This document shows positions 1-64,000 of a stretch of DNA of 64,000 nucleotides, piece by piece. The notes under the pieces are model-generated. The model had not been told where the DNA came from. It worked only from the letters and a program-made list of their open reading frames with translations, and ran no database searches. The DNA is taken from positions 252 to 64,251 of the forward strand of contig DASQZM010000008.1 of NCBI GenBank assembly GCA_035638695.1, written 5' to 3'. Both the position numbers and the translations under genes were made by a program. This DNA comes from Gammaproteobacteria bacterium (GTDB lineage: Bacteria > Pseudomonadota > Gammaproteobacteria > UBA5335 > SLRW01). Each line of letters begins with the position of its first letter. Positions within the stretch are counted from its first letter, which is position 1.

Positions 1-40
1 GCCACCAGACGACTTTCAGTACGGCATACAGTTCCATCAT
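1..40 (-). CDS. cydB: cytochrome bd ubiquinol oxidase subunit II, first 13 codons only (runs off window)
   Basis: Minus-strand ATG at 40, GGAGAAG RBS, 19 nt after the cydA stop. MMELYAVLKVVWW resembles CydB N-termini. cydA-cydB synteny. Confidence 0.55.
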   Translation of the reverse strand, partial: MMELYAVLKVVWW

Positions 41-59
41 GCTTCTCCTGCCGCGAGGC

Positions 60-1622
60 TCAGGATGCGTAGCCGGCCGCGCCCCCGTCGGGGCCCGCAT
101 CGGGTGCCTGCGGGCCGCGCCGGATGGCCCGCACCATCAGATACATCTCCACCACGATGAACACGCTGTAGATGAGCACGAATCCGGCCAGCGAGAACGC
201 CATGTAGGCAACGCTGTGGGTGGACGCGGACATCCAGGTGGGAAGCACGCCGTACACGGTCCAGGGCTGGCGACCCAGCTCCGCGACCAGCCAGCCCACC
301 TCGCAGGCGAGGAACGGGACCGGGATGAACCACGGCGCGATCTTCAGCAGCCAGCGCTTCTCGGTGATGCGGTTGTTGAGCGAATACAGCGTCGCCAGGA
401 CCAGGAAGGCCAGCATGGCGAAGCCCGCCGCCACCATGATGCGGAACGACCAGAAGATCACCGGAACGTTGGGGATGGTGTCGCGAGCCGCCTGCCGGAT
501 CTGTGCCGGGGTCGCCTTGCCCGGATCGGGTGCGTAACGCTCGACCAGGAAGCCGTAGCCGAGGTCCTTGCGATGGGCCCGGAAGCGGGCCAGGGCGGCC
601 TGGTCGTGGGGATCGCCGGCGAGCGTGCGCAGCGCCATGACCGCCGGGATGCCGTTGCGGATACGGGCGGCGGCGCGCTGCTCCAGGGTGTCGGCACCCG
701 GAATGGGCGTATCCATGGTGCGGGTGACCAGCGGCGTGAGCAGGCCCGGGATCTTCACGGCCGCCAGGTTGCGCTGCTCCTTCTGGTCGGGGATCGCGAA
801 CACGCTGAAGCCCGCCGGCGGCTCGGCGGTATGCCATAGCGCCTCCATGGCCACCAGCTTGTGCGGCTGGTTGCTGCCGTCAATGAATCCCAGGGCGTCG
901 CCCAGGCTGATCACGCCGATGCTGGCGAACACCCCGAACAGCACCGCGATGCGAAAGGAACGCTTGGCGATCTCCATGTGCCGGTTGCGCAGCATGTACC
1001 AGGCGCTGATGCCGGCGACGAAGATCGCCGCGGTGACGTAGCCGGCGATACTCGTATGCACGAACTTGGCCTGGGCGTCCGGGTTGAAGATCAGCTCGGT
1101 GAAACTGGTCAGCTGCATACGCATGGTGACGGGATCGAAGGTCGCCCCGTGCGGCACCTGCATGAAGCTGTTGGCGATCAGGATCCACAACGCCGACAGG
1201 TTGGAGCCGAGCGCCACCATGTAGGTGACCAGCAGATGCTTGCCCCGGCTCATGCGGTCCCAGCCGAAGATCATCAGCCCGACGAAGGTCGATTCGAGGA
1301 AGAACGCCATCAGGCCCTCGATCGCCAGCGGTGCACCGAACACGTCGCCGACGAAGCGCGAGTACATCGACCAGTTGGTGCCGAACTCGAACTCCATGGT
1401 GAGACCGGTGGCCACGCCCAGGGCGAAGTTGATCGCGAACAGAGTGCCCCAGAACTTGGCCATGTCCCGGTAGATCTGTCTCCCGGTCGTGACGTAGACG
1501 GTCTCCATCGCCGCCAGCAGGAAGCTGAGGCCGAGCGTCAGGGGCACGAACAGGAAGTGATAGAGCGCGGTGGCCGCGAACTGCCAGCGCGACAGGTCGA
1601 CCACGGTCTGCAGGTCATGCAT
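60..1622 (-). CDS. cydA: cytochrome bd ubiquinol oxidase subunit I
   Basis: 520-aa ORF. N-terminus MHDLQTVVDLSRWQFAATALYHFLFVPLTLGL and GRQPW motif are typical of CydA. Confidence 0.95.
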   Translation of the reverse strand: MHDLQTVVDLSRWQFAATALYHFLFVPLTLGLSFLLAAMETVYVTTGRQIYRDMAKFWGTLFAINFALGVATGLTMEFEFGTNWSMYSRFVGDVFGAPLAIEGLMAFFLESTFVGLMIFGWDRMSRGKHLLVTYMVALGSNLSALWILIANSFMQVPHGATFDPVTMRMQLTSFTELIFNPDAQAKFVHTSIAGYVTAAIFVAGISAWYMLRNRHMEIAKRSFRIAVLFGVFASIGVISLGDALGFIDGSNQPHKLVAMEALWHTAEPPAGFSVFAIPDQKEQRNLAAVKIPGLLTPLVTRTMDTPIPGADTLEQRAAARIRNGIPAVMALRTLAGDPHDQAALARFRAHRKDLGYGFLVERYAPDPGKATPAQIRQAARDTIPNVPVIFWSFRIMVAAGFAMLAFLVLATLYSLNNRITEKRWLLKIAPWFIPVPFLACEVGWLVAELGRQPWTVYGVLPTWMSASTHSVAYMAFSLAGFVLIYSVFIVVEMYLMVRAIRRGPQAPDAGPDGGAAGYAS

Positions 1623-1630
1623 GAGAAGGG

Positions 1631-1765
1631 CCTCGTTTCCGACAGGGGCGATGCTATCGGGCGCCCGGCGCGGGAATCTTGACCTGCGTCAAAAGGCGAT
1701 CGATCGGGGCGGCGGGCAGGGCCACGGGACTCCGAAACGTGGCGTTACCCCTTGTCCGGTTAGTA
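1631..1765 (+). repeat. short (~135 bp) copy A of the palindromic MITE-like repeat family
   Basis: Right end GTGGCGTTACCCCTTGTCCGGTTAGTA (1739-1765) matches the family terminus. Weaker inverted partner CGTTTCCGACAGGGGCGATGCTA at 1634-1656. Confidence 0.5.
1651..1692 (-). promoter_or_regulatory. candidate FNR/Anr-dependent (class II) promoter of cydAB
   Basis: Perfect palindrome TTGAC-CTGC-GTCAA at 1679-1692. Minus-strand -10-like TAGCAT at 1656-1651. If the TSS is ~1644, the box centre is about 41.5 nt upstream of it. Confidence 0.5.
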
Positions 1766-1834
1766 GAATGGGCAACCAGTTTGTCACCGCTCCGCGTGCC
1801 GCGGGGTCGACTTCTTGCGAAATCGAGGCAGCGA

Positions 1835-2689
1835 ATGGCTGAAACCAGACGATTTGAAGGTACCGACACCTACGTCGCCACCGAAGAGCTGATGATGGCG
1901 ATGAACGCGGCGATCACGCTGCAGCGTCCCCTGCTGGTCAAGGGCGAGCCGGGTACCGGCAAGACCATGCTGGCCGAGGAGGTGGCGCGGGCGTTGGGAC
2001 TGCCGCTCTACCAGTGGCACATCAAGTCCACCTCCAAGGCCCAGCAGGGGCTGTACGAGTACGACGCGGTCTCGCGGCTGCGCGACTCGCAGCTGGGCGA
2101 GGAGAAGGTCCACGAGATCTCGAACTACATCGTCCAGGGTCCGCTGTGGCGCTCGTTCGAGTCGGACGAGCAGCCGGTGCTGCTGATCGACGAGGTCGAC
2201 AAGGCGGACATCGAGTTCCCCAACGACCTGCTGCGCGAGCTGGACCGCATGGAGTTCTACGTCTACGAGACGCAGCAGCTGGTGCAGGCGAAGTACCGTC
2301 CGATCATCATCATCACCAGCAACAACGAGAAGGAGCTGCCGGACGCGTTCCTGCGCCGGTGTTTCTTTCACTACATCCGCTTCCCGGACAGGGAGACGAT
2401 GCAGGAGATCGTCGACGTGCACTTCCCGGGTCTGAAGCAGGACCTGGTGCGCGAGGCGATGGAGGTGTTCTTCGACCTGCGGGAAGTCCCGGGCCTGAAG
2501 AAGAAGCCCTCGACCTCGGAGCTGCTGGATTGGCTCAAGCTGCTGATGGCCGAGGACATTCCCCCGGAGGCGCTGCGCGGGAAGGACGCCAGCAAGGCGA
2601 TCCCGCCGCTGTACGGCGCGATGCTCAAGAACGAGCAGGACGTACAGCTGTTCGAACGCCTCGCGTTCATGGCTCGTCGCCAGGCCTGA
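1835..2689 (+). CDS. MoxR-family AAA+ ATPase (AAA_5/CoxD-like)
   Basis: Walker A GEPGTGKT, Walker B LLIDEVD. Start moved to ATG 1835 (MAETRRFEG). Confidence 0.9.
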   Translation: MAETRRFEGTDTYVATEELMMAMNAAITLQRPLLVKGEPGTGKTMLAEEVARALGLPLYQWHIKSTSKAQQGLYEYDAVSRLRDSQLGEEKVHEISNYIVQGPLWRSFESDEQPVLLIDEVDKADIEFPNDLLRELDRMEFYVYETQQLVQAKYRPIIIITSNNEKELPDAFLRRCFFHYIRFPDRETMQEIVDVHFPGLKQDLVREAMEVFFDLREVPGLKKKPSTSELLDWLKLLMAEDIPPEALRGKDASKAIPPLYGAMLKNEQDVQLFERLAFMARRQA

Positions 2690-2758
2690 CTCCTCCCGCC
2701 TATGCCGCCGTAACCGGCGGCGCCTGACGGTCGGGCGCGACCACCGAGGGGAAAGCGC

Positions 2759-3937
2759 ATGCTGATCGACTTCTTCTTCACGCTCAGGGGCGCGGGTCTG
2801 CCGGTCTCCATTACCGAGTACCTGACCATGCTGGAGGCGCTGAAGGCGCGCATCGTCTCCTGCAGCGTGGACGACTTCTACTTCCTCGCCCGCGCCAGCC
2901 TGATCAAGGACGAGACCCAGTACGACAAGTTCGATCGCGTCTTCGGCGCGTACTTCCGCGGCATCGAGGACCTCGCCCGGCTGATGGTCGAGAAGGAGAT
3001 CCCCGCGGACTGGCTGGCGCGGCAGGCGGAGCTCAACCTCTCCGACGAGGAGAAGGCGATGATCGAGTCCATGGGCGGCTGGGACAAGCTCATGGAAGAG
3101 CTGCGCAAGCGCCTGGAAGAGCAGCGAGAGCGCCACCAGGGCGGCAACCGGATGATCGGTACCGCCGGTACCTCGCCCTTCGGCGCCTACGGCTACAATC
3201 CTGAGGGGATCCGCATCGGCCAGGCGGGCGGACGCAACCGCAGCGCCGTGAAGGTCTGGGACAAGCGCGAGTTCCGCAATCTCGACGACACCGTCGAGCT
3301 CGGTACCCGCAACATCAAGGTCGCGCTCAAGCGCCTGCGCGAGTTTGCCCGCGAGGGCACCGAGCTGGAGCTGGACCTCGACGACACCATCCGCTCGACC
3401 GCCCGCAACGGCGGGTACCTGGACATCCGCATGGTCCCGGAGCGGCACAACCGGGTGAAGGTGCTGCTGTTTCTCGACGTCGGCGGCTCCATGGACGAGC
3501 ACGTGCGCGCCTGCGAGGAGCTGTTCTCGGCGGCACGCAGCGAGCTGAAGCACATGGAGTATTTCTACTTCCACAACTTCATCTACGAATCGGTGTGGAA
3601 GGACAACCGCCGCCGGCACAGTGACCGGATCCCGATCGCCCGGATCCTCAACACCTACGACCGGGACTACAAGGTGATCGTCGTGGGTGACGCGACCATG
3701 AGTCCCTATGAGATCCTGTATGCCGGTGGCAGCATCGAGCACATGAACGAGGAGACCGGGGCGACCTGGCTGAAGCGCCTGCTGGAGCACTTCGACCACG
3801 TGGTATGGCTCAACCCCGAGCCGGAGCGCCGCTGGGAGCATACCCCGTCGCTGCAGATCACGCGGGAGTTGATGGAGGACCGGATGTACCCGCTGACCAT
3901 CGAGGGCCTGACGCGCGCCATGCGCGCGCTCAAGTGA
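2759..3937 (+). CDS. VWA domain-containing protein (CoxE-like partner of the MoxR ATPase)
   Basis: 392 aa. N-terminus MLIDFFFTLRGAGLPVSITEYL. MIDAS-like LFLDVGGSM. Lies directly downstream of the MoxR gene. Confidence 0.85.
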   Translation: MLIDFFFTLRGAGLPVSITEYLTMLEALKARIVSCSVDDFYFLARASLIKDETQYDKFDRVFGAYFRGIEDLARLMVEKEIPADWLARQAELNLSDEEKAMIESMGGWDKLMEELRKRLEEQRERHQGGNRMIGTAGTSPFGAYGYNPEGIRIGQAGGRNRSAVKVWDKREFRNLDDTVELGTRNIKVALKRLREFAREGTELELDLDDTIRSTARNGGYLDIRMVPERHNRVKVLLFLDVGGSMDEHVRACEELFSAARSELKHMEYFYFHNFIYESVWKDNRRRHSDRIPIARILNTYDRDYKVIVVGDATMSPYEILYAGGSIEHMNEETGATWLKRLLEHFDHVVWLNPEPERRWEHTPSLQITRELMEDRMYPLTIEGLTRAMRALK

Positions 3938-3958
3938 CGGCTCCCGGGGGGGCTCGCC

Positions 3959-5314
3959 TCAGGCGTCCTCGACGTGCCGGAGCAGCTCTCCCGGCTGCAG
4001 GCCGTAGGCACCCGTCTCGAGCGAACGCTTGATGTCCAGCCGCTGGCCCGTGCGGGTCTGCGGGGTGCGGGAGAGATCCACCTCGTAGGGCGCGTCGAGA
4101 CGATGGTGCTCCTCGTCGAGCACCACCAGGACCTTCGGCCGCAGGCGCTCCTCATTGGTCGCCACGACCACGCCTACCTCCTCGGTGCTGAGCTCCACCA
4201 GGCTGCCGATCGGATAGATGCCGATGCAGCGGATGAACCGGTCCACGAGCTCAGGTTCGAAGAACCGTCCCCGGCCCCGGTACAGGGCCGCCGTGGCGTT
4301 AACCGGCGAGCTGGCTTTCTTGTAGGGGCGCTGGCTGATGATCGCATCGTAGGTGTCGCACACCGACACGATGTGAGTCAGCGGGTGGATCTGGCCGCCC
4401 GCCACCCCTTCCGTGTAGCCACTGCCGTCGAGGCGCTCGTGGTGAGAGAAGACTACGTTGCGGCTGCTGACAGGGACGCGCTCGGAGCCGTCGACGATCT
4501 CCACGCCGAACTCCGGGTGCTTGCGCATGATCTCCATTTCCTGCGCGGTCAGCTGTCCCGGCTTGTTCAGCACGCTGTCCGGGATATGCATCTTCCCGAT
4601 GTCATGCAGGAACGCACCGAAACCCAGTTCCAGCAGGGTTTCCCGGGGCAGGCCCAGGTGCCGGCCGAGGGATATGCTGAGGATGCACACCGACAGTGAG
4701 TGGAGGTAGGTATACTCGTCGCGCCTCTTGAGCCCCGACAGCCAGACCAGGGCGTCGGGATTGCGCAGGATGCTCTCGGTGATGTATTCGACCGATTCGC
4801 GCGCGGCCCGCGTATCGAGGCTGCGCCCGTTGCGCGCATCCTCCATCTGCCGCCGCACCAGGCTGCGGGTTTCCAGGATCAGCGGGCGCGCGGCGCGGAC
4901 TTCCTGGTCCAGGGAAGTGGTCACGGGGGGCGGATGCTGGGGTGCCCGGCCCAGCTGCCGGGCCAGCCTCGCCTCCCAGGGAACGGCGCGTGTGAATCCG
5001 TTGCCACGCTCGCGGCGGGAAACCGGCTGGATCCTGCGGATTGCGCTCGGCGCGGTGCCGCGCTCCGCCGGGTGCGCCACCGCCCCGCCGGGACCGCGGG
5101 TCTGGGCGCCGGCCGTGGGCGGAGCCTCCCCGGCGTGCACGTAAACATACCGGCAGGTGCTCTGCACTTCCGCGACCTGTTGCCAGTTCTCCAGCACGAA
5201 TCCCTGGAAGGGAAACGGAGACTCCAGCCAGGGGCGGTCCAGGCGTGACACGTACATCCCCGGCATCAGGTCCGAAACGTATACCTTGCGTTCTTCGCTC
5301 ACGTCCGACTCCAT
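3959..5314 (-). CDS. HD-GYP domain phosphodiesterase with DUF3391-like N-terminus
   Basis: HDIGK and HHERLDGSGY motifs. Start taken at MESDVSEERKVYVSDLMPGMYV. Confidence 0.85.
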   Translation of the reverse strand: MESDVSEERKVYVSDLMPGMYVSRLDRPWLESPFPFQGFVLENWQQVAEVQSTCRYVYVHAGEAPPTAGAQTRGPGGAVAHPAERGTAPSAIRRIQPVSRRERGNGFTRAVPWEARLARQLGRAPQHPPPVTTSLDQEVRAARPLILETRSLVRRQMEDARNGRSLDTRAARESVEYITESILRNPDALVWLSGLKRRDEYTYLHSLSVCILSISLGRHLGLPRETLLELGFGAFLHDIGKMHIPDSVLNKPGQLTAQEMEIMRKHPEFGVEIVDGSERVPVSSRNVVFSHHERLDGSGYTEGVAGGQIHPLTHIVSVCDTYDAIISQRPYKKASSPVNATAALYRGRGRFFEPELVDRFIRCIGIYPIGSLVELSTEEVGVVVATNEERLRPKVLVVLDEEHHRLDAPYEVDLSRTPQTRTGQRLDIKRSLETGAYGLQPGELLRHVEDA

Positions 5315-5447
5315 GCTGGCCGCGGGGAGAACTTCCCGCGCCGCGACCCTGCGGACATCGTATGATATTTTAAGCGAATTCTGAACGCCCGCGCGCGCAT
5401 CCGGCCCCGTTTGGGGGGAACCCTGAATTCCGTGCCCGGAGGTCCCG

Positions 5448-6341
5448 TTGCGACAAGCATCTGGCGGTCGCCGGCTTTCGCCGGGCCAGCGCCTGCTCAA
5501 TCGCTTCCTGGTGTCGCGCCGCGGCTACCAGGTGATACCGGGCCGAGCCTACGGCCAGGATCCCGAGCATCGCCTCGACGTGTACCGGCCGCGACGCCCG
5601 GATGGCTCGGTCGTGGTGTTCTTTTACGGCGGCCGCTGGAGCCAGGGGCACCGGTCGGGGTACCGGTTCGTGGGTCAGGCCCTGACGTCGCTCGGGATCA
5701 CGGTTGTCGTCCCGGATTACCGCTTGTATCCGGCGGTACGCTTCCCCGCCTTCATGCATGACGCCGCCGCGGCGGTGGCCTGGACCTTCGAACATGCCGG
5801 AGAGGTCGGCGCGAATCCGGGACGGGTCGTGCTGATGGGGCACTCGGCGGGCGCCCACATCGCCTCGTTGCTGGCGCTGGATGCGGGTTATCTGAACGCG
5901 GTTGGCCGGTCGCCACGTGAGCTCGCCGGTGTCGTGGGGCTGGCCGGCCCCTATGACTTCCTGCCGCTGCGCGAGCCCGATCTAAGGGACATCTTCGGAC
6001 CGGAAGCGAGGCAGCCGCTGTCGCAGCCGATCAACTTCGCCAGCGGCGCCGCACCGCCATTCCTGCTGCTCACGGGCGGGCGTGACCGTGCCGTGAGCCC
6101 GGACAACAGCGAGCGCCTCTGGCGCCGGCTCACGGAGCAGGGCGCCCGGGCGCGCGTGGTGTTCTACCGGCGCCTGACGCACATTACGCTGATGGCGGCC
6201 CTGGCCGCTCCGCTGCGGATGCTCGGTCCGGTGTTGCCGGAGATCGGCGAGTTCGTCCGGCAGGCCGCCGTAGGCGGGGTGCTGCCGGACGACTTCGGAC
6301 GCGTTCCGGTGGAGCGGCAGGCAGGCCACCGGGCGGCGTGA
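5448..6341 (+). CDS. alpha/beta hydrolase (esterase/lipase type)
   Basis: Nucleophile elbow GHSAGAH and FFYGGRW oxyanion region. TTG start is uncertain. Confidence 0.75.
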   Translation: MRQASGGRRLSPGQRLLNRFLVSRRGYQVIPGRAYGQDPEHRLDVYRPRRPDGSVVVFFYGGRWSQGHRSGYRFVGQALTSLGITVVVPDYRLYPAVRFPAFMHDAAAAVAWTFEHAGEVGANPGRVVLMGHSAGAHIASLLALDAGYLNAVGRSPRELAGVVGLAGPYDFLPLREPDLRDIFGPEARQPLSQPINFASGAAPPFLLLTGGRDRAVSPDNSERLWRRLTEQGARARVVFYRRLTHITLMAALAAPLRMLGPVLPEIGEFVRQAAVGGVLPDDFGRVPVERQAGHRAA

Positions 6342-6369
6342 CCGGCGCGGTGGCCACGCCGCCTGCAGC

Positions 6370-7152
6370 TCATTCGCGGAAGGATGGATCCTTGCTGTCC
6401 AGCAGGCGGATCAGTCCCGGCCAGACCAGGGGCCCGGCCTTGGTCAGGCCCGCCTCGGACTGTGCCTTCGTGGTTTCGATGGCCTCACGCGAGGGGTAGT
6501 GCACCGTGCCTGCGGCCTGCGCCCGGACCTGCTTTTCGCAGGCGTTTTCCAAAAAATACATCAGCACGAACGCCTCCGGTACGGTCTTTCCGACGGTCAG
6601 GGTGCCGTGGTTGCGCAGGATCATGATGTCCTTGTCCCCCAGGTCCCGGACCAGGCGCTCGCGCTCGCCCAGGTCCAGGGCGACGCCCTCGTACTCGTGA
6701 TAGGCGATGCGGTTGTACACCAGCATGGCGGTTTGGGTCAGCGGCAGCAGGCCATCGCGCTGGGCCGACACCGCGGCGCCCGCGTTGTTGTGCAGGTGCA
6801 TCACGCTGCCGGCGTCCTTCTTCGCCATGTGGATGGCGCTGTGGATGGTGAAGCCTGCCGGGTTGATGCCGTAGTCGCTGTCGCCGACGATGTTGCCGTC
6901 CTTGTCCACCTTCACCAGAGAGGACGCGGTGATCTCGTGGAACATCATGCCGTAGGGGTTGATCAGGAAGTGTTCCTCCGGCCCGGGGACGCGTGCCGAC
7001 AGGTGGGTGAAGATCAGGTCGTCCCAGCCAAAATGCGCCACCAGCCGATAGGCGGCCGCGAGGTCGACGCGGACTTCCGACTCTTCCTGGCTGATTTCGC
7101 GTGACTTGCTGCGGCTCCGCCGGTTCATTGCCGTTGCCGTATTCGCACTCAT
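6370..7152 (-). CDS. class II aldolase/adducin family protein
   Basis: AAAYRLVAHFGWDDLIFTHLSARVPG and HLHNNAGAAVS motifs. Start taken at MSANTATAM. Confidence 0.85.
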   Translation of the reverse strand: MSANTATAMNRRSRSKSREISQEESEVRVDLAAAYRLVAHFGWDDLIFTHLSARVPGPEEHFLINPYGMMFHEITASSLVKVDKDGNIVGDSDYGINPAGFTIHSAIHMAKKDAGSVMHLHNNAGAAVSAQRDGLLPLTQTAMLVYNRIAYHEYEGVALDLGERERLVRDLGDKDIMILRNHGTLTVGKTVPEAFVLMYFLENACEKQVRAQAAGTVHYPSREAIETTKAQSEAGLTKAGPLVWPGLIRLLDSKDPSFRE

Positions 7153-7253
7153 GACGTCGTCCTCCCGGGGTCGTGTAATCGGGCGCGACCCGGCCGGCCG
7201 CCAGGCGGCCGCGTCGGGTATTGGACTCATTCTTGACCACTGGGCGGGCGGGT

Positions 7254-7418
7254 TCAACCGCACGCGGGGTGGCTGTCGTCCATTGTCGGGGACAGGGAGT
7301 TCTCCAGCACTCTCGGCAGGGCGCTGCGGCAGTCATGGTGCGGCAGGTGCCCGGCGCCGGGCACGACCACCTCCCGCGCGTGCGGGAAGCGGTCCCGGCG
7401 CCGGTCCAGCGACGACTC
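7254..7418 (-). pseudogene. remnant of an alpha/beta hydrolase C-terminus (no start codon, ~50 codons)
   Basis: Minus-strand frame reads LDRRRDRFPHAREVVVPGAGHLPHHDCRSALPRVLENSL, the classic catalytic-His region (PGAGH) of alpha/beta hydrolases. An in-frame stop lies 4 codons upstream. Confidence 0.35.
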
Positions 7419-7422
7419 TCAG

Positions 7423-8631
7423 TCAGTCCGCGCGCGGGCGAACGCGCCCGAGCGCCCGATCCAGCCGGTCGATGTCGTCCCGGCCGTGGTAGTGGGCAAG
7501 CGAAATGCGCAGCAGGCCGTCATGCCCCAGCGCCTGCACCAGGCGATCGGCGCGGAAGCGGCCGTAGCGGACCCCGATACCCTGCCCGGCCAGCGCCGGG
7601 GCGAGGCGGTCGGCGCCCCGGCCACTCACGGCGACGATCGGCGCCCGCGGCGCGCTCCCGTCCAGGGCCGGCCCCACCACGCGCAGCCCGTGGCGCTCGA
7701 GTACCGGTGCCAGCGCAGCCAGCAGCGCCTTCTCGTGACGCGCGATCGCGCGATAGCCGGCCGCGACGGCCGCCCGGCTGCCGAATGACGCCCGCGCGCC
7801 GGGGCCCGCGGCGAGCGTGGCGACGTGATCGGGAACCGCCGCGGCGGCGTACAGCGAAGCGTATTCGAAGGCACCGGCGGCGAGATGCGCGCTGCCTCCC
7901 GCCCCGGGAGCCACCCGGGGGGCCGCCGACGTCGCCAGCAGCGCGAGCTGCGGCCCGAAGCACTTGAACAGGCTCAGGACGTAGAAGTCCACCCCCAGCG
8001 ACGCCAGGTCCACGGCAAAATGCGGGGCATAGGCGGTGCCGTCGGCGCACACCGCAACGCCGGCGCGGTGTGCGCGCTCGACGATCCGGGCGAGCGGCAT
8101 GACGGCGCCAGTCACGTTGGAGCAGTGAGTCAGGCACAGCAGGCGCGTGTTGCGCCCGAGCAGCCCGTCCAGCGCGTCCGCCTCCAGCGGTCCGTCCGGG
8201 TGCGCGGGTCGCCACCAGCGTATGTGCACGCCGCGCTCCGCGAGCCTCAGCCAGGGGGTGATGTTGGCTTCGTGGTCGGCCGTGGTGACGACGATGCTGT
8301 CGCCCGCCCGCAGTGCCGGCGCGAGTGCTCCGGATAACCGCTCCAGCAGCGCCGTGACCGAGCCCGCCGCGTACAGCTGGCCACCGTCGGGGAGATTGAG
8401 GAAGCGTGCCAGCCGGTGACGGCTCCGTGCCAGCGCGCGCCCGGCCAGGCGGGATTCGTGATAGGGGCCGCCGAGCTGGGCCCGGCAACGGCGGGCGAAG
8501 GCGTCCGCGCGCTCCAGGCACGCCGCCAGGGCCCGCGACCCGGCGGCGGCGTCGAGATTGACGTCTCGCGGCGTGTCCCCGAAACGGCCCGCTGGCGTGA
8601 GGCCCGTCGCCTGCCCGTGATGCGTGTTCAT
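7423..8631 (-). CDS. aminotransferase class V / cysteine desulfurase-like PLP enzyme
   Basis: HCSNVTGAVMP and LSLFKCFG (PLP lysine) motifs. Start taken at MNTHHGQATG. Confidence 0.8.
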   Translation of the reverse strand: MNTHHGQATGLTPAGRFGDTPRDVNLDAAAGSRALAACLERADAFARRCRAQLGGPYHESRLAGRALARSRHRLARFLNLPDGGQLYAAGSVTALLERLSGALAPALRAGDSIVVTTADHEANITPWLRLAERGVHIRWWRPAHPDGPLEADALDGLLGRNTRLLCLTHCSNVTGAVMPLARIVERAHRAGVAVCADGTAYAPHFAVDLASLGVDFYVLSLFKCFGPQLALLATSAAPRVAPGAGGSAHLAAGAFEYASLYAAAAVPDHVATLAAGPGARASFGSRAAVAAGYRAIARHEKALLAALAPVLERHGLRVVGPALDGSAPRAPIVAVSGRGADRLAPALAGQGIGVRYGRFRADRLVQALGHDGLLRISLAHYHGRDDIDRLDRALGRVRPRAD

Positions 8632-8716
8632 GCGCCGGCCCGCTCCGGCCGAGTCCCCGTGTCCGACATGGCAGGCCAGTGTATCAGCCCGCGCCGGTGC
8701 TACCGCTACCGCACGA

Positions 8717-9026
8717 GCACAACCGGGAAGAGAGGTACATGTCCGACAAGATTCGGGCCCGGTAGGATCGGAAAGGCCAACGTGGCGATCATCGTTGGGG
8801 CCAGCGGGGCGTGGGCGAAGCCATGGCCGGCCGCCCGGGTGGGTGGGTGCCGGCGTGCTGGTCGGCAGCTGCCGCCCGGACCCCGTGGACGCGGCCGCCG
8901 GGCGGGTGCGGCGCGATCGGCTCGAGGACAGCCCCATCCCGCGTCACGCCGGCGATGCCGCATCCGGGCGTTGCTCGCTGTAGCAGCACGCTCCGAAGCG
9001 TGGCATTACCTCTGACCGGGTTAGTA
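8717..9026 (+). repeat. diverged ~310-bp copy B of the MITE-like repeat family
   Basis: Right end GTGGCATTACCTCTGACCGGGTTAGTA (9000-9026). Degenerate left end GCACAACCGGGAAGAGAGGTACATGTCC (8717-8744). Internal blocks (GCGAAG, CCCCGT..GGACG, TGTAGC) occur in the same order as in copy D. Confidence 0.5.
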
Positions 9027-9155
9027 TCATGCCGGAAGTCGGCGGTGCCGGGCGGATCCCCGCGCGACGCCGCCTCGTCACCCGGATGTTCGCCGGGCGC
9101 CGCCGCCGGGGCTGTGTTCCGGGGCGGTGGGTAACCGACTGGAGGTACCCCCACC

Positions 9156-9815
9156 ATGTTCAGGCTGTACGGCTTTGCAGTCAGCAACTACTACAACGTC
9201 GTCAAGACGGCGATGCTGGAAAAGGGGCTGGAATTCGAAGAGGTGCTCGTCTACCCGTCGGACGACCCCGACTACCTGGAAAAGAGCCCCATGGGCAAGG
9301 TGCCCTGCCTGGAGACGGAGGAGGGTGTGGTTTCCGAGTCCCAGGTGATGCTGGACTATCTGGAGGACATCCGCCCCGAGCCGCGGCTGTATCCGGTCGA
9401 CGCCTTCCCGCGAGCCAAGGTGCGCGAGCTGCTGCGTGTGATCGAGCTCTACCTCGAGCTGCCAGCGCGTCGGCTGTACCCGGAGGCTTTCTTCGGCGGC
9501 AGCGTTTCCGAGCAGACCCGCACGGAGGTCCGGCCGGCACTGGCGAAAGGTACGGCCGCTCTGCGCCGGCTCGCGCGCTTCGAACCCTTCCTGGCGGGGC
9601 GTGACTTCAGCTATGCCGACATCGGCGCCGCCATTCACCTGCCGCTGATCGGCGAGGCCGGGCGGCGGATCTACGGCGAGAGCCCGCTGGCTGATCTGGG
9701 CGAGCTCGGGCCGTATCTCAAGCGCGTGCGCGAGCGGCCCTCGTTCCAGCGCACGCTTGACGATAACCGCCAGGCGCTGGAGGCGTATCTCAAGTCACGC
9801 GGGTCGCAGCGGTGA
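9156..9815 (+). CDS. glutathione S-transferase
   Basis: MFRLYGFAVSNYYNVVKTAMLEKGLEFEEV...SPMGKVPCLE is a typical GST N-domain. GGAGG RBS. Confidence 0.9.
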   Translation: MFRLYGFAVSNYYNVVKTAMLEKGLEFEEVLVYPSDDPDYLEKSPMGKVPCLETEEGVVSESQVMLDYLEDIRPEPRLYPVDAFPRAKVRELLRVIELYLELPARRLYPEAFFGGSVSEQTRTEVRPALAKGTAALRRLARFEPFLAGRDFSYADIGAAIHLPLIGEAGRRIYGESPLADLGELGPYLKRVRERPSFQRTLDDNRQALEAYLKSRGSQR

Positions 9816-9827
9816 CGGACCGCCGGG

Positions 9828-10448
9828 TCAGCCTCGCCCGGGCGGAGCCGGGCGGGGGTTGAAACCGAAACGCTCCGATACTGCCGAGGAAGGCAGGCTG
9901 GCGATGCGACAGTTCGTGCCGCCGTATGCAAGCGTAATGCCCGTGTCGTGTTCGGCGCCGGCCTCGGCGTGTTGCATGGCCTGTCCAATCCGCTCCGCCA
10001 GCTGCTCATCGTCCAGCGCGCCCCCTTCCCGGTCGCGGAACGCCGTGCTCAGCCCGATCAGGTCCCGATCGTCCAGCACGCCGATACCGCTTCCCCCGAG
10101 CAGGAGGAGGTTGCCGCCCTCGTCGATCCATGCCCGCCCCACCCGTTGTACGGGGACGCCGGTATGCGTCCGGAGGCTGCCGGCCGCTGTCGGTTCGCGG
10201 TCCGGGCACAGGTGGTAGATCCAGGGAGTGTAGGCGAGCGTGACGTAAACCCGCTGCGGCCCGTTCTGGAACAGCCAGCGACCGTGCTCGTCGCCCATGT
10301 AGTTGCGGTTGATGAACTCGATGGTGCGCGGATGCGTGATCAGGCGTTCCCGCAGCAGCCAGCGGCCGCGCCGGTCCAGCGAAAGCCAGTCGTAGGCGGC
10401 CGGCACCTTCGGCCACTTGGTCATCGCGCGGCGGACGCTTTGGTCCAT
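9828..10448 (-). CDS. conserved hypothetical protein
   Basis: 206-aa segment from MDQSVRRAMTKWPKVPAAYDWLSLDRRGRWLL with coding-like composition. The upstream part of the 429-aa track ORF is off-frame read-through of fadD. Confidence 0.65.
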   Translation of the reverse strand: MDQSVRRAMTKWPKVPAAYDWLSLDRRGRWLLRERLITHPRTIEFINRNYMGDEHGRWLFQNGPQRVYVTLAYTPWIYHLCPDREPTAAGSLRTHTGVPVQRVGRAWIDEGGNLLLLGGSGIGVLDDRDLIGLSTAFRDREGGALDDEQLAERIGQAMQHAEAGAEHDTGITLAYGGTNCRIASLPSSAVSERFGFNPRPAPPGRG

Positions 10449-10489
10449 CGGATACCTCGCGCTTGCGCCTGCCGGGCCCGCCCGGGGTG

Positions 10490-12160
10490 TCAGCGCAGCT
10501 CCTTGCGCAGGATCTTGCCGACGTTGCTCTTGGGCAGCTCGTCGCGGAACTCGATCTGCTTGGGCACCTTGTAGCCGGTCAGGTTCTTGCGGCAATGCGC
10601 GATGATCGACTCGCGCGTGACCTGCTGGTCGCGCGGCACCACGAAGGCCTTGATGGTCTCGCCCGACTTCTCGTCCGGAATGCCCACCACGGCTGCCTCC
10701 ACCACGCCGGGGTGCTGCGCCAGGATCTCTTCCACCTCGTTGGGAAACACGTTGAACCCGGAGACATTGATCATGTCCTTCTTGCGGTCCACCAGGCGGA
10801 AGTAGCCGTCCTCGTCCATCACCCCCATGTCGCCCGTGTGCAGCCAGCCGGTCCGCTCGTCGAGAGTGCGGGCGCTCTCTTCCGGCCGGCGCCAGTAGCC
10901 GTGCATCACCTGCGGGCCGCGCACGCAGATCTCGCCCGTCTCGCCGGGACCCAGCAGATACCCCTCGTCGTCCTGGATCGACATCTCGGTGGAGGAGATG
11001 GGCATTCCGATCTTGCCGCTGTACTCCTTCAGGTCGAGCGGATTGATCGCCGCGGCCGGCGAGGTCTCGGTCAGCCCGTAGGCCTCGATCAGCGGGACGC
11101 CGGTAAGATCCTTCCACCGCTCCGCGACAGCCCTCTGCACGGCCATGCCGCCACCTAGCGCGACCTTGAGGTGGCTGAAATCCAGGCGCCGGAAAGGCTC
11201 GTAATTGAGCAGCGCGTTGAACAGCGTGTTCACACCGGTGATCACCGTAAAAGGATAACGCGCGATCTCCCTGGTGAAGCTCTTCAGGTCGCGGGGATTC
11301 GTGATCAACACGTTCAGACCGCCGATGGCGACGAAAGTCAGGCAGTTCGCGGTCAGCGAGAAGATATGATAGAGAGGCAGCGCGGTGACGACGATCTCGC
11401 GGCCTTCCTCGATCACGGGCGACATCCAGGCGCGCGCCTGCAGCATGTTCGACACGATGTTGCCGTGGGTCAGGATCGCGCCCTTGGAAACGCCGGTGGT
11501 GCCGCCGGTGTACTGGAGGAAGGCGATGTCCTCATGGGCCAGGCGCGGCGTCTCCAGCTGCCTGGCCGCGCCCCGCGCGAGCGCGTCCCGCAGCCGGATC
11601 GCCGCCGGCAGATGATAGCTCGGCACCATGCGGCGCACATATCGCACCACGAAGTTGACCAGGGCGCGTCTGGGCCCGGGGAACAGGTCGCCGATCGCGG
11701 TCGTGACCACCCGCTCCACCGGCACGTCCCGGCGGACCCGCTCCAGAGTGTGGGCGAAGTTGTCGACGATCACGATGGCGCGCGCATCCGCGTCGTTGAG
11801 CTGGTGCTCGAGTTCGCGCGGCGTGTACATCGGATTGACGTTGACCGCGACCATGCCTGCGCGCAGGATCCCGAACAGCACCACCGGGTACTGCAGCAGG
11901 TTGGGCATCATGATGGCCACGCGCTCGCCCCGGGACAGACCCAGCTCCTGCTGCAGGAAGGCGGCGAACTGCAGGCTCAGCCGGTCGAGCTGAGCGTACG
12001 TGAGCTCCACCCCCATGTTGGTGAAGGCGGGCTTGTCCGCGTAGTCGCGGCAGCTGGCTTCCAGGATGTCGACGATCGACGCGTAGGTGTCTGGGTCGAT
12101 TTCGGCCGGCACCCCTTCGGGATAGTGCTTCAGCCAGATCTTCTCCACGGGCTTGTCCAC
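10490..12160 (-). CDS. fadD: long-chain fatty acid--CoA ligase
   Basis: AMP-binding motifs [12 protein letters not shown] and GWLHTGD. GTG start at 12160 preceded by GGAGAGGAGG. Confidence 0.9.
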
Positions 12161-12310
12161 GGCCTCCTCTCCTCCCTTCGCGCGGGACTCCGGGCCGGCA
12201 CGCGGGAACGCGCCGCATCGTTCGGGGCGCAGCGGTTGCCGCTGTGGTGCGCGCGCTCCATCCCTCGCGCGCACGAAAACGCAAATTATACTGTATCCGG
12301 CGCGACGGTT

Positions 12311-13267
12311 TCAGCGGTGGTCCCCCGCGAACCCGCCCGTATCGTCGAGCCGGCGACTGCGAATGGCGTCGCGGCCGGCTTCCTTGGCTTCATACAGCGC
12401 CAGATCGGCCGCCTGCAGCAGGTCCGACGGGGACACCTTCGGGCCGGGACAGGCCGCGGCGGCGCCGATGCTCACCGTCACCCGGTCGCCGCGCACGCGC
12501 GTGCCCGCGTGGGGCATCTCTTCCCGCCGTAGCGACCGCATGATCCGGGCGGCGACGGCCAGACCGCCGCGCAGCGGGGTCTCGGGAATGACCACCACGA
12601 ACTCCTCGCCGCCGTAGCGGGCGGCGAGATCGCTGCCCCGCTTGAGCTCGTCCTGGATCACGCGGCCGATGCGCTGCAGGCACTCGTCGCCGCGCTGGTG
12701 GCCGTAGCGGTCGTTGTAGGCCTTGAAGTCGTCGACGTCGATCATCAGCAGGCACAGTGGGCGGTCGCCGTGGCGGGCGGCGCTCTTCCACTGCCGTTGC
12801 AGGAATCCGTCGAAGCCCCGGCGATTCGCCAGCCCGGTCAGCGGATCCTCCGTGGACAGCCGGGCGAGCCGGCGGTTGGCCTCGGCCAGCTCGCGGCGCA
12901 TCGCCGCGATACGCTGCATGGCGAGAATCTTGGCGCGCAGCACCAGCGGGTTGACCGGCTTGGTCAGGTAATCGTCGCCGCCGGCTTCGATACCCTCGGC
13001 GACGTCCCGGTCCTCGACCCGGCCGCTGAGGAAGATGATGGGGATCCACTCGTGCGGCAGCGCCTGGCGCATGGCACGGGCCACCTCCAGTCCGCTCTGG
13101 CCCGGCATGATTACGTCCATCAGCACGAGGTCGGGACGTTCGTCCCGGTACAGGCGCAGCGCCTCATCACCGTCACGGGCCACCATCACGCCGTGCCCCA
13201 TGGCGCGGATGTGCTTGTCCAGCACAGCGAGGCTGGTGCGGCTGTCGTCCGCGATCAGCACCCGCAT
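12311..13267 (-). CDS. response regulator receiver-GGDEF diguanylate cyclase
   Basis: MRVLIADDSRTS...LVLMDVIMPG receiver domain. GGEEF active site with RGSD I-site. Confidence 0.9.
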   Translation of the reverse strand: MRVLIADDSRTSLAVLDKHIRAMGHGVMVARDGDEALRLYRDERPDLVLMDVIMPGQSGLEVARAMRQALPHEWIPIIFLSGRVEDRDVAEGIEAGGDDYLTKPVNPLVLRAKILAMQRIAAMRRELAEANRRLARLSTEDPLTGLANRRGFDGFLQRQWKSAARHGDRPLCLLMIDVDDFKAYNDRYGHQRGDECLQRIGRVIQDELKRGSDLAARYGGEEFVVVIPETPLRGGLAVAARIMRSLRREEMPHAGTRVRGDRVTVSIGAAAACPGPKVSPSDLLQAADLALYEAKEAGRDAIRSRRLDDTGGFAGDHR

Positions 13268-13415
13268 CGCCGTGCGCGACGCGCTGTGCCCGTACTGGGA
13301 ATCGCGTTCCGTCAACGTGCCTCCCTGTGCCCACTCTCCGTGGCGCCTGGACCGGGTTAGTAATTCTGCCCCGCCGTCCCGGATACCGGGGTGGCGGGAT
13401 GGTCTTGTACCCTCG

Positions 13416-14786
13416 TCAGGTACGCCCGTTCCGTGTGCCTGGCTGATCTCCGCTGGGGCTTCCGGCTTCCGCGTTCCCCGCCACCAGCTGCCCCAGCGTC
13501 CGGCCCTCGAGGGCGGCGCGGGTGGCATCCGCGACCGCTGTGCGCACGTCGGCCACCGGCGGCGCCAGACTCGCGGGCCGCGGCCGCGGCAGATCGGGAT
13601 GCCGGTCGCGGCTCGCCTCGATCACGTCCAGCAGGGCGATCGACGCGGGATCCGCGCCCGGCACGAACCCGGGTGCCGGCTCATCGATTTCGAGCAGCAG
13701 TCCGTGCGCGACCAGGGCGTTCAGCACATTGCCCATCTGGTAGCCGGGGATACCCAGCAGGGCAGCCAGCACGTCCTCGTCCGGGGGCGGGTCGCGGCGC
13801 CGGAACCGCAGCGCGGTCCAATACATGATCGCCAGGGCCACGCCTTCCGGGTCCGCCGTTTCCAGATCGTGCGGCAACGGATTGCGGCTGACAAAGTGCG
13901 GATTCTGCACGTAGAAGGCGATTTGTGCACCCACGAGGAAGACCAGCCAGCTTATGTATATCCATACCAGGGCCAGGATGACGACGGCGAAACCGGAGTA
14001 CACGAGGTCATAGCGAACTGAGGAAGCGGCAAACGACGCGAAGATCATGCCGATCAGCTTCCAGGCGACGCCGGCGATAATGCCGCCGGCCAGCGACGGT
14101 TTCAGCCGCACCCGGGTGTTCGGCAGCAGCAGGTAGGTGATGGTGAAGGCCGCGACCACCAGCAGGTAGGGCAGCAGCTCTCCGAACAGGTAAAGCGCGA
14201 GGCCGAAGGGCTCGATCCCCCGCAGGGCCGCCACGACATGGTGGCTCAGCAGAGAGGCGGTGGTCCCCACGGCCGCCAGCACCAGCACGGGGCCGATCAC
14301 GATCACGCTCAGGTAGCCGCTGAAACGCTGGACCAGACTGCGGCGACGCTGGATGCGCCAGATCCGGTTGAGCGCGTCCTCGATCTTCTGGATCAGCGAG
14401 ATCACCATCGCGATCAGCAACACCAGCCCGACCGAGCCGAGCACCCCCACGCGCACGCGTTCTACGAAGCCGATAATGTGATGGGCGAGCTCCGCCCCCT
14501 TGGGCCCGAGTGGGGCGAAGAAGGTGAGCAGCAGAGGCTCGATCTCGGCGTGAATGCCGAACGCCTTGAGTACCGAAAAGCTCAAGGCCAGCAGCGGAAC
14601 CAGGGCGAGCAGCGTGGTGTAGACGAGGCTCATGGCGCGCATGGTCAGCTCGCCCGAGAACAGGTCGCGCAGCACGTTGAACCCCAGGCGGAGCCCGTGC
14701 AGGGCGTGCGCCTGGAGGCGTGGCATCGTGTCCGCTTCGCGCGCCCATAGCAGGCGCGCGATCAGATCCAGTGGATTTTCCTTCAT
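13416..14786 (-). CDS. YihY/BrkB family inner membrane protein with C-terminal extension
   Basis: 456 aa, multiple TM segments. N-terminal pattern LRLGFNVLRDLFSGELTMRAMSLVYTTLLALVPLLAL. Confidence 0.85.
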   Translation of the reverse strand: MKENPLDLIARLLWAREADTMPRLQAHALHGLRLGFNVLRDLFSGELTMRAMSLVYTTLLALVPLLALSFSVLKAFGIHAEIEPLLLTFFAPLGPKGAELAHHIIGFVERVRVGVLGSVGLVLLIAMVISLIQKIEDALNRIWRIQRRRSLVQRFSGYLSVIVIGPVLVLAAVGTTASLLSHHVVAALRGIEPFGLALYLFGELLPYLLVVAAFTITYLLLPNTRVRLKPSLAGGIIAGVAWKLIGMIFASFAASSVRYDLVYSGFAVVILALVWIYISWLVFLVGAQIAFYVQNPHFVSRNPLPHDLETADPEGVALAIMYWTALRFRRRDPPPDEDVLAALLGIPGYQMGNVLNALVAHGLLLEIDEPAPGFVPGADPASIALLDVIEASRDRHPDLPRPRPASLAPPVADVRTAVADATRAALEGRTLGQLVAGNAEAGSPSGDQPGTRNGRT

Positions 14787-14814
14787 CCTCGCGCCTTCCC
14801 TTCCCGACCGGCGC

Positions 14815-16278
14815 TCAGCGCCACTTGTTGCGGTTCAGCCGCCGCACGAATTCCTCGAGGATTGCCAGGTAGAGCCCGTTCCCGAGCGTGGCGTCCTCAA
14901 CACCGCCGTCGATGCTGGGATTGTCGTTAACCTCGATGACAAACACCCCGCTGTCATTCTGCTTTACGTCCACCCCGTAGAGACCATCCCCGATCAGGTT
15001 GGCGGCGCGCAGCGCGGTCTGCACCACGTCGTCGGGCGCCTGGTCGATGGCCACCGCGCGGGAGCCACCCTCGGAGACACCGCCGCGCGCACCGTACTTG
15101 ACGATCTGCCAGTGGCTCCCGGACATGAAGTACTGGCACGCGTAGAGAGGTTGCCGGTTAAGTATCCCGATGCGCCAGTCATAGTCGGTGTAGAGGTACT
15201 CCTGGGCCAGGATGAGCTCCGAGTGCTCCAGCAGCCGCTGTCCGATCGCCTCCAGCTCGTCCCGGTTGCCCGCCTTGTGCACGCCCAGCGAGAAGGCCCC
15301 GTCGGGAATCTTGAGCACCACCGGGTAGCCCAGCTGCTGGTCTACCTGCAGCAGGCGGTCCTTTTGTACGATCACCGTGCGTGGCGTGGGCACCCCGGAG
15401 GCCGCGAGCAGCTCGGCGAGGAAGACCTTGTTGGTGCAGCGCAGGATCGAGTCGGGATCGTCGATGACCACCATGCCCTCGGCTTCCGCCTTGCGCGCGA
15501 AGCGGAAGGTATGGTCGCCAATCCGGGTCGTCTCCCGGATGAACAGGGCATCGAACTCGGGCAGGCGGGAAAAGTCTCTGCGGCCGATGAGCTCAACGTC
15601 CACGCCCAGGTGCTTGCCGGCCCGGACGAACGCCTGCAGCGCCCGACGGTTGGAGGGGGGCAGCTTCTCTTCCGGGTCCTGCAGGATCGCCAGATCGTAG
15701 CGAGCCGGCGTGCGCGCCGGAGGGCTGCGCCAGCGGCGTCCCAGGTAGACCGACAGTGCGTCCTGCAGCAGCTCACGCTCGCTCCTGCTCAGCGACGTAA
15801 GCTGCTGTGCGCGGATGCGGTGCAGTCGCCAGCGCTTGTTGTCGCGGCGCAGCTCGACCCGCAGCATGGGGCACGGGAACAGCTCGAATAGCTGTCGGGC
15901 GAGTTCGCGGAAGGCGGGATCGGCGCAGTGCCCCAGCAGGATGGTCAGCGACAGCGACAGTTCCTCGCGCCGTCGTAGCAGCCGCTGCAGACTGTCGTCG
16001 AAATCTTCCGCGGCGAGCTCGTAGATGGGCTTGCGGCTCAGCTCCAGCACCGTACGCACGGAGGGGATCACGCGATGGCGGCGGGCTTCCGCCAGCAGCG
16101 AGCAGTAGTAGCCCAGGCTCAGGTAGCGGTAGCTTCGGCAAAGGTTGATCACCTTGATCCCGCGGGTGCCGGCGTAGTGCTTACCGGCGATGTAATCCGC
16201 GGCGGTGACCACCAGCTGGTCCGGCAGGTCCGCGGTCCAGTCGGACCGGTTTTCGACCACGATGACGTGCGTCGCCAT
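14815..16278 (-). CDS. RimK-family ATP-grasp ligase with RimK-like N-terminal (RLAN) domain
   Basis: ATP-grasp C-terminal half (GYPVVLKIPDGAFSLGV, EYLYTDYDWRIGIL, VIEVNDNPSID). Start taken at MATHVIVVEN. Confidence 0.85.
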   Translation of the reverse strand: MATHVIVVENRSDWTADLPDQLVVTAADYIAGKHYAGTRGIKVINLCRSYRYLSLGYYCSLLAEARRHRVIPSVRTVLELSRKPIYELAAEDFDDSLQRLLRRREELSLSLTILLGHCADPAFRELARQLFELFPCPMLRVELRRDNKRWRLHRIRAQQLTSLSRSERELLQDALSVYLGRRWRSPPARTPARYDLAILQDPEEKLPPSNRRALQAFVRAGKHLGVDVELIGRRDFSRLPEFDALFIRETTRIGDHTFRFARKAEAEGMVVIDDPDSILRCTNKVFLAELLAASGVPTPRTVIVQKDRLLQVDQQLGYPVVLKIPDGAFSLGVHKAGNRDELEAIGQRLLEHSELILAQEYLYTDYDWRIGILNRQPLYACQYFMSGSHWQIVKYGARGGVSEGGSRAVAIDQAPDDVVQTALRAANLIGDGLYGVDVKQNDSGVFVIEVNDNPSIDGGVEDATLGNGLYLAILEEFVRRLNRNKWR

Positions 16279-16283
16279 CGCCT

Positions 16284-17462
16284 CTAGCCCTTTCGGCGAC
16301 GGCGGCGCGCGGGTTCCGGATTGCGCAGGATCACGACCGCGCGCTGGCCGGTCTTGCCGTAGCGGGACATTCCCTCGAACTCCTCCTTCAGGATGGGCAT
16401 GTTGGTGCAGTCCGTGCGGGTGTGCCCCTCGTCTTGATCGACGTAGGGATCGTGAACGTAAATCAGGTTGTCGTCGCAACCGGTCACCACGACCCAGTGC
16501 GGCGCTTTCTCGCCGTAGATCCGGTAGGAGCTGATCAGCACCAGCGGGACGCCGCCGCCCCCGACGGCGGCCGCGAGATCGGCCACGGAAAAGGAGCCGT
16601 AGCGCAGACGGATCTCGGAGGAACGAATCTCGTCCAGCAGGTCCTCGTGGACCAGCGCGATGACTTCCTTCTTCTCCGGCGAGCGCACCGAGTCGACAAA
16701 CAGGGCCGCCTCATCCTTGACCGCCACCTCCACGTCGAACCCCCGGTGGTACGCGGCGAGGGCCAGCCCGTACGGGCCGCAGCCACCATGGCCGGCGGTC
16801 ATGAAGATGGTCGTCGCCTCGCGCCAGAGGCGCAACTCGAGCTTGCGGTCGGGGCGCAGCGAAGGCCGCAGCGCTTTCATGGCCATGATCAGGGCGGCCG
16901 GGCCGCAGGTGAACTCCAGCGTCTGCTCATAATAGGGGACGCGCCGGAGGCCTTCGGGACGATCGCCGACAAGTGTCTTCTCCAGCCGCAGGGCGTCCTC
17001 GTGATCCTCATAGTAGTCGGCGTGCACGTCGAACTGCCGGTAACCGCTGGCCTGGTAGAGGGCCAGGGCGCGGCGATTGTCGCGCCGGATCTCCAGCCGC
17101 ATGGCGATCACGCCGTGCTCACGGGACGCCTTTTCGGCCGCCTCGAGCAGCCTACGGCCGAGCCCTTCGCCGCGATGGTGCGGATCCACGGCGAGGGAAT
17201 ACAGCCGTGCCATGCAGGTCCCGGCGTGGAACAGCACCAATGCATATCCCAGCAGGGCGTGGTCGCGTTCGGCCACCAGCGTCCTCGCCTTGGCCCGCGT
17301 GAGCATGTGCCGGAAGCTGCGCCGTGACAGGCGGTCCGTCTCGAAGCAGCGATTCTCGAGCTCGAGCAGCGCGTCCAGGTCAGACGGGCGCGCCGGTCGA
17401 ACGCGGGGCGCCCGATGCAGCCCGGCGGCCGCTCCGGCCACGGATGTCCTGCGGCTGGTCAT
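16284..17462 (-). CDS. GNAT N-acetyltransferase fused to a C39-like papain-fold peptidase
   Basis: GNAT core RGEGLGRRLLEAAE. Peptidase part has FTCGPAAL (Cys), APHWVVVTG (His) and VHDP. GAAGGAAGAG RBS. 5-nt gap to the RimK-like gene. Confidence 0.8.
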   Translation of the reverse strand: MTSRRTSVAGAAAGLHRAPRVRPARPSDLDALLELENRCFETDRLSRRSFRHMLTRAKARTLVAERDHALLGYALVLFHAGTCMARLYSLAVDPHHRGEGLGRRLLEAAEKASREHGVIAMRLEIRRDNRRALALYQASGYRQFDVHADYYEDHEDALRLEKTLVGDRPEGLRRVPYYEQTLEFTCGPAALIMAMKALRPSLRPDRKLELRLWREATTIFMTAGHGGCGPYGLALAAYHRGFDVEVAVKDEAALFVDSVRSPEKKEVIALVHEDLLDEIRSSEIRLRYGSFSVADLAAAVGGGGVPLVLISSYRIYGEKAPHWVVVTGCDDNLIYVHDPYVDQDEGHTRTDCTNMPILKEEFEGMSRYGKTGQRAVVILRNPEPARRRRRKG

Positions 17463-17741
17463 CTCTTCCTTCACACTCCCGTGCGGGGCCTCGCGAAGAC
17501 GGGGCCGGGTGGCAACCGGAGGGCCTCCCCGCGCCGAGCGCTCCGGCGCTCCGCCCCGGGTGTCGGCCGGGAGCCCTGCCCGCGGGCTGCCGGGGAACGG
17601 GTCATCGGACGCGGGCATCATCGACGAGCCCGGCGGGCACCACCATGACACGCGACAATGGAAGCCTACAGCGCCCGGGCTGGCAACTGCGGCCCATCGG
17701 GATCAAAATGCCCGGATAACACCGAATCGCGCGCAAGGGCA

Positions 17742-18878
17742 ATGCCCCTGGAACACGAACACAGCAGGGCCCTGCGCAGCCGCCTGGAGCGCCTGCTGCG
17801 GGATGCCCAGCACAACGAGGCGGTACATCGGCGGCTGCAGTCGCTGGAGCTCCGCCTTATCGCCGCGCAGAGCCTGGGCGAGATGCTCAGCGTGCTGCTG
17901 AGCGAATATCCGCGCGCCTACCGCCTGAGCCACGTCACGCTCATGTTGGCCAGCCCCGGCCCTACGCTGCGCCGGGTGATCGCCGGGGAGGAGGCCGGCG
18001 CTGAGTGGGCCGAACAGCTGGTCTTCGCGGATCGGCTGACGGACGTGATGCACCTGGAGCGCCTCGGTCCGAGGCCGAGTCTGGGACCCTACGATCCAGA
18101 GCATCACGCGCCGCTGTTCCCCGGCAAGAGCCTGCCGCCCGCCAGCGTCGCGCTATTGCCGATGCAGGGGCACGGGCGCCTGATGGGCCTGCTCAACCTC
18201 GGTAGCCCCGATCCCGGCCGGTTCCGGCGCGGCGCCGCCAGCGACTTCCTGGCCCGCTTCGCCGCGGTGGCGGCGATGTGCCTGGAGAACGGGGTTAATC
18301 GCCAGCTGCTGCGGGAAGTCAGCCTGACCGACCCCTTGACTCAGGTACGCAACCGCCGCTACTTCGACGAGCGGCTGCAGGAAGAGCTGCGGAGGGCGTC
18401 CCGGCAGCAGGGGTCGCTGGGGTGCCTGTTCATGGACCTGGATCACTTCAAGCATCTCAACGACGCCCACGGTCACGCCGCGGGCGACCGCGTGCTGGCC
18501 GGGGTGGCGCGCCGGGTCCAGTCCCAGCTGCGCGCCAGCGACGTCCTGGCGCGCTACGGCGGCGAGGAGTTCGTGGCGCTGCTGCCCGACGCCGATGCGG
18601 CGCACACGGCGCGGGTCGGTGAACGCATCCGTGCCGCGGCGGCAGCGGAATCCTTCGCCTCGGCGGCCGATGGGCCCCTGTACGTCACCCTGTCGATCGG
18701 TGGCGCGGCGGGGGTTCCCCCGGCAGCCGCCACCGCAGGCGGCGAGCGGCTGCACGCCTGGGGTGCGGCGCTGCTGCACACGGCCGACCGTGCCCTCTAC
18801 GAGGCAAAGGCTTCCGGGCGGGACCGGATGGTCCTCCGCGAGCAACCGGCAAACCGCGTTTCCCGGGCGCGACGCTGA
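17742..18878 (+). CDS. DUF484/GAF-like sensor-GGDEF diguanylate cyclase
   Basis: GGEEF with RASD I-site. Start taken at MPLEHEHSRAL. The last 12 codons and the stop lie inside repeat F1. Confidence 0.85.
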   Translation: MPLEHEHSRALRSRLERLLRDAQHNEAVHRRLQSLELRLIAAQSLGEMLSVLLSEYPRAYRLSHVTLMLASPGPTLRRVIAGEEAGAEWAEQLVFADRLTDVMHLERLGPRPSLGPYDPEHHAPLFPGKSLPPASVALLPMQGHGRLMGLLNLGSPDPGRFRRGAASDFLARFAAVAAMCLENGVNRQLLREVSLTDPLTQVRNRRYFDERLQEELRRASRQQGSLGCLFMDLDHFKHLNDAHGHAAGDRVLAGVARRVQSQLRASDVLARYGGEEFVALLPDADAAHTARVGERIRAAAAAESFASAADGPLYVTLSIGGAAGVPPAAATAGGERLHAWGAALLHTADRALYEAKASGRDRMVLREQPANRVSRARR

Positions 18879-18899
18879 AAAAGGCCATGGAGGGGCTTG
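18842..18899. repeat. hairpin repeat F, copy 1
   Basis: GCAACCGGCAAACCGCGTTTCCCGGGCGCGACGCTGAAAAAGGCCATGGAGGGGCTTG shares all three blocks with 53101-53171. Confidence 0.6.
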
Positions 18900-18920
18900 T
18901 TCCGCACCCCCCTGGGGCCG

Positions 18921-19922
18921 TCAGAGCCACGGCAGCGGCGGCGCATCCATCAGGGCGAGTTGCTCGCGCAGGGCAACGACCTGCTCCTGCCAGTAACGCG
19001 CGCTGCCGAACCAGGGAAAGGCCCGTGGAAACGCGGGGTCGTTCCACCGCTGCGCGAGCCACGCGCTATGATGGAGCATGCGCAAGGTGCGCAGGGCTTC
19101 CACCAGGTGCAGCTCCGCCGGGTCGAAATCCCGGAATTCCGTGTATCCCGCCAGCACGTGTCCGAGCTGGATGGCCATGGCTTCGCGGTCACCCGAGAGC
19201 AGCATCCACAGGTCCTGCATGGCCGGGCCGCCGCGGCAGTCGTCCAGGTCGACGAAGTGGGGTCCGCGGCCGGTCCAGAGGATGTTGCCGGGGTGACAGT
19301 CCCCGTGCAGGCGGATGCGGGCGAAATCGCCGGCGCGTTGAAACGCCCCGGCGGCCGCCTCGAGCGCCGCGGCGCTGATCGACGCCCAGGCCTCGCGCAC
19401 CTCCGGCAACAGCATCAGGCTGTCCAGCAGGTGGCGGCGGGAGGCATGGCCGAAGCTTTCGAGGTCCAGCGACGGCCGGTGGTGAAACGGACGCACCGCG
19501 CCCACGGCGTGGATGCGCCCGATAAAGCGGCCCAGCCATTGCAAGTGCCCGGGTGACTCGAGCTCCGGCGGGTGACCGCCGCGTCGGGGAAACACCGCGA
19601 ACCGGAACCCCTGCCAGCGGTGCAGGCTGATGCCGTCGGCATCGCGTAGTGGCGCCACCACCGGGATTTCCAGCGCATCCAGCTCGAAGCCGAAAGCGTG
19701 TTCTTCCAGGATCGCCTGGTCGCTCCAGCGCCCGGGGCGGTAGAACTTGACGACCACCGGTTCCGTGTCCTCCAGGCCCACCTGGAAAACGCGGTTCTCG
19801 TAGCTGTTGAGGGCCAGCAGGCGGCCGTCGCAGCGCACCCCCGTGGTTTCCACGGCGTCCAGGATCAGGGAGGGCTGCAGCGTGTCGTAGGGGTGTCCCG
19901 CGGTATCCTGCGGCATGCTCAT
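18921..19922 (-). CDS. srkA: stress response serine/threonine kinase (YihE/RdoA family)
   Basis: LNSYENRVFQVGLEDTEPVVVKFYRPGRWS and HGDCHPGNILW motifs. Start taken at MSMPQDTAG. Confidence 0.85.
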   Translation of the reverse strand: MSMPQDTAGHPYDTLQPSLILDAVETTGVRCDGRLLALNSYENRVFQVGLEDTEPVVVKFYRPGRWSDQAILEEHAFGFELDALEIPVVAPLRDADGISLHRWQGFRFAVFPRRGGHPPELESPGHLQWLGRFIGRIHAVGAVRPFHHRPSLDLESFGHASRRHLLDSLMLLPEVREAWASISAAALEAAAGAFQRAGDFARIRLHGDCHPGNILWTGRGPHFVDLDDCRGGPAMQDLWMLLSGDREAMAIQLGHVLAGYTEFRDFDPAELHLVEALRTLRMLHHSAWLAQRWNDPAFPRAFPWFGSARYWQEQVVALREQLALMDAPPLPWL

Positions 19923-20044
19923 CTTCGGTTCGGCTCCCGGCGTGAAGGGCCCCGGCGCCCACCCGGCGGCGGGCGGGGCCGCGCGACCTGCCGCTGTCCG
20001 CCAAGGGTACGATATCCGCGGCAGGTGGGACAGGGCGGCGCAAC

Positions 20045-20911
20045 TTGACGCCGTGGCCCGCGCCATTGTGTAGTCGGGACGTGGACACCAACTATCCTTC
20101 GCGCATCGTCTGCCTTACCGAGGAGAGCACCGAGACCCTCTACCTCCTCGGCGAGCAGGACCGCATCGTGGGCATCTCCGGGTTCACCGTGCGCCCGCCC
20201 CGGGCGCGCAGGGAGAAGCCAAAGGTGTCCGCCTTCACCAGCGCCCGCATCGAGCGCATCGTCGCGCTTGCGCCGGACCTGGCGATCGGCTTTTCGGACC
20301 TGCAGGCCGACATCGCCGCGGAGCTGATCCGCCGCGGTGTCGAGGTACACCTGTTCAACCAGCGCTCGGTCGCGGATATCCTGCGCATGATCCGGACGTT
20401 GGGCGGGATGATCGGCAACGGGGCGGCGGCCGCAGCGCTGGCGGAACAGCTCGAGTCGGGGCTCGAGAGCATACGCGCCGCGGCTGCGCGGCTTCCGCGC
20501 CGGCCGCGGGTCTACTTCGAGGAATGGGACGATCCCTGTATCTCCGGCATCCGTTGGGTTTCCGAGCTGATCGGGATCGCCGGCGGCGAGGACTGTTTCC
20601 CCGAGCTCGCGGCACAGCCCCTGGGGCGGGACCGGATCATCCCCGATCCGGTCGAGATCGCGCGCCGGGCGCCGGATATCGTCGTGGGGTCCTGGTGCGG
20701 CAAGAAGTTCCGTCCGGAGCGCGTGGCCGCGCGGCCCGGCTGGCAGTCGATCCCGGCCGTGCGCAGCGGTAACCTGCACGAGCTGAAATCGTCCGAGATC
20801 CTGCAGCCCGGCCCGGCCGCCCTGACCGACGGGGTGCGGGCGTTGCACGACGTCATCCGGCGGTGGGCGCTGGAGGACGGTGGCGAGGTGACCGGGACGG
20901 GCAATAGATAG
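20045..20911 (+). CDS. cobalamin/siderophore-type periplasmic-binding-fold protein (BtuF-like), no obvious signal peptide
   Basis: RIVCLTEESTETLYLLGEQDRIVGISGF pattern. Start is uncertain (TTG 20045 or GTG 20081). Confidence 0.7.
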   Translation: MTPWPAPLCSRDVDTNYPSRIVCLTEESTETLYLLGEQDRIVGISGFTVRPPRARREKPKVSAFTSARIERIVALAPDLAIGFSDLQADIAAELIRRGVEVHLFNQRSVADILRMIRTLGGMIGNGAAAAALAEQLESGLESIRAAAARLPRRPRVYFEEWDDPCISGIRWVSELIGIAGGEDCFPELAAQPLGRDRIIPDPVEIARRAPDIVVGSWCGKKFRPERVAARPGWQSIPAVRSGNLHELKSSEILQPGPAALTDGVRALHDVIRRWALEDGGEVTGTGNR

Positions 20912-20984
20912 GCGCAACACGGCCAGTGTTGGCAGTTCGACGCCTGCAGCAGAACGATCCAGCCTCGCGGAGGAGACCAGAGCA

Positions 20985-22391
20985 ATGCAGACGTCGGCCG
21001 GCGGCCGCCTCGCGGGGGCGGTCACAGGTTACGCCAGGCCGGGCTATGCCCGGTATGTCCTGGCCATCCTGCTCCTCGCCTATATCCTGTCCTTCGTGGA
21101 CCGCCAGGTCCTGAACCTGCTGGTGGTCCCGATCGAGCACGATCTGGGTATCAACGATACCCAGATGAGCCTGTTGCAGGGTTTCTCCTTCGCGATCTTC
21201 TACGCGATCATGGGCCTGCCGATCGCGCGCCTGGTGGACGCCCGCAGCCGGCGCGGTATCATCGGCCTGGGCATCCTTTGCTGGAGCGTAATGACCGCTG
21301 CGTGCGGGTTGGCGCGCAACTTCTGGCACATGTTCTTCGCCCGCATCGGCGTCGGCGTGGGCGAGGCGGCGCTACTGCCGGGCGCGACCTCGCTGGTGGC
21401 CGACTACTTCCCGCCCGAGCGCCACGGCCGCGCCATGGGAGTATTCGCGACCGGCATCTTCCTGGGTGCGGGTGTTGCGCTGATCGCCGGCGGCGTGCTG
21501 CTCAAGTACCTTTCCGGGGCCACCGTGGCCCTGCCGCTGCTCGGCAGCGTGTTTTCCTGGCAGCTGGTGTTCTTCGTCGTGGGCCTGCCGGGCGTGCTGG
21601 TGGCGCTGCTCATGGCCAGCGTGCGCGAGCCGCCGCGGCATGGCGCGGCGCTGCCCGATGGAGGGCAGGCGAGCGTGCCGGTCCGGGAGGTGGCCCGCTA
21701 CATCGGGCAGAACTGGCGTACCTTCGTCGCGCACAACCTCGGGTTCTCCGTGCTCTCGCTGGTCTCCTACGGCGCCGGCGCCTGGATCCCGACGTTCTTC
21801 ATCCGGACTTACGGCTGGAGCGCGGCCGACGCCGGCATCCGTTTCGGCCTCCTCGCGCTGGCGCTGGGGCCATTCGGGGCGGTTGCCGGCGGCTGGCTCG
21901 CCGACCGGTTTGCTCAGCGCGGGGTGCGCCACGGCAAGCTCAAGGTCGGCGTGATCGCCGCGCTCTGTGCCATCGTGCCAGCGGCGGCGTTTCCGCTGGT
22001 CGCCAGCCCGGTGCTGTCGATCGTGCTGATCATGCCGTTCTTCTTCTTCGTCAGCTTCGTCTGGGGCGTGTCGCCGGCGGCGCTGCAGGAGCTGATGCCC
22101 AACCGCATGCGCGGCCAGGCCATCGCGCTGTACACCGGCGTGCTCAATCTGATCGGGCTGGGGCTCGGCCCGACGAGCATTGCGCTGATCACCGACTACC
22201 TGTTCCACGACCAGACCCGCATCAACGATTCCATCGCGATCGTGGCCGTGATCGGCTGCCTGGTCGCGGCGGTCCTGTTCCGGGGTGGCTTCCGGCACTA
22301 TCGGGACAGCCTCGATTATCTCGCCCAATGGAACGCACGCAAGGGCACCGCGGCGCCGGCGGGCGCCACGCACATGGGCGCGATCGAATGA
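20985..22391 (+). CDS. MFS transporter
   Basis: 468 aa, 12-TM-like. YILSFVDRQVLNLLVVPIEHDLG and MFFARIGVGVGEAALLPGA motifs. Confidence 0.85.
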   Translation: MQTSAGGRLAGAVTGYARPGYARYVLAILLLAYILSFVDRQVLNLLVVPIEHDLGINDTQMSLLQGFSFAIFYAIMGLPIARLVDARSRRGIIGLGILCWSVMTAACGLARNFWHMFFARIGVGVGEAALLPGATSLVADYFPPERHGRAMGVFATGIFLGAGVALIAGGVLLKYLSGATVALPLLGSVFSWQLVFFVVGLPGVLVALLMASVREPPRHGAALPDGGQASVPVREVARYIGQNWRTFVAHNLGFSVLSLVSYGAGAWIPTFFIRTYGWSAADAGIRFGLLALALGPFGAVAGGWLADRFAQRGVRHGKLKVGVIAALCAIVPAAAFPLVASPVLSIVLIMPFFFFVSFVWGVSPAALQELMPNRMRGQAIALYTGVLNLIGLGLGPTSIALITDYLFHDQTRINDSIAIVAVIGCLVAAVLFRGGFRHYRDSLDYLAQWNARKGTAAPAGATHMGAIE

Positions 22392-22558
22392 TCGATCCGG
22401 AGGAGCTCGCATATCTCGCCGGCGCTCTCGCGCCCGCCGACGCCGCTGTCTGTGCTTGCGCCGGGCACCCCGGGGCCGAGGCCTGCGCCCTGGCCGCCGA
22501 GCTCGGAGCAGCGCAGCCCTGGGCCGTGCGGTGCCGGCGGCTGGCGGTGGCAGGCTGA
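22388..22558 (+). CDS. possible small Cys-containing protein (56 aa), translationally coupled to the MFS gene
   Basis: ATGA start/stop overlap with the MFS gene. MIDPEELAYLAGALAPADAAVCACAGHPGAEACALAAELGAAQPWAVRC. No recognisable family. Confidence 0.3.
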   Translation: MIDPEELAYLAGALAPADAAVCACAGHPGAEACALAAELGAAQPWAVRCRRLAVAG

Positions 22559-22601
22559 ATCCGGTATCGGGACCCCCCGGAGCGGCGAGACGGGAGTCGG
22601 C

Positions 22602-23000
22602 ATGCGCTGCACCCAACAGCAGCTCTTTATGGGTGTTCGCCGCGTGCCACGGCGCAGTCCGACCGGGGCAGATCGTCTGGTTTTGCGGGGCGGCGGCCGC
22701 GGTTGTACTGGCCTGGCGCGGGGATGTCCCCAGCGACCGCTTGATCAGCGCCGTGCTGGCGCTGCTGTGGGCATGGATGGCCGTGGCGTATCATTACCTG
22801 TTCTTCGCACCGGTCAATCCCGCCGCCTAGCTGTTCGGCCTTCTGCTCGTGGTGCGCAGCCGTCGGCCGCGCTTCGTGCCGGTGGTGCCCGTGCTATGGC
22901 CGGCCACCGGGGGCAGCGCGGCGGTGCTGCTCAAGGCCCGCGCGGACACCGCGCTGCTGAACGCGCCCGGCCCCCGGATTCGCAGGCGGCCCGGGAGGCG
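22602..23000 (+). pseudogene. decayed DUF6064-like membrane protein gene (frameshift plus in-frame TAG)
   Basis: ATG 22602 gives MRCTQQQLF. After a 1-nt frame change the sequence reads VFAACHGAVRPGQIVWFCG...LALLWAWMAVAYHYLFFAPVNPAA, then TAG (22828-22830), then LFGLLLVV continues. The pattern is recalled from DUF6064 family members. The 3' limit is approximate. Confidence 0.4.
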
Positions 23001-23116
23001 TACGCTCGGTGCATTTTCGACGGCGGCGATCCGGCACCGGACGGATTCTGAGCGCGGCGTTCGCGGACGCGGCATGCCGGAAACAACGACGCTGGGCGGC
23101 GCCGCGGCTTGCCGTC

Positions 23117-24433
23117 TCATGCAGCGGGGGAGTGCGGGGCGTGGCCGGCCTCCGGCACCCCCAGCATAAGTAGCAGACCGCCGGCCAGGAACAGCAGCAC
23201 GGTGGACAGGCCGAGGCGCTGGCTGCCGCTTGCCCAGGTTACCCAGCCCACCAGCAGTGGCCCGAGGAACGCAGTGGCCTTTCCCGACAGGGCCAGCAGG
23301 CCGAACATCTCGTTGCGCAGGGCCGGCGGCGCGGTGCGCGCGAGCCAGGAGCGACTGGCGGCCTGGACCGGACCCACGAAGACTCCAAGCAGCACCCCGA
23401 ACGCCCAGAACACGGTGGCACTCCGCGCCACCAGCGCGGCGGCAGTCGCGACCAGCAGGCCGAGCAGCGAGAGGACGATGGTGAGCCGGCTGCCCAGGCG
23501 GTCGTCCACCCAGGCAAAGGCCCAGGCGCCGGCCCCCGCAGACAGGTTGAGGGCAATGCCGAACAGCAGCACCTGTTGCTCGTTCATGTCGAATCGGCCG
23601 GCGGCATAGATGCCGCCGAAGGCGAAGATGGTGGCCAGCGCATCGATGAACAGCAGCCGCGCCGCCAGGAAACGCACCAGGTGCCGGTAGGCCCGCACCC
23701 GGTGCAGGGTATCACCCAGTTGCCGGAGACCGTCGGGGACCGCCCGCCGCAGCGGCTTGCCGGTTCCGGGGGCGTCGGGGGTGAACAGCAGAAGCGGCAG
23801 TGCGAACACCGCAAACCAGCCCGCGGTGAGGACAAAGGTCGCGCGCACCGGCGCCGCGTCGGCGTGGGTGAGCCCGAACGGTGGGTGTGCAGGGCGGATG
23901 AATACCAGCAGCGCCACCGCCAGGCAGGCCAGGCCGCCGGCGTAGCCCAGCGCCCAGCCCCAGCCCGACCAGCGGCCGATGCGTTCCGGCGGCGCGAGTG
24001 CCGGGAGCATGGCGTTGTAAAAGATGCTTGCGCACTCAGTCCCGATCGTACCGACACCTACCAGAGCCAGTGCCGGGACGACCCAGGCGGGGCCGGGGCG
24101 CACATACCACAACAGCGCGGTGCTGGTCACCGCGAGCACGGTGAACGCGGCCAGCCAGGGCTTGCGCCGGCCGCTGTGGTCCGCGACCGCGCCCAGCACC
24201 GGTCCGGCCAGCGCGATCACGACGCCGGCCCCGCCGATGGTATTGCCCCATAGCGCGGTGCCCGCGGCGGGGCTGGCGGCCACGCTGCGGGTGAAATAGG
24301 CGGCGAACACGAAGGTCTGGATGAGGGCGGCGAACGCGCTGTTGGCCCAGTCGTAGAAGGCCCAGGAGAGCATGCTGCGGGTCCCGGCCGGTGCCGTGAC
24401 GTGGGTCCTGGGAGTGCTGCCGGGTGTGGGCAT
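23117..24433 (-). CDS. MFS transporter, UMF1 (Atg22-like) family
   Basis: MLSWAFYDWANSAFAALIQTFVFAAYF is diagnostic. Start taken at MPTPGSTP with a GAGGAGG RBS. Confidence 0.85.
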   Translation of the reverse strand: MPTPGSTPRTHVTAPAGTRSMLSWAFYDWANSAFAALIQTFVFAAYFTRSVAASPAAGTALWGNTIGGAGVVIALAGPVLGAVADHSGRRKPWLAAFTVLAVTSTALLWYVRPGPAWVVPALALVGVGTIGTECASIFYNAMLPALAPPERIGRWSGWGWALGYAGGLACLAVALLVFIRPAHPPFGLTHADAAPVRATFVLTAGWFAVFALPLLLFTPDAPGTGKPLRRAVPDGLRQLGDTLHRVRAYRHLVRFLAARLLFIDALATIFAFGGIYAAGRFDMNEQQVLLFGIALNLSAGAGAWAFAWVDDRLGSRLTIVLSLLGLLVATAAALVARSATVFWAFGVLLGVFVGPVQAASRSWLARTAPPALRNEMFGLLALSGKATAFLGPLLVGWVTWASGSQRLGLSTVLLFLAGGLLLMLGVPEAGHAPHSPAA

Positions 24434-24451
24434 CGTCTCGCCAACCTCCTC

Positions 24452-24690
24452 GGGGGTATGGTCAGGCTTTACAGCCGCGGGGTGCTTTGCCGGGCGCGCG
24501 CGTGCGCGGCCCGGTGGCGCCACGCCAGGCGCACACGATACCGCCGGCGGCGCGCGCGGCTTCCTGCGGGCGCTGCCTGGGCCGCCGCGGACGGCGGTGG
24601 TCGTCGGCCGTCTAGCGCCACTACACCCCGTGCTCGCGCCTTGCCGCGATGGCGCGGCCAGTCGCCCGGGGCTGACAATACCCCGGAAAA
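24452..24690 (+). repeat. degenerate copy G of the MITE-like repeat family
   Basis: GGACGGCGGTGGTCGTCGGCCGTCTAGCGCC...GTGCTCGCGCCTTGCC aligns with GGACGGCGCTGCTCGTCGGTCGTGTAGCGCC...GCTGCTCGCGCCTTGCC of copy D. Left end is GGTCAGGCTTTACAGCC. The right end is eroded, so limits are approximate. Confidence 0.4.
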
Positions 24691-24841
24691 GCACGGTTTT
24701 TACCAGAGAACGGCCCGGCGGGGAACCGCGGCGTGAGCCGGCCCCGTTTCGCGGCGACCGCAGCAAGACCTTATACTCCGGCCATCACTCCGCACGGCCA
24801 CGCCGCCGGTAGGCCGTGCCGTCGCACGAGGGAGGTTATCC

Positions 24842-25852
24842 ATGAAGGTATTCCAGATCCAGGACGATTTTGGCATCGACAACCTGCGCGCGGTCGAGCG
24901 CGAGGCGCGTCACCCCGGGCCCGGCGAGGTACGTATCCGGGTGCGGGCCTCCTCACTCAACTTCCGCGACCTGATGACGGTGCAGGGCAGCTATAACCCG
25001 CGCCAGAAGCTGCCGCTGATCCCCCTGTCGGACGGTGCCGGCGAGGTGCTCGAGGTCGGTGAGGGCGTCACGCGCGTGGCCGCCGGCGACCGCGTCGCCG
25101 GGATCTTCGCCCAGAACTGGCTCGCCGGCGGAGCCGAGCAGGCGTCCCGCGGCTCCACCCTGGGTGGCCCCAACGATGGCATGCTGGCCGAGGAAGTGGT
25201 GCTGCACGAGGACGGCGTGGTCAAGCTCCCCGCGCACCTGAGTTTCGAGGAGGCCGCGACTCTGCCCTGTGCCGGGGTCACGGCGTGGAACGCGCTGGTC
25301 ACCGGCGGCGGCATCAAGGCCGGCGACACCGTGTTGCTGCTCGGCACCGGCGGGGTCTCGATCTTCGGGCTGCAGTTCTCGGGTCTGTGTGGGGCCCGCG
25401 CCATCGTCACCTCCAGCAGCGACGAGAAGCTGGAGCGGGCGCGCGAGCTCGGCGCCTGGCAGACGATCAACTACCGTCAGAACGAACGCTGGCACAAGCA
25501 GGTGCAAGAGCTGACCGGCGGCCGCGGGGCGGACCACGTGGTCGAGGTCGGCGGCGCCGGGACCCTGATGAAGTCTCTCGGGTCGGTGCGCGTGGGCGGC
25601 ACGGTGACCATGATCGGCGTGCTCTCCGGGGTGAGCACCGAGCTGGACGTGCGCGCCCTGCTGATGCGCAGCGTGCGCCTGCAGGGGCTGTTCGTCGGCA
25701 GCCGCGCGATGTTCGAGGACATGAACGCCGCGATCGACCACCACGGGATGCGCCCGGTGATCGACCGCGTGTTCGACTTCGACCAGGCGCCGGAAGCGTT
25801 CCGCTACATGGGCGAAGGGCAGCATTTCGGCAAGATCGTGATCCGGCACTGA
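24842..25852 (+). CDS. NAD(P)H-quinone oxidoreductase / zinc-type alcohol dehydrogenase family
   Basis: 336 aa. MDR fold with LLLGTGGVSIFGLQF Rossmann motif. GGAGG RBS. Confidence 0.9.
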   Translation: MKVFQIQDDFGIDNLRAVEREARHPGPGEVRIRVRASSLNFRDLMTVQGSYNPRQKLPLIPLSDGAGEVLEVGEGVTRVAAGDRVAGIFAQNWLAGGAEQASRGSTLGGPNDGMLAEEVVLHEDGVVKLPAHLSFEEAATLPCAGVTAWNALVTGGGIKAGDTVLLLGTGGVSIFGLQFSGLCGARAIVTSSSDEKLERARELGAWQTINYRQNERWHKQVQELTGGRGADHVVEVGGAGTLMKSLGSVRVGGTVTMIGVLSGVSTELDVRALLMRSVRLQGLFVGSRAMFEDMNAAIDHHGMRPVIDRVFDFDQAPEAFRYMGEGQHFGKIVIRH

Positions 25853-25879
25853 GCGTCAAAGCCGGGCTGCTGCTGCGGC

Positions 25880-26632
25880 TCAGTGCGGCCGGACCGTGGC
25901 CCGTACCCGGCCCTCGCGGTCGACGATCCGGATGCTGCGGTACCCGCCGCGTGGCACCTGCAGCAGGAGGCAAAGACGGGTGATCAGCCGCGCCCGGGCC
26001 GCGCCCGGGCGCGGGGTGATCCAGTTCACGCGCAGGCTCGCGCTGGCGTGGCGCACGGGCAGGAACCCGCCCGCCAGCGCGAGCCGGTAGCCGCCCGTCG
26101 GGCGGCGCCCCATCGAGACCAGGACCACCCCGTAGCGACGGAAGTCGACCGCCGGCGGCGGCCGCCGGGTGCCGTGGATCCGCTGCCATGTCGCCTGCAG
26201 GCCCGCGCGGCCGTCGATCCAGGAGGCCGACGGCCCGGCGGCGGCACCGCCGCACTGGCTCGCGGCAGCCAGCACGCGGACGGACTGCGGCGCCGTCCGG
26301 ATCGTGCGGGCCGGTGCGTCCGTGGCGCGGTAGACGTAGTCCGGCTGCGCGTGAGCGACGTCGGCCCGGGCGCTCCAGGCGCTGACGGCCCGCGCGGCGC
26401 TGGTGCCTGCGGGCAGCCGGACACGGGTCATGCGCAGGGCGGCGACGTGCAGCTCCAGGCGGCCCCCCAGCGCCTGCACCGCCTGCTCTCGCGCTGCGTT
26501 GGTGGCGGTGCGGCGGAACCGCACCAGGATCTGGCCGGGGACGAAGTCCCTGCCGGGCTTGCCGTAGGAGGCCGCCCGGACCAGGCCGGGGACCAGGCAC
26601 AGGATCAGGACGACCAGCTCCAACCGCTTCAT
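25880..26632 (-). CDS. secreted protein: subtilase-propeptide (inhibitor I9)-like domain fused to a PrcB C-terminal-like domain
   Basis: Signal peptide MKRLELVVLILCLVPGLVRAAS. GQILVRF...VAHAQPDYVYRA resembles S8 propeptides. VLVSMGRRPTGGYRLAL resembles the PrcB_C motif. Confidence 0.65.
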   Translation of the reverse strand: MKRLELVVLILCLVPGLVRAASYGKPGRDFVPGQILVRFRRTATNAAREQAVQALGGRLELHVAALRMTRVRLPAGTSAARAVSAWSARADVAHAQPDYVYRATDAPARTIRTAPQSVRVLAAASQCGGAAAGPSASWIDGRAGLQATWQRIHGTRRPPPAVDFRRYGVVLVSMGRRPTGGYRLALAGGFLPVRHASASLRVNWITPRPGAARARLITRLCLLLQVPRGGYRSIRIVDREGRVRATVRPH

Positions 26633-27054
26633 GGCACCTTCACCGGCGCCGGGGCGGATAGGGCGCTGGTGCTGCCGCCGCTTCCGCCCGGCGGCGTAAG
26701 TGTGGAGTAGGCCTGCACCCGGATGGTCCAGGAGCCGCTGCCGAGGTCGAGCGTGGCCGACGTCGGCGCCTTGCTGGAGCCTGCCTGGAACGGCACGTCG
26801 GCTTCGCCGACGCGCCGGTCACCGGGCTGGAACGACGGGTCCCGGCTGTAGAATACGTGGTAGTCGCCGCCGGGGCTGTTGACGGCAGCCTCGGGACTGG
26901 CGTTCCAGGAAACCCGGACCGCGTGCCTGGCAGCGCCGCTCCCACCGCACCCGGCCAGAACGAGGGCGAGCATAAGGAAAGCGCAGGCCAGGTATTCCTT
27001 CCGGGGTGCCGCTGGAGCGCCGGATTCCCGACCGCCGCGGGCGATTTCGTGCAT
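26629..27054 (-). CDS. putative lipoprotein, beta-rich (FN3-like)
   Basis: Lipobox LVLAGC. ATGA overlap with the downstream gene. Start is uncertain because the n-region is long. Confidence 0.55.
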   Translation of the reverse strand: MHEIARGGRESGAPAAPRKEYLACAFLMLALVLAGCGGSGAARHAVRVSWNASPEAAVNSPGGDYHVFYSRDPSFQPGDRRVGEADVPFQAGSSKAPTSATLDLGSGSWTIRVQAYSTLTPPGGSGGSTSALSAPAPVKVP

Positions 27055-27537
27055 TCAGTGCTGGTGATCCCCCGGGTCGTGCGCGTGGCCGTGCTCCAGC
27101 TCTTCCTGGGTGGCCGCCCGCACCTCGCGTACGGTCACGTCGAAGTTGAGCGTCTGCCCCGCCAGCGGATGGTTGGCATCGACGGTGACGTCATCCCCGT
27201 CGATGCCGACGATGGTGACCACGCGCGTCCCGTCGGGAGTGCTGGCCTGGAACTGCATCCCGACCTCCAGCTCCGGGGCGCCCTCGAACTGTTCACCCGA
27301 GACCACCGCCTGCAGGCCGTCCTGGTGGTTGCCGTACGCATCCTCCGGGGGCACGGTCACGTTCATCTGCGCGCCCTCCGCGTGCCCCTCCAGCGCGGAT
27401 TCCAGCCCGGGAATCAGGGTGCCCGCGCCGTGCAGGTAGGCGAGCGGCTCCCGGCCCTCCGAGCTGTCCAGTGTCTGACCCTGGTCGTCGGTCAGGGTGT
27501 AGTCGAGGGTGACAACCGTGTCTTTGGCGATCTGCAT
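27055..27537 (-). CDS. slyD: FKBP-type peptidyl-prolyl cis-trans isomerase with His-rich tail
   Basis: MQIAKDTVVTLDYTLTDDQGQTLDSS...LAYLHGAGTLIPGLE. C-terminal HGHAHDPGDHQH. Confidence 0.9.
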   Translation of the reverse strand: MQIAKDTVVTLDYTLTDDQGQTLDSSEGREPLAYLHGAGTLIPGLESALEGHAEGAQMNVTVPPEDAYGNHQDGLQAVVSGEQFEGAPELEVGMQFQASTPDGTRVVTIVGIDGDDVTVDANHPLAGQTLNFDVTVREVRAATQEELEHGHAHDPGDHQH

Positions 27538-27643
27538 AAATATTGGATCCGGGTCGTGATGTGGGAACGGGTTCGTGCATGCCCAGTCTACGCGGGCCCG
27601 GGTGCGGCTCCAAGGCCATCCGCGGCGCCGTGGCGCCGGGCCG

Positions 27644-28183
27644 CTAAAGAATTCCCCCGGCGCTGGAGTCGATCTCGGGCAGGTCTTCCCAGATCAGCTC
27701 CCCGACCCGTTCCTGGAGAAAGCGCGCGTGCCGGGAATCCGGACCGAAGGTGCGCACCACCGAAACCAGGAAATGGATGCCCAGCGTGGTCGGCGCGCCC
27801 AGCCAGACATCCTCGAGGCGATCGATGGGGTTGGCGTCCTCCTCGGCGAAGCGGGGTGTGTTCTCGCGCAGCGTGGACATGGCGTAGATCTGGTGCCGGT
27901 ACACGAAGAAGCAGCGTGCCCCCTCCCCGGAGCAGCAAACCAGCGGGAAACGTGCCGCCACCCGGGGATCGCGCAGGTTGTGCGCGGCCCATTCAGTACT
28001 CTCGTGGCGCCAGTCGGCGAAGGCATCGTTGAACGCCGCGATGATCAAGGCGGCATTACGGGGCAGCGTCGGAGCGGGGCGGTTGGCGTTGAAGAAGCCA
28101 CGTGCGGTCGCGGAAAGCTCGCCGCGGAAGACGTCGATATGGAACGCCTTGAGCTGCTTGCCGAGTTCCTCGATCAGGTCCAT
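27644..28183 (-). CDS. hypothetical protein (179 aa), no family recognised
   Basis: AGGAGG RBS 7 nt before ATG 28183 (MDLIEELGKQL). Coding-like composition. Same strand as the Sir2 gene, 72 nt downstream of it. Confidence 0.6.
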   Translation of the reverse strand: MDLIEELGKQLKAFHIDVFRGELSATARGFFNANRPAPTLPRNAALIIAAFNDAFADWRHESTEWAAHNLRDPRVAARFPLVCCSGEGARCFFVYRHQIYAMSTLRENTPRFAEEDANPIDRLEDVWLGAPTTLGIHFLVSVVRTFGPDSRHARFLQERVGELIWEDLPEIDSSAGGIL

Positions 28184-28254
28184 GCCGGGCCTCCTGTCAT
28201 TATGCGTTATGGTGCCCCCTGGCATTCACACAGTACCCCCGGGTGCGGGTGGCG

Positions 28255-29064
28255 TCATCTTGTGTCGGTCCGGCGCTGCCGGTGGTATTTGCGCGCGATC
28301 TCGCTGAGAGCCGGTGCGGCACGCGCCGGGACGCGGTAGTCGACCGCGGCCGACAGGTCCGTCTCCGCCGGATTGATCTCCACTGTCGGCCTGCCCTGCA
28401 TCCGCGCGCGGATGACCGGGGAAGCGATGTACGGAAACACGGCGCTGGTACCCACAGCAAATATCATGTCAAAGCCGGCTTCCAGCTCCCGCTGCAGGGT
28501 ATCCACCGCCGCCTGCGGAAGCATCTCGTCGAACAGCACCACCCGCGGCCGGATCACGCCGTTGCACTCCGGGCAGCGGGGTAACAGCGCCAGGAGCGTG
28601 TAGTCGTCGACCCGGTCCGTGTACTCGCAGCCGGTGCAGTAGAGTTCGCCGGCATTACCGTGGATCTCGATAACGTTGCGGCTGCCGGCGGCACGGTGGA
28701 ACCCGTCGACGTTCTGGGTCAGCACCCAGACCGCGTCGAAGTGCGACTCCAGCTCGGCGATGGCCCGGTGGCCGGCGTTGCAGGTGCGTCCGCGCGTGGC
28801 GGCGCCGATCTCGTGCAGATACTTCCAGGTGATGTCCGGGCGACGGGCGAACGTGCCGCCGGAGACGGCCTCCTCGATGGGCATGGCATCGTCGGTTATG
28901 CGGCCGTCGTACAGGCCGCCCACACCGCGGTAGGTGGGCAGGCCGGAGTCCGCGGAAATCCCCGCTCCGGTGATGAACAGGATCCGTGCGCTTTGCAGCA
29001 TGTGGTCGACGATAGCGTCGATCTGCTCGAGTCCGGTGTCAGCGGCTTCGATCATGTCGGTCAA
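28255..29064 (-). CDS. cobB: NAD-dependent protein deacylase (Sir2 family)
   Basis: GAGISADSGLPTYRG, QNVDGFH, catalytic IEIHGN. Zn ribbon CTGC...CPEC. Confidence 0.9.
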   Translation of the reverse strand: MTDMIEAADTGLEQIDAIVDHMLQSARILFITGAGISADSGLPTYRGVGGLYDGRITDDAMPIEEAVSGGTFARRPDITWKYLHEIGAATRGRTCNAGHRAIAELESHFDAVWVLTQNVDGFHRAAGSRNVIEIHGNAGELYCTGCEYTDRVDDYTLLALLPRCPECNGVIRPRVVLFDEMLPQAAVDTLQRELEAGFDMIFAVGTSAVFPYIASPVIRARMQGRPTVEINPAETDLSAAVDYRVPARAAPALSEIARKYHRQRRTDTR

Positions 29065-29154
29065 CCACCTTGCGGCTGTCGATTACCATGAGCATACGAT
29101 TATGGCTTACGCGGCGTGGTCCGAAAAGCGGACCCCGCCGGGGTGGAGGAAGCG

Positions 29155-29382
29155 ATGCGAATATTCAGCGACCGGCACGGCCGGCGGTGGCAGGCGGCCG
29201 TGGGCAAGCAGTCCTACGGCGTGCGCCTGCTCCTGTTCACCCCCATGCGCGGAAGCGGCGTGCACCAGGTGTTGCTCGACTCCCGCAACAGCCTCGACGC
29301 CAACGCCGAGCTGGCCGAGTTGTCCGAGGCGCAGCTGTGCGATCAGCTCGCCCGCGCCGTGCCGTGGGACGGGTCGGGATAA
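29155..29382 (+). CDS. small hypothetical protein (75 aa)
   Basis: GGAGGA RBS before ATG 29155 ([13 protein letters not shown]). GC3-rich codons. The 3' end overlaps the convergent purC by 40 nt. Confidence 0.5.
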
Positions 29383-30278
29383 TCGCGGGTCAGCCGCCGC
29401 TGCGCTTCGCGGTACTTCTCTGCAGTGCGCTCGATGATCGCCGGCGGCAGCCGGGGCGGCGGCGGCGACTTGTTCCAGTCCAGGGTTTCCAGGTAGTCGC
29501 GCACGAACTGCTTGTCGAAGCTGGGAGGGCTGATGCCGGTACGGTAGGCGTCGGCCGGCCAGAAGCGTGACGCGTCCGGGGTCAGGAGCTCGTCGATCAG
29601 CACGACCCTCCCGGCCTCGTCGAGGCCGAACTCCATCTTGGTGTCGGCGATGATGATGCCCCGGTCGTGCGCGTAAGCGGCCGCCCGCCGGTAGATCGCC
29701 AGGCTGATGTCACGGACCCGCGCGGCGATATCGCCGCCCAGGATGTCCGCCGCCTGGCTGAAGCTGATGTTCTCGTCGTGCTGTCCCAGCTCGGCCTTGG
29801 TGGATGGCGTGAAGATGGGCTCGGGCAGCTCCTGCGCCTGCTGCAGTCCGGCGGGAAGCCGGATACCGCACAGGCTTCCGGTTCGCTGGTAGTCCTTCCA
29901 TCCCGAGCCGATCAGGTAGCCGCGCACGATCGCTTCCACCGGCAGCGCCCGCATGCGCCGCACGACTACGGCGCGCCCGGCCACCTGCTCCCGCTCGGCC
30001 GGATCCGGCAGGATCGTCTCCAGGGGAATGTCGGCAAGGTGATTGGGCGCGAGATCCGCCATGCGCGCGAACCAGAAGTTGGAGACCGCGGTCAGGACCT
30101 GCCCCTTGCCCGGGATCGGATCGGCCATCACCACGTCGAAGGCGGAGATGCGGTCGGTGGTCACAATCAGCAGGTGGCGTCCGTCCACCGCGTAGACATC
30201 CCGCACCTTGCCGCGGTAGGCGAGCTCCAGGCTGGTCAGCTTGCTTTCGTAGAGGGCGTCCGGGGGCTGCTGGGTCAT
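29343..30278 (-). CDS. purC: phosphoribosylaminoimidazole-succinocarboxamide synthase
   Basis: [31 protein letters not shown] and following SAICAR synthetase motifs. Confidence 0.95.
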
Positions 30279-30459
30279 GGAATCTCGACTTGCGGTTGGA
30301 TGGAGCGGCTATGGTACCCCCGGCGCGCGTTCCCGAGAAACGGTCCGGCGTGCCCGGCTTGCGACATGTCCGGTGGCGCCGTATGGTTTGCCGGCATGTT
30401 CTGCCGACGAGGGACTGCGACGGTGGCCGGTGCGTCCGGTCGCGGGGTCTGGGATAAGC

Positions 30460-30861
30460 GTGAGCATAGTCGCCCTGCATCTTCTGCTGCTGCATTTCTC
30501 GACCGGCCTGCTGCTGGTTTCCGCGGGCCTGTTTCTCGCCGCACGTCTGGGCGGTGAGCACGGCTGGGTCGCCTCGGCACGCCGCGCCGGCACCTGGAAC
30601 CTCCTGTTGGCGGCGGCCGTGGCGATACTCGCCGTGCTGTGCGGCCTGGCAGAGATGGGTGCGCGGGTGGTGCCGGCCTCGTGGTGGCTGCAGCGCGACT
30701 TGGCGCTGGGGGAGGCCGCTGCGGGGGTGATCCTGGGCGGTTGGCGGCTGGCGGACCTGGCGCGACGGCGCGCGGCGGACTGGCGCTTCGTGGGGGTGCT
30801 GATCGTCGTGGCCGTCGCGGCCTTCCTGCTGGTCTGGTACGCCGCCGGCCGCCTGTACTGA
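30460..30861 (+). CDS. DUF2231-like membrane protein
   Basis: [23 protein letters not shown] followed by three further hydrophobic segments. GTG start is a guess. Confidence 0.5.
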
Positions 30862-30868
30862 TCCTGGC

Positions 30869-31429
30869 ATGGACGAGATCTACGTTTCCGTCGACATCGA
30901 GACCGACGGCTTCACCCCCGGCGCCAACAGCATGCTCTCCCTGGGGGCCGCCGCCTACCTGGACGACAAGACCCTGCTGGACACCTTCAGCATGAACCTG
31001 GAGACCTTGCCCGGGGCCTCCGCGCATCCCGCGACCATGAAGTGGTGGCAGGGCTTCCCGGAGGCCTGGGAGGCCTGCCGGCGGGACCCGCGGCCTCCCG
31101 GCGAGGTGATGCGTATATTCGCCGACTGGGTCCGGGCGCTGGAGGGGTATCCGATCTTCGCCGGCTACCCGGTCTCGTTCGATTTCAGCTTCGTCTCCTG
31201 GTACCTGCACCACTACGCTCACGACAATCCGTTCGGCTTCGCCGCGCTCGACATCAAGAGCTACGCCATGGCGCTGACCGGGGGTACCTTCCGGCACACC
31301 ACCAAGCGCGGCATGCCGGCGGAGTGGTTCGACGATCTCCCGCACACGCACAGGGCGCTGGACGACGCCATCGAGCAGGGTGCACTGCTGTGCAATCTGC
31401 TGGCCCAGCGCCGGCGGAACGGCGCGTAA
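30869..31429 (+). CDS. DEDD-type 3'-5' exonuclease
   Basis: VSVDIETDG (ExoI), YPVSFDFSF (ExoII), HRALDDA (ExoIII). Confidence 0.8.
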
Positions 31430-31489
31430 CCGGAACACGCGCGTCCCGCAGGGGTCTCACCAGGGTACGTGAGACGACGGCACGCCGAT

Positions 31490-31761
31490 TACTAACCCGG
31501 TCAGGGGTCATGCCACGTCTCAGGGAGCGCGTGGGCGGTGAGGACCAGGGCGGCGGGAGCGAAGGCGTCGCAGCGCTACGACAAGCGAGCGCAACGCGGT
31601 CATCGCCGCTCACGCGCTCTCCCGCAGGGCGCTCGCCTCGCCCCGTCTGGACGGCGCTGCTCGTCGGTCGTGTAGCGCCCGACTCCACTGCGCTGCTCGC
31701 GCCTTGCCAGACAGACCGACAGGAGCGCTGAGATGAGGCGTTACCCCTGACCGGGTTAGTA
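31490..31761 (+). mobile_element. best-preserved copy D of a palindromic MITE-like element (272 bp, 35-bp TIRs, no ORF)
   Basis: TACTAACCCGGTCAGGGGTCATGCCACGTCTCAGG matches the reverse complement of the right end at 30/35 positions, with the first 19 perfect. The arms remain partly complementary further inward. Confidence 0.7.
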
Positions 31762-31784
31762 CGGACAATCACCGCCGAGGATCG

Positions 31785-32321
31785 ATGAGACCCGCCCACG
31801 TTGTCATGCTGTGCGTGCCCCTGGCACTGGCCGCCGCCGGTGTCCGGCCCGCGGCTGCCGGCGACCTTGCTGCACGCGCCTCGACCGCGCGGAACAGGTG
31901 GTACACGTCCCGGCAGGTGCAGCGGGGCGCGGTAGTCTATGGTCAGCATTGTGCGCGCTGTCACGGCGACCGCGCCCAGGGCGGACCGGGCTGGCCGAAG
32001 CCGGGCGCGAAGGGCACCGTGCCCGCGCCGCCGCTCGACGGGACGGGGCACACGTGGCTGTGGCCACTGCGGCGCCTACGGCACGTGATCGCTCACGGGC
32101 TGCCCATGGATCATGGCAGAATGCCGGCGTGGAAAGGAAAGCTCAGCGACAGCCAGGTCAATGCCACGATCGCGTGGTTCCAGGCATGGTGGCCGGATCC
32201 CGTGTACCGCCGCTGGCGCCTGATCCAGCGCCGTGCGCACAGGCTCCGTCACCGACGCGCCGGGCGTGGTCCGCGGGGGCTTGTGCAGCGCAAAGCCCCG
32301 CCGCCGCGAAAGGCTCCCTAG
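31785..32321 (+). CDS. class I c-type cytochrome, secreted
   Basis: Signal peptide, haem motif CARCHG, distal GRMPAW. The Arg-rich C-terminal ~35 aa look atypical. Confidence 0.8.
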   Translation: MRPAHVVMLCVPLALAAAGVRPAAAGDLAARASTARNRWYTSRQVQRGAVVYGQHCARCHGDRAQGGPGWPKPGAKGTVPAPPLDGTGHTWLWPLRRLRHVIAHGLPMDHGRMPAWKGKLSDSQVNATIAWFQAWWPDPVYRRWRLIQRRAHRLRHRRAGRGPRGLVQRKAPPPRKAP

Positions 32322-32403
32322 ACGCCCCCGCTCGTTCGCCCGCTGGTGTGAAGCGGGTGCGGGCGAATTGTCGGCAGGCGCGCGCGCGCCGGGGGCGGCG
32401 ACC

Positions 32404-33189
32404 TTGAGCTGGTGGGGCAAGGCCCTGGGCGGGGCCTTCGGGTTCGTCGTGGGCGGACCTGTCGGCGCGGCGGTCGGTGTCGCCCTCGGGCACGGGATGG
32501 ACCGCAATGCCCGGGGCGCGGTGCCGTGGTCGCGCGACGTCGAGCGCACGCGGCACGCCTTCTTCAGCTCGGTGTTCGCGGTCATGGGGCATCTGGCCAA
32601 GGCGGACGGACGCGTCTCGCGCGACGAGATTCGCGCGGCCGAGCGCGCGATGCGCTACATGAACCTGAGCGCCGGGCAGCGCCGTGCCGCCATCGATCTG
32701 TTCCACCAGGGCAAGCTCCCCGATTTCGATCTCCGGGCTGCACTGGGGCATTTCCGGCGCCATTGCCAGCGCCATCCCGAGCTGGTGCGGCTGTTCCTGG
32801 AGCTGCAGCTGCGCGCGGCCCTTGCCGACGGCGACCTGGAGCCCGGGGAACGGGCGGTGCTGCTTCGCGTGTGCGAGGCACTGGGCGTGTCCGCGTACGA
32901 GTTCGAGCGCCTGGTCAACCTGGTGCGCGGGTTCGGCGGCGGGCGCGCCGGGCCGTCCAATCGACCGGCGCCTGCCGCCAGGCTCCGGCGCGCCTACGAA
33001 GTGCTCGGAGTGCAGCCGGGGGCCGAACCCGACGAGGTCAAGCGCGCGTACCGGCGGCTGACGAGCCGGACGCACCCGGACAAGCTCGTCTCGCGCGGGC
33101 TGCCGGAGGAAATGATCAAGCTCGCGGCAGAGCGCACGCGCGAGATACGCGACGCCTACGATACGATCCGGGAGGCGCGCGGGTTCTGA
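32404..33189 (+). CDS. djlA: co-chaperone DjlA (TM + TerB-like + J domain)
   Basis: LSWWGKALGGAFGFVVGGPVGAAVG N-terminus. C-terminal J domain AYEVLGV...HPDK. TTG start is inferred. Confidence 0.8.
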   Translation: MSWWGKALGGAFGFVVGGPVGAAVGVALGHGMDRNARGAVPWSRDVERTRHAFFSSVFAVMGHLAKADGRVSRDEIRAAERAMRYMNLSAGQRRAAIDLFHQGKLPDFDLRAALGHFRRHCQRHPELVRLFLELQLRAALADGDLEPGERAVLLRVCEALGVSAYEFERLVNLVRGFGGGRAGPSNRPAPAARLRRAYEVLGVQPGAEPDEVKRAYRRLTSRTHPDKLVSRGLPEEMIKLAAERTREIRDAYDTIREARGF

Positions 33190-33237
33190 CGACCCGGACC
33201 CCCGCCTCGGTTCCACCCACGACAGGGAGGTGACGGC

Positions 33238-33708
33238 ATGTCGCACGCAGGCTGGGCGGTGGCGCTGGTACTGCACGTACTTTCGGCAGTGGTGTGGGTC
33301 GGTGGCATGTTCTTCGCATACATGGCCATGCGTCCGGCCGTGGTCCAGGTGCTGCAGGGGAGCCAGGGCCTGGAGCTGTGGAACCGCACCTTCGAGCGCT
33401 TCTTCCGCTGGGTCTGGGTGGCCGTGGTCCTGCTGCCGCTCACCGGCTACTGGATGGTCTACAGCATGTTCGGCAACCTGGCCACCGCGGGTGTCCACGT
33501 CGAGCTGATGCAGGGGATCGGCTGGTTTATGATCCTGCTGTTCCTGCATCTGTACTTCGCGCCGTACCAGCGTCTCCGGCAGGCTCTCGAGCGGGGCGAT
33601 CGCGAGCAGGCGGGTGCGAGCCTGGGGCAGATCCGGATCATCGTCGCCACCAACCTGGCGCTGGGGCTGATCGTGGTGGTGATCGCGAGCGCCGGGCGCC
33701 TGCTGTAG
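33238..33708 (+). CDS. CopD-like / DUF2269-type membrane protein
   Basis: 156 aa, 4 [27 protein letters not shown]. Confidence 0.7.
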
Positions 33709-33818
33709 CGGCGCGCCGGCAGGGGCCTTCCAACTCATTGGAACCCTTACAATACCGCCCGCGATCGGGTAACTTCCGTCCCTGCGGGGCGGCCCGCAAC
33801 GCGGAGACCGGAGCACCC

Positions 33819-34508
33819 ATGACCGACTACCGGATCGCACCGTCGATTCTTTCCGCCGATTTCGCGCGCCTGGGCGAGGAAGTCAGCGCCGTGGTCGAGG
33901 CCGGGGCGGACATGGTGCACTTCGACGTCATGGACAACCATTACGTGCCCAACCTCACGGTGGGGCCGATGGTCTGCTCCGCCCTGCGCGACTACGGGCT
34001 CACGGTACCGATCGACGTCCACTTGATGGTCAGTCCGGTGGACCGCCTGGTGCCGGAGTTCGCACGGGCCGGCGCCGAGTTCATCAGCTTCCACCCCGAG
34101 GCGACCCGGCACGTGCACCGGACCCTGCAGGTGATCCGCGAGCATGGCTGCCGCCCGGGGCTGGTGTTCAATCCCGCCACCCCCCTGGACCACCTCGAGT
34201 ACGTCATGGACAGCGTCGACATGGTGCTGCTGATGTCGGTCAATCCGGGCTTCGGCGGGCAGCAGTTCATCCCGTCGACCCTGGAGAAGCTCCGCCGGGC
34301 CCGGCGCATGATCGATACCAGCCCGTACCAGATCCGCCTGGAGGTCGACGGGGGCATCAAGGTGGACAACATCGCCGAGGTGGCCGCCGCGGGGGCGGAC
34401 ACGTTCGTTGCCGGTTCGGCGATATTCGGTGCCGACAGTTACGAAGGGGCGATCGCCGCGATGCGGCGCGAGCTTGCGACCGCCGACGGCGGCGGGGGCC
34501 GGGCGTGA
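33819..34508 (+). CDS. rpe: ribulose-phosphate 3-epimerase
   Basis: [22 protein letters not shown]...[14 protein letters not shown]. Confidence 0.95.
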
Positions 34509-35254
34509 ATACCGCGGCCCGGGCGGCGCCTACCGGGGCGCCGGAATGCCTGCGGAGTGGCGACTGGCGCCCGCGCTACCTGCTGTTTGATCTCGACGGC
34601 ACCATCGTCGACAGCGCTCCCGACCTCACGCGCGCGGTGAACGCGACCCTGCGCGAGCTGCATCTGCCCACCCGCAGCGAGGAGGAGGTGCGCGCCTGGG
34701 TTGGCAATGGCGCGCGCAGCCTGGTGCGCCGGGTGCTGGTCGGCAACATGGAGGGATGGCCGGACCGGTCCCTGCATCAGCGGGCCTACGAGCGCTTCCT
34801 GGGGCACTACCAGGACACGCTCTGCGACCGCACAAGGCCCTACCCCGGCGTGGCGGAGGCCCTCGCGCGACTGCAGCAGCGCGGCTATGCGCTTGCCTGC
34901 GTGACCAACAAGCCGTCGCGTTTCACGCTGCCGCTGCTGGCGGCGCTCGGGCTGGACGTGCGCTTCGGCGTGGTGGTCAGCGGCGATACGGTGGCCACCA
35001 AGAAGCCGGATCCGCTACCCCTGTACCATGCCGTCACCGGCCTGGGCGCGCCCGACCCGCGCCGGGCCTGCCGCGAGCAGTCCCTGATGATCGGGGACTC
35101 CGTGACCGACATCGACGCGGCCCGCGCGGCCGGCAGTATTGTAATCTGCGTGCGCTACGGTTATAACCACGGCAGGGACATCGCCGAGGCCCGGCCCGAC
35201 GGTGTCATCGATTCGATGCAGCAGCTGTGCGAGTTGCTCGAAAGGGCTGTCTGA
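34505..35254 (+). CDS. gph: phosphoglycolate phosphatase (HAD)
   Basis: [12 protein letters not shown] motif I. rpe-gph synteny with a 4-nt overlap. Confidence 0.9.
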
Positions 35255-35257
35255 ACG

Positions 35258-35341
35258 ATGCGTCCGCTGTTCCCGCGAGTGAGCCCCCTGCCGAAACGTA
35301 CGGCGGGATGGCGATGGTGGTGCTGGCGTCCGTCCAACTGA
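35258..35341 (+). promoter_or_regulatory. candidate trp leader peptide ORF (27 codons, 4 Trp)
   Basis: ATG 35258. [27 protein letters not shown], stop at 35339-35341, 61 nt before trpE. GC-rich hairpins follow. Confidence 0.55.
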
Positions 35342-35402
35342 ACGGGCCGGGCGGCGGCGCTCGTGTCGCCGCAAAAACCACCGCCTTTCGGGAGCGAATC
35401 CG

Positions 35403-36893
35403 ATGCATCAGGAGCAATTCGATCTTCTCGCCCATCAGGGCTACAACCGCATCCCCTTGATGACCGAGGTCCTGGCGGACCTCGATACCCCGCTCAGCAC
35501 CTACCTGAAGTTGGCGGACGGGCCGTACTCCTACCTCTTTGAGTCGGTTCAGGGCGGCGAGAAGTGGGGCCGCTACTCCATCATCGGCCTGCCTGCGACC
35601 ACCGTGCTGAAAGTGCGCCGGCACGAGATCGCCGTGGAGCGAGAGGGCGAGGTGGTCGAGCGCACCCGGGCCGACGATCCGCTGGCCTGGATCGAGGCGT
35701 TCCGGCAGCGCTACCGGGTGGCGCCTGTGGAGAGGCTGCCGCGCTTCACCGGCGGCCTGGTGGGCTATTTCGGCTACGATACCGTGCGCTACATCGAGCC
35801 GCGGCTGCGCTTTCCGGACAAGGCCGATCCGCTGGGCACCCCGGACATCCTGCTGATGGTGTCCGACCAGGTTCTGGTATTCGACAACCTCAGCGGCCTG
35901 CTCTATGTGGTGGTGCATAGCGACCCGGCCGAGCCCGACGCGTTCGCGCGCGGCTGCCGCCGGCTGGAAGCGCTGGTCGAGTCGCTGCGCCAGGCAGTTC
36001 CGGCGGCGCGCAGCCTGGCGCCGGGGCCGGGGCCGGCGCGGCACGCGTTCGAGTCCAGCTTCAGTCAACAGGGCTACGAGCAGGCGGTCGAGCGGATCAA
36101 GCGCTACATCATCGACGGCGATGTCATGCAGGTGGTGCCCTCGCAGCGCATGTCGGTCAGCTTCGACGCAGCGCCGCTGGATCTCTATCGCGCGCTGCGC
36201 TGCCTCAACCCCTCGCCGTACATGTTCCATCTGAACCTGGGGGAGTTCCACGTCGTCGGTGCCTCTCCCGAAGTGCTGGTGCGGGTCGAGGACGGTCAGG
36301 TGACGGTGCGGCCGATCGCCGGTACCCGTCCGCGCGGCGCGACCGACGAGGAGGACCGCGCTCTGGAGGAGGAGCTTCTGGCCGATCCCAAGGAGCGGGC
36401 CGAGCATCTGATGCTCATCGATCTCGGGCGCAACGATGTCGGCCGGGTGAGCGAGACCGGCAGCGTCGAGGTGACCGAGAACATGGCGGTGGAGCGCTAT
36501 TCGCACGTGATGCACATCGTCTCCAACGTGCGCGGCCGGCTGCATCCGGGGTTGGGGCCGATCGACGCCCTGCGCGCCACCTTCCCTGCCGGCACCCTGT
36601 CCGGGGCACCCAAGATCCGCGCGATGGAGATCATCGACGAGATCGAGCCCGTACGCCGGGGGGTGTATTCCGGGGCCGTGGGCTACCTGGGCTGGAACGG
36701 CAATATGGACACCGCGATCGCCATCCGCACCGCCGTGATCAAGGACGGTCAGCTCCACGTGCAGGCGGGCGGCGGCATCGTGGCCGACTCGGTGCCACGG
36801 CTGGAGTGGGAGGAGACGCTCAACAAGCGCCGTGCGCTGTTCCGCGCCGTGGCCATGGTCGAACAGGGGCTCGACGAGGAGGGGCGGGCATGA
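35403..36893 (+). CDS. trpE: anthranilate synthase component I
   Basis: 496 aa. [21 protein letters not shown] and GAVGYLG motifs. Confidence 0.95.
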
Positions 36894-37483
36894 TCCTGAT
36901 GATCGACAACTACGATTCCTTCACCTACAACCTGGTCCAGTACCTCGGTGAGCTGGGCGCGGCCGTCGAGGTGGTGCGCAATGACGCGGTCGGGGTGGGG
37001 GAGATCGCCCGGCGCGCGCCGGCGGGGATCGTCATCTCGCCCGGTCCGTGCACCCCGGACGAGGCCGGAATCTCGGTCGATGCCGTGCGGCGCTATGCCG
37101 GCGCCATCCCGATTCTCGGCGTTTGCCTGGGCCACCAGAGCATCGGCCGGGCCTTCGGAGGACGGGTGGTGCACGCGCGCCGGGTGATGCACGGCAAGAC
37201 CTCTGCCATCCACCATGCGGGTGCCGGGGTCTTCCGCGGCCTGCCGGACGGTTTCACCGCCACGCGTTATCACTCCCTGGTGGTCGAGCGGGACAGCCTT
37301 CCGGACTGCCTGGAGGTCACCGCCTGGACCGAGACGCCGGACGGGGGCTTCGAGGAGATCATGGGCCTGCGCCACCGGGAGCTGGCCGTCGAGGGGGTGC
37401 AGTTCCATCCCGAGTCGATCCTGACGGACCACGGGCACGGGCTGTTGCGCAACTTTCTCGAGTCACTGCCGGTGACCGCCTGA
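36890..37483 (+). CDS. trpG: anthranilate synthase component II (glutamine amidotransferase)
   Basis: [39 protein letters not shown] overlap with trpE. Confidence 0.95.
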
Positions 37484-37521
37484 ATTCACGCCGCGCTCCG
37501 CATGGAGGGAGGAATCCGAGC

Positions 37522-38556
37522 ATGGATATGCAGCAGGCGATACGCGCGGTGACCGAAGGACGCAACCTCTCCACCGAGGAGATGGGCGCCGTGATGCGCG
37601 GGATCATGACGGGGCAGGCAACCCAGGCGCAGATCGGCGGATTCCTGATCGGCCTGCGAATGAAGGGGGAAACCGTCGACGAGATTGCGGCCGCTGCGGC
37701 CGTGATGCGCGAGCTCGCCACGGGGGTGCGGCTGGCGAGCCTGGAACACGTGGTTGACACCTGCGGCACCGGCGGGGACTCCAGCCGGATCTTCAATGTC
37801 TCGACCGCGACCGCATTCGTGGTGGCGGGGGCCGGCGGGCGTGTTGCCAAGCACGGCAACCGCTCGGTTTCCAGCCAGTCGGGCAGCGCCGACGTACTGG
37901 AGGCGGCCGGCGTTCGGCTGGACCTGAGCCCGGAGCAGGTCGCGGCCTGCATCGAGACCGTCGGGGTCGGGTTCCTGTTCGCACCCCTGTATCACGGGGC
38001 GATGCGCCATGCGGTGGGGCCGCGGCGGGAAATGGGGGTGCGCACCGTGTTCAATGTGCTGGGGCCGCTGACCAACCCTGCCGGGGCGCCGAACCAGCTC
38101 CTGGGAGTGTTCAGTGAGGCCTGGGTGGAGCCGCTCGCGCAGGTGCTGTGCAAGCTCGGCAGCCGACACGTGATGGCGGTTCACTCGGCAGACGGCCTGG
38201 ACGAACTCAGTATCGCGGCCCCCGCCGCAGTGGCCGAGCTGCGGGACGGACGGGTGCACCGCTACACACTCGATCCGCGGGAGCTCGGCCTGGCTCACCC
38301 CGACATCGAGGCGCTGCGGGTGCGCGACGCCGAGGAAAGCCTGGCCATGATCCGGCGCGTGTTCGAAGGGGAAACCGGAGCGGCGCGCGACATGGTGCTC
38401 CTGAACTCCGGCGCCGCAGTCTACGTCGCGGGACTCGCGGAAAGCCTCGATAACGGGATCGACCGGGCGTGCGAGGCGATCGACGGCGGCGCAGCGGCAC
38501 GGCGCCTGGATCACCTGGTGCGCTTCACCCGGGCGCTGGAGGAGTCGCAGGCATGA
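37522..38556 (+). CDS. trpD: anthranilate phosphoribosyltransferase
   Basis: VDTCGTGGD and KHGNRSVSS motifs. Confidence 0.95.
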
Positions 38557-39353
38557 GCGGCGAGATGATCCTGGAGCGCATCCTGCGGCACAAGCGCGCC
38601 GAGGTGAGCGACGCTTCGCGCCGCGTCCCCCTGGAGACGCTGCGGCGCCGCGCGGCCGGCGCTGGGGCGACCCGGGGCTTCGTCGCTGCCTTGCGGTCAC
38701 GGGCGGCGGCCGGCGAGCCGGCGGTGATCGCGGAGATCAAGAAGGCGTCGCCGAGCCGGGGGGTGATCCGCGCGGATTTCGACCCTGCCTCCATCGCACG
38801 CAGCTACGCCGGCGGCGGTGCGGCCTGTCTTTCGGTCCTCACCGACCGGGAGTTCTTCCAGGGCGGCCCGGAAGCACTGCAGGCGGCGCGCACCGCCTGC
38901 AGCCTGCCGGTGTTGCGCAAGGACTTCATCATCGCCCCCTACCAGGTCTTCGAGGCCCGGGCGATGGGTGCGGACTGCATCCTGCTCATCGCGGCGGCGC
39001 TGGACGATCCCGCGCTGTTCGAGCTGGCCGGGCTCGCCACGGAGCACGGCATGGACGTGTTGGTCGAGGCGCACGATGCTCAGGAGCTCGAGCGGGCGCT
39101 GCGCCTGCGACTGCCGATGGTGGGCATCAACAATCGCGACCTGCGCAGCTTCGAGACGTCGCTGGACCGGACCCTGGAACTGCTGCCGCGGATTCCGGAA
39201 GGGACCCTGGTGGTCACCGAGAGCGGCATCCACACGGACGCCGACATCCGGCGCCTGCGCGCGGAGGGGGTGGGCGCCTTTCTGGTCGGCGAGGCGTTCA
39301 TGCGGGCCGCCGACCCGGGAACGCGCCTGGCGGAGCTGTTTGGTACCGGGTAA
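38553..39353 (+). CDS. trpC: indole-3-glycerol phosphate synthase
   Basis: [26 protein letters not shown] motifs. 4-nt overlap with trpD. Confidence 0.95.
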
Positions 39354-39372
39354 CGCCGCGCGGGCGGGCTAG

Positions 39373-40011
39373 CTAGCGCGTTCCGAGTACCACGATGGTT
39401 TTCCCGGACACGCTGATCAGGCTCTGCTCTTCCAGGCTCTTGAGCACGCGCCCCGCCATCTCGCGGGAGCAGCCGACGATCCGCGCGAGCTCCTGGCGAC
39501 TGATGCGCAGCTGCATGCCGTCCGGGTGGGTCATCGCATCGGGCTGCTCGCACAGGTCCAGCAGCGCGCGGGCGATCCGGCCGGCGACATCGAGGAAGGC
39601 CAGGTCCTCGACCTTCCGGTTGGTGCGGCGCAGGCGCGCGGCCATCTGCGAGGCGAGCTCGAACAGCACGTCCGCATGCTCCATCGCCAGCTTGCGGAAG
39701 CGGTTGTAGGCGATCTCCGCCACGCGGCAGGGGGTGCGGGTGCGGACCCAGGCGCTGCGGGGCGTGTCGCCGCAGAACAGTCCCATTTCGCCGAAAAAAT
39801 CGCCGCGATTGAGGTAACTGAGCACGATCTCGTTGCCGTTGGCGTCCTCGATCAGCACCGCGACCGATCCCTCCACCATCAGATACAGCGTCTCCGGGCG
39901 CGTGCCGCCCTGGATGATCAGGTGGTGCTTGGGGTAGCTGCGGACGTGGCAATGGGCCAGGAGCCAGTCCAGGACCGGATTGCCCATGATCTTGGCTTCG
40001 GTGGCACTCAT
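39373..40011 (-). CDS. crp: cAMP receptor protein (Crp/Vfr)
   Basis: Near-collinear with remembered Vfr/CRP sequence: LDWLLAHCHVRSYPK, GDFFGEMGLF, RQELARIVGCSREMAGRVLKSLEEQ. ATG 40086 is an alternative start. Confidence 0.9.
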   Translation of the reverse strand: MSATEAKIMGNPVLDWLLAHCHVRSYPKHHLIIQGGTRPETLYLMVEGSVAVLIEDANGNEIVLSYLNRGDFFGEMGLFCGDTPRSAWVRTRTPCRVAEIAYNRFRKLAMEHADVLFELASQMAARLRRTNRKVEDLAFLDVAGRIARALLDLCEQPDAMTHPDGMQLRISRQELARIVGCSREMAGRVLKSLEEQSLISVSGKTIVVLGTR

Positions 40012-40152
40012 CGTGGGCTTGCTTTCGGTGGCCGCGACATGATGGACAGGATTCTTTGAATCCGGAGCAGCTTCCAGAGTATACATGACCGCTCGCTGAG
40101 CCTACGTTAGTCAGCGGCTGTTACATTTTCACCCTTTTACGGGGGCGAGCTG

Positions 40153-40578
40153 ATGAAGGCGCGTATCAAGCTGATAGAAGGCGTGACATTCGCCGCCGAA
40201 TCGGACAGCGGGCACGCCATTGTGATCGACGGCTCGCCGCAACACGGCGGCCGTAACCTGGGACCGCGGCCGATGGAAATGCTGCTGCTGGGAATGGGCG
40301 GATGCACCGCCTTCGATGTGGTCAACATCCTGCGCAAGGCGCGTCAGCCGGTGGCGGACTGCGAGGCCCTGCTGAGCGCCGAGCGGGCCGATACCGAACC
40401 ACGCGTGTTCACGCGCATTCACGTGCATTTTATCGTCACCGGTGCCGGGCTTAGGGAGCACCACGTACGGCGTGCCGTGGACCTGTCGGCCGAGAAGTAC
40501 TGCTCGGCCTCGATCATGCTTGGCAAGACCGCGCAGATCACCCACGATTTCGAGATTCGCGCGCCCGCACGCGCCTGA
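40153..40578 (+). CDS. OsmC family peroxiredoxin-like protein
   Basis: RPMEMLLLGMGGCTAFDV and EKYCSAS motifs. Confidence 0.9.
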   Translation: MKARIKLIEGVTFAAESDSGHAIVIDGSPQHGGRNLGPRPMEMLLLGMGGCTAFDVVNILRKARQPVADCEALLSAERADTEPRVFTRIHVHFIVTGAGLREHHVRRAVDLSAEKYCSASIMLGKTAQITHDFEIRAPARA

Positions 40579-40609
40579 GCCCGGGCGTCACGCCCGCGCC
40601 CTGCGGGGC

Positions 40610-40636
40610 GTGGCATTCCCTCTGACCGGGTTAGTA
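40610..40636 (+). repeat. solo terminus (copy C) of the MITE-like repeat family
   Basis: GTGGCATTCCCTCTGACCGGGTTAGTA. Only ~30 nt separate it from the osmC-family stop, so no full element fits. Confidence 0.55.
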
Positions 40637-40811
40637 AAATGGCCGATCCGCGTCCGCGCGCCGACCCGGCCTTCCGGCCGCGACCGAAGGGAGGCGACGG
40701 GAGCCGGAGATGCGTTTCCCGCGGGGGCAAATTGGTGGATAATGCGCGCCTCGCAGGCGCGGTGCGGACGGGTATTCGGGGGCGCGGCACGACCGACGTG
40801 GAGGTATCGAG

Positions 40812-41621
40812 TTGGTAAAACCACTGCAAAAACTGCAGCTGCATGGTTTTAACAACCTGACGAAGACGCTCAGCTTCAATATCTACGATATCTGCTATGC
40901 GGTTTCGGAGGAGCTCAGTCGCGAGTACATCGACTATATCGACGAGGTGTACAACGCGGAGCGCCTGACCCAGATCCTCTCCGACGTCTCGAACATCATC
41001 GGGGCGAACGTGCTGAACGTGGCCCGACAGGACTACGAGCCACAGGGCGCGAGCGTGACCATGCTGATCTCCGAGGAGCCGGTCCGGCGCGAGGAGTATT
41101 CCAACTCCGAATCGCCCGGGCCGCTGCCCGAGGCGGTGCTTGCGCATCTGGACAAGAGCCACATCGCGGTCCACACCTACCCGGAGAGTCATCCGCAGAA
41201 CGGTGTCGCCACTTTCCGTGCCGACATCGACGTCTCGACCTGCGGGCTGATCTCGCCGCTGAAGGCATTGAACTACCTGATCCACAGCTTCGATTCGGAC
41301 ATCGTCACGATCGATTACCGGGTCCGTGGCTTCACCCGCGACGTGCGCGGCAAAAAGCACTTCATCGATCACAAGATCAACTCGATCCAGAATTTCATGT
41401 CCCGCGACACGCGCGAGCGCTACCAGATGCTGGACGTGAACGTCTACCAGGAGAACATCTTCCACACCAAGATGCTGCTGAAGGAGTTCGACCTCGACAA
41501 CTACCTGTTCGGGATCAACGCAGGGGACCTGTCGGGCAAGGAGCAGGAACGCATCCGCAGACAGCTCCGGCACGAGATGCTGGAGATGTTCTACGGGCGC
41601 AACGTCCGCCGTATGTACTGA
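40812..41621 (+). CDS. speD: S-adenosylmethionine decarboxylase proenzyme (E. coli type)
   Basis: [23 protein letters not shown] and the ES cleavage-region context. TTG start. Confidence 0.9.
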
Positions 41622-41663
41622 CCACGGCGGGAACGACCGCCCCCGATTCCATCCCGGAGCCGG

Positions 41664-42335
41664 TCAGAGGTGGTACGTGCTCGTGGTCATCAGCTTCGAC
41701 AGCCGCCGCATCAGCCAGCGCACGGGCGCGGGGAGTTCGCGGCCGCCGGCCCGGCGCGCCGTTTCGCCGTGGTGGGCCTCGTCATACTTCATCCGGTCGA
41801 GAATCGCGCGGCTGCGCAGGTCCTCGGGCGGCAGGCGGTCGAGGTGATTGTCGATGTGGCGGATCACCTGGTTCTCGGTTTCGGCGACGAAGCCGAGGCT
41901 CCAGCGGTCGCCGAACACGCCGGCCAGCGCCCCGATGCCGAGAGATCCGGAATACACCAGCGGCGCCAGCAGGCTCGGGCCCGCGCCCAGGTCCTCGAGC
42001 CGGCGTCCGCACCAGGCCAGGTGCTGGTGCTCATCGCGTGCCGACTGGCGCAGCGCCTCGCGGATCTGCGCGTCGCGCCCGAACCACGACTGCGACTGGT
42101 ACAGGGCCTGCGCGCTGATCTCGCCGGCGTGGTTCACGCGCATCAGGCGCGCCGATTCGCGGCGCCCGGCCGGGCCCAGCTCGGTTTCGGGGATGCCGTC
42201 GTCCGGGTGGGGTGAGCCCGCATCCACGGGGTTGCAGAACACCGTGCGCAGGGCCTGGTCCATTTCCATCAGGATGCGGTCGCTGAGGCGGTAACGCCGG
42301 CCGGGGCTTTCGCTGGTCGTGCGAGTAGCGTACAT
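41664..42335 (-). CDS. coq7: demethoxyubiquinone hydroxylase (di-iron Coq7)
   Basis: LMRVNHAGEISAQALYQSQ, DEHQHL and DEAHH motifs. Confidence 0.9.
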   Translation of the reverse strand: MYATRTTSESPGRRYRLSDRILMEMDQALRTVFCNPVDAGSPHPDDGIPETELGPAGRRESARLMRVNHAGEISAQALYQSQSWFGRDAQIREALRQSARDEHQHLAWCGRRLEDLGAGPSLLAPLVYSGSLGIGALAGVFGDRWSLGFVAETENQVIRHIDNHLDRLPPEDLRSRAILDRMKYDEAHHGETARRAGGRELPAPVRWLMRRLSKLMTTSTYHL

Positions 42336-42411
42336 GCCGTCGGGATTCCCCGTGCGGTGACTTGGCGACGGCTCACGTTAGGCAATCCGCAGGGTTCTGG
42401 CAAGCCCCGCT

Positions 42412-42440
42412 CTGGTAACCGTGTATAGTATTTGTATAAT
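42412..42440 (+). promoter_or_regulatory. candidate sigma70 promoter reading into repeat E and the DUF481 gene
   Basis: Perfect TATAAT at 42435-42440 in an otherwise GC-rich region. Weak -35 CTGGTA 17 nt upstream. Confidence 0.35.
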
Positions 42441-42473
42441 CTCTTCCCGGCGCGCGGCGGGCCCGGCCGTGCG

Positions 42474-42741
42474 CACTGGTCCGGTCGGAGGTATTGTTAC
42501 CTCTCACAGGGCGCGTACGCGGTGAGGGCAAGGCGCGGGAGCGAAGGCGCAGCCTTGCCCCGTCGAGTGCGCGCAACGCCGCGATCGCCGTTCACGTACC
42601 GGAACTTCGGGTGTTTCCGTCGCCCCGTCGGGATGGCGTTGCCCGCCGGCCGTGTAGGGTCACGACAGGCCACGCCTCGCGCCTTGCCAGACAGACCGAC
42701 AGGAGCGCTCAGAAGTGGCATTCCCACAGACCGGGCGGGTG
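42474..42741 (+). repeat. copy E (~268 bp) of the MITE-like repeat family, both termini eroded
   Basis: Shares GCGGTGAGG..GGGAGCGAAGGCG, GCGCGCAACGC..ATCGCCG.TCACG, TCGCCCCGTC.GGA and CTCGCGCCTTGCCAGACAGACCGACAGGAGCGCT with copy D, in the same order. Confidence 0.6.
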
Positions 42742-42775
42742 CCAATCCGACAGCAACGACCGAAAGGGGGGGGGC

Positions 42776-43525
42776 GTGAGAGTTTTCGCCGCCATGGCCA
42801 TCGTGGCCTGCTGCGTGGGGCCGGCAACCGGTGTCGCCGCGCCGATCGTCCTCGCCAATCACGGGGTCAAGGCGCCCAAGGGAGTCAAGGGGAAAGTTCG
42901 GCTCGGCTACCTTGCGACCAGCGGTAATACCCAAACCCGCAACCTCCATGCGGACTTCCATGTTGCATTCATGCTGCGCCAGTGGATCTATTCCTTTTCC
43001 GCCACCGCGTACAACAGCATGGAGAGTGGACAGACCACGGCCGAGCGCTATACCTCGAGCTTCAAGACCGACTACGACTTCACGCCGCACAACTACGTGT
43101 TCGCCTCGGCGAAGTTCGACAGGGACCGGTTCAGCGGTTATGAGCGGCGCACCTCGGAGACGGCGGGTTACGGGCGGCGCCTGATCTCCAATGGTCCGGT
43201 GCGGCTGGACGCCGAGGTCGGCGTGGGCGCCCGGCAGACGAAGGTAGCCGATGCGTTGCCGGCGCGCAACCGCAACGAGGCCATCCTGCATACCGTGGGC
43301 AAGCTCGAGTGGGATATCTCGGACACCAGCCGGTTGCTGCAGAGCCTGGAAGTCCAAAGCGGCCGTTCGGATACCTTCGTCGAATCCGTCACCTCGCTGA
43401 AAAACAACATCCGGGGCAACCTCTACTGGCGCCTGTCGTATGATGTGAGGCACAACTCCAGCGTGCCGCCGGGGATCAAGAAGACCGATACCCAGACCTC
43501 GATTTCGCTCGAGTACGATTTCTGA
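42776..43525 (+). CDS. DUF481 family outer-membrane beta-barrel protein
   Basis: GKVRLGYLATSGNTQT...RLSYDVRHNSSVPPGIKKTDTQTSISLEYDF (C-terminal F). GTG start is inferred. Confidence 0.8.
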   Translation: MRVFAAMAIVACCVGPATGVAAPIVLANHGVKAPKGVKGKVRLGYLATSGNTQTRNLHADFHVAFMLRQWIYSFSATAYNSMESGQTTAERYTSSFKTDYDFTPHNYVFASAKFDRDRFSGYERRTSETAGYGRRLISNGPVRLDAEVGVGARQTKVADALPARNRNEAILHTVGKLEWDISDTSRLLQSLEVQSGRSDTFVESVTSLKNNIRGNLYWRLSYDVRHNSSVPPGIKKTDTQTSISLEYDF

Positions 43526-43683
43526 GGTCCGTCGCCGGCGGCGCGTGACCGAAGGGACGCGGCACAGGCCGGTCGCCACCGGAGGCACATCTTCTTGTGC
43601 CCTTGTACACCGACCTGCCTGACGCCGGGGTACGCGAGCGCCCGCTGCGATGGGACCTTCGCGAGCGCGCCCGCTTGCACGGC

Positions 43684-43712
43684 TTGTCAGGGCGCCGGCG
43701 GTCTTGTACTAT
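43684..43712 (+). promoter_or_regulatory. candidate sigma70 promoter of rplM-rpsI
   Basis: TTGTCA-N17-TACTAT, 46 nt upstream of the rplM ATG. Confidence 0.45.
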
Positions 43713-43757
43713 AGCGCGCCTTTCCACCGGCTTTTACCGTCTGGAGCCAGAATTCGA

Positions 43758-44186
43758 ATGAAGACGTTTTCCGCCAAACCGGAGACCGTGACCCGGGACT
43801 GGTACGTCGTCGATGCCGAGGGCAAGACGCTCGGAAGGCTGGCGACTGAGGTCGCCCGGCGCCTGCGCGGCAAGCACAAGCCCGAGTACACGCCGCACGT
43901 GGACACCGGCGACTACATCGTGGTGGTCAACGCCGAGAAGATCCGGGTCACGGGCCGCAAGCGCCGCGACAAGATGTACTACCGGTTCACGGGCTACGTC
44001 GGCAACATGAAGTCGATCAGCCTGGAGGATCAGCTCGCGAAGGCGCCGGAGCGGGTCATCCAGCATGCGGTGAAGGGCATGCTGCCGAAGAATCCGCTGG
44101 GCCGGGCGATGTTCCGCAAGCTGAAGGTCTACCGGGGCCCCGAGCACCGGCACGCGGCGCAGCAGCCCAGGCCGCTGGAGATCTGA
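43758..44186 (+). CDS. rplM: 50S ribosomal protein L13
   Basis: [29 protein letters not shown]. Confidence 0.97.
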
Positions 44187-44226
44187 GCGGCACGCTTTCG
44201 CGATCACCCAATCGGAACAGTCTCAG

Positions 44227-44619
44227 ATGGCACAGACACAGAATTACGGCACCGGTCGTCGCAAGCGCTCCACGGCGCGCGTTTTCCTCTCCTCGGGCAG
44301 CGGCAATATCGTCGTCAACGGTCGTTCCGTGGACGAGTACTTCGGCCGCGAAACAGCGCGCATGATCGTGCGACAGCCGCTGGAAGTGGTGGAAATGGCC
44401 GACAACTTCGACATCCGGATCAGTGTTTCCGGGGGCGGCGGCAGCGGCCAGGCCGGCGCCATCCGTCACGGCATCACCCGCGCCCTGATCGACTACGACG
44501 AGGCGTTTCGCCAGCCCCTGCGCAAGGCCGGTTACGTCACCCGCGACGACCGCCAGGTCGAACGCAAGAAGGTGGGCCTGCACAAGGCGCGGCGCGCGCC
44601 CCAGTTCTCCAAGCGCTGA
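44227..44619 (+). CDS. rpsI: 30S ribosomal protein S9
   Basis: [15 protein letters not shown]...[14 protein letters not shown]. Confidence 0.97.
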
Positions 44620-44636
44620 GCGACGCCCGCTTCCCT

Positions 44637-44710
44637 TGGGGGATCGTCTAGCGGTAGGACAGCGGACTCTGACTCCGCTAACCCAGGTTCGAATCCTGGT
44701 CCCCCAGCCA
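44637..44710 (+). tRNA. tRNA-Gln (anticodon CTG), CCA encoded
   Basis: Acceptor TGGGGGA/TCCCCCA, anticodon arm GCGGA-CTCTGAC-TCCGC, T arm CCAGG-TTCGAAT-CCTGG, 3' GCCA. Folded by eye. Confidence 0.9.
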
Positions 44711-44717
44711 AGCAAGA

Positions 44718-44744
44718 CCCCGCCTCCCGAGGCGGGGTTTTTTT
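44718..44744 (+). terminator. rho-independent terminator
   Basis: CCCCGCC-TCCCGA-GGCGGGG followed by TTTTTTT. Confidence 0.8.
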
Positions 44745-44823
44745 GTGGATCCCTTGGCGGGCGCCGCGGTCGGATCGGGTGACGCGGCCCCGACCGGGGT
44801 GCCGACGGAGACGGAGACCGGCG

Positions 44824-47160
44824 ATGAGCGATGCGGTCACGCAGAGATTCGGAGCCGCCCAGGGCTGGACGGCAGACGCCGAGACCACGGCACTGGTGTC
44901 GGGGCGCGCCCGCTACAGCGGCGACGCGGTTGTCGAGGGGCAGGTGCACGCCGCCTTCCTGCGCTCGACGGTCGCCAGCGCCCGGCTGCGCGGGCTCGAC
45001 ACAAGCGCCGCGGTGGACGCGCCGGGTGTCCTGGCGGTGCTGACCGGAAGGGAGGTCCGGGCGGCCGGGCTGGGTGAGCTGCGACCCATGGCGAGTCTGC
45101 CGGGCAGCGACGGCACGCCCATGGCATCGACGCCGCAACCGCTGCTGGCGGCGGATACGATCCGCTACGTGGGCGAGCCTCTGGCGATGGTTGTCGCGAC
45201 CTCGCCGGCCGCGGCAGCCGACGCCCTGGCCCTGCTGGAACCGGAAATCGCCACGTCGCCCGCGGTCGCCACGATCGAGGCGGCGCTGGCCGAGGGTGCG
45301 CCCCGGGTCTGGCCGGAGGTGGCCGGCAACATCGGGCTGCGGTGGCGGGCCGGGGACCCGGAAGCGGTCGATCGCGCCTTCGGCCGGGCCCGCCATGTGA
45401 CCCGCGTGCGCCTGGCCAATCCGCGGCTGGTCGGCAACCCGATGGAGCCGCGCTCGGCACTGGCCTGGTACGAGGCGGACCCGGGACGCTATACCCTGGT
45501 GACCCCCTCCCAGGGCGTCAACGCCCTGCGCCTGGGCCTGGCCGACATGCTGGACCAGGACCCGGCGGCGGTCCGGGTGCTGACCCCCCGGGTCGGGGGC
45601 GGGTTCGGGCTGCGCACGCCGCTTTACCCGGAGCAGGTGCTAGTGGCGTGGGCGGCGCGCCGCCTGGATCGCGCGGTGAAGTGGCAGGGAAGCCGTTCGG
45701 ACTGCTTTCTTGCCGACCAGCACGGGCGCGACTCGACCCTGCACGGAGAGCTGGCACTGGACGGGGAGGGCCGCTTCCTGGCCCTGCGCGCGGCCATCGA
45801 CGCCAATATGGGCGCCTATTTCAGCAGCAGCGGCGTGGTGGTGCCCACGCGCAATTTCGCGGGCGGCCTGACCTCGGTCTACCGCACCGGCGCGATCGCG
45901 CTCGAGGCACGCTGCGTGTTCACCCATAGCGTGCCCACCGGACCGTATCGCGGCGCCGGGCGGCCGGAAGCGGCCTACCTGGTGGAAAGGCTGGTGGATA
46001 AAGCCGCCCGGGAGACCGGGACCGATCCGGTCGAGCTGCGCCGGCGCAACCTGATCGGCGCCGCCGAAATGCCCTGGCGCACGCCGATGGACCAGCTCTA
46101 CGACAGCGGCGAGTTCGAGGCCCTGATGGATGCGGCGCTGGAGCGGGCGGACTGGCACGGCTTCGAGCGCAGGCGCAGTGCCGCGGCCGCGCACGGTCGC
46201 CTGCGGGGGCGGGGCCTGGCCTGCTTCCTGGAGACCGCCGGCGGGCTGCTGCACGAGTCCGCGGCCGTGCGTTTCACGGAGGACGATCGCATCGAGCTGC
46301 GTACGGCGGCGCAGTCCAACGGCCAGGGGCACCTGGCTTCGCTGGCGTATGCCGTGGCCGAGCGCTTCCAGATCCCGCCGGACGTCGTACGCGTGGTCCA
46401 GGGGGACAGCGAGCTGGCGCCGGCGGGCTTCGTCTCGGTGGCATCCCGCTCGATGATGATGGCCGGGTCCGCCGCGGCGGCGGCCGCGGACGCGTCGCTG
46501 GACAAGGCGCGGGCGCTGGCCTCGCACCTGCTGGAGGTGGCCGCGGCGGACCTGGAGTACGCCGGGGGCGAGTTCCGGGTGGCCGGGACCGACCGCCGCA
46601 TCGGTCTGTTCGACCTGGCCCGGCGGGCGGGCGGGGATAATCTGCCGCCCGCGGCGCCGCGCGAGCTGGACGCGGACGGGAGCTTCCGTTCGCCGGAACA
46701 GAGCTTTCCCAACGGCTGCCACGTCTGCGAGGTCGAGATCGATCCCGAGACCGGCCGCGTCGAGGTGGTGGCGTACACGGCGGTGGACGACTGCGGTCGC
46801 GTGATCAACCCGGATGTCGTGCACGGTCAGATCCACGGCGGCATCGCCCAGGGGCTGGGCCAGGTACTGGGCGAGCAGGGCGTCTACGATGCCTCCGGCC
46901 AGCTGCTCACGGGCAGCTTCATGGACTACCCGGTGCCGCGCGCGGATGACCTGCCGGCGCTGGACGTCACCCTGCGGCCCGTGCCGTGTCGGAGCAATCC
47001 GCTGGGCGTCAAGGGCGTGGGGGAGGCCGGGACCGTGGGCGCGCTGCCCGCCGGCATGAACGCGATCCTGGACGCGCTGCGGCGTGCGGGCGTCGCGCAC
47101 CTGGATATGCCCGCGACGCCGGCGCGCGTATGGCGCGCGCTGCAGGAGGCCGGACGCTAG
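44824..47160 (+). CDS. xanthine dehydrogenase/CoxL-family molybdopterin-binding large subunit (form II-like, PYRGAGR)
   Basis: 778 aa. GPYRGAGRPEA, GEAGTVGA and related family motifs. Start taken at MSDAVTQRFG. Confidence 0.85.
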   Translation: MSDAVTQRFGAAQGWTADAETTALVSGRARYSGDAVVEGQVHAAFLRSTVASARLRGLDTSAAVDAPGVLAVLTGREVRAAGLGELRPMASLPGSDGTPMASTPQPLLAADTIRYVGEPLAMVVATSPAAAADALALLEPEIATSPAVATIEAALAEGAPRVWPEVAGNIGLRWRAGDPEAVDRAFGRARHVTRVRLANPRLVGNPMEPRSALAWYEADPGRYTLVTPSQGVNALRLGLADMLDQDPAAVRVLTPRVGGGFGLRTPLYPEQVLVAWAARRLDRAVKWQGSRSDCFLADQHGRDSTLHGELALDGEGRFLALRAAIDANMGAYFSSSGVVVPTRNFAGGLTSVYRTGAIALEARCVFTHSVPTGPYRGAGRPEAAYLVERLVDKAARETGTDPVELRRRNLIGAAEMPWRTPMDQLYDSGEFEALMDAALERADWHGFERRRSAAAAHGRLRGRGLACFLETAGGLLHESAAVRFTEDDRIELRTAAQSNGQGHLASLAYAVAERFQIPPDVVRVVQGDSELAPAGFVSVASRSMMMAGSAAAAAADASLDKARALASHLLEVAAADLEYAGGEFRVAGTDRRIGLFDLARRAGGDNLPPAAPRELDADGSFRSPEQSFPNGCHVCEVEIDPETGRVEVVAYTAVDDCGRVINPDVVHGQIHGGIAQGLGQVLGEQGVYDASGQLLTGSFMDYPVPRADDLPALDVTLRPVPCRSNPLGVKGVGEAGTVGALPAGMNAILDALRRAGVAHLDMPATPARVWRALQEAGR

Positions 47161-47161
47161 C

Positions 47162-47818
47162 CTAGCGGAGCGTCTGTACCCCGCCCTGGCCGGCGAGCAG
47201 CAGCACGTCGGCAGGACGCAGCGCGAAGATGCCGACCGTCACGATGCCGGGGATGTCGTTGAGCCGCTGCTCCAGGCCCGCCGGCGCGCTGATCTCGAGG
47301 TCGTGCACGTCGAGGATCGCGTTGCCGTTGTCCGTGCGGTAGCCCTCGCGCAGGGTTGCCCGGCCCCCGAAGCGCACCAGCTCGCGCGCCACGAAGCTGC
47401 GCGCCATCGGGATCACCTCGACGGGCAGAGGAAAGCGTCCTAGCACTTCCACCAGCTTGGATTCATCCGCGATGCAGACGAAGCGCTCGCTGGCACCGGC
47501 GATGACCTTCTCGCGCGTGAGCGCTCCACCGCCGCCCTTGACCAGGTGCAGCTGACGGGTGGCTTCGTCCGCGCCATCGACGTAAACGGGCGGCGTGCCG
47601 GCCTCGTTCAGCTCGACCACCGGGATTCCGGCCGCCTCCAGCAACCGGGTCGTCTGGTCCGAGCTGGACACGGCGCCGCGCAGGCGGTCGCGCCGCCCCG
47701 CCAGCAGGTCGATGAAATGGCGCACCGTCGAGCCGGTGCCGACCCCGATGACCGCGCCTTCCGGCACGTATTCCAGGGCAGCCTCGGCTGCCGCCCGCTT
47801 GAGCTCGTCGCTGGTCAC
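47162..47818 (-). CDS. rpiA: ribose-5-phosphate isomerase A
   Basis: [30 protein letters not shown] and [17 protein letters not shown] start gives the usual ~219 aa. Confidence 0.9.
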
Positions 47819-47946
47819 CGGTCGCTCCCGGAGATGGCCCGGCGGCCGCCGGGCAGGCATGAACCTGCCGGGATTATATCGGCTGGCCAGCGTCCCGTCA
47901 GGGTGCTGCTTCCCAATTTTCAGCAATGTTGCTAAGTTTGGCGCCC

Positions 47947-49470
47947 ATGATCGACACCTATATCCGCAAGATCCTGAACGCACGCGTCTACGACGTCGCT
48001 GAAGAAACCCCCCTGGAAAAGGCCCCCAATCTTTCGGACCGGATCGGCAGCGAGATCTTCCTCAAGCGGGAGGATCTGCAGCCCGTGTTTTCCTTCAAGC
48101 TGCGCGGCGCCTACAACAAGATCTCCCAGCTGGATGAGCAGGCCCGCGCCCGGGGCGTGGTTTGCTCCTCGGCCGGTAACCATGCCCAGGGCGTGGCGCT
48201 GGCAGCGCGCCGGCTGGGTATCCGGGCGACCATCGTCATGCCCCGCACGACGCCGCCGATCAAGGTCCGCGCGGTGCGCAAGCTCGGCGGGCGCGCCGTG
48301 CTGCACGGGGATGCGTACGACGATGCCTACGAGTATGCCAAGCGACTCACCCGGGAGCGCGGCATGACCTTCGTACACCCCTACGACGATCCGGACGTGA
48401 TTGCGGGTCAGGGCACGGTCGCAATGGAGCTTCTGCGGCAGCACTCCGGCCCCCTGGACGCCGTGTTCATCCCGGTCGGTGGCGGCGGACTGCTGGCCGG
48501 CATGGCCTCCTATATCAAGTACCTACGGCCGGAGATCCGGGTCGTCGGGGTCGAGCCCGACGATGCCGCCAGCATGACCGAGGCGCTGCGTCGCCATCGT
48601 CGGGTGCGGCTGAAGCAGGTGGGCTTGTTCACCGACGGCGTCGCCGTGCGGCAGGCGGGGCGGGAGCCCTTCCGCGTGGCGCGCGAGACGGTCGACGACA
48701 TGGTGACGGTCAGCACCGACGAGGTCTGCGCCGCGATCCGCGACATCTATGAGGACACCCGCTCCATCGCCGAGCCGGCGGGCGCGCTGGCCACCGCCGG
48801 CGCCAAGCGGTACCTGGCCGACCGCGGCATTACCGGCTGGCGGGTGGCGGCGGTGATCGGCGGCGCCAATATGAACTTCGACCGCCTGCGTCACGTCGCC
48901 GAGCGCACCGAGCTCGGCGAGCACCGCGAGGCACTGCTGGCGGTCACGATTCCGGAGCGACCCGGCAGCTTCCTGCATTTCTGTCGCGACATCAGCAAGC
49001 GCACCATCACCGAGTTCAACTATCGCTATGCGGACGCGGCGCAGGCCCACGTGTTCGCGGGGGTCAAGCTGGAAGACGGGGTGGGGGAAAAGAACGCGCT
49101 GGTCACCTCCCTGCGGGAGGCGGGCTACACGGTCGTGGACATGGCCGACAACGAGATGGCCAAGCTGCACATCCGCTACATGGTAGGCGGCCATGCGCCG
49201 CTACTGGAAAATGAACGTGTCTACCGTTTCGAGTTTCCCGAGCGGCCCGGAGCGCTGCTGCGCTTTCTCAGCCGCATCGGTCGGGACTGGAACATCAGCC
49301 TGTTCCACTACCGCAACCACGGCGCCGACTTCGGCCGCGCGCTGGTCGGCATGCAGATTCCGTCCTCGGACCTGACGCGGTTCCGGGAGAAGATCGACAA
49401 GCTCGGCTACGAGTGCGCGGACGAGACCGGCAATCCGGCTTACGATCTCTTCCTTAGCCCGGGCAAATAG
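47947..49470 (+). CDS. ilvA: biosynthetic threonine ammonia-lyase with two ACT-like domains
   Basis: [10 protein letters not shown] (PLP Lys), SAGNHAQG. Length ~507 aa. Confidence 0.9.
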
Positions 49471-49518
49471 GCCGCGCGGGCCGGGTCCGCGTTCATCCAT
49501 TGTGCCGAGGGAGACGGA

Positions 49519-50352
49519 ATGAAGGCTCTTCAGGATCGTGTGGCGGTGGTCACCGGGGCAGGCTCCGGCATCGGGCGGGGCGTCGCTCTTGAGCTCGCGC
49601 GCCGGGGCGCGCGGCTGGCGCTGGCCGATCTCGACGAAGCGGGCATGCAGGAGACCGCCTCGCAGGTGGAGGCCCTGGGCCGCAAGGTGACCACCCACGC
49701 GATCGATGTCTCGGACCGCGGCCGCATGGAACGCTTTCCGGATGAGGTGGTCGAGGCGCACGGGCGTGTTCACGTGGTGGTCAACAATGCCGGGGTGACC
49801 GTGGTGCACACGGTCGAGAAGATGGATCTCGACGATTTTGAATGGATCATGGGGATCAACTTCTGGGGCATGGTGTACGGGTCCAAGTTCTTCCTGCCGT
49901 ACCTGCTGCGCGAGGACGAGGGGCACATCGTCAACCTGTCGAGCATCTTCGGCGTCATCGGCGTCCCCAACCAGAGCTCCTACTGCTCCAGCAAGTTTGC
50001 CATCCGCGGCTTCACCGAGTCGCTCCGTGCCGAGCTCCGGGATACTACGGTCGGGGTGACCAGCGTGCACCCCGGCGGGGTGGACACCAGCATCGTGCGC
50101 AGCTCCCGGTTCCGCGACAGCATGACGGCGCAATCGAAGGAGGAGTTGGCGGAGACCTTCCGCAAGGCAACCATGACCACCCCGGAGAAGGCCGGTCGGT
50201 TGATCGTCGACGGAATCGCCGCTGGCCGCCCGCGGCTCCTGGTGGGGCCGGACGCCAAGCTGCTGGACAAGATCCAGCGCCTGATGCCGGCGCGCTACCA
50301 GGGGCTGGTGCAGCGGCTGATGCAGCGCGGCCGGGAGCAGCGTGCCGGCTAG
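49519..50352 (+). CDS. SDR family oxidoreductase
   Basis: TGAGSGIGRG, NNAG, YCSSK motifs. Confidence 0.85.
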   Translation: MKALQDRVAVVTGAGSGIGRGVALELARRGARLALADLDEAGMQETASQVEALGRKVTTHAIDVSDRGRMERFPDEVVEAHGRVHVVVNNAGVTVVHTVEKMDLDDFEWIMGINFWGMVYGSKFFLPYLLREDEGHIVNLSSIFGVIGVPNQSSYCSSKFAIRGFTESLRAELRDTTVGVTSVHPGGVDTSIVRSSRFRDSMTAQSKEELAETFRKATMTTPEKAGRLIVDGIAAGRPRLLVGPDAKLLDKIQRLMPARYQGLVQRLMQRGREQRAG

Positions 50353-50368
50353 CTGCCTCGGGCCTTTC

Positions 50369-50827
50369 TCAGCCCTCCGCGAGGGACAGGATGAAGTGCC
50401 ACTGGTCCTCGGTCACCGGCATCACGGACAGCCGATTGCCGCGGCGCACCAGGGGCATGCCCGCCAGCTCAGGGTGGCTTTTCAGCTCGCGCAGTGCGAC
50501 CACCCGCGGCAGATGCCGCAGGTAGCGCACATCGACCATGTACCAGCGGGGCTTATCGCGGTCGCTCTTCGGATCGTAGTGCGGGTCGTCCGGGTTGAAG
50601 GCCGTGTGGTCGGGGTAGCCGGCCCGCGCGATCTCCATGATCCCGACGATGCCCGGCTCAGCGCAGTTGGAGTGATAGAAGAACGCCCGGTCCCCGAGCT
50701 GCATCTCGTCGCGCATTATGTTGCGTGCCTGGTAGTTGCGCACGCCGTCCCAGTGGTCGGTCCCGGCGGCCTTCAGATCGTCGAGGCTGAACACGTCGGG
50801 CTCGGATTTCATCAGCCAGTGGCGCAC
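50369..50827 (-). CDS. EVE (PUA-like) domain protein
   Basis: MRHWLMKSEPDVFSLDDLKAAGTDHWDGVRNYQARN. Confidence 0.85.
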   Translation of the reverse strand: MRHWLMKSEPDVFSLDDLKAAGTDHWDGVRNYQARNIMRDEMQLGDRAFFYHSNCAEPGIVGIMEIARAGYPDHTAFNPDDPHYDPKSDRDKPRWYMVDVRYLRHLPRVVALRELKSHPELAGMPLVRRGNRLSVMPVTEDQWHFILSLAEG

Positions 50828-50861
50828 GTGGCCCCCCTACTGCAGCAAAGACTGAGGCTGG

Positions 50862-51497
50862 TCATCCATCCAGGTTGCGGAAACCCGCTTCGGTCACCAC
50901 TCCACTCAGCGGCACGTCCCAAGGCTCGCGCGGCAGCGCTGCCAGTCGCTGGAACTCGTGGGCCACGCCGATCAGGCGCGGTTTGCGCCAGGACCGGCGC
51001 AGGCGCAGGAATTCGAACGTACGGTCATAATAGCCGCCTCCCATCCCCAGCCGGTTGCCGTGGTCGTCAAAGGCCACCAGCGGCGCCATCACCAGATCCA
51101 GGAAGCGCGGGTTAATCACCCGGCCCGGATCGGGCAGCGGTTCCGGGATGCCGAACCGGTTGGCGACCAGGACCTCGCCCGGAGCGTGGCGCACGAACCG
51201 CAGCCCGACCCGGCGAGGCGAGCCGGCCAGCACCGGAAGAAACACCTGTTTGTCCATGGCCTGGGCATGCTGCATCACGGTCCCCGGATCCATTTCCCCG
51301 TCCGTGGCAAGGAACAGCGCGATGCGGCGACTGTTCCGGAACAGCGGCAATGCCGTGATGATGCGGCTCATAGCCCGGCCGCGGTGGAAACGCTGGTCAG
51401 CGCTCAGCTCCCGGCGACGCCGGCGCATCTCGCGGCGCAGCGCGCTCTTGTCGGCCTGGGTGTCTGGTGCGATTAGGGGGCCGGGGTCCTTGGTCAT
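50862..51497 (-). CDS. ygfA: 5-formyltetrahydrofolate cyclo-ligase
   Basis: ALFLATDGEMD, LVAFDDHGNRLGMGGGYYDR. Position directly downstream of the 6S RNA. Confidence 0.85.
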   Translation of the reverse strand: MTKDPGPLIAPDTQADKSALRREMRRRRRELSADQRFHRGRAMSRIITALPLFRNSRRIALFLATDGEMDPGTVMQHAQAMDKQVFLPVLAGSPRRVGLRFVRHAPGEVLVANRFGIPEPLPDPGRVINPRFLDLVMAPLVAFDDHGNRLGMGGGYYDRTFEFLRLRRSWRKPRLIGVAHEFQRLAALPREPWDVPLSGVVTEAGFRNLDG

Positions 51498-51528
51498 GGC
51501 GTCGGCTTCCGGGATGGCTGCGAACAGG

Positions 51529-51556
51529 ACGCCCCGGGCGTATCCGCCCGGGGCGT
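51529..51556 (-). other. perfect 12-bp-stem hairpin between ssrS and the 5-FCL gene
   Basis: ACGCCCCGGGCG-TATC-CGCCCGGGGCGT (sequence as written on the + strand). No clear U tract. Confidence 0.4.
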
Positions 51557-51579
51557 TTCCGCCGTCCGCGGCGAAGTGG

Positions 51580-51772
51580 GGGGCGCCTCCCGCCCGTGCC
51601 GTCGGGTACCATCGACCTTGAACCAGTGGTTCAGGTGGGGTCGGTAGCCGGGGCCTCAGGCTTTCCGCTCACGGGCGGACTTGCTCAACAGCCCCGACAC
51701 TCCCAACCCCCGGGTCGGTGAATAGGCTCAAGAGGTAACTCCCGATACCCGTCGAACACCGCAGGAAGCGCC
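51580..51772 (-). ncRNA. ssrS: 6S RNA
   Basis: Minus strand aligns by eye to E. coli 6S: GUGUUCGACGGGUAUCGGGAGUUACCUCUUGAGCC, GUUGAGCAAG-hairpin-AAGCCUGAG, ACCUGAACCACUGGUUCAAGG. Closing stem GGCGCUUCC/GGGAGGCGCC. zapA-ssrS-ygfA synteny. Ends are +/-10 nt. Confidence 0.75.
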
Positions 51773-51820
51773 AAACCGATGACGGCGGGGCGAACCCCGC
51801 CGTTGGCCAGACCCGGGTTC

Positions 51821-52141
51821 TCAATGCTGCCGGGGCTCGTCCCGGGCGAGTGCCAGGTCCAGCTTGTCGTTCAAAACACGAATCCGGTCCATGTCCAGTT
51901 CGCTGGCATGCTGTCGCTGACGACCGCCGAGAACCTCGTTGGCGAGATTCAGAGCCGCCATCACGGCGATCCGGTCCAGCCCCACGACCTTCCCCTGGTC
52001 GCGAATCTGCCTCATTCTGTCATTCAGATGCTGAGCCGAGTCAAGCAGGTCCTGGCGCTCGTCCTCGGCGCAGGCGACCTGGTATTCCTTGCCCAGGATG
52101 CGGATGGTCACCGGGTTCGTGCTGCCTGGGTCGTCGGCCAT
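51821..52141 (-). CDS. zapA: cell division protein ZapA
   Basis: VTIRILGKEYQVACAEDERQDLLDSAQHLNDRM. Confidence 0.9.
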   Translation of the reverse strand: MADDPGSTNPVTIRILGKEYQVACAEDERQDLLDSAQHLNDRMRQIRDQGKVVGLDRIAVMAALNLANEVLGGRQRQHASELDMDRIRVLNDKLDLALARDEPRQH

Positions 52142-52142
52142 C

Positions 52143-52352
52143 TCAGGATATCTGCTCCATTGACTTCAGGCGCGAGATCATCGCTTCCACGCGGGCCCGG
52201 ACCAGCTCGTTGCGCTGGATCAGGTGGGCGCGCTCCGTGGCGAGCTGCTCCTGCCGGTCGCGCAGCGAACGGTTCTCGTCCCGCAGCCGCCGGCACAGGG
52301 CGAGAAGCTCGTCCACCTGCCGTTCGAGTTTCTCCAGTTCCGATTCGGCCAT
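52143..52352 (-). CDS. coiled-coil ZapB-like (TIGR02449-type) protein
   Basis: MAESELEKLERQVDELLALCRRLRDENRSLR. 1-nt gap to zapA. Confidence 0.7.
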   Translation of the reverse strand: MAESELEKLERQVDELLALCRRLRDENRSLRDRQEQLATERAHLIQRNELVRARVEAMISRLKSMEQIS

Positions 52353-52537
52353 GCTCGGGCCCCGCTCGGTACACGTCACGTCGCTCGACTATAGGGTCCC
52401 ACCGGGCAATTATCAACGCGGGCGTTGGGCCGCGTGAGGCCGCGGTGATAGCATGAAGCGAAAGCCGGCGCGCTCGCGCGCCTTCGGCGGGCGGCATCGT
52501 TTCCCACCTGAACCGGGCACGAGAGCAGGTTCCGCGA

Positions 52538-53101
52538 GTGAATACCGACTGGTATCAGACGCTGCAGGAAGCGCTCGTCCGCGCGGGCGCCGTCACGGAC
52601 GCCGCGGAGTGCCACGGCAGCCTGTGCGGGTGGCTGTGCGGGGCCCATGAAAGCGATCCGCGTCCGTGGATCGACGAGAGCTTGGGCGGTGCTGATCCCC
52701 GCAATCTCGCCGCCGGCGAGTGCCGGGAGCTCCTGTTGCAGCTCCACGGCGAGACGCGCCGGGTGCTGGAGGCGGCCGGAACGGATCTGCACCTGGTGCT
52801 GCCCCCGGACAGCGCGCCGCTCGAGCAACGCGTGGATGAGCTGGGGCACTGGTGCCAGGGGTTCCTGCACGGTCTGGGGGTGGCGCGACCTGGCAGCATG
52901 GAAGGGCTGCCGGAGAACAGTCGCGAGGTGATCCACGACTTTCTGGACGTCACCCGCGCGGCGCTTGAGCCCGATGGCGACGACGAGGAGCAGGAAGGGG
53001 CCTACGCGGAGATCGTCGAGTACATCCGGGTCGGGGTACTCCTGGTCTACGAGGAGCTCTACCCTGAACAGGACGGAACCTCGCCCAGGCGCCTCCACTA
53101 G
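52538..53101 (+). CDS. ygfB: UPF0149 family protein YgfB
   Basis: AAECHGSLCGWLCG and WCQGFLHGLG motifs. ygfB-pepP-ubiH synteny. Confidence 0.85.
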   Translation: MNTDWYQTLQEALVRAGAVTDAAECHGSLCGWLCGAHESDPRPWIDESLGGADPRNLAAGECRELLLQLHGETRRVLEAAGTDLHLVLPPDSAPLEQRVDELGHWCQGFLHGLGVARPGSMEGLPENSREVIHDFLDVTRAALEPDGDDEEQEGAYAEIVEYIRVGVLLVYEELYPEQDGTSPRRLH

Positions 53102-53171
53102 AGGGGCTTGCTGAAAAAGGTCCACCCATGGCCTTTTTCAGCGTCGCAACCGGCAAACGCGGTTTCCCGGC
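53101..53171. repeat. hairpin repeat F, copy 2 (complete hairpin)
   Basis: GAGGGGCTTG, then CTGAAAAAGG-TCCACCCATGG-CCTTTTTCAG, then CGTCGCAACCGGCAAACGCGGTTTCCCGG. Same blocks as 18842-18899. Confidence 0.6.
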
Positions 53172-53284
53172 TGCCCCATATGCAAGCACTTGCAGTGCAT
53201 GAAAATGGCCCTACATCCCTGTAGCGCACAGGAGCGGCCCGGCAGCGTCGCGGCCGGGCAGGTCGAGGACAATCGGGAGCATCA

Positions 53285-54589
53285 ATGAAGCAGAAGGAGT
53301 TCGCACGCCGCCGCCGCCAGTTGATGGAAGCGATGGGTGAGGGCAGCATCGCCATCGTCCCGGCGGCACCCGAGCGCACGCGCAACCGCGACGTCGAGTA
53401 TCCCTACCGCCAGGACAGTGACTTCTACTATCTCACCGGGTTCCCGGAGCCGGGCGCCGTGCTGGTCCTCCTGCCCGGACATCCGCGCAATGCATACGTC
53501 CTGTTCGTGCGCGAGCGGGACCCGGAGATGGAGGTCTGGAACGGTTACCGTGCCGGCCCGGAGGGGGCCTGTGACAGCTACGGCGCGCAGGAGTCCTACC
53601 CGATCGACGATATCGACGACATCCTTCCGGGGCTGCTCGAGCCGGTGGAGCGGGTGTTTTACACGATGGGCAACAATCCCGAGTTCGACCAGCGGCTGAT
53701 CGGCTGGGTCAACCGGCTGCGGCAGCAGGCGCGCAAGGGAGTACACACGCCCTGGGAGTTCGTTTCACTGGAGCATCATCTGCACGAGATGCGTCTGTTC
53801 AAGGACCGGGCTGAGCTGGGCACCATGCGGCGCGCGGCGCACGTGAGCACGACGGCTCACCGGCGCGCGATGCAGGTGTGCCGTCCGGGAATGCGCGAGT
53901 TCGAGCTGCAGGCCGAATTCGCCCACGAGTTCCTGCGCAACGGCTGCGACTACGCGTATCCGCCCATCGTGGGCGGGGGTGCCAACGGCTGTATCCTGCA
54001 CTACATCGAGAACTCGGCAGTGCTGCGCGACGGCGACCTGGTGCTCATCGACGCCGGGGCCGAGTACGACTGCTACGCCGCGGACGTCACCCGCACGTTC
54101 CCCGTGAACGGCCGTTTCAGCGCCGAGCAGCGCGCGCTCTACGAAGTGGTGCTCGCGGCCCAGGACGCGGCGATCGCGAAGGTGCATCCGGACAACGACT
54201 GGAATGCGCCGCACGAGGCGGCCGTGCGGGTGCTGTGCCAGGGCCTCGTGGATCTGGATATTGTCCGCGGCGGCGTCGACGAGGTGATCGAGACCGAGGC
54301 CTACCGGCCGTTCTTCATGCACCGCACCGGCCACTGGCTCGGCATGGACGTGCACGACGTCGGCGATTACCGCGTCAGCGACCGCTGGCGGATGCTGGAA
54401 CCAGGCATGACTCTGACCGTGGAGCCGGGCCTGTACGTGCGCGCGGGCAGCGCCGGGGTGGACGAGCGCTGGTGGGACATTGGCATCCGCATCGAGGACG
54501 ATGTCCTGGTCACGCGCGAGGGTGGTGAGGTGCTCACTTCCGAGGCGCCCAAGAGCATCGCGGACATCGAGGCGCTGATGGCGGCGTGA
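53285..54589 (+). CDS. pepP: Xaa-Pro aminopeptidase
   Basis: DSDFYYLTGF, HRTGHWLGMDVHD, VEPG and RIEDD motifs. Confidence 0.95.
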   Translation: MKQKEFARRRRQLMEAMGEGSIAIVPAAPERTRNRDVEYPYRQDSDFYYLTGFPEPGAVLVLLPGHPRNAYVLFVRERDPEMEVWNGYRAGPEGACDSYGAQESYPIDDIDDILPGLLEPVERVFYTMGNNPEFDQRLIGWVNRLRQQARKGVHTPWEFVSLEHHLHEMRLFKDRAELGTMRRAAHVSTTAHRRAMQVCRPGMREFELQAEFAHEFLRNGCDYAYPPIVGGGANGCILHYIENSAVLRDGDLVLIDAGAEYDCYAADVTRTFPVNGRFSAEQRALYEVVLAAQDAAIAKVHPDNDWNAPHEAAVRVLCQGLVDLDIVRGGVDEVIETEAYRPFFMHRTGHWLGMDVHDVGDYRVSDRWRMLEPGMTLTVEPGLYVRAGSAGVDERWWDIGIRIEDDVLVTREGGEVLTSEAPKSIADIEALMAA

Positions 54590-54605
54590 GACGGACGGCA
54601 CGGGG

Positions 54606-55871
54606 ATGATGGAAAAGCCTGACAATGCGGGCGCCACCTACGACGTGCTCATCGTCGGTGGCGGGATGGCGGGCGCCAGCCTGGCCTGCGCCCTCGGCGA
54701 GCTCCCGCTGCGCGTGGCCCTGGTGGAGGCCGTCGCCTTCGGCGACACCGGGCCGCCGAGCTACGATGATCGCACCACGGCGCTGTCGCACGCCACGCGC
54801 ATGATCTTCGAGGGGATCGGGGTGTGGCCGGCCCTGGTGCCGTGGGCGGAGCCGATCCGGGCGATTCACGTCTCCGACCGGGGACATATCGGCACGACGC
54901 GCCTGCGGGCCGCCGAGCTGGGGCTGCCGGCGTTCGGCTACGTGGTGCCGAACCGCGCCCTGGGCAGCGCCCTGATCGAGACCACGCGTGGCCTCGACAA
55001 CGTCGACCTGCTCAATCCCGTCACCGTGCAGGGCATTGCCCGGGACGAGAGCGCGGTCACGGTCTCGGTCCGGGACGGGGACGCCACGCGTCGGCTGGAG
55101 GCAAGACTGCTCGTGGGCGCCGACGGCGCGGAATCACCGCTGCGCGACATGCTGGGCATCGGGGTGACCCGGCGCGAGTACGGCGAGTCGGCGGTGGTCG
55201 CGAACGTCACGCCCGCGCGTCCGCACGAGGGCACGGCCTGGGAACGCTTCACGCCCGCCGGTCCCACGGCCCTGCTGCCGATCGCCGACGACCGCTACGC
55301 GGTCATCTGGACCACGCGCAGCGAACGCCTGGACGAACTTCTGTCGCTGGACGACGAGACCTTCCTGCGCGCCCTGGGAGACCGCTTCGGGGGCCGTGTC
55401 GGGCCGTTCCGGGAAGCGGGCCGGCGCCATGACTATCCCCTCTCGCGGGTGGTGGCCCGAGAGCTGGTTGCGGACCAGGTGGCGCTGGTGGGCAACGCCG
55501 CCCATACCCTGCATCCGGTTGCCGGACAGGGCTTCAACCTCGGTCTGCGCGACGTAGCCCTGCTGGCCGAGTTGGTCGCGCGCGCGACGCGCGCCGGCGA
55601 GCCGCCCGGCGGCCGCAGGCTGCTGCAGCGCTATGCGGCCGCGCGTCGGCGGGATCTGTGGCGCACGTCCGGCCTGACCGAGGGACTGCTGTGGACCTTC
55701 TCGACCCGGCTGGTCCCGGTGGTTGCGGGCCGTAACCTGGGAATGATCGGTCTCGACCTGGCCGGTCCGCTGCGGCACGCCTTCAGTCGCACCGCCATGG
55801 GCGTCTCGGCAGACATGCCCTGGCTGGCCCGCGGTCGGCCGCTCTCGACGCTGCCCGAGGAGCCGGTGTGA
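54606..55871 (+). CDS. ubiH: 2-octaprenyl-6-methoxyphenol hydroxylase (FAD monooxygenase)
   Basis: YDVLIVGGGMAGASLA and GNAAHTLHPVAGQGFNLG motifs. Confidence 0.9.
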   Translation: MMEKPDNAGATYDVLIVGGGMAGASLACALGELPLRVALVEAVAFGDTGPPSYDDRTTALSHATRMIFEGIGVWPALVPWAEPIRAIHVSDRGHIGTTRLRAAELGLPAFGYVVPNRALGSALIETTRGLDNVDLLNPVTVQGIARDESAVTVSVRDGDATRRLEARLLVGADGAESPLRDMLGIGVTRREYGESAVVANVTPARPHEGTAWERFTPAGPTALLPIADDRYAVIWTTRSERLDELLSLDDETFLRALGDRFGGRVGPFREAGRRHDYPLSRVVARELVADQVALVGNAAHTLHPVAGQGFNLGLRDVALLAELVARATRAGEPPGGRRLLQRYAAARRRDLWRTSGLTEGLLWTFSTRLVPVVAGRNLGMIGLDLAGPLRHAFSRTAMGVSADMPWLARGRPLSTLPEEPV

Positions 55872-57106
55872 GCGCGCGCGCGGACTGCGACATCGCGGTG
55901 ATCGGCGCCGGCATGGTGGGGGTGACGCTGGCCTGCGCGCTCGCCTCGGACGGCTGGCGGGTCACGCTGGTGGAGGAATCCGGGCTGCCCTGGCCGCCGC
56001 CGGCCTTCGATCCGGAAGCGGAGCCGGATCTGCGGGTGTCCGCGGTCTCGGTGGCCTCGGAGCGGATATTCCGCAACCTGGGCATGTGGGAGCTCCTGGA
56101 GGGCTGGCGGGTCAGTCCCTACTGGCGGATGCAGGTCTGGGAAGGCAGGGCGACGATCGGTTTCGACAGCGCCGAGCTGCCCTGGCCGCACCTGGGACAC
56201 ATCATCGAGAACCGGCTGATCCGCGACGCCGCCCTGCACTGCCTGCACCGGGTGGCGGGAGAGCGTGTCCGCGCGGTGGTCGGCACGGCGGTGAGTGGCA
56301 TGCGGCCCGACGGGGCCGGCGCGGCCCGGCTGCGCCTGGGCGACGGGAGCGCGCTGTCCGCCCGCCTGGTCGTCGCGGCGGACGGAGCGGGCTCGCCCCT
56401 GCGCGAGATCGCGGAGCTGCCGGCACGGCAGCGCTGGTATGACCAGCAGGCGGTGGTGGCGATGGTCGAATGCGAGCGGGCTCATGGAGCGACCGCCCGG
56501 CAGCGGTTCATGCGTACCGGGCCGCTGGCCCTGCTGCCGCTGGCGGACGGCCGCTGCTCCATCGTCTGGAGTACCGCGCCGGAGCACGCCGACGAGCTCG
56601 TTGCCATGGCGCCGGAAGCGTTCGCTGACGCCGTGAGCGAGGCCAGCGAGCACGTGTTGGGGCGCTTGGAGCTCGCCGGGGAGCGGCGCAGCTTCCCGCT
56701 GCAGTTCCTGCAGGCCAGGCGCTACCGCGCACCGCGCCTGGCACTGGTCGGCGACGCGGCCCATGTGGTGCATCCGCTGGCTGGCCAGGGCGTCAATCTC
56801 GGATTGCTGGATGCGGCCGCCCTCGCCGGGGTGTTGCGCCAGGCAGGGGCACCGTGGATGGACCCCGGTTCGCAACGCCTGCTGGGGCGCTACGAGCGCT
56901 GGCGCAAGGGGCACAACCTGCTGGTCGGCGGCCTCATGGATGGCTTCAAGCACCTGTTTGGCAGTCCCAGTCCGGTGCTCGCGCTGGCCCGGGACAACGG
57001 CCTCTCGCTGGCCGACCGCTCGGGGCCCCTCAAGCGCGCGATCATGCGCCAGGCAATGGGACTGGAGGGCGACCTGCCGCCACTGGCCCGCCCGTTGCCC
57101 GCTTGA
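55868..57106 (+). CDS. ubiI: UbiH/UbiF/UbiI/Coq6-family FAD monooxygenase
   Basis: DIAVIGAGMVGVTLA and GDAAHVVHPLAGQGVNLG motifs. Position after ubiH, as for visC/ubiI in E. coli. Confidence 0.75.
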   Translation: MSARADCDIAVIGAGMVGVTLACALASDGWRVTLVEESGLPWPPPAFDPEAEPDLRVSAVSVASERIFRNLGMWELLEGWRVSPYWRMQVWEGRATIGFDSAELPWPHLGHIIENRLIRDAALHCLHRVAGERVRAVVGTAVSGMRPDGAGAARLRLGDGSALSARLVVAADGAGSPLREIAELPARQRWYDQQAVVAMVECERAHGATARQRFMRTGPLALLPLADGRCSIVWSTAPEHADELVAMAPEAFADAVSEASEHVLGRLELAGERRSFPLQFLQARRYRAPRLALVGDAAHVVHPLAGQGVNLGLLDAAALAGVLRQAGAPWMDPGSQRLLGRYERWRKGHNLLVGGLMDGFKHLFGSPSPVLALARDNGLSLADRSGPLKRAIMRQAMGLEGDLPPLARPLPA

Positions 57107-57291
57107 TTCCTGCGCAACTTCCGCCGGTACGGCCGGCCGGGGACCGGATGCGCGGAATGCGGGTGTCGGGCCCGCAACAGGCACCGTCACGGGGCTTCGG
57201 GGGGATCTTACATCGCCTTATCGCGATGGAGTGATGTATCGGATTTGTGTTGGCATTCCCGCTTTGGGTATATTCTGCTCCTCGACGATCG

Positions 57292-57480
57292 TGCATGCGG
57301 GAGAGATCCGGCTACGGGCCGGACGCCGAAGGCGCAAATCCGCCCGGAAACGCTCAGGCAAAAGGACCGCTTGCATGCGTCGGCTCTGGAGAGCGCGCCC
57401 GCGGGGGCGCCACCGAAGGGGCAGGAGGGGCCGTCCGGCGTTCGGGGCTTCTCCGATCTCTCAGGTTACCGGACAGAGGG
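57292..57480 (+). promoter_or_regulatory. tandem glycine riboswitch (two aptamers)
   Basis: Aptamer 1: GGGAGAG...CGCCGAAGGCGCAA...CTCAGGCAAAAGGAC. Aptamer 2: CTCTGGAGAG...CACCGAAGGGGCA...CTCAGGTTACCGGACAGAG. Directly upstream of gcvT. Confidence 0.85.
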
Positions 57481-57513
57481 GCGGCAGGTTGATACGGCCT
57501 GCCGCTCCTTTTT
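57481..57513 (+). terminator. riboswitch expression-platform terminator
   Basis: GCGGCAGG-TTGATACGG-CCTGCCGC followed by TCCTTTTT. Confidence 0.6.
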
Positions 57514-57597
57514 CGTTTGCGGCGGCCGCCTCGAAAAATCGCGCCCCGTCCGGGCCGGGTGGCTCCGAATGCGGCGGACCAGCTTGGGAGAGAGCCT

Positions 57598-58692
57598 GTG
57601 GGCAAGCGGACAGCGCTTTACGGGACACACAAGGCCCTCGGCGCAAAAATGGTGGATTTCGGTGGCTGGGACATGCCGTTGCATTACGGCTCCCAGCTCG
57701 AGGAGCACCACCAGGTGCGCCGCGACGCCGGCATGTTCGACGTCTCGCACATGACGGTCGCCGATCTCCACGGTGCCGGCACCCGGGACTTCCTGCGGCG
57801 ACTCCTGGCCAATGACATCGGCCGCCTGCCGGGTCCCGGGCGAGCCCTGTACAGCTGCATGCTCAACCCGGATGGGGGCGTCCGCGACGACCTCATCAGC
57901 TACTGGATGGACGCGCGGTGGTACCGCGTGGTGGTCAACGCCGCCACCCGGGACAAGGACCTGGCGTGGATGCGTGAACAGGCCTCGGCCTTCGACGTGA
58001 CGCTGACCGAGCGAACCGACCTGGCGATGCTGGCGGTCCAGGGGCCCCGGGCGGTGGAGATCGTCCTGGGCAGACTGGATCCGCGGGCGCGCGAAGCGGC
58101 CGGTTCACTGCGCCCGTTCCAGGCGCTCGCCGCCGGCTCGCTGTTTATCGGCCGCACCGGCTACACGGGAGAGGACGGCTTCGAGCTGGTCCTCCCCGCA
58201 GACGAGGTAGTCCCCTGGTGGCAGGAACTGAGGGGGGCCGGGGCGGTGCCCTGCGGGCTCGGGGCGCGGGACACGCTGCGCCTGGAGGCGGGCCTGAACC
58301 TGTACGGCAGCGACATGGATGAAACCACCACGCCACTGGAATCGGGGCTGGCCTGGACCGTGGCCTGGGAGCCCGAGGATCGCCGTTTCATCGGTCGCGA
58401 GGCACTGGAGGCGCAACGTGCCCGGGGCGTGTCCAGGCGCCTGGTGGGGCTGGTGCTCGAGGGCCGCGGGGTGCTGCGCAATCACCAGACGGTACACGCC
58501 GGTGATGCCGGAGACGGCGAGATTACCAGCGGCGGCTTCTCGCCCACGCTCGGGCGGTCGATCGCGCTGGCGCGCGTGCCCGCCGCGACTGGCGATCACT
58601 GCACCGTCGAGATGCGCGGCCGCGAAATGGCGGTCCGGGTCGTCAGGCCGCCGTTCGTACGCAACGGCAGGGCGCTCGTCGAGCTGGACTGA
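57598..58692 (+). CDS. gcvT: glycine cleavage system aminomethyltransferase T
   Basis: [31 protein letters not shown]...MFDVSHM. GTG start. Confidence 0.95.
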
Positions 58693-58744
58693 ACATCATG
58701 CCACGGGCGCCCGGGGTGGGGCGGAAACCAGAGGGGATGCAGTC

Positions 58745-59140
58745 ATGAGCGAGATTCCAACCGAGCTGAAATACACCAGCAGCCATGAATGGGTGGAGGA
58801 CCAGGGCGACGGCACCGTGACCCTGGGGGTTACCGACCACGCGCAGGACGCGCTCGGCGACCTCGTGTTCGTCGAGCTGCCCGAGGTCGGACAGGAGTTC
58901 GAAGGCGGAGACGCCTGCGCCGTGGTGGAGTCGGTGAAGGCGGCGTCGGACGTGTACGCGCCGGTCAAGAGCTCGGTCGTGGAGGTGAACGAGGAGCTGG
59001 AAGAGCATCCCGAATACGTGAACGAGGATCCGTACGGCAAGGGCTGGCTGGTGCGCCTGGAACTGGCGGAGGGTGTCGGCCTGGATGAACTTCTCGACGC
59101 GGCGGCCTATCAGGCCGTGGTCGAGGCGGAAGAGGAATGA
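58745..59140 (+). CDS. gcvH: glycine cleavage system protein H
   Basis: LKYTSSHEWVE...VESVKAASDVYAP (lipoyl Lys). Confidence 0.95.
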   Translation: MSEIPTELKYTSSHEWVEDQGDGTVTLGVTDHAQDALGDLVFVELPEVGQEFEGGDACAVVESVKAASDVYAPVKSSVVEVNEELEEHPEYVNEDPYGKGWLVRLELAEGVGLDELLDAAAYQAVVEAEEE

Positions 59141-59185
59141 GCCTCCCGGGCCGTCCGGTCATGTGATCCCGAGCAGGAAATCGCC

Positions 59186-60541
59186 ATGCCATTCATTCCG
59201 CACACGCAGCAGGACATCGACCAGATGCTGTCCGTGATCGGCGTCGACAGTATCGACGCGCTGTTCGAGGAGATCCCGGACGAGCTCCAGACCGGCATCG
59301 AAGGCGTGCCGGAAGGCCTCGGCGAGATGGCCGTCACGCGGCTGATGGAAGAACGCGCGGCGTGCGACCCGCGCGACCTGTGCTTCATCGGGGCCGGCGC
59401 CTACGACCATCACATCCCGGCGGCGGTCTGGCAGATCACGACCCGCGGCGAGTACTACAGCGCCTACACGCCGTACCAGGCGGAGGCCAGCCAGGGCAAC
59501 CTGCAGCTGATCTACGAATATCAGACCATGATGGCGGGGCTGACGGGCATGGAGGTTTCCAACGCCTCCATGTACGACGGCGCCTCCGCTCTCGGCGAGG
59601 CGGTGCTCATGGCGGTGCGTGCCAACCGGCGCTCGCGTTCCCGGCGGATCCTGATGCCGCGTACCGTCAACCCGCTGTACCGCCGTACCGCCGAGGTGAT
59701 CGTGGGCAACCAGGGTATCGGCTTCGAGTCGGTGGATTACGATCCCGCCACCGGCACGATCAACGCCGGTGCTTTGCCCGCTGGCGACGGGAACGACATT
59801 ACCGCCCTGGTGATACCGCAGCCGAACTTCTTCGGCGCCCTGGAGGATGTGGATGCCCTGACCGACTGGGCCCACCAACAGGGCGCCCTGGTCATCGCCG
59901 TGGTGAACCCGACCGCCATGGCGGTGCTGTCGGCGCCCGGCAGCTGGGGCGAGAAGGGTGCCGACATCGTCTGCGGCGAAGGCCAGCCGCTGGGCATCCC
60001 GCTGTCCTCCGGCGGTCCTTACTATGGTTTCCTGTGCTGCCGCAAGGGCCACCTGCGCCAGCTGCCGGGCCGCCTGGTCGCCCGGGCCGTGGACGCGGAC
60101 GGCCGCGACGGCTACACGCTTACGCTGCAGGCGCGGGAGCAGCACATCCGGCGGTCCAAGGCGACCTCGAACATCTGTACCAACCAGGGGCTGATGGTGA
60201 CCGCGTCGACCATCTACATGGCCCTGCTGGGGCCGGATGGGCTGGCGTCGGTCGCCGGCCAGTCGCATGCGAACACCCGGGCGCTGGTCGAGCGGCTGAC
60301 AGCGCTGCCCGGAGTCGAGCGGGTCTTCGACGGAGCGTACTTCCACGAGGCCGCCCTGCGCCTGCCGCGTCCTGCGGCGGAGGTGCTCGACGCCCTGGCG
60401 CAGGGTGGAATCCTGGGTGGCTACCGCCTCGCCGGCGACTATCCGGAGCTGGGAGAGGCGGTCCTGGTGAGCGCCACCGAGCGCCGGACTGCCGCCGATC
60501 TGGACCGCTACGCCGGGGAGCTGGCGGAGGTGCTGGCGTGA
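59186..60541 (+). CDS. gcvPA: glycine dehydrogenase (decarboxylating) subunit 1
   Basis: 451 aa. [23 protein letters not shown]. Confidence 0.95.
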
Positions 60542-60604
60542 GCCCGCGGCGGCCGGCGGTGGCATGGAGCAGGGCGAACATTCGGCAACGGGGGAATTCC
60601 TGAG

Positions 60605-62125
60605 ATGCTGATATTCGAGCATTCGCGTCCCGGACGGCGCGCCCAGGCGCAGGCACCGGATCTGTCCGGGGCCGCGCTCGAGACCGCGCTGGACGACATC
60701 CCGGCACGCTTTCGGCGGGCGCAGCGGCCCACGTTGCCCGAGGTGTCGGAGCTGCAGGTCGTGCGGCACTACACGGGCCTGTCGCAGAAGAACTTCTCCA
60801 TCGACACCCACTTCTACCCGCTGGGCTCGTGCACCATGAAGTACAATCCACGGGCTTGCAACAGCCTCGCGATGCAGCCCCAGTTCCTGGGGCGTCATCC
60901 GCTGGCGCCGGCCGAGCGCGGGCAGGGCTTTCTCGAGTGCATGCACGACCTGCAGGAGATCCTGCGCGAGGTGACCGGCATGCGCGAGGTCTCGCTGACG
61001 CCCATGGCCGGGGCGCAGGGCGAGTTCGCGGGCGTGGCGATGATCCGTGCCTACCATGATGCCCGCGGCGACCGCGCGCGCGCCGAGGTGCTCGTGCCGG
61101 ACGCCGCCCACGGCACCAATCCCGCCACCGCGACCATGTGCGGCTACCAGGTCCGTGAGATCCCCACCGGCGAGGACGGCGACGTCGACCTCGAGGCCCT
61201 GAAGAAGGTGGTCGGGCCGCAGACCGCCGGGATCATGCTGACCAACCCGTCGACGCTGGGTGTCTTCGAGCGCCGGATCCGGGACATCGCCCGGGTCGTG
61301 CACGAGGCCGGCGGGCTGCTGTACTACGACGGCGCCAACCTCAACGCGATCCTGGGCCGGGTGCGTCCGGGCGACATGGGCTTCGACGTGATGCACCTGA
61401 ACCTGCACAAGACCTTTTCCACGCCTCACGGTGGCGGCGGCCCCGGGGCGGGGGCGATCGTCGCGGGCGAGCGGCTCGCGGAGTTTCTCCCGGTGCCCAT
61501 GGTGGTCCGGGACGGCGACGCCTTCCGCTGGGCCGGTGAAGCCGAACGGCCGCGGAGCATCGGCCGGCTGTCGGCGTTCATGGGCAACGCCGGCGTGCTC
61601 CTGCGTGCCTACGTCTATGCCCGCATGCTGGGCCGCGAGGGCATGCGCCGGGTGGCGGACTTCGCCACACTGAACGCCAATTACCTGCTCGCGCGCCTGG
61701 CCCGCGAGGGCTTCACCCCGGGCTATCCGGGCCGGCGCGCCAGCCACGAGTTCACCCTGACACTCAAGCCGGAGGCGAAGAAACTCGGGGTATCCGCCCT
61801 GGACTTCGCCAAGCGCCTGCTGGACTACGGCTTCCACGCGCCGACGATCTATTTTCCCATGCTGGTGCCGGAATGCTTTTTGATCGAGCCGACCGAAACC
61901 GAGGCCAGGGAAGCCCTGGACGGCTTCGTCGAGGCCATGGTCGCGATCCGCGGGGAGGCGGAGCGGGATCCGGAGATCCTGCATGGAGCGCCGCACGCGC
62001 TGCCGGTCCGCCGGCTGGACGAGGTCGACGCGGCGCGCACCCTGAACATCCGCTGGGAGCCCGCGGAAGAGTCCGCGGGCGGCAGCGACGCGGGGGCGGA
62101 GCGGCGCAGGATCGCGACTTCCTGA
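60605..62125 (+). CDS. gcvPB: glycine dehydrogenase (decarboxylating) subunit 2
   Basis: 506 aa. [10 protein letters not shown] and [18 protein letters not shown] (PLP Lys). Confidence 0.95.
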
Positions 62126-62204
62126 GCCAGGGCGCGAACGCGGCTCGCCCGTCGGCTACGTCCCGACGGTCCCATCAGCCACAGACGAGGGGGAATGCAC
62201 GGCC

Positions 62205-63146
62205 ATGACAGCACTGATCTGCGGCTCTTTCGCCTACGACACCATCATGGTGTTCCCGGAACGCTTCCGGGATCACATCCTTCCCGAGAAGGTGCACATG
62301 CTCAACGTGTCCTTCCTGGTGCCGAAGATGCGGCGCGAGTTCGGCGGCTGCGCCGGCAACATCGCCTACAACCTGAGCCTGCTGGACGGCGACGGTTACC
62401 CCATGGGCACCGTGGGCGCGGATTTCGCCCCGTACGCGCAGTGGATGGACGAGCGGGAGATCAGCCGGCGCTACGTCAAGGAAACGCCCGGGTCATACAC
62501 GGCGCAGGCCTACATCATGACCGACCTGGACGACAACCAGATCACCGCATTCCATCCCGGCGCCATGGACAACGCGCATCAGCTGAACGTGCCGCGCGAT
62601 GCCGGAATCAGCCTCGGCATTGTCGCCCCGGACGGACGCGACGGGATGATCCAGCACGCGCGCGAGTTCGCCGGGGCCGGCATCCCGTTCATCTTCGACC
62701 CGGGCCAGGGGCTGCCGATGTTCAGCGGCGACGAGCTTTTGCAGCTCATCGACCAGGCGACCTACATGGCGGTGAACGACTACGAGTCGGAGCTCACGCG
62801 CGAGCGCACCGGGCTCGGCCTCGAGGAGATCGCGGATCGTGTGGACGCCCTGATCGTGACCAAGGGATCCAACGGCTCCGTGATCCATACCAGGGGCGGT
62901 CGCAAGTACGACATCCCCTGCGCCCGCGCCAGGGAGGTTGCCGATCCCACCGGCTGCGGCGACGCCTACCGCGCCGGCCTGATCTTCGGCCTGATGAACG
63001 ACATGGACTGGGAGACCTCGGGGCGCGTGGCCTCGCTCATGGGCACGCTCAAGGTCGAGCATCACGGCACCCAGAATCACCGCTTTGACCTCTACGACTT
63101 CCGCGACATGTTCAAGCAGGCCTTTGGCTACGAGCTCGGCGTCTGA
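62205..63146 (+). CDS. PfkB-family carbohydrate/nucleoside kinase
   Basis: GGCAGNIAYNL and DPTGCGDAYRAG motifs. Confidence 0.85.
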   Translation: MTALICGSFAYDTIMVFPERFRDHILPEKVHMLNVSFLVPKMRREFGGCAGNIAYNLSLLDGDGYPMGTVGADFAPYAQWMDEREISRRYVKETPGSYTAQAYIMTDLDDNQITAFHPGAMDNAHQLNVPRDAGISLGIVAPDGRDGMIQHAREFAGAGIPFIFDPGQGLPMFSGDELLQLIDQATYMAVNDYESELTRERTGLGLEEIADRVDALIVTKGSNGSVIHTRGGRKYDIPCARAREVADPTGCGDAYRAGLIFGLMNDMDWETSGRVASLMGTLKVEHHGTQNHRFDLYDFRDMFKQAFGYELGV

Positions 63147-63360
63147 CCGGCACCGGGCACCCGCCCGGTCCGTCCCCTGACCGTAGCTGCGGGCCCGCAC
63201 CAGGGTGTCACCCCGGGTACGCCGCGGGCCGCCAGCGGCAAGCGCGACACCGCCGCGTTGCTCCGGCGGTTTCCGGAGGAGGGCAGCAACGCCTGCTGAA
63301 CGAGGAGCGTATCGTGCGGGTGATCGAGGAAGCCTGCACGGACGGCCGCGCGGCTGCTGC

Positions 63361-64000
63361 TCAGGCGCCGACTCCAAGGCTTCGCCGCAGGGCTTCCGGG
63401 TCGTCCACGAGCGGCGCCTGGCAGGTCATGCCCTCGCAGATCCAGGCGGTGAGCTGTCCGCGAGGTGAGCGTTCCGCCAGCAGTCCCGGCAGGCCGGTCT
63501 CGTCCGCCGGAATCGACAGGACCAGGCGGTCCGGATGGAAGCCGCGCACGGCGCGCGCGTGCCACGGCTCCAGCTCCGGCCGCTCCCCCCGCAGCACGAC
63601 CGTCGTGGGTGGGTTCAGGTGTTCGTCCAGGGCCATGAGCAGCGCGTAGTGGGCCTGGGGAACTTCCCGGAGCGACTCGTGAGCCGCCCGCAGCGTCTGC
63701 TCCTGCGCCTCGAGATAGAGGGGCTCGCCGAGCATGTGACCGAGGCGGCCGAAGACGCGCGCGGCCACGCCGTTGCCGGCGGGCAGCGAGTCGTCCGTGA
63801 ACGGTCGCGGACGGTAGATCAGCTCCTCGTGGTCGTCCGCCGTGAAGTAGAAGCCCCCGTGGTCGGTGTCCCGGAACAGGTCCAGCAGGGTCTCGGCCAG
63901 GCGCAGGGCCAGGTCCAGGTCGCTGCGCCGCCAGCGCACCTGGAGCAGTTCCAGCAGCCCGTCGATAAGATAGGCATGGTCGTCGAGATACGCCGGAAAG
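63361..64000 (-). CDS. thioredoxin-domain (DUF255/YyaL-like) protein, C-terminal part; the gene continues beyond the window
   Basis: The reading frame is open from the stop at 63361 to the window edge. GGFYFTADDHEELIYRP and CEGMTCQAP are typical of the six-hairpin C-terminal region. Confidence 0.75.
   Translation of the reverse strand, partial: FPAYLDDHAYLIDGLLELLQVRWRRSDLDLALRLAETLLDLFRDTDHGGFYFTADDHEELIYRPRPFTDDSLPAGNGVAARVFGRLGHMLGEPLYLEAQEQTLRAAHESLREVPQAHYALLMALDEHLNPPTTVVLRGERPELEPWHARAVRGFHPDRLVLSIPADETGLPGLLAERSPRGQLTAWICEGMTCQAPLVDDPEALRRSLGVGA

Follow-up and report, generated by a model that had tools for sequence, protein, structure and literature searches.

The window analysed here, a 64,000-nt stretch of an uncultured gammaproteobacterial MAG (98 contigs, 3.4 Mb), carries a series of related repeats, most of them located 5' of plus-strand genes (Table 1). 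Sequence matching re-found both the terminus GTGGCRTTMCCYCTGACCGGGTTAGTA, for which no match is expected by chance, and the inner block of the repeats, and the genes identified with a crude purpose-made caller were assigned by Pfam to AAA/MoxR-type ATPase, GST, zinc-ADH/QOR, cytochrome c, AdoMet_dc and DUF481. The repeats and coordinates, the gene names and the distances to the plus-strand starts given in the original prediction are therefore correct, and the junction hexamers that it named for copies A, B and C are present. It had also stated that each copy faces a plus-strand gene start, which overlooked a seventh end directed at the 3' end of a gene.

Table 1 Repeat copies, ends and motif matches in the window
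Feature	Position	Strand	Description
Copy A	1739..1769	+	Lone terminal repeat 1739-1765 (degenerate), hexamer TAGAAT 1764-1769; 69 nt 5' of MoxR-type ATPase gene
Copy B	9000..9030	+	Lone terminal repeat 9000-9026, hexamer TATCAT 9025-9030; 129 nt 5' of GST gene
Seventh terminal-repeat-like end	13338..13362	+	CCGTGGCGCC-TGGACCGGGTTAGTA; junction TAATTC; faces 3' end of minus-strand gene 13416-14786
Copy G	24520..24698	+	Degenerate second-subfamily fragment, terminus CTGACAATACC...GG; ~143 nt 5' of quinone oxidoreductase-like gene
Copy D	31490..31761	+	Full-length family-1 MITE, TA at both ends; 23 nt 5' of cytochrome c start
Copy C	40610..40640	+	Lone terminal repeat 40610-40636, hexamer TAAAAT 40635-40640; 175 nt 5' of speD
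Copy E	42474..42741	+	Older, degenerate, full-length; ~73% identity to copy D; 34 nt 5' of DUF481 gene
Terminus GTGGCRTTMCCYCTGACCGGGTTAGTA	9000-9026, 31735-31761, 40610-40636	+	
Terminus GTGGCRTTMCCYCTGACCGGGTTAGTA	31490-31516	-	
Inner block	31696-31729, 42676-42709	+	

A profile HMM search of the whole 3.4-Mb MAG showed that the repeats are one family of non-coding, palindromic MITEs of ~270 bp with 89 loci, 24 of them near full-length, and 18 near-full-length copies could be aligned end to end. The termini read TA-CTAACCCGGTCAGRGGTAATGCCAC, with TA at the start and end of most full copies, and two subfamilies with related termini are distinguished. Copy D (272 bp) has 34-nt terminal inverted repeat arms that are 88% complementary, and only spurious overlapping ORFs run across it, indicating that it is non-coding. 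The full element is predicted to form a long, very stable hairpin (-166.7 kcal/mol, z = -7); no hairpin remains in the lone ends. Among 41 relatives, the family was found only in this genome and in one sister species, whose genome has at least 26 matches, and a search of 185,579 GTDB species genomes with the exact terminus, a strict pattern that may miss distant relatives, returned beyond this genome the sister species alone. Full copies D and E are missing at the syntenic sites of the sister species and some copies of the sister species are missing at the matching sites here, showing that the element is mobile within the genus. No cognate transposase with matching ends was found in the genome. 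The flanks of its four DDE_3 (IS630-type) transposase genes carry CTTAAAAC-type repeats instead of family-1 or family-2 termini; as the assembly is a 98-contig MAG, a parent copy may be missing from it.

All copies had been proposed to share one polarity, six of six. Copies A, B and C, however, are bare terminal inverted repeats, a repeat found at both element ends, and an interior polarity can be read only in D, E and G, which reduces the count to three of three. Copies A, B and C had been taken for right ends, whereas an inverted left end fits slightly better, an assignment made solely from the subterminal CGTGGC and nhmmer profile scores (24.9 bits as a left end against 16.8 as a right end for copy B; 22.3 bits, as a left end only, for copy C); ungapped comparison of the three copies with the left and right subterminal consensus did not separate the ends. 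Across the genome, the interior orientation relative to the downstream gene was 22:22 (5:9 for full-length copies), the near-even ratio that the original prediction had itself named as grounds for rejection, which refutes a shared polarity, and orientation was unrelated to local GC skew (counts 5/5/7/7). Lone ends of both types occur, 20 left and 24 right, and at one orthologous site (L017) the element has opposite interior orientations in this genome and the sister species. Interior orientation is irrelevant, and either end would serve because both ends carry the same repeat.

Genome-wide, 37 of 38 lone or truncated ends, a set filtered by the repeat's inner half, are directed at a gene start (null 0.579, p = 2.7e-8), and in tandem gene contexts 18 face the gene start and none the other side (p = 7.6e-6). 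With the inner-half filter removed, the ratio of start-facing to other ends was 18:0 when ≤1 core mismatch was allowed and 32:6 when ≤2 were; each of the 27 lone ends with TAnnAT in this unfiltered set faced a gene start. At least one end in the window, the seventh, and a few weaker matches point at gene ends. The downstream genes, confirmed by NCBIfam and Pfam, are for the most part housekeeping genes, among them argH, proC, lgt, uvrB, rph, coaD, grxD, fdxA, tldD, yqgE, speD and a GST gene. The proposal that the terminus is selectively kept before genes together with a TAnnAT hexamer is strongly supported by this census and by the cross-species conservation footprint described below.

The terminal TA forms TAnnAT with its flank at 23 of the 38 lone ends, compared with 4.9% of 19,859 intergenic TA (p = 7e-21). 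Long elements have the hexamer at 5 of their 23 ends (p = 0.005) and the second subfamily at 9 of 55 (p = 0.0014); it is commoner at lone ends than at long-copy ends (Fisher p = 0.004). Wherever such a hexamer abuts a terminus, it is directed at a gene start at a distance of 2-226 nt, and these hexamers therefore behave as real -10 boxes. At five junctions the ATG lies 6-8 nt past the hexamer and is not preceded by a Shine-Dalgarno sequence, which is the geometry of leaderless mRNAs. While the junction hexamers of the original prediction are real and enriched, they are not created by the element, since terminus-free alleles already possess them (GCAGTATAATG, TTGGCA-17-TATCAT, CCGTATCAT, GGGTTACAAT and GCTACAATG). 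The element preferentially inserts at the 5' TA of a pre-existing TAnnAT, and after insertion the complete hexamer still adjoins one terminal repeat. Such sites can be hot spots: at three or four of them, termini of different subfamilies occupy the same junction in the two species. As for target duplication, the empty site corresponding to copy E in the sister species has a single TA (CCG-TA-TCAT), copy E itself having degenerate ends (CA...TG), and the empty site of copy D is too diverged to show a duplication.

Copies A, B and C are lone ends common to both species. Copy A is kept at the orthologous site, homology at copy B begins approximately at the inner edge of the repeat, and at copy C the sister species has GTTAGTAAAATG intact and 9 of 27 positions changed in the inner part; another -10-like block there (TGGATAATG), likewise conserved, lies closer to speD. 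Alignment of 21 orthologous pairs revealed a footprint of two conserved blocks separated by a freely changing 10-bp stretch, with unalignable sequence further in. Identity was 50% upstream of the repeat, 88% in GTGGCATTACC (95-100% in its TGGC), 71% in the middle stretch, 98% in TTAGTA, 95% in nnAT and 77% in the downstream flank; because the pairs were filtered at ≥17/27 identity and the ends were ascertained by consensus similarity in one genome, the overall identity of the repeat is inflated, which leaves the two-block shape and the unfiltered nnAT unaffected. The blocks occupy positions expected of a promoter, GTGGCATTACC the would-be -35 position and TTAGTA+nnAT the extended -10/-10 position. 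The middle positions are variable among paralogous copies as well.

Taken together, the sequence comparisons suggest that the lone ends of this MITE, which targets the TA of -10 boxes, are probably retained as the upstream halves of hybrid promoters. The element inserts at the 5' TA of a -10 box already in place, leaving the hexamer beside one terminal repeat, and most of its body would be deleted over time to give a lone end, as directly exemplified by a locus (L035) where the element is full-length in this genome but reduced to a lone end in the sister species. The 27-nt repeat would then act as the -35/spacer half of a hybrid promoter, such promoters may drive roughly 25-40 mostly housekeeping genes, and purifying selection would retain the end. 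The best -35-like hexamer in the repeat is GTGGCA (CTGACA in subfamily 2), 19 bp from TAnnAT, with GGCATT at the usual 17 bp. One of the conserved blocks coincides exactly with the -35 position, and a consensus sigma-70 scan accepts neither its GGCATT nor its GTGGCA; the canonical scan likewise gave no promoter matches at copies A, B and C. A de novo profile of all gene-facing TAnnAT hexamers showed native promoters with a weak TTG signal at 17-bp spacing, too weak for scoring the repeat. A sigma-54-type reading of TGGCAT-N5-CTGA was discarded by eye, the -12 GC being absent. More tentatively, a portable -35/spacer cassette may have replaced the upstream half of 25-40 core-gene promoters, roughly 5-9% of all gene-facing TAnnAT hexamers, and have been kept after loss of the body, with the genes possibly under a common repeat-binding protein; we consider this somewhat doubtful.

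An alternative explanation, which we judge unlikely though worth serious weight, is target preference only, in which the element homes to the -10 TA and the repeat is inert afterwards, transcription of the genes then depending on the hexamer alone, on other promoters or on read-through, and the apparent conservation of the repeat reflecting ascertainment and the short time since the species split. The pre-existence of the hexamer at terminus-free alleles is in line with this explanation, and so are the lack of a canonical -35 at canonical spacing in the repeat and the situation at copy C, where only GTTAGTAAAATG is kept and the second -10-like block lies nearer speD. However, neutral decay predicts that far-side lone ends should be equally numerous in tandem contexts, where 18:0 was observed; TGGC is nearly identical between the species, in contrast to the spacer and the sequence further in; and the excess of TAnnAT at lone over long-copy ends also argues against an inert repeat.

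The 27-nt repeat could instead be an operator bound by a transposase-derived or host protein, the genes being co-regulated and the two blocks representing half-sites. The centres of the blocks are ~20 bp apart, transposases of the IS630/Tc1 type bind bipartite sites, and paralogous sites resemble each other over the whole 27-mer, its "spacer" included, far more than the spacers of unrelated promoters do. Nevertheless, neither a candidate binding protein nor a cognate transposase was found in the genome, the genes are functionally heterogeneous housekeeping genes and the middle positions of the repeat change freely from one species to the other, making operator sites improbable. Least probable is a 5' module of fixed orientation, in which one particular end and a constant interior polarity would supply outward promoters and leader hairpins processed by RNase III. 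The plus orientation of copies D, E and G upstream of plus-strand genes and the very stable predicted hairpin of the full element would suit such a module, but the balanced genome-wide orientation, the use of both types of lone end, the opposite orientations at one orthologous site and the hairpin-free lone ends all speak against it, and no Rfam family matched positions 31300-43000 at E≤1.

If the lone repeats are working promoter halves, they would represent a genome-scale rewiring of housekeeping promoters by a bacterial mobile element, a transposon later pared down to its useful 27 bases. A GC-rich genome would then steer a TA-targeting transposon to -10 boxes because its usable TA sites lie there, providing a simple rule for predicting the positions of such elements in other GC-rich bacteria. 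An inert repeat would still make the family a clean case of insertion-site bias mimicking function.

Hybrid promoters made by the ends of IS elements or MITEs are established, and at IS ends they arise when an outward -35-like sequence of the terminal repeat is joined to a -10 hexamer that the target DNA supplies (PMC9330008). The arrangement predicted here, a -35-like sequence in the terminal repeat and a -10 hexamer in the flank, resembles that of IS1, IS2, IS257, IS256, ISAba125 and others. Those promoters are mostly recent, single activating insertions of a full IS before resistance genes, whereas here a MITE family is found at dozens of core-gene promoters with its body lost, and its -35-like hexamer is poor (GTGGCA) and 19 bp off. 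MITEs derived from IS630/Tc1-mariner elements, such as RUP of pneumococcus, share with this family the TA ends, terminal inverted repeats, lack of an ORF, high copy number and presence/absence between relatives; the repeats do not, however, match the ends of the IS630-type genes in this genome. Correia elements of Neisseria are palindromic, AT-rich sequences of 100-155 bp with a 26-bp terminal repeat, which lie mainly before genes and can form hairpins when transcribed. Like these elements (CREE/NEMIS), the present family consists of non-coding, palindromic, hairpin-capable MITEs with TA at the ends, here a candidate target duplication where Correia elements duplicate their TA target, lies mostly upstream of genes and has -10-like flanks predicted to make junction promoters. 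It shows no sequence similarity to them and is longer (~270 bp) and GC-rich, and the terminus, length, base composition and host rule out its identity as a Correia element. A preference for -10-like TA targets is established for Correia elements (PMC9330008). The striking feature of the present family is the survival of bare 27-nt ends before housekeeping genes, common to two species.

Genome-wide, 105 sequences match the 15 outermost nt of the terminal repeat and end in TA, versus 15 in the reversed-genome control. Of these, 61 are intergenic and resemble the repeat in its inner half as well; this analysed set comprises 23 ends of long elements and 38 lone or truncated ends. All but one of the lone ends (37 of 38) are directed outward at a gene start (0.579 for a random intergenic position and direction; p = 2.7e-8), and in tandem contexts, with a gene start on one side and a gene end on the other, the ratio is 18:0 toward the start. 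The junction hexamer TAnnAT, formed by the terminal TA and four flank bases, is present at 23 of 38 lone ends, compared with 4.9% of 19,859 intergenic TA (p = 7e-21); it is also found at 5 of 23 long-element ends (p = 0.005) and at 9 of 55 subfamily-2 ends (p = 0.0014). The original prediction that terminus and flank form TAnnAT before genes therefore generalises genome-wide. Without the inner-half filter, ends facing starts and gene ends number 18:0, 32:6 and 53:15 at up to one, two and three core mismatches, respectively, and each of the 27 lone ends that carry TAnnAT is directed at a start. Junctions lie 2 to 226 nt from the start (median 73), and in five cases the hexamer is followed by ATG 6-8 nt on without a Shine-Dalgarno sequence, a geometry as in leaderless mRNAs. 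Genes downstream of ten lone ends are argH, yqgE, proC, lgt, uvrB, fdxA, rph, grxD, coaD and tldD.

The sister species of the same genus (G001) is syntenic, with about 87% nucleotide identity, and 33 of 38 lone ends could be placed at orthologous sites. The bare ends A, B and C are present there at orthologous sites, while the full copies D and E are missing. The same arrangement is found in the sister species, including before glyA-, gltX-, dnaX- and coaBC-like genes, as judged from N-termini. Sites lacking the terminus in one species retain the hexamer (GCAGTATAATG; TTGGCA-17-TATCAT; GGGTTACAAT; GCTACAATG), as does the empty site of E (CCGTATCAT), indicating that the -10-like hexamer is older than the insertion and that entry occurred at its 5' TA. 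At three or four sites, the same junction carries a family-1 terminus in one species and a family-2 terminus in the other (for example C12:59231 vs L040, and C53:35734 and C45:107128 vs G001). A junction filled by different subfamilies or in opposite orientations suggests a hot spot at which the element inserted more than once, or else its inversion or replacement. At locus L035, the sister species carries a lone end where the element is full-length here; this single site shows how lone ends apparently arise, by deletion. At C53:53399-53413, just the last ~10 nt of the repeat are left, opposite a full element in the sister species (G001:C29:10164-10433), and the deletion end points have a GAC/CAC microhomology in common.

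Conservation was profiled over 21 orthologous lone-end pairs, a set filtered for alignability. Many of these pairs have private non-consensus states in common, and are therefore of common descent. Identity is 50% inward of the repeat, 88% in GTGGCATTACC (TGGC 95-100%), 71% in the middle 10 nt, 98% in TTAGTA, 95% in nnAT and 77% in flank positions +5 to +40. If the hexamer is taken as a -10 box, the first conserved block lies at about -37 to -28. No canonical -35 was found in the repeat at 16-18 bp; the best -35-like hexamers, GTGGCA or, in subfamily 2, CTGACA, are 19 bp away. Orientation, position and conservation indicate that the junction hexamers behave as real -10 boxes, and the element-free alleles, the hot spots and the hexamer excess at intact-copy ends indicate that the element targets such boxes. 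Less probably, this target preference is all there is, with the repeat itself inert, or the lone repeats serve as operators bound by a dedicated protein. From the 18:0 asymmetry and the two-block footprint, the adjoining repeat is probably retained as a putative upstream promoter half. In this hybrid-promoter reading, the element would insert at the 5' TA of an existing -10 hexamer, and its body would then be deleted while the gene-facing repeat would be kept as the upstream promoter half. Hybrid promoters of this kind are known to be formed by the ends of IS and by Correia elements (PMC9330008). Here, the putative mechanism would operate at many core genes, with the element body lost.

A further rival, an orientation-specific module, had been proposed on the grounds that six of six copies share one polarity (p = 1/32). 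With our own gene calls (codon-usage ORF scorer; 3099 genes, 86% coding), gene starts in tandem intergenic regions are faced by the right end 22 times and by the left end 22 times, a ratio near 1:1, and among full-length copies 5 and 9 times, respectively. For A, B and C, the subterminal motif CGTGGC and the scores against the profile slightly favour an inverted left end, and ungapped comparison with left and right ends does not decide between them; no polarity like that of D is assignable to them because a lone inverted repeat is identical at either end. Moreover, the orthologous site L017 is filled in opposite interior orientations in the two species (C93:34255-34518 vs G001:C4:38933-38957). 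The six-of-six argument thus falls, and with it the single shared polarity. Long-copy orientation is also independent of local GC skew (counts 5/5/7/7).

Pattern matching recovered the predicted terminus and inner-block positions, and the predicted distances to + strand start codons and gene names hold. The listed copies were likewise confirmed, but the list had overlooked a seventh end.

Coordinates of repeat features (window positions unless a contig is named)
Feature	Position	Strand	Remark
Degenerate terminus copy (A)	1739-1765
Terminus pattern	9000-9026	+	chance expectation none
Terminus pattern	31735-31761	+	chance expectation none
Terminus pattern	40610-40636	+	chance expectation none
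Terminus pattern	31490-31516	-	chance expectation none
Inner block	31696-31729	+
Inner block	42676-42709	+
D	31490-31761		complete unit, 272 bp, inverted ends 34 nt
E	42474-42741		full copy, older
G	24520-24698		degenerate fragment, second subfamily
A, B, C			bare ends
Seventh end	13338-13362	+	faces 3' end of minus-strand gene
Second-subfamily terminus	24672-24698
Second-subfamily terminus	C12:59205-59231
Second-subfamily terminus	C54:15151-15177

In the 3.44-Mb assembly of 98 contigs (window = C8:252-64251), BLAST and a profile HMM made from 18 full copies detected 89 family loci, 24 of them near full-length. The unit is an imperfect long palindrome (fold -166.7 kcal/mol, z = -7) with no Rfam match. 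The second subfamily has its interior in common with family 1 and ends in CTGACAATACCTTCGAGAAGATTGGTA, 17/27 identical to the family-1 terminus; 55 such ends were found, versus 0 in the reversed-sequence control. Its CTGACA matches TTGACA at 5/6 positions and lies 19 bp from the terminal TA, the same distance as in family 1. The family is present in 1 of 41 relatives examined, the only congener among them, and when GTDB species genomes were scanned for the exact pattern, the MAG of that species (Gammaproteobacteria bacterium) was again the sole outside match. The four IS630-type transposase genes in the genome were rejected as parents, since their ends differ from the family termini. Two IS630-type (DDE_3) genes outside the window, at C93:42754-43806 and C67:8898-10259, are bounded by CTTAAAAC heptad-type repeats, and one of them directly adjoins a lone end of family 1 that precedes a pmbA/tldD-like gene. 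A 72-bp mini-element, also outside the window (C65:77128-77199), consists of two terminal repeats back to back and nothing else.

Some other features were observed in the two species. A stretch of about 130 nt that includes one lone end and the leader downstream of it (C93:42620-42780 vs G001:C35:2670-2825) is 100% identical, against the average of about 87%; recent exchange or very strong constraint may account for this. In the window, a perfect FNR/CRP-type palindrome, TTGAC-CTGC-GTCAA (1679-1692), separates cydA (cytochrome bd subunit I; 60-1622, minus strand) from the MoxR-type gene. It is conserved in the sister species, and its centre precedes the cydA ATG by ~65 nt. The sister species has, between this box and the start of cydA, ~188 extra bases (G001:C2:224288-224475) that are missing here at 1638 and are not MITE-like by eye. 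An extended -10-like TGTATAAT at 42433-42440, also conserved, is directed at the DUF481 gene, and a transcript starting there would place copy E in its leader. Downstream of lone end C and ~60 nt upstream of speD, AATTGGTGGATAATGCGCGCCTCGC (40727-40751) is identical in both species, a possible second or alternative promoter of that gene.

Follow-up and report, generated by a model that had tools for sequence, protein, structure and literature searches.

A palindromic element and its relatives in the window

The 64-kb stretch of DNA analysed here (the window; 69% G+C) carries, between an exonuclease gene and a cytochrome c gene, a 272-bp unit bounded by terminal inverted repeats (TIRs), which we take as the archetype of its family (Table 1). 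The initial annotation had described a unit of this length with 35-bp TIRs whose outer 19 positions are perfect; direct reading of the 35-nt ends indeed gives 30 matches of 35 with the outer 19 identical, and a repeat finder delimits arms of 34 nt that are 88% complementary. With up to three mismatches allowed, a search of the window finds four occurrences of the 19-mer terminus, where shuffled sequence would yield 0.01. The core of the family, CTAACCCGG...CCGGGTTAG, is always bracketed by TA, and the TA previously remarked upon at the termini of the archetype precedes every intact end that we examined.

Complementarity of the arms extends inward of the TIRs but is weaker there: when the inner 202 nt are aligned with their own reverse complement, z is 3.9, the values for two other copies being 6.0 (L002) and 3.3 (L014). 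The RNA fold energy of the archetype is -166.7 kcal/mol (z=-7.1), and its single-sequence minimum free energy structure comprises the TIR stem and two internal hairpins, whereas RNAalifold applied to four copies returns one long imperfect hairpin instead; the inner alignment and the four-copy fold thus agree with the earlier view that the arms remain partly complementary further in and that the unit can form a single long hairpin. The absence of coding capacity is likewise confirmed: stops fall in five of the six frames, no frame reaches the GC3 of 0.85–0.9 that is typical of real genes here, and the full-length copies (272, 270, 264 and 266 bp) differ by lengths that are not multiples of three. 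Long ORFs crossing the element (31042–31731 on the forward strand and 31254–32051 on the reverse strand of the window, and 3386–4081 on the reverse strand of L029) are spurious, and public annotations of the window species list one such ORF as a gene of 231 aa.

Copies within the window were sought by BLAST and by nhmmer, with a profile built from four full-length copies and a model of the 34-nt end. These searches yielded two full copies, one copy of a sister subfamily and four solo ends, and not the five elements plus a solo end that had been counted before: two of those elements are solo ends, one belongs to the sister subfamily, and the remnant at 13330–13362 had been missed. The related copy placed at 42474–42741 is indeed full-length, if degenerate at its ends, and contains a 32-nt block (42679–42710) identical to 31700–31731; it lies in a divergent region, with a COQ7-like gene on the reverse strand to one side and the next gene on the forward strand to the other. 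Just downstream of this copy, and just upstream of the GTG of the next ORF, there is a run of nine G residues that may be a slippage-prone tract. The solo end assigned to 40610–40636 was also recovered, its best extent being somewhat longer (Table 1).

For the remaining three the picture is mixed. The element annotated at 24452–24690 is a genuine insertion relative to the sister species described below, but only its interior (24547–24645) is homologous to the archetype, at element positions ~116–219, and its TIR, TCGGGGGTATGGTCAG / CTGACAATACCCCGGA (24450–24465 / 24672–24687), is unlike that of the archetype. The same right arm and terminus, CTGACAATACC, recur in a metagenome locus (L009, 3658–3757); the two subfamilies have GGTCAGG and part of the inner TIR in common and differ in the outermost 9–10 nt. 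As to the stretches 1631–1765 and 8717–9026, only their right-hand ~40–45 nt belong to the family; beyond the terminal ~40 nt similarity does not exceed that of shuffled sequence, no convincing second TIR was found for 1631–1721 or 8717–8985, and we therefore reject both as full elements. Between the start of an aminotransferase gene and the solo end at 8986 the window has, at 8697–8964, ~240–270 nt that are extra by comparison with the sister species, in which ~29–55 nt occupy this place (L025); this additional stretch does not resemble the repeat family and lacks a clear TIR.

Table 1. Members of the repeat family and other features of the window, with the family members found at metagenome and other genome sites
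Feature	Position	Strand	Remarks
Archetype, full-length element	31490–31761	.	272 bp, both flanking TAs counted
Left TIR of archetype	31490–31523	+	TA followed by CTAACCCGGTCAGGGGTCATGCCACGTCTCAG
Right TIR of archetype	31728–31761	-	pairs with 31490–31523
Second full-length copy	42475–42740	.	73% identity; ends decayed, TA lost
Sister-subfamily element	24435–24697	.	263-nt insertion specific to the window relative to the sister species
Solo end (TIR and a few nt)	8986–9026	-	hexamer TATCAT (9025–9030), 125 nt upstream of the GST gene
Solo end	40586–40636	-	hexamer TAAAAT (40635–40640), ~170 nt upstream of speD
Degenerate solo end	1722–1765	-	hexamer TAGAAT (1764–1769), 65 nt upstream of the AAA/MoxR-like gene starting at 1835
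Remnant end	13330–13362	-	TACTAACCCGGTC then shortened TIR; junction TAATTC, faces no gene start
L003			equals L002; 88%-identical copy in yjbQ
L014			full copy, 79% identity, upstream of mrp
L004/L013			72-bp mini-element, two TIRs and a short loop
L006/L010			90-bp right half
L007/L008			solo end
L009			left arm, truncated where the locus ends; also a sister-subfamily arm unmatched by the 18-mer scan
Exonuclease gene	30869–31429	+	neighbour of archetype
Cytochrome c gene	31785–32321	+	neighbour of archetype
cydA	60–1622	-	cytochrome bd subunit I
Palindrome TTGACCTGCGTCAA	1679–1692		FNR/ANR-box-like; between the divergent cydA and AAA/MoxR-like genes
5' leader of AAA/MoxR-like gene	1770–1842		
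GST gene	9156–9815	+	
Nine-G run	42766–42774		
tRNA-Gln(CTG)	44637–44710	+	
6S RNA gene	51583–51770	-	
Tandem glycine riboswitch	57288–57478	+	upstream of the ORF starting at 57493

Distribution and mobility of the family

Among 185,579 species representatives, the exact 19-mer terminus was found in the genome of one other species, the gammaproteobacterial MAG SMAG_U11089 (L002), where it marks a MITE copy; a match in an archaeon was dismissed as due to chance. Scanning of JGI metagenomes with an 18-mer gave 14 stretches, nine of them genuine and all nine MITE copies or ends, which represent the archetype itself (L012) and a further five sites whose flanks are unrelated to one another (Table 1). 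The other five stretches are chance matches in coding sequence, such as TPDRVS in an IS30 transposase and QPLTGLV in other proteins. Family copies occur in both orientations, and the loci that bear them all have 67–70% G+C; the closest named relatives of the flanking proteins belong to unclassified Gammaproteobacteria MAGs and to Ectothiorhodospiraceae (54–64% identity for GST). No match was found among PLSDB plasmids with either the whole element or the TIR as query, viral contigs gave chance matches only, and the terminus string had no match in the searchable literature. The family is thus small and confined to a narrow clade of uncultured Gammaproteobacteria of ~69% G+C. The element terminus expected to bound any cognate transposase gene is TACTAACCCGGTCAG..., and no autonomous IS with these TIRs was detected when GTDB species genomes and JGI metagenomes were scanned for the exact terminus, nor by plasmid BLAST or a relaxed TIR search of ~250 kb of loci.

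At one of the metagenome sites (L006 2388–2969, equal to L010) a 193-aa ORF runs in frame through the 90-bp element fragment and would encode, in this order, an N-terminal TM helix, a TIR-derived LLTRSGVTPHLS... and an EF-hand-like region with DADGDGRID; it could be a disrupted gene or a case of element sequence recruited into a coding region.

A contig of a sister species (Ga0102962_1000006; L018, L025) is syntenic with positions 1–41.7 kb of the window at 85–88% identity. In it the gap between the exonuclease and cytochrome c genes measures 120 nt and holds no element, against 355 nt in the window, and the site of the sister-subfamily element measures 6 nt against 263 nt. No target-site duplication is visible at the latter insertion, and the L018 junction corresponding to position 31490 is too diverged to be read, so that neither comparison provided a clean empty site with a classical duplication. 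The two species differ also near ~26295–26351, where the sister species has ~1.7 kb of unaligned sequence (L018 3671–5398) containing a peptidase S8 gene and part of a PrcB_C gene. Within the species of the window the element is fixed, being 99.8–100% identical in all 10 contigs that carry this species' exonuclease, and no strain-level insertion polymorphism was seen among these 10. Four Logan contigs from independent short-read assemblies (L035–L038) end inside the element at window position 31613, at the foot of its first internal hairpin; here the repeat or palindrome breaks assemblies.

The clearest disruption of a gene is found in L002 and L003, in which an 88%-identical copy, with TIRs that match at 33 of 34 positions (L002), splits yjbQ (PF01894): the N-terminal 116 residues end in ...GTWQG at one TIR, and LWENRFDGHRHRLTVTVQGE* follows the other. 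All yjbQ homologues inspected are uninterrupted. The orthologue of the split gene in the closest relative of the L002 locus (L017 470–505, corresponding to L002 2134–2487; 86% nucleotide identity) has no element and carries a frameshifting deletion of 58 nt, the right edge of which lies 1 nt from the L002 insertion point; a deletion that took the element with it would fit this structure, which may be the scar of such a loss.

Considering that the sister species lacks the insertions at 31490–31761 and 24435–24697, that yjbQ is split and that copies occur in unrelated contexts, we conclude that the element is, or was, mobile. The family was already active before the window species separated from its sister and continued to be so afterwards, and older copies have decayed through internal deletion (the 72-bp mini-element and the 90-bp half) and to solo ends; since the TIRs match at 30 of 35 positions and many copies are decayed, the family is mostly old. 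The element has several of the generic features of a prokaryotic MITE: it is a non-coding unit of less than ~500 bp with TIRs, dispersed copies, and insertion polymorphism or gene disruption. We therefore consider it likely that 31490–31761 is a MITE-like, non-autonomous transposable element whose family is small, uncatalogued and restricted to a narrow gammaproteobacterial clade, and the initial proposal of an unnamed, non-coding, palindromic MITE-like family is supported by the insertion differences between species and by the lack of any Rfam, plasmid or literature match. In this interpretation a transposase encoded elsewhere would bind the TIRs and move the element, the targets would be AT-rich sites with a TA, most of them located in promoter regions in this genome, and, with less certainty, the terminal TA and a flanking nnAT may together form a -10-type hexamer used by host genes. 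Although the family itself is new, a MITE is an ordinary and common kind of small mobile element, and its description in an uncultured clade is mainly a point of annotation, which explains assembly breaks, spurious ORFs and the disrupted yjbQ.

Target site and mode of insertion

The split yjbQ is the only junction at which a coding constraint fixes the sequence that preceded insertion. Since all 13 of the homologues inspected read WQG[IV]Y[LV]WEHR, six nucleotides are needed between GGC and CTC, and the flanks observed are GGC-T-TA[element]TA-T-CTC. If both TA dinucleotides are native, the target reads TTA TAT (Leu-Tyr), by which frame and length are restored, and this is the only option that does so; a single native TA, i.e. 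a classical 2-bp target-site duplication, leaves yjbQ out of frame. The reconstruction suggests that, at this one junction, the element inserted into TA^TA with no net duplication. Under the same model each of the four two-ended copies would have entered a site with TATA in it, the site reconstructed for the L004 mini-element being a perfect TATAAT, and TATA occurs only 21 times in the 64 kb of the window. An element with TIRs that inserts without duplicating its target, if truly so, would point to an unrecognised type of transposase.

MITEs derived from IS630/Tc1-mariner elements, such as RUP of Streptococcus pneumoniae, are flanked by TA and have long TIRs, and IS630-type elements duplicate the target TA. 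The present family resembles them in the TA at every intact end and in its long TIRs; it differs in that the yjbQ frame, in this one case, needs both TAs to be native and so speaks against a duplicated TA, and neither an IS630-type transposase nor a matching IS was found in the searches of GTDB genomes, JGI metagenomes and PLSDB. Duplication-free targeting of TATA would accordingly imply a transposition chemistry unlike the IS630-type one suggested by the TA flanks.

These observations bear on whether the family might be moved by something other than a DDE transposase, namely a Y1 HUH enzyme of the IS200/IS605 or RAYT type that creates no target duplication, in which case the unit would be PATE- or REPIN-like and not a classical DDE MITE. 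The apparent lack of duplication at yjbQ and the lack of a visible one at 24435–24697 are what such an enzyme would leave, and the strongly palindromic unit, with hairpins beside its ends, is also in its favour. PATE elements derived from IS200/IS605 have no target-site duplication, and have asymmetric ends with subterminal hairpins and no long TIRs; the apparent lack of duplication is consistent with this type, but the two fully symmetric 34-nt TIRs are not and would be atypical of IS200/IS605 ends. REP/REPIN sequences are hairpins of 20–40 nt that occur singly or as inverted doublets, are numerous and are linked to a RAYT gene. With them, and with ERIC/IRU and other enterobacterial palindromic units, the family has in common that it consists of intergenic imperfect palindromes able to fold in transcripts, while ERIC/IRU and REP/REPIN differ from it in size, sequence, copy number and host; its 272 bp, 34-nt TIRs, low copy number and clear insertion polymorphism place it outside REP/REPIN. 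Neither a RAYT nor a TnpA gene came to light in the ~250 kb of loci covered by the TIR search. We regard a non-DDE enzyme as unlikely.

Junction hexamers and neighbouring genes

At 14 independent ends we read outward the hexamer formed by the flanking TA and the next four bases. Seven of them conform to TAnnAT (TAGAAT, TAAAAT, TACAAT twice, TATCAT, TAACAT and TATGAT), a form found at 3.6–5.4% of all TA sites (P about 3e-6, for a test defined post hoc). All seven face a nearby gene start and five are solo or truncated ends, whereas full-length copies have such a junction at only one of eight ends. The three solo ends of the window that lie upstream of genes have orthologous counterparts in the sister species: the end before the GST gene (L025 9853–9886), the degenerate end before the AAA/MoxR-like gene (L025), and the end before speD, for which L018 retains TTAGTAAAATG intact beside a decayed TIR part (10 of 19 positions identical). 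Over these three ends the sequence TTAGTAnnATG is identical between species at 33 of 33 positions, compared with 90 of 126 in adjacent sequence (Fisher, 6.6e-5). At the AAA-gene site a third species (L027; 77% identity) conserves GTAGAAT and the 62-nt leader, with the TIR no longer recognisable. By comparison, the terminal bases of the remnant at 13330–13362, which faces no gene, are not conserved in the sister species.

By analogy with Correia elements, this pattern of conserved solo ends suggests a functional -10 element at the junction, to which the element would contribute part of a promoter. Use of the hexamer by the host would explain why the upstream solo ends keep TTAGTAnnATG while the rest decays. 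A TA-seeking insertion in a GC-rich genome would in any case naturally land in -10 boxes, and at the AAA site the distance from the upstream FNR-like box to TAGAAT is 70 nt versus 78 nt when compared with the species without a recognisable TIR; the similar spacing in the absence of a TIR indicates that the hexamer may pre-date the element. A scan for the sigma-70 consensus found no promoter at any of the junctions tested (the archetype and three solo ends), because no -35 sequence lies 16–18 nt upstream of the hexamers; the best candidate is GTGGCA at 19 nt. Across the same four sequences a scan for intrinsic terminators returned no sites and no terminator-like T-run. If it is true that solo ends persist unchanged beside -10-like hexamers, transposon ends would have been recruited into promoters of a high-G+C genome, in which TA-rich promoter elements are scarce, and the family would offer a clean natural example.

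Several features of the AAA/MoxR-like region are recorded here in their own right. The leader of this gene (Table 1) is almost identical in the sister species and partly conserved in the third, and a 24-codon uORF from 1768 overlaps the gene start. The FNR/ANR-box-like palindrome is conserved in all three species compared, with its centre ~63 nt from the cydA start codon. Two further readings of the junctions were rejected: a sigma-54 promoter at TGGCAT...CTGAC and at the internal TGGCAAGGCGCGAGCA, in which by eye the -12 GC is missing or unconserved among copies, and a leaderless or uORF start at the conserved ATG, since for GST and speD the peptide that would follow shows no in-frame conservation.

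The closest parallel to the proposed promoter contribution is that of the CREE/NEMIS elements of Neisseria, which are likewise short, non-coding, TIR-bounded palindromes with ends that begin in TA, lie mostly 5' of genes and sometimes inside them, and form length variants through internal deletion. In the CREE 'Black promoter', the element supplies the -35 and part of the -10 sequence, and the site of insertion contributes the rest of the -10 (PMC2649163); the TAnnAT junctions at seven of 14 ends would similarly be -10-like boxes made from an element end and native flank. CREE are 104–157 bp long and reside in Neisseria (PMC2649163), whereas the present unit has 272 bp, other termini, no sequence relationship to CREE and a gammaproteobacterial host, and is thus not a CREE; it differs further in that no -35 sequence at consensus spacing is present inside the TIR, and that duplication of TA is unsupported at the yjbQ junction. 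Reused or 'mobile' promoters have also been described in prokaryotes (PMC3575422), and the near-identical short sequences found here upstream of unrelated genes, running in the same direction as those genes, are reminiscent of them, except that only a -10-like hexamer is visible and promoter activity is putative.

The most far-reaching form of these ideas would be a TATA-targeting element that inserts without duplication and completes -10 boxes, a 'mobile promoter half' that the MoxR-like AAA, GST, speD and mrp genes have kept past the species split. We consider this combination doubtful. Neither of the two points, the apparent absence of duplication and the conserved -10-like junctions of solo ends, is established.

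It may also be asked whether the ~27-nt end and TAnnAT are primarily a host promoter or operator motif (a regulon signal or a reused promoter), the 272-bp unit then being two such motifs placed back to back. The outward orientation of solo ends upstream of genes would fit such a motif, as would the apparent constraint on the terminal 11 nt and the AAA-gene site, which shows no net difference in length from the third species. Full-length copies, on the other hand, are lineage-specific insertions, one of them inside a coding sequence, and mostly lack TAnnAT (one of eight ends); neither a -35 nor any other known sigma consensus is present, and the genes concerned (MoxR-like AAA, GST, speD, mrp and tusA-like) have no obvious common function. 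We hold such a host motif to be highly improbable.

Finally, that the unit is an immobile gene for a structured non-coding RNA or a cis-regulatory RNA (a terminator, an insulator or an RNase III target) kept for its fold is scarcely credible: its fold is very stable (z=-7) and its site between two co-oriented genes would allow co-transcription, but no Rfam covariance model matched at the gathering score and relaxing the threshold to E<=10 brought up nothing but miRNA and snoRNA noise, covariation among four copies lends no support to a selected fold (covariation term +1.75; compensatory pairs 5 of 91), there is no T-run, and copies lie in both orientations, once inside a CDS, and are present or absent between species.

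Among the other features of the window, a 6S RNA gene, a tandem glycine riboswitch and a tRNA-Gln(CTG) gene were recorded (Table 1).
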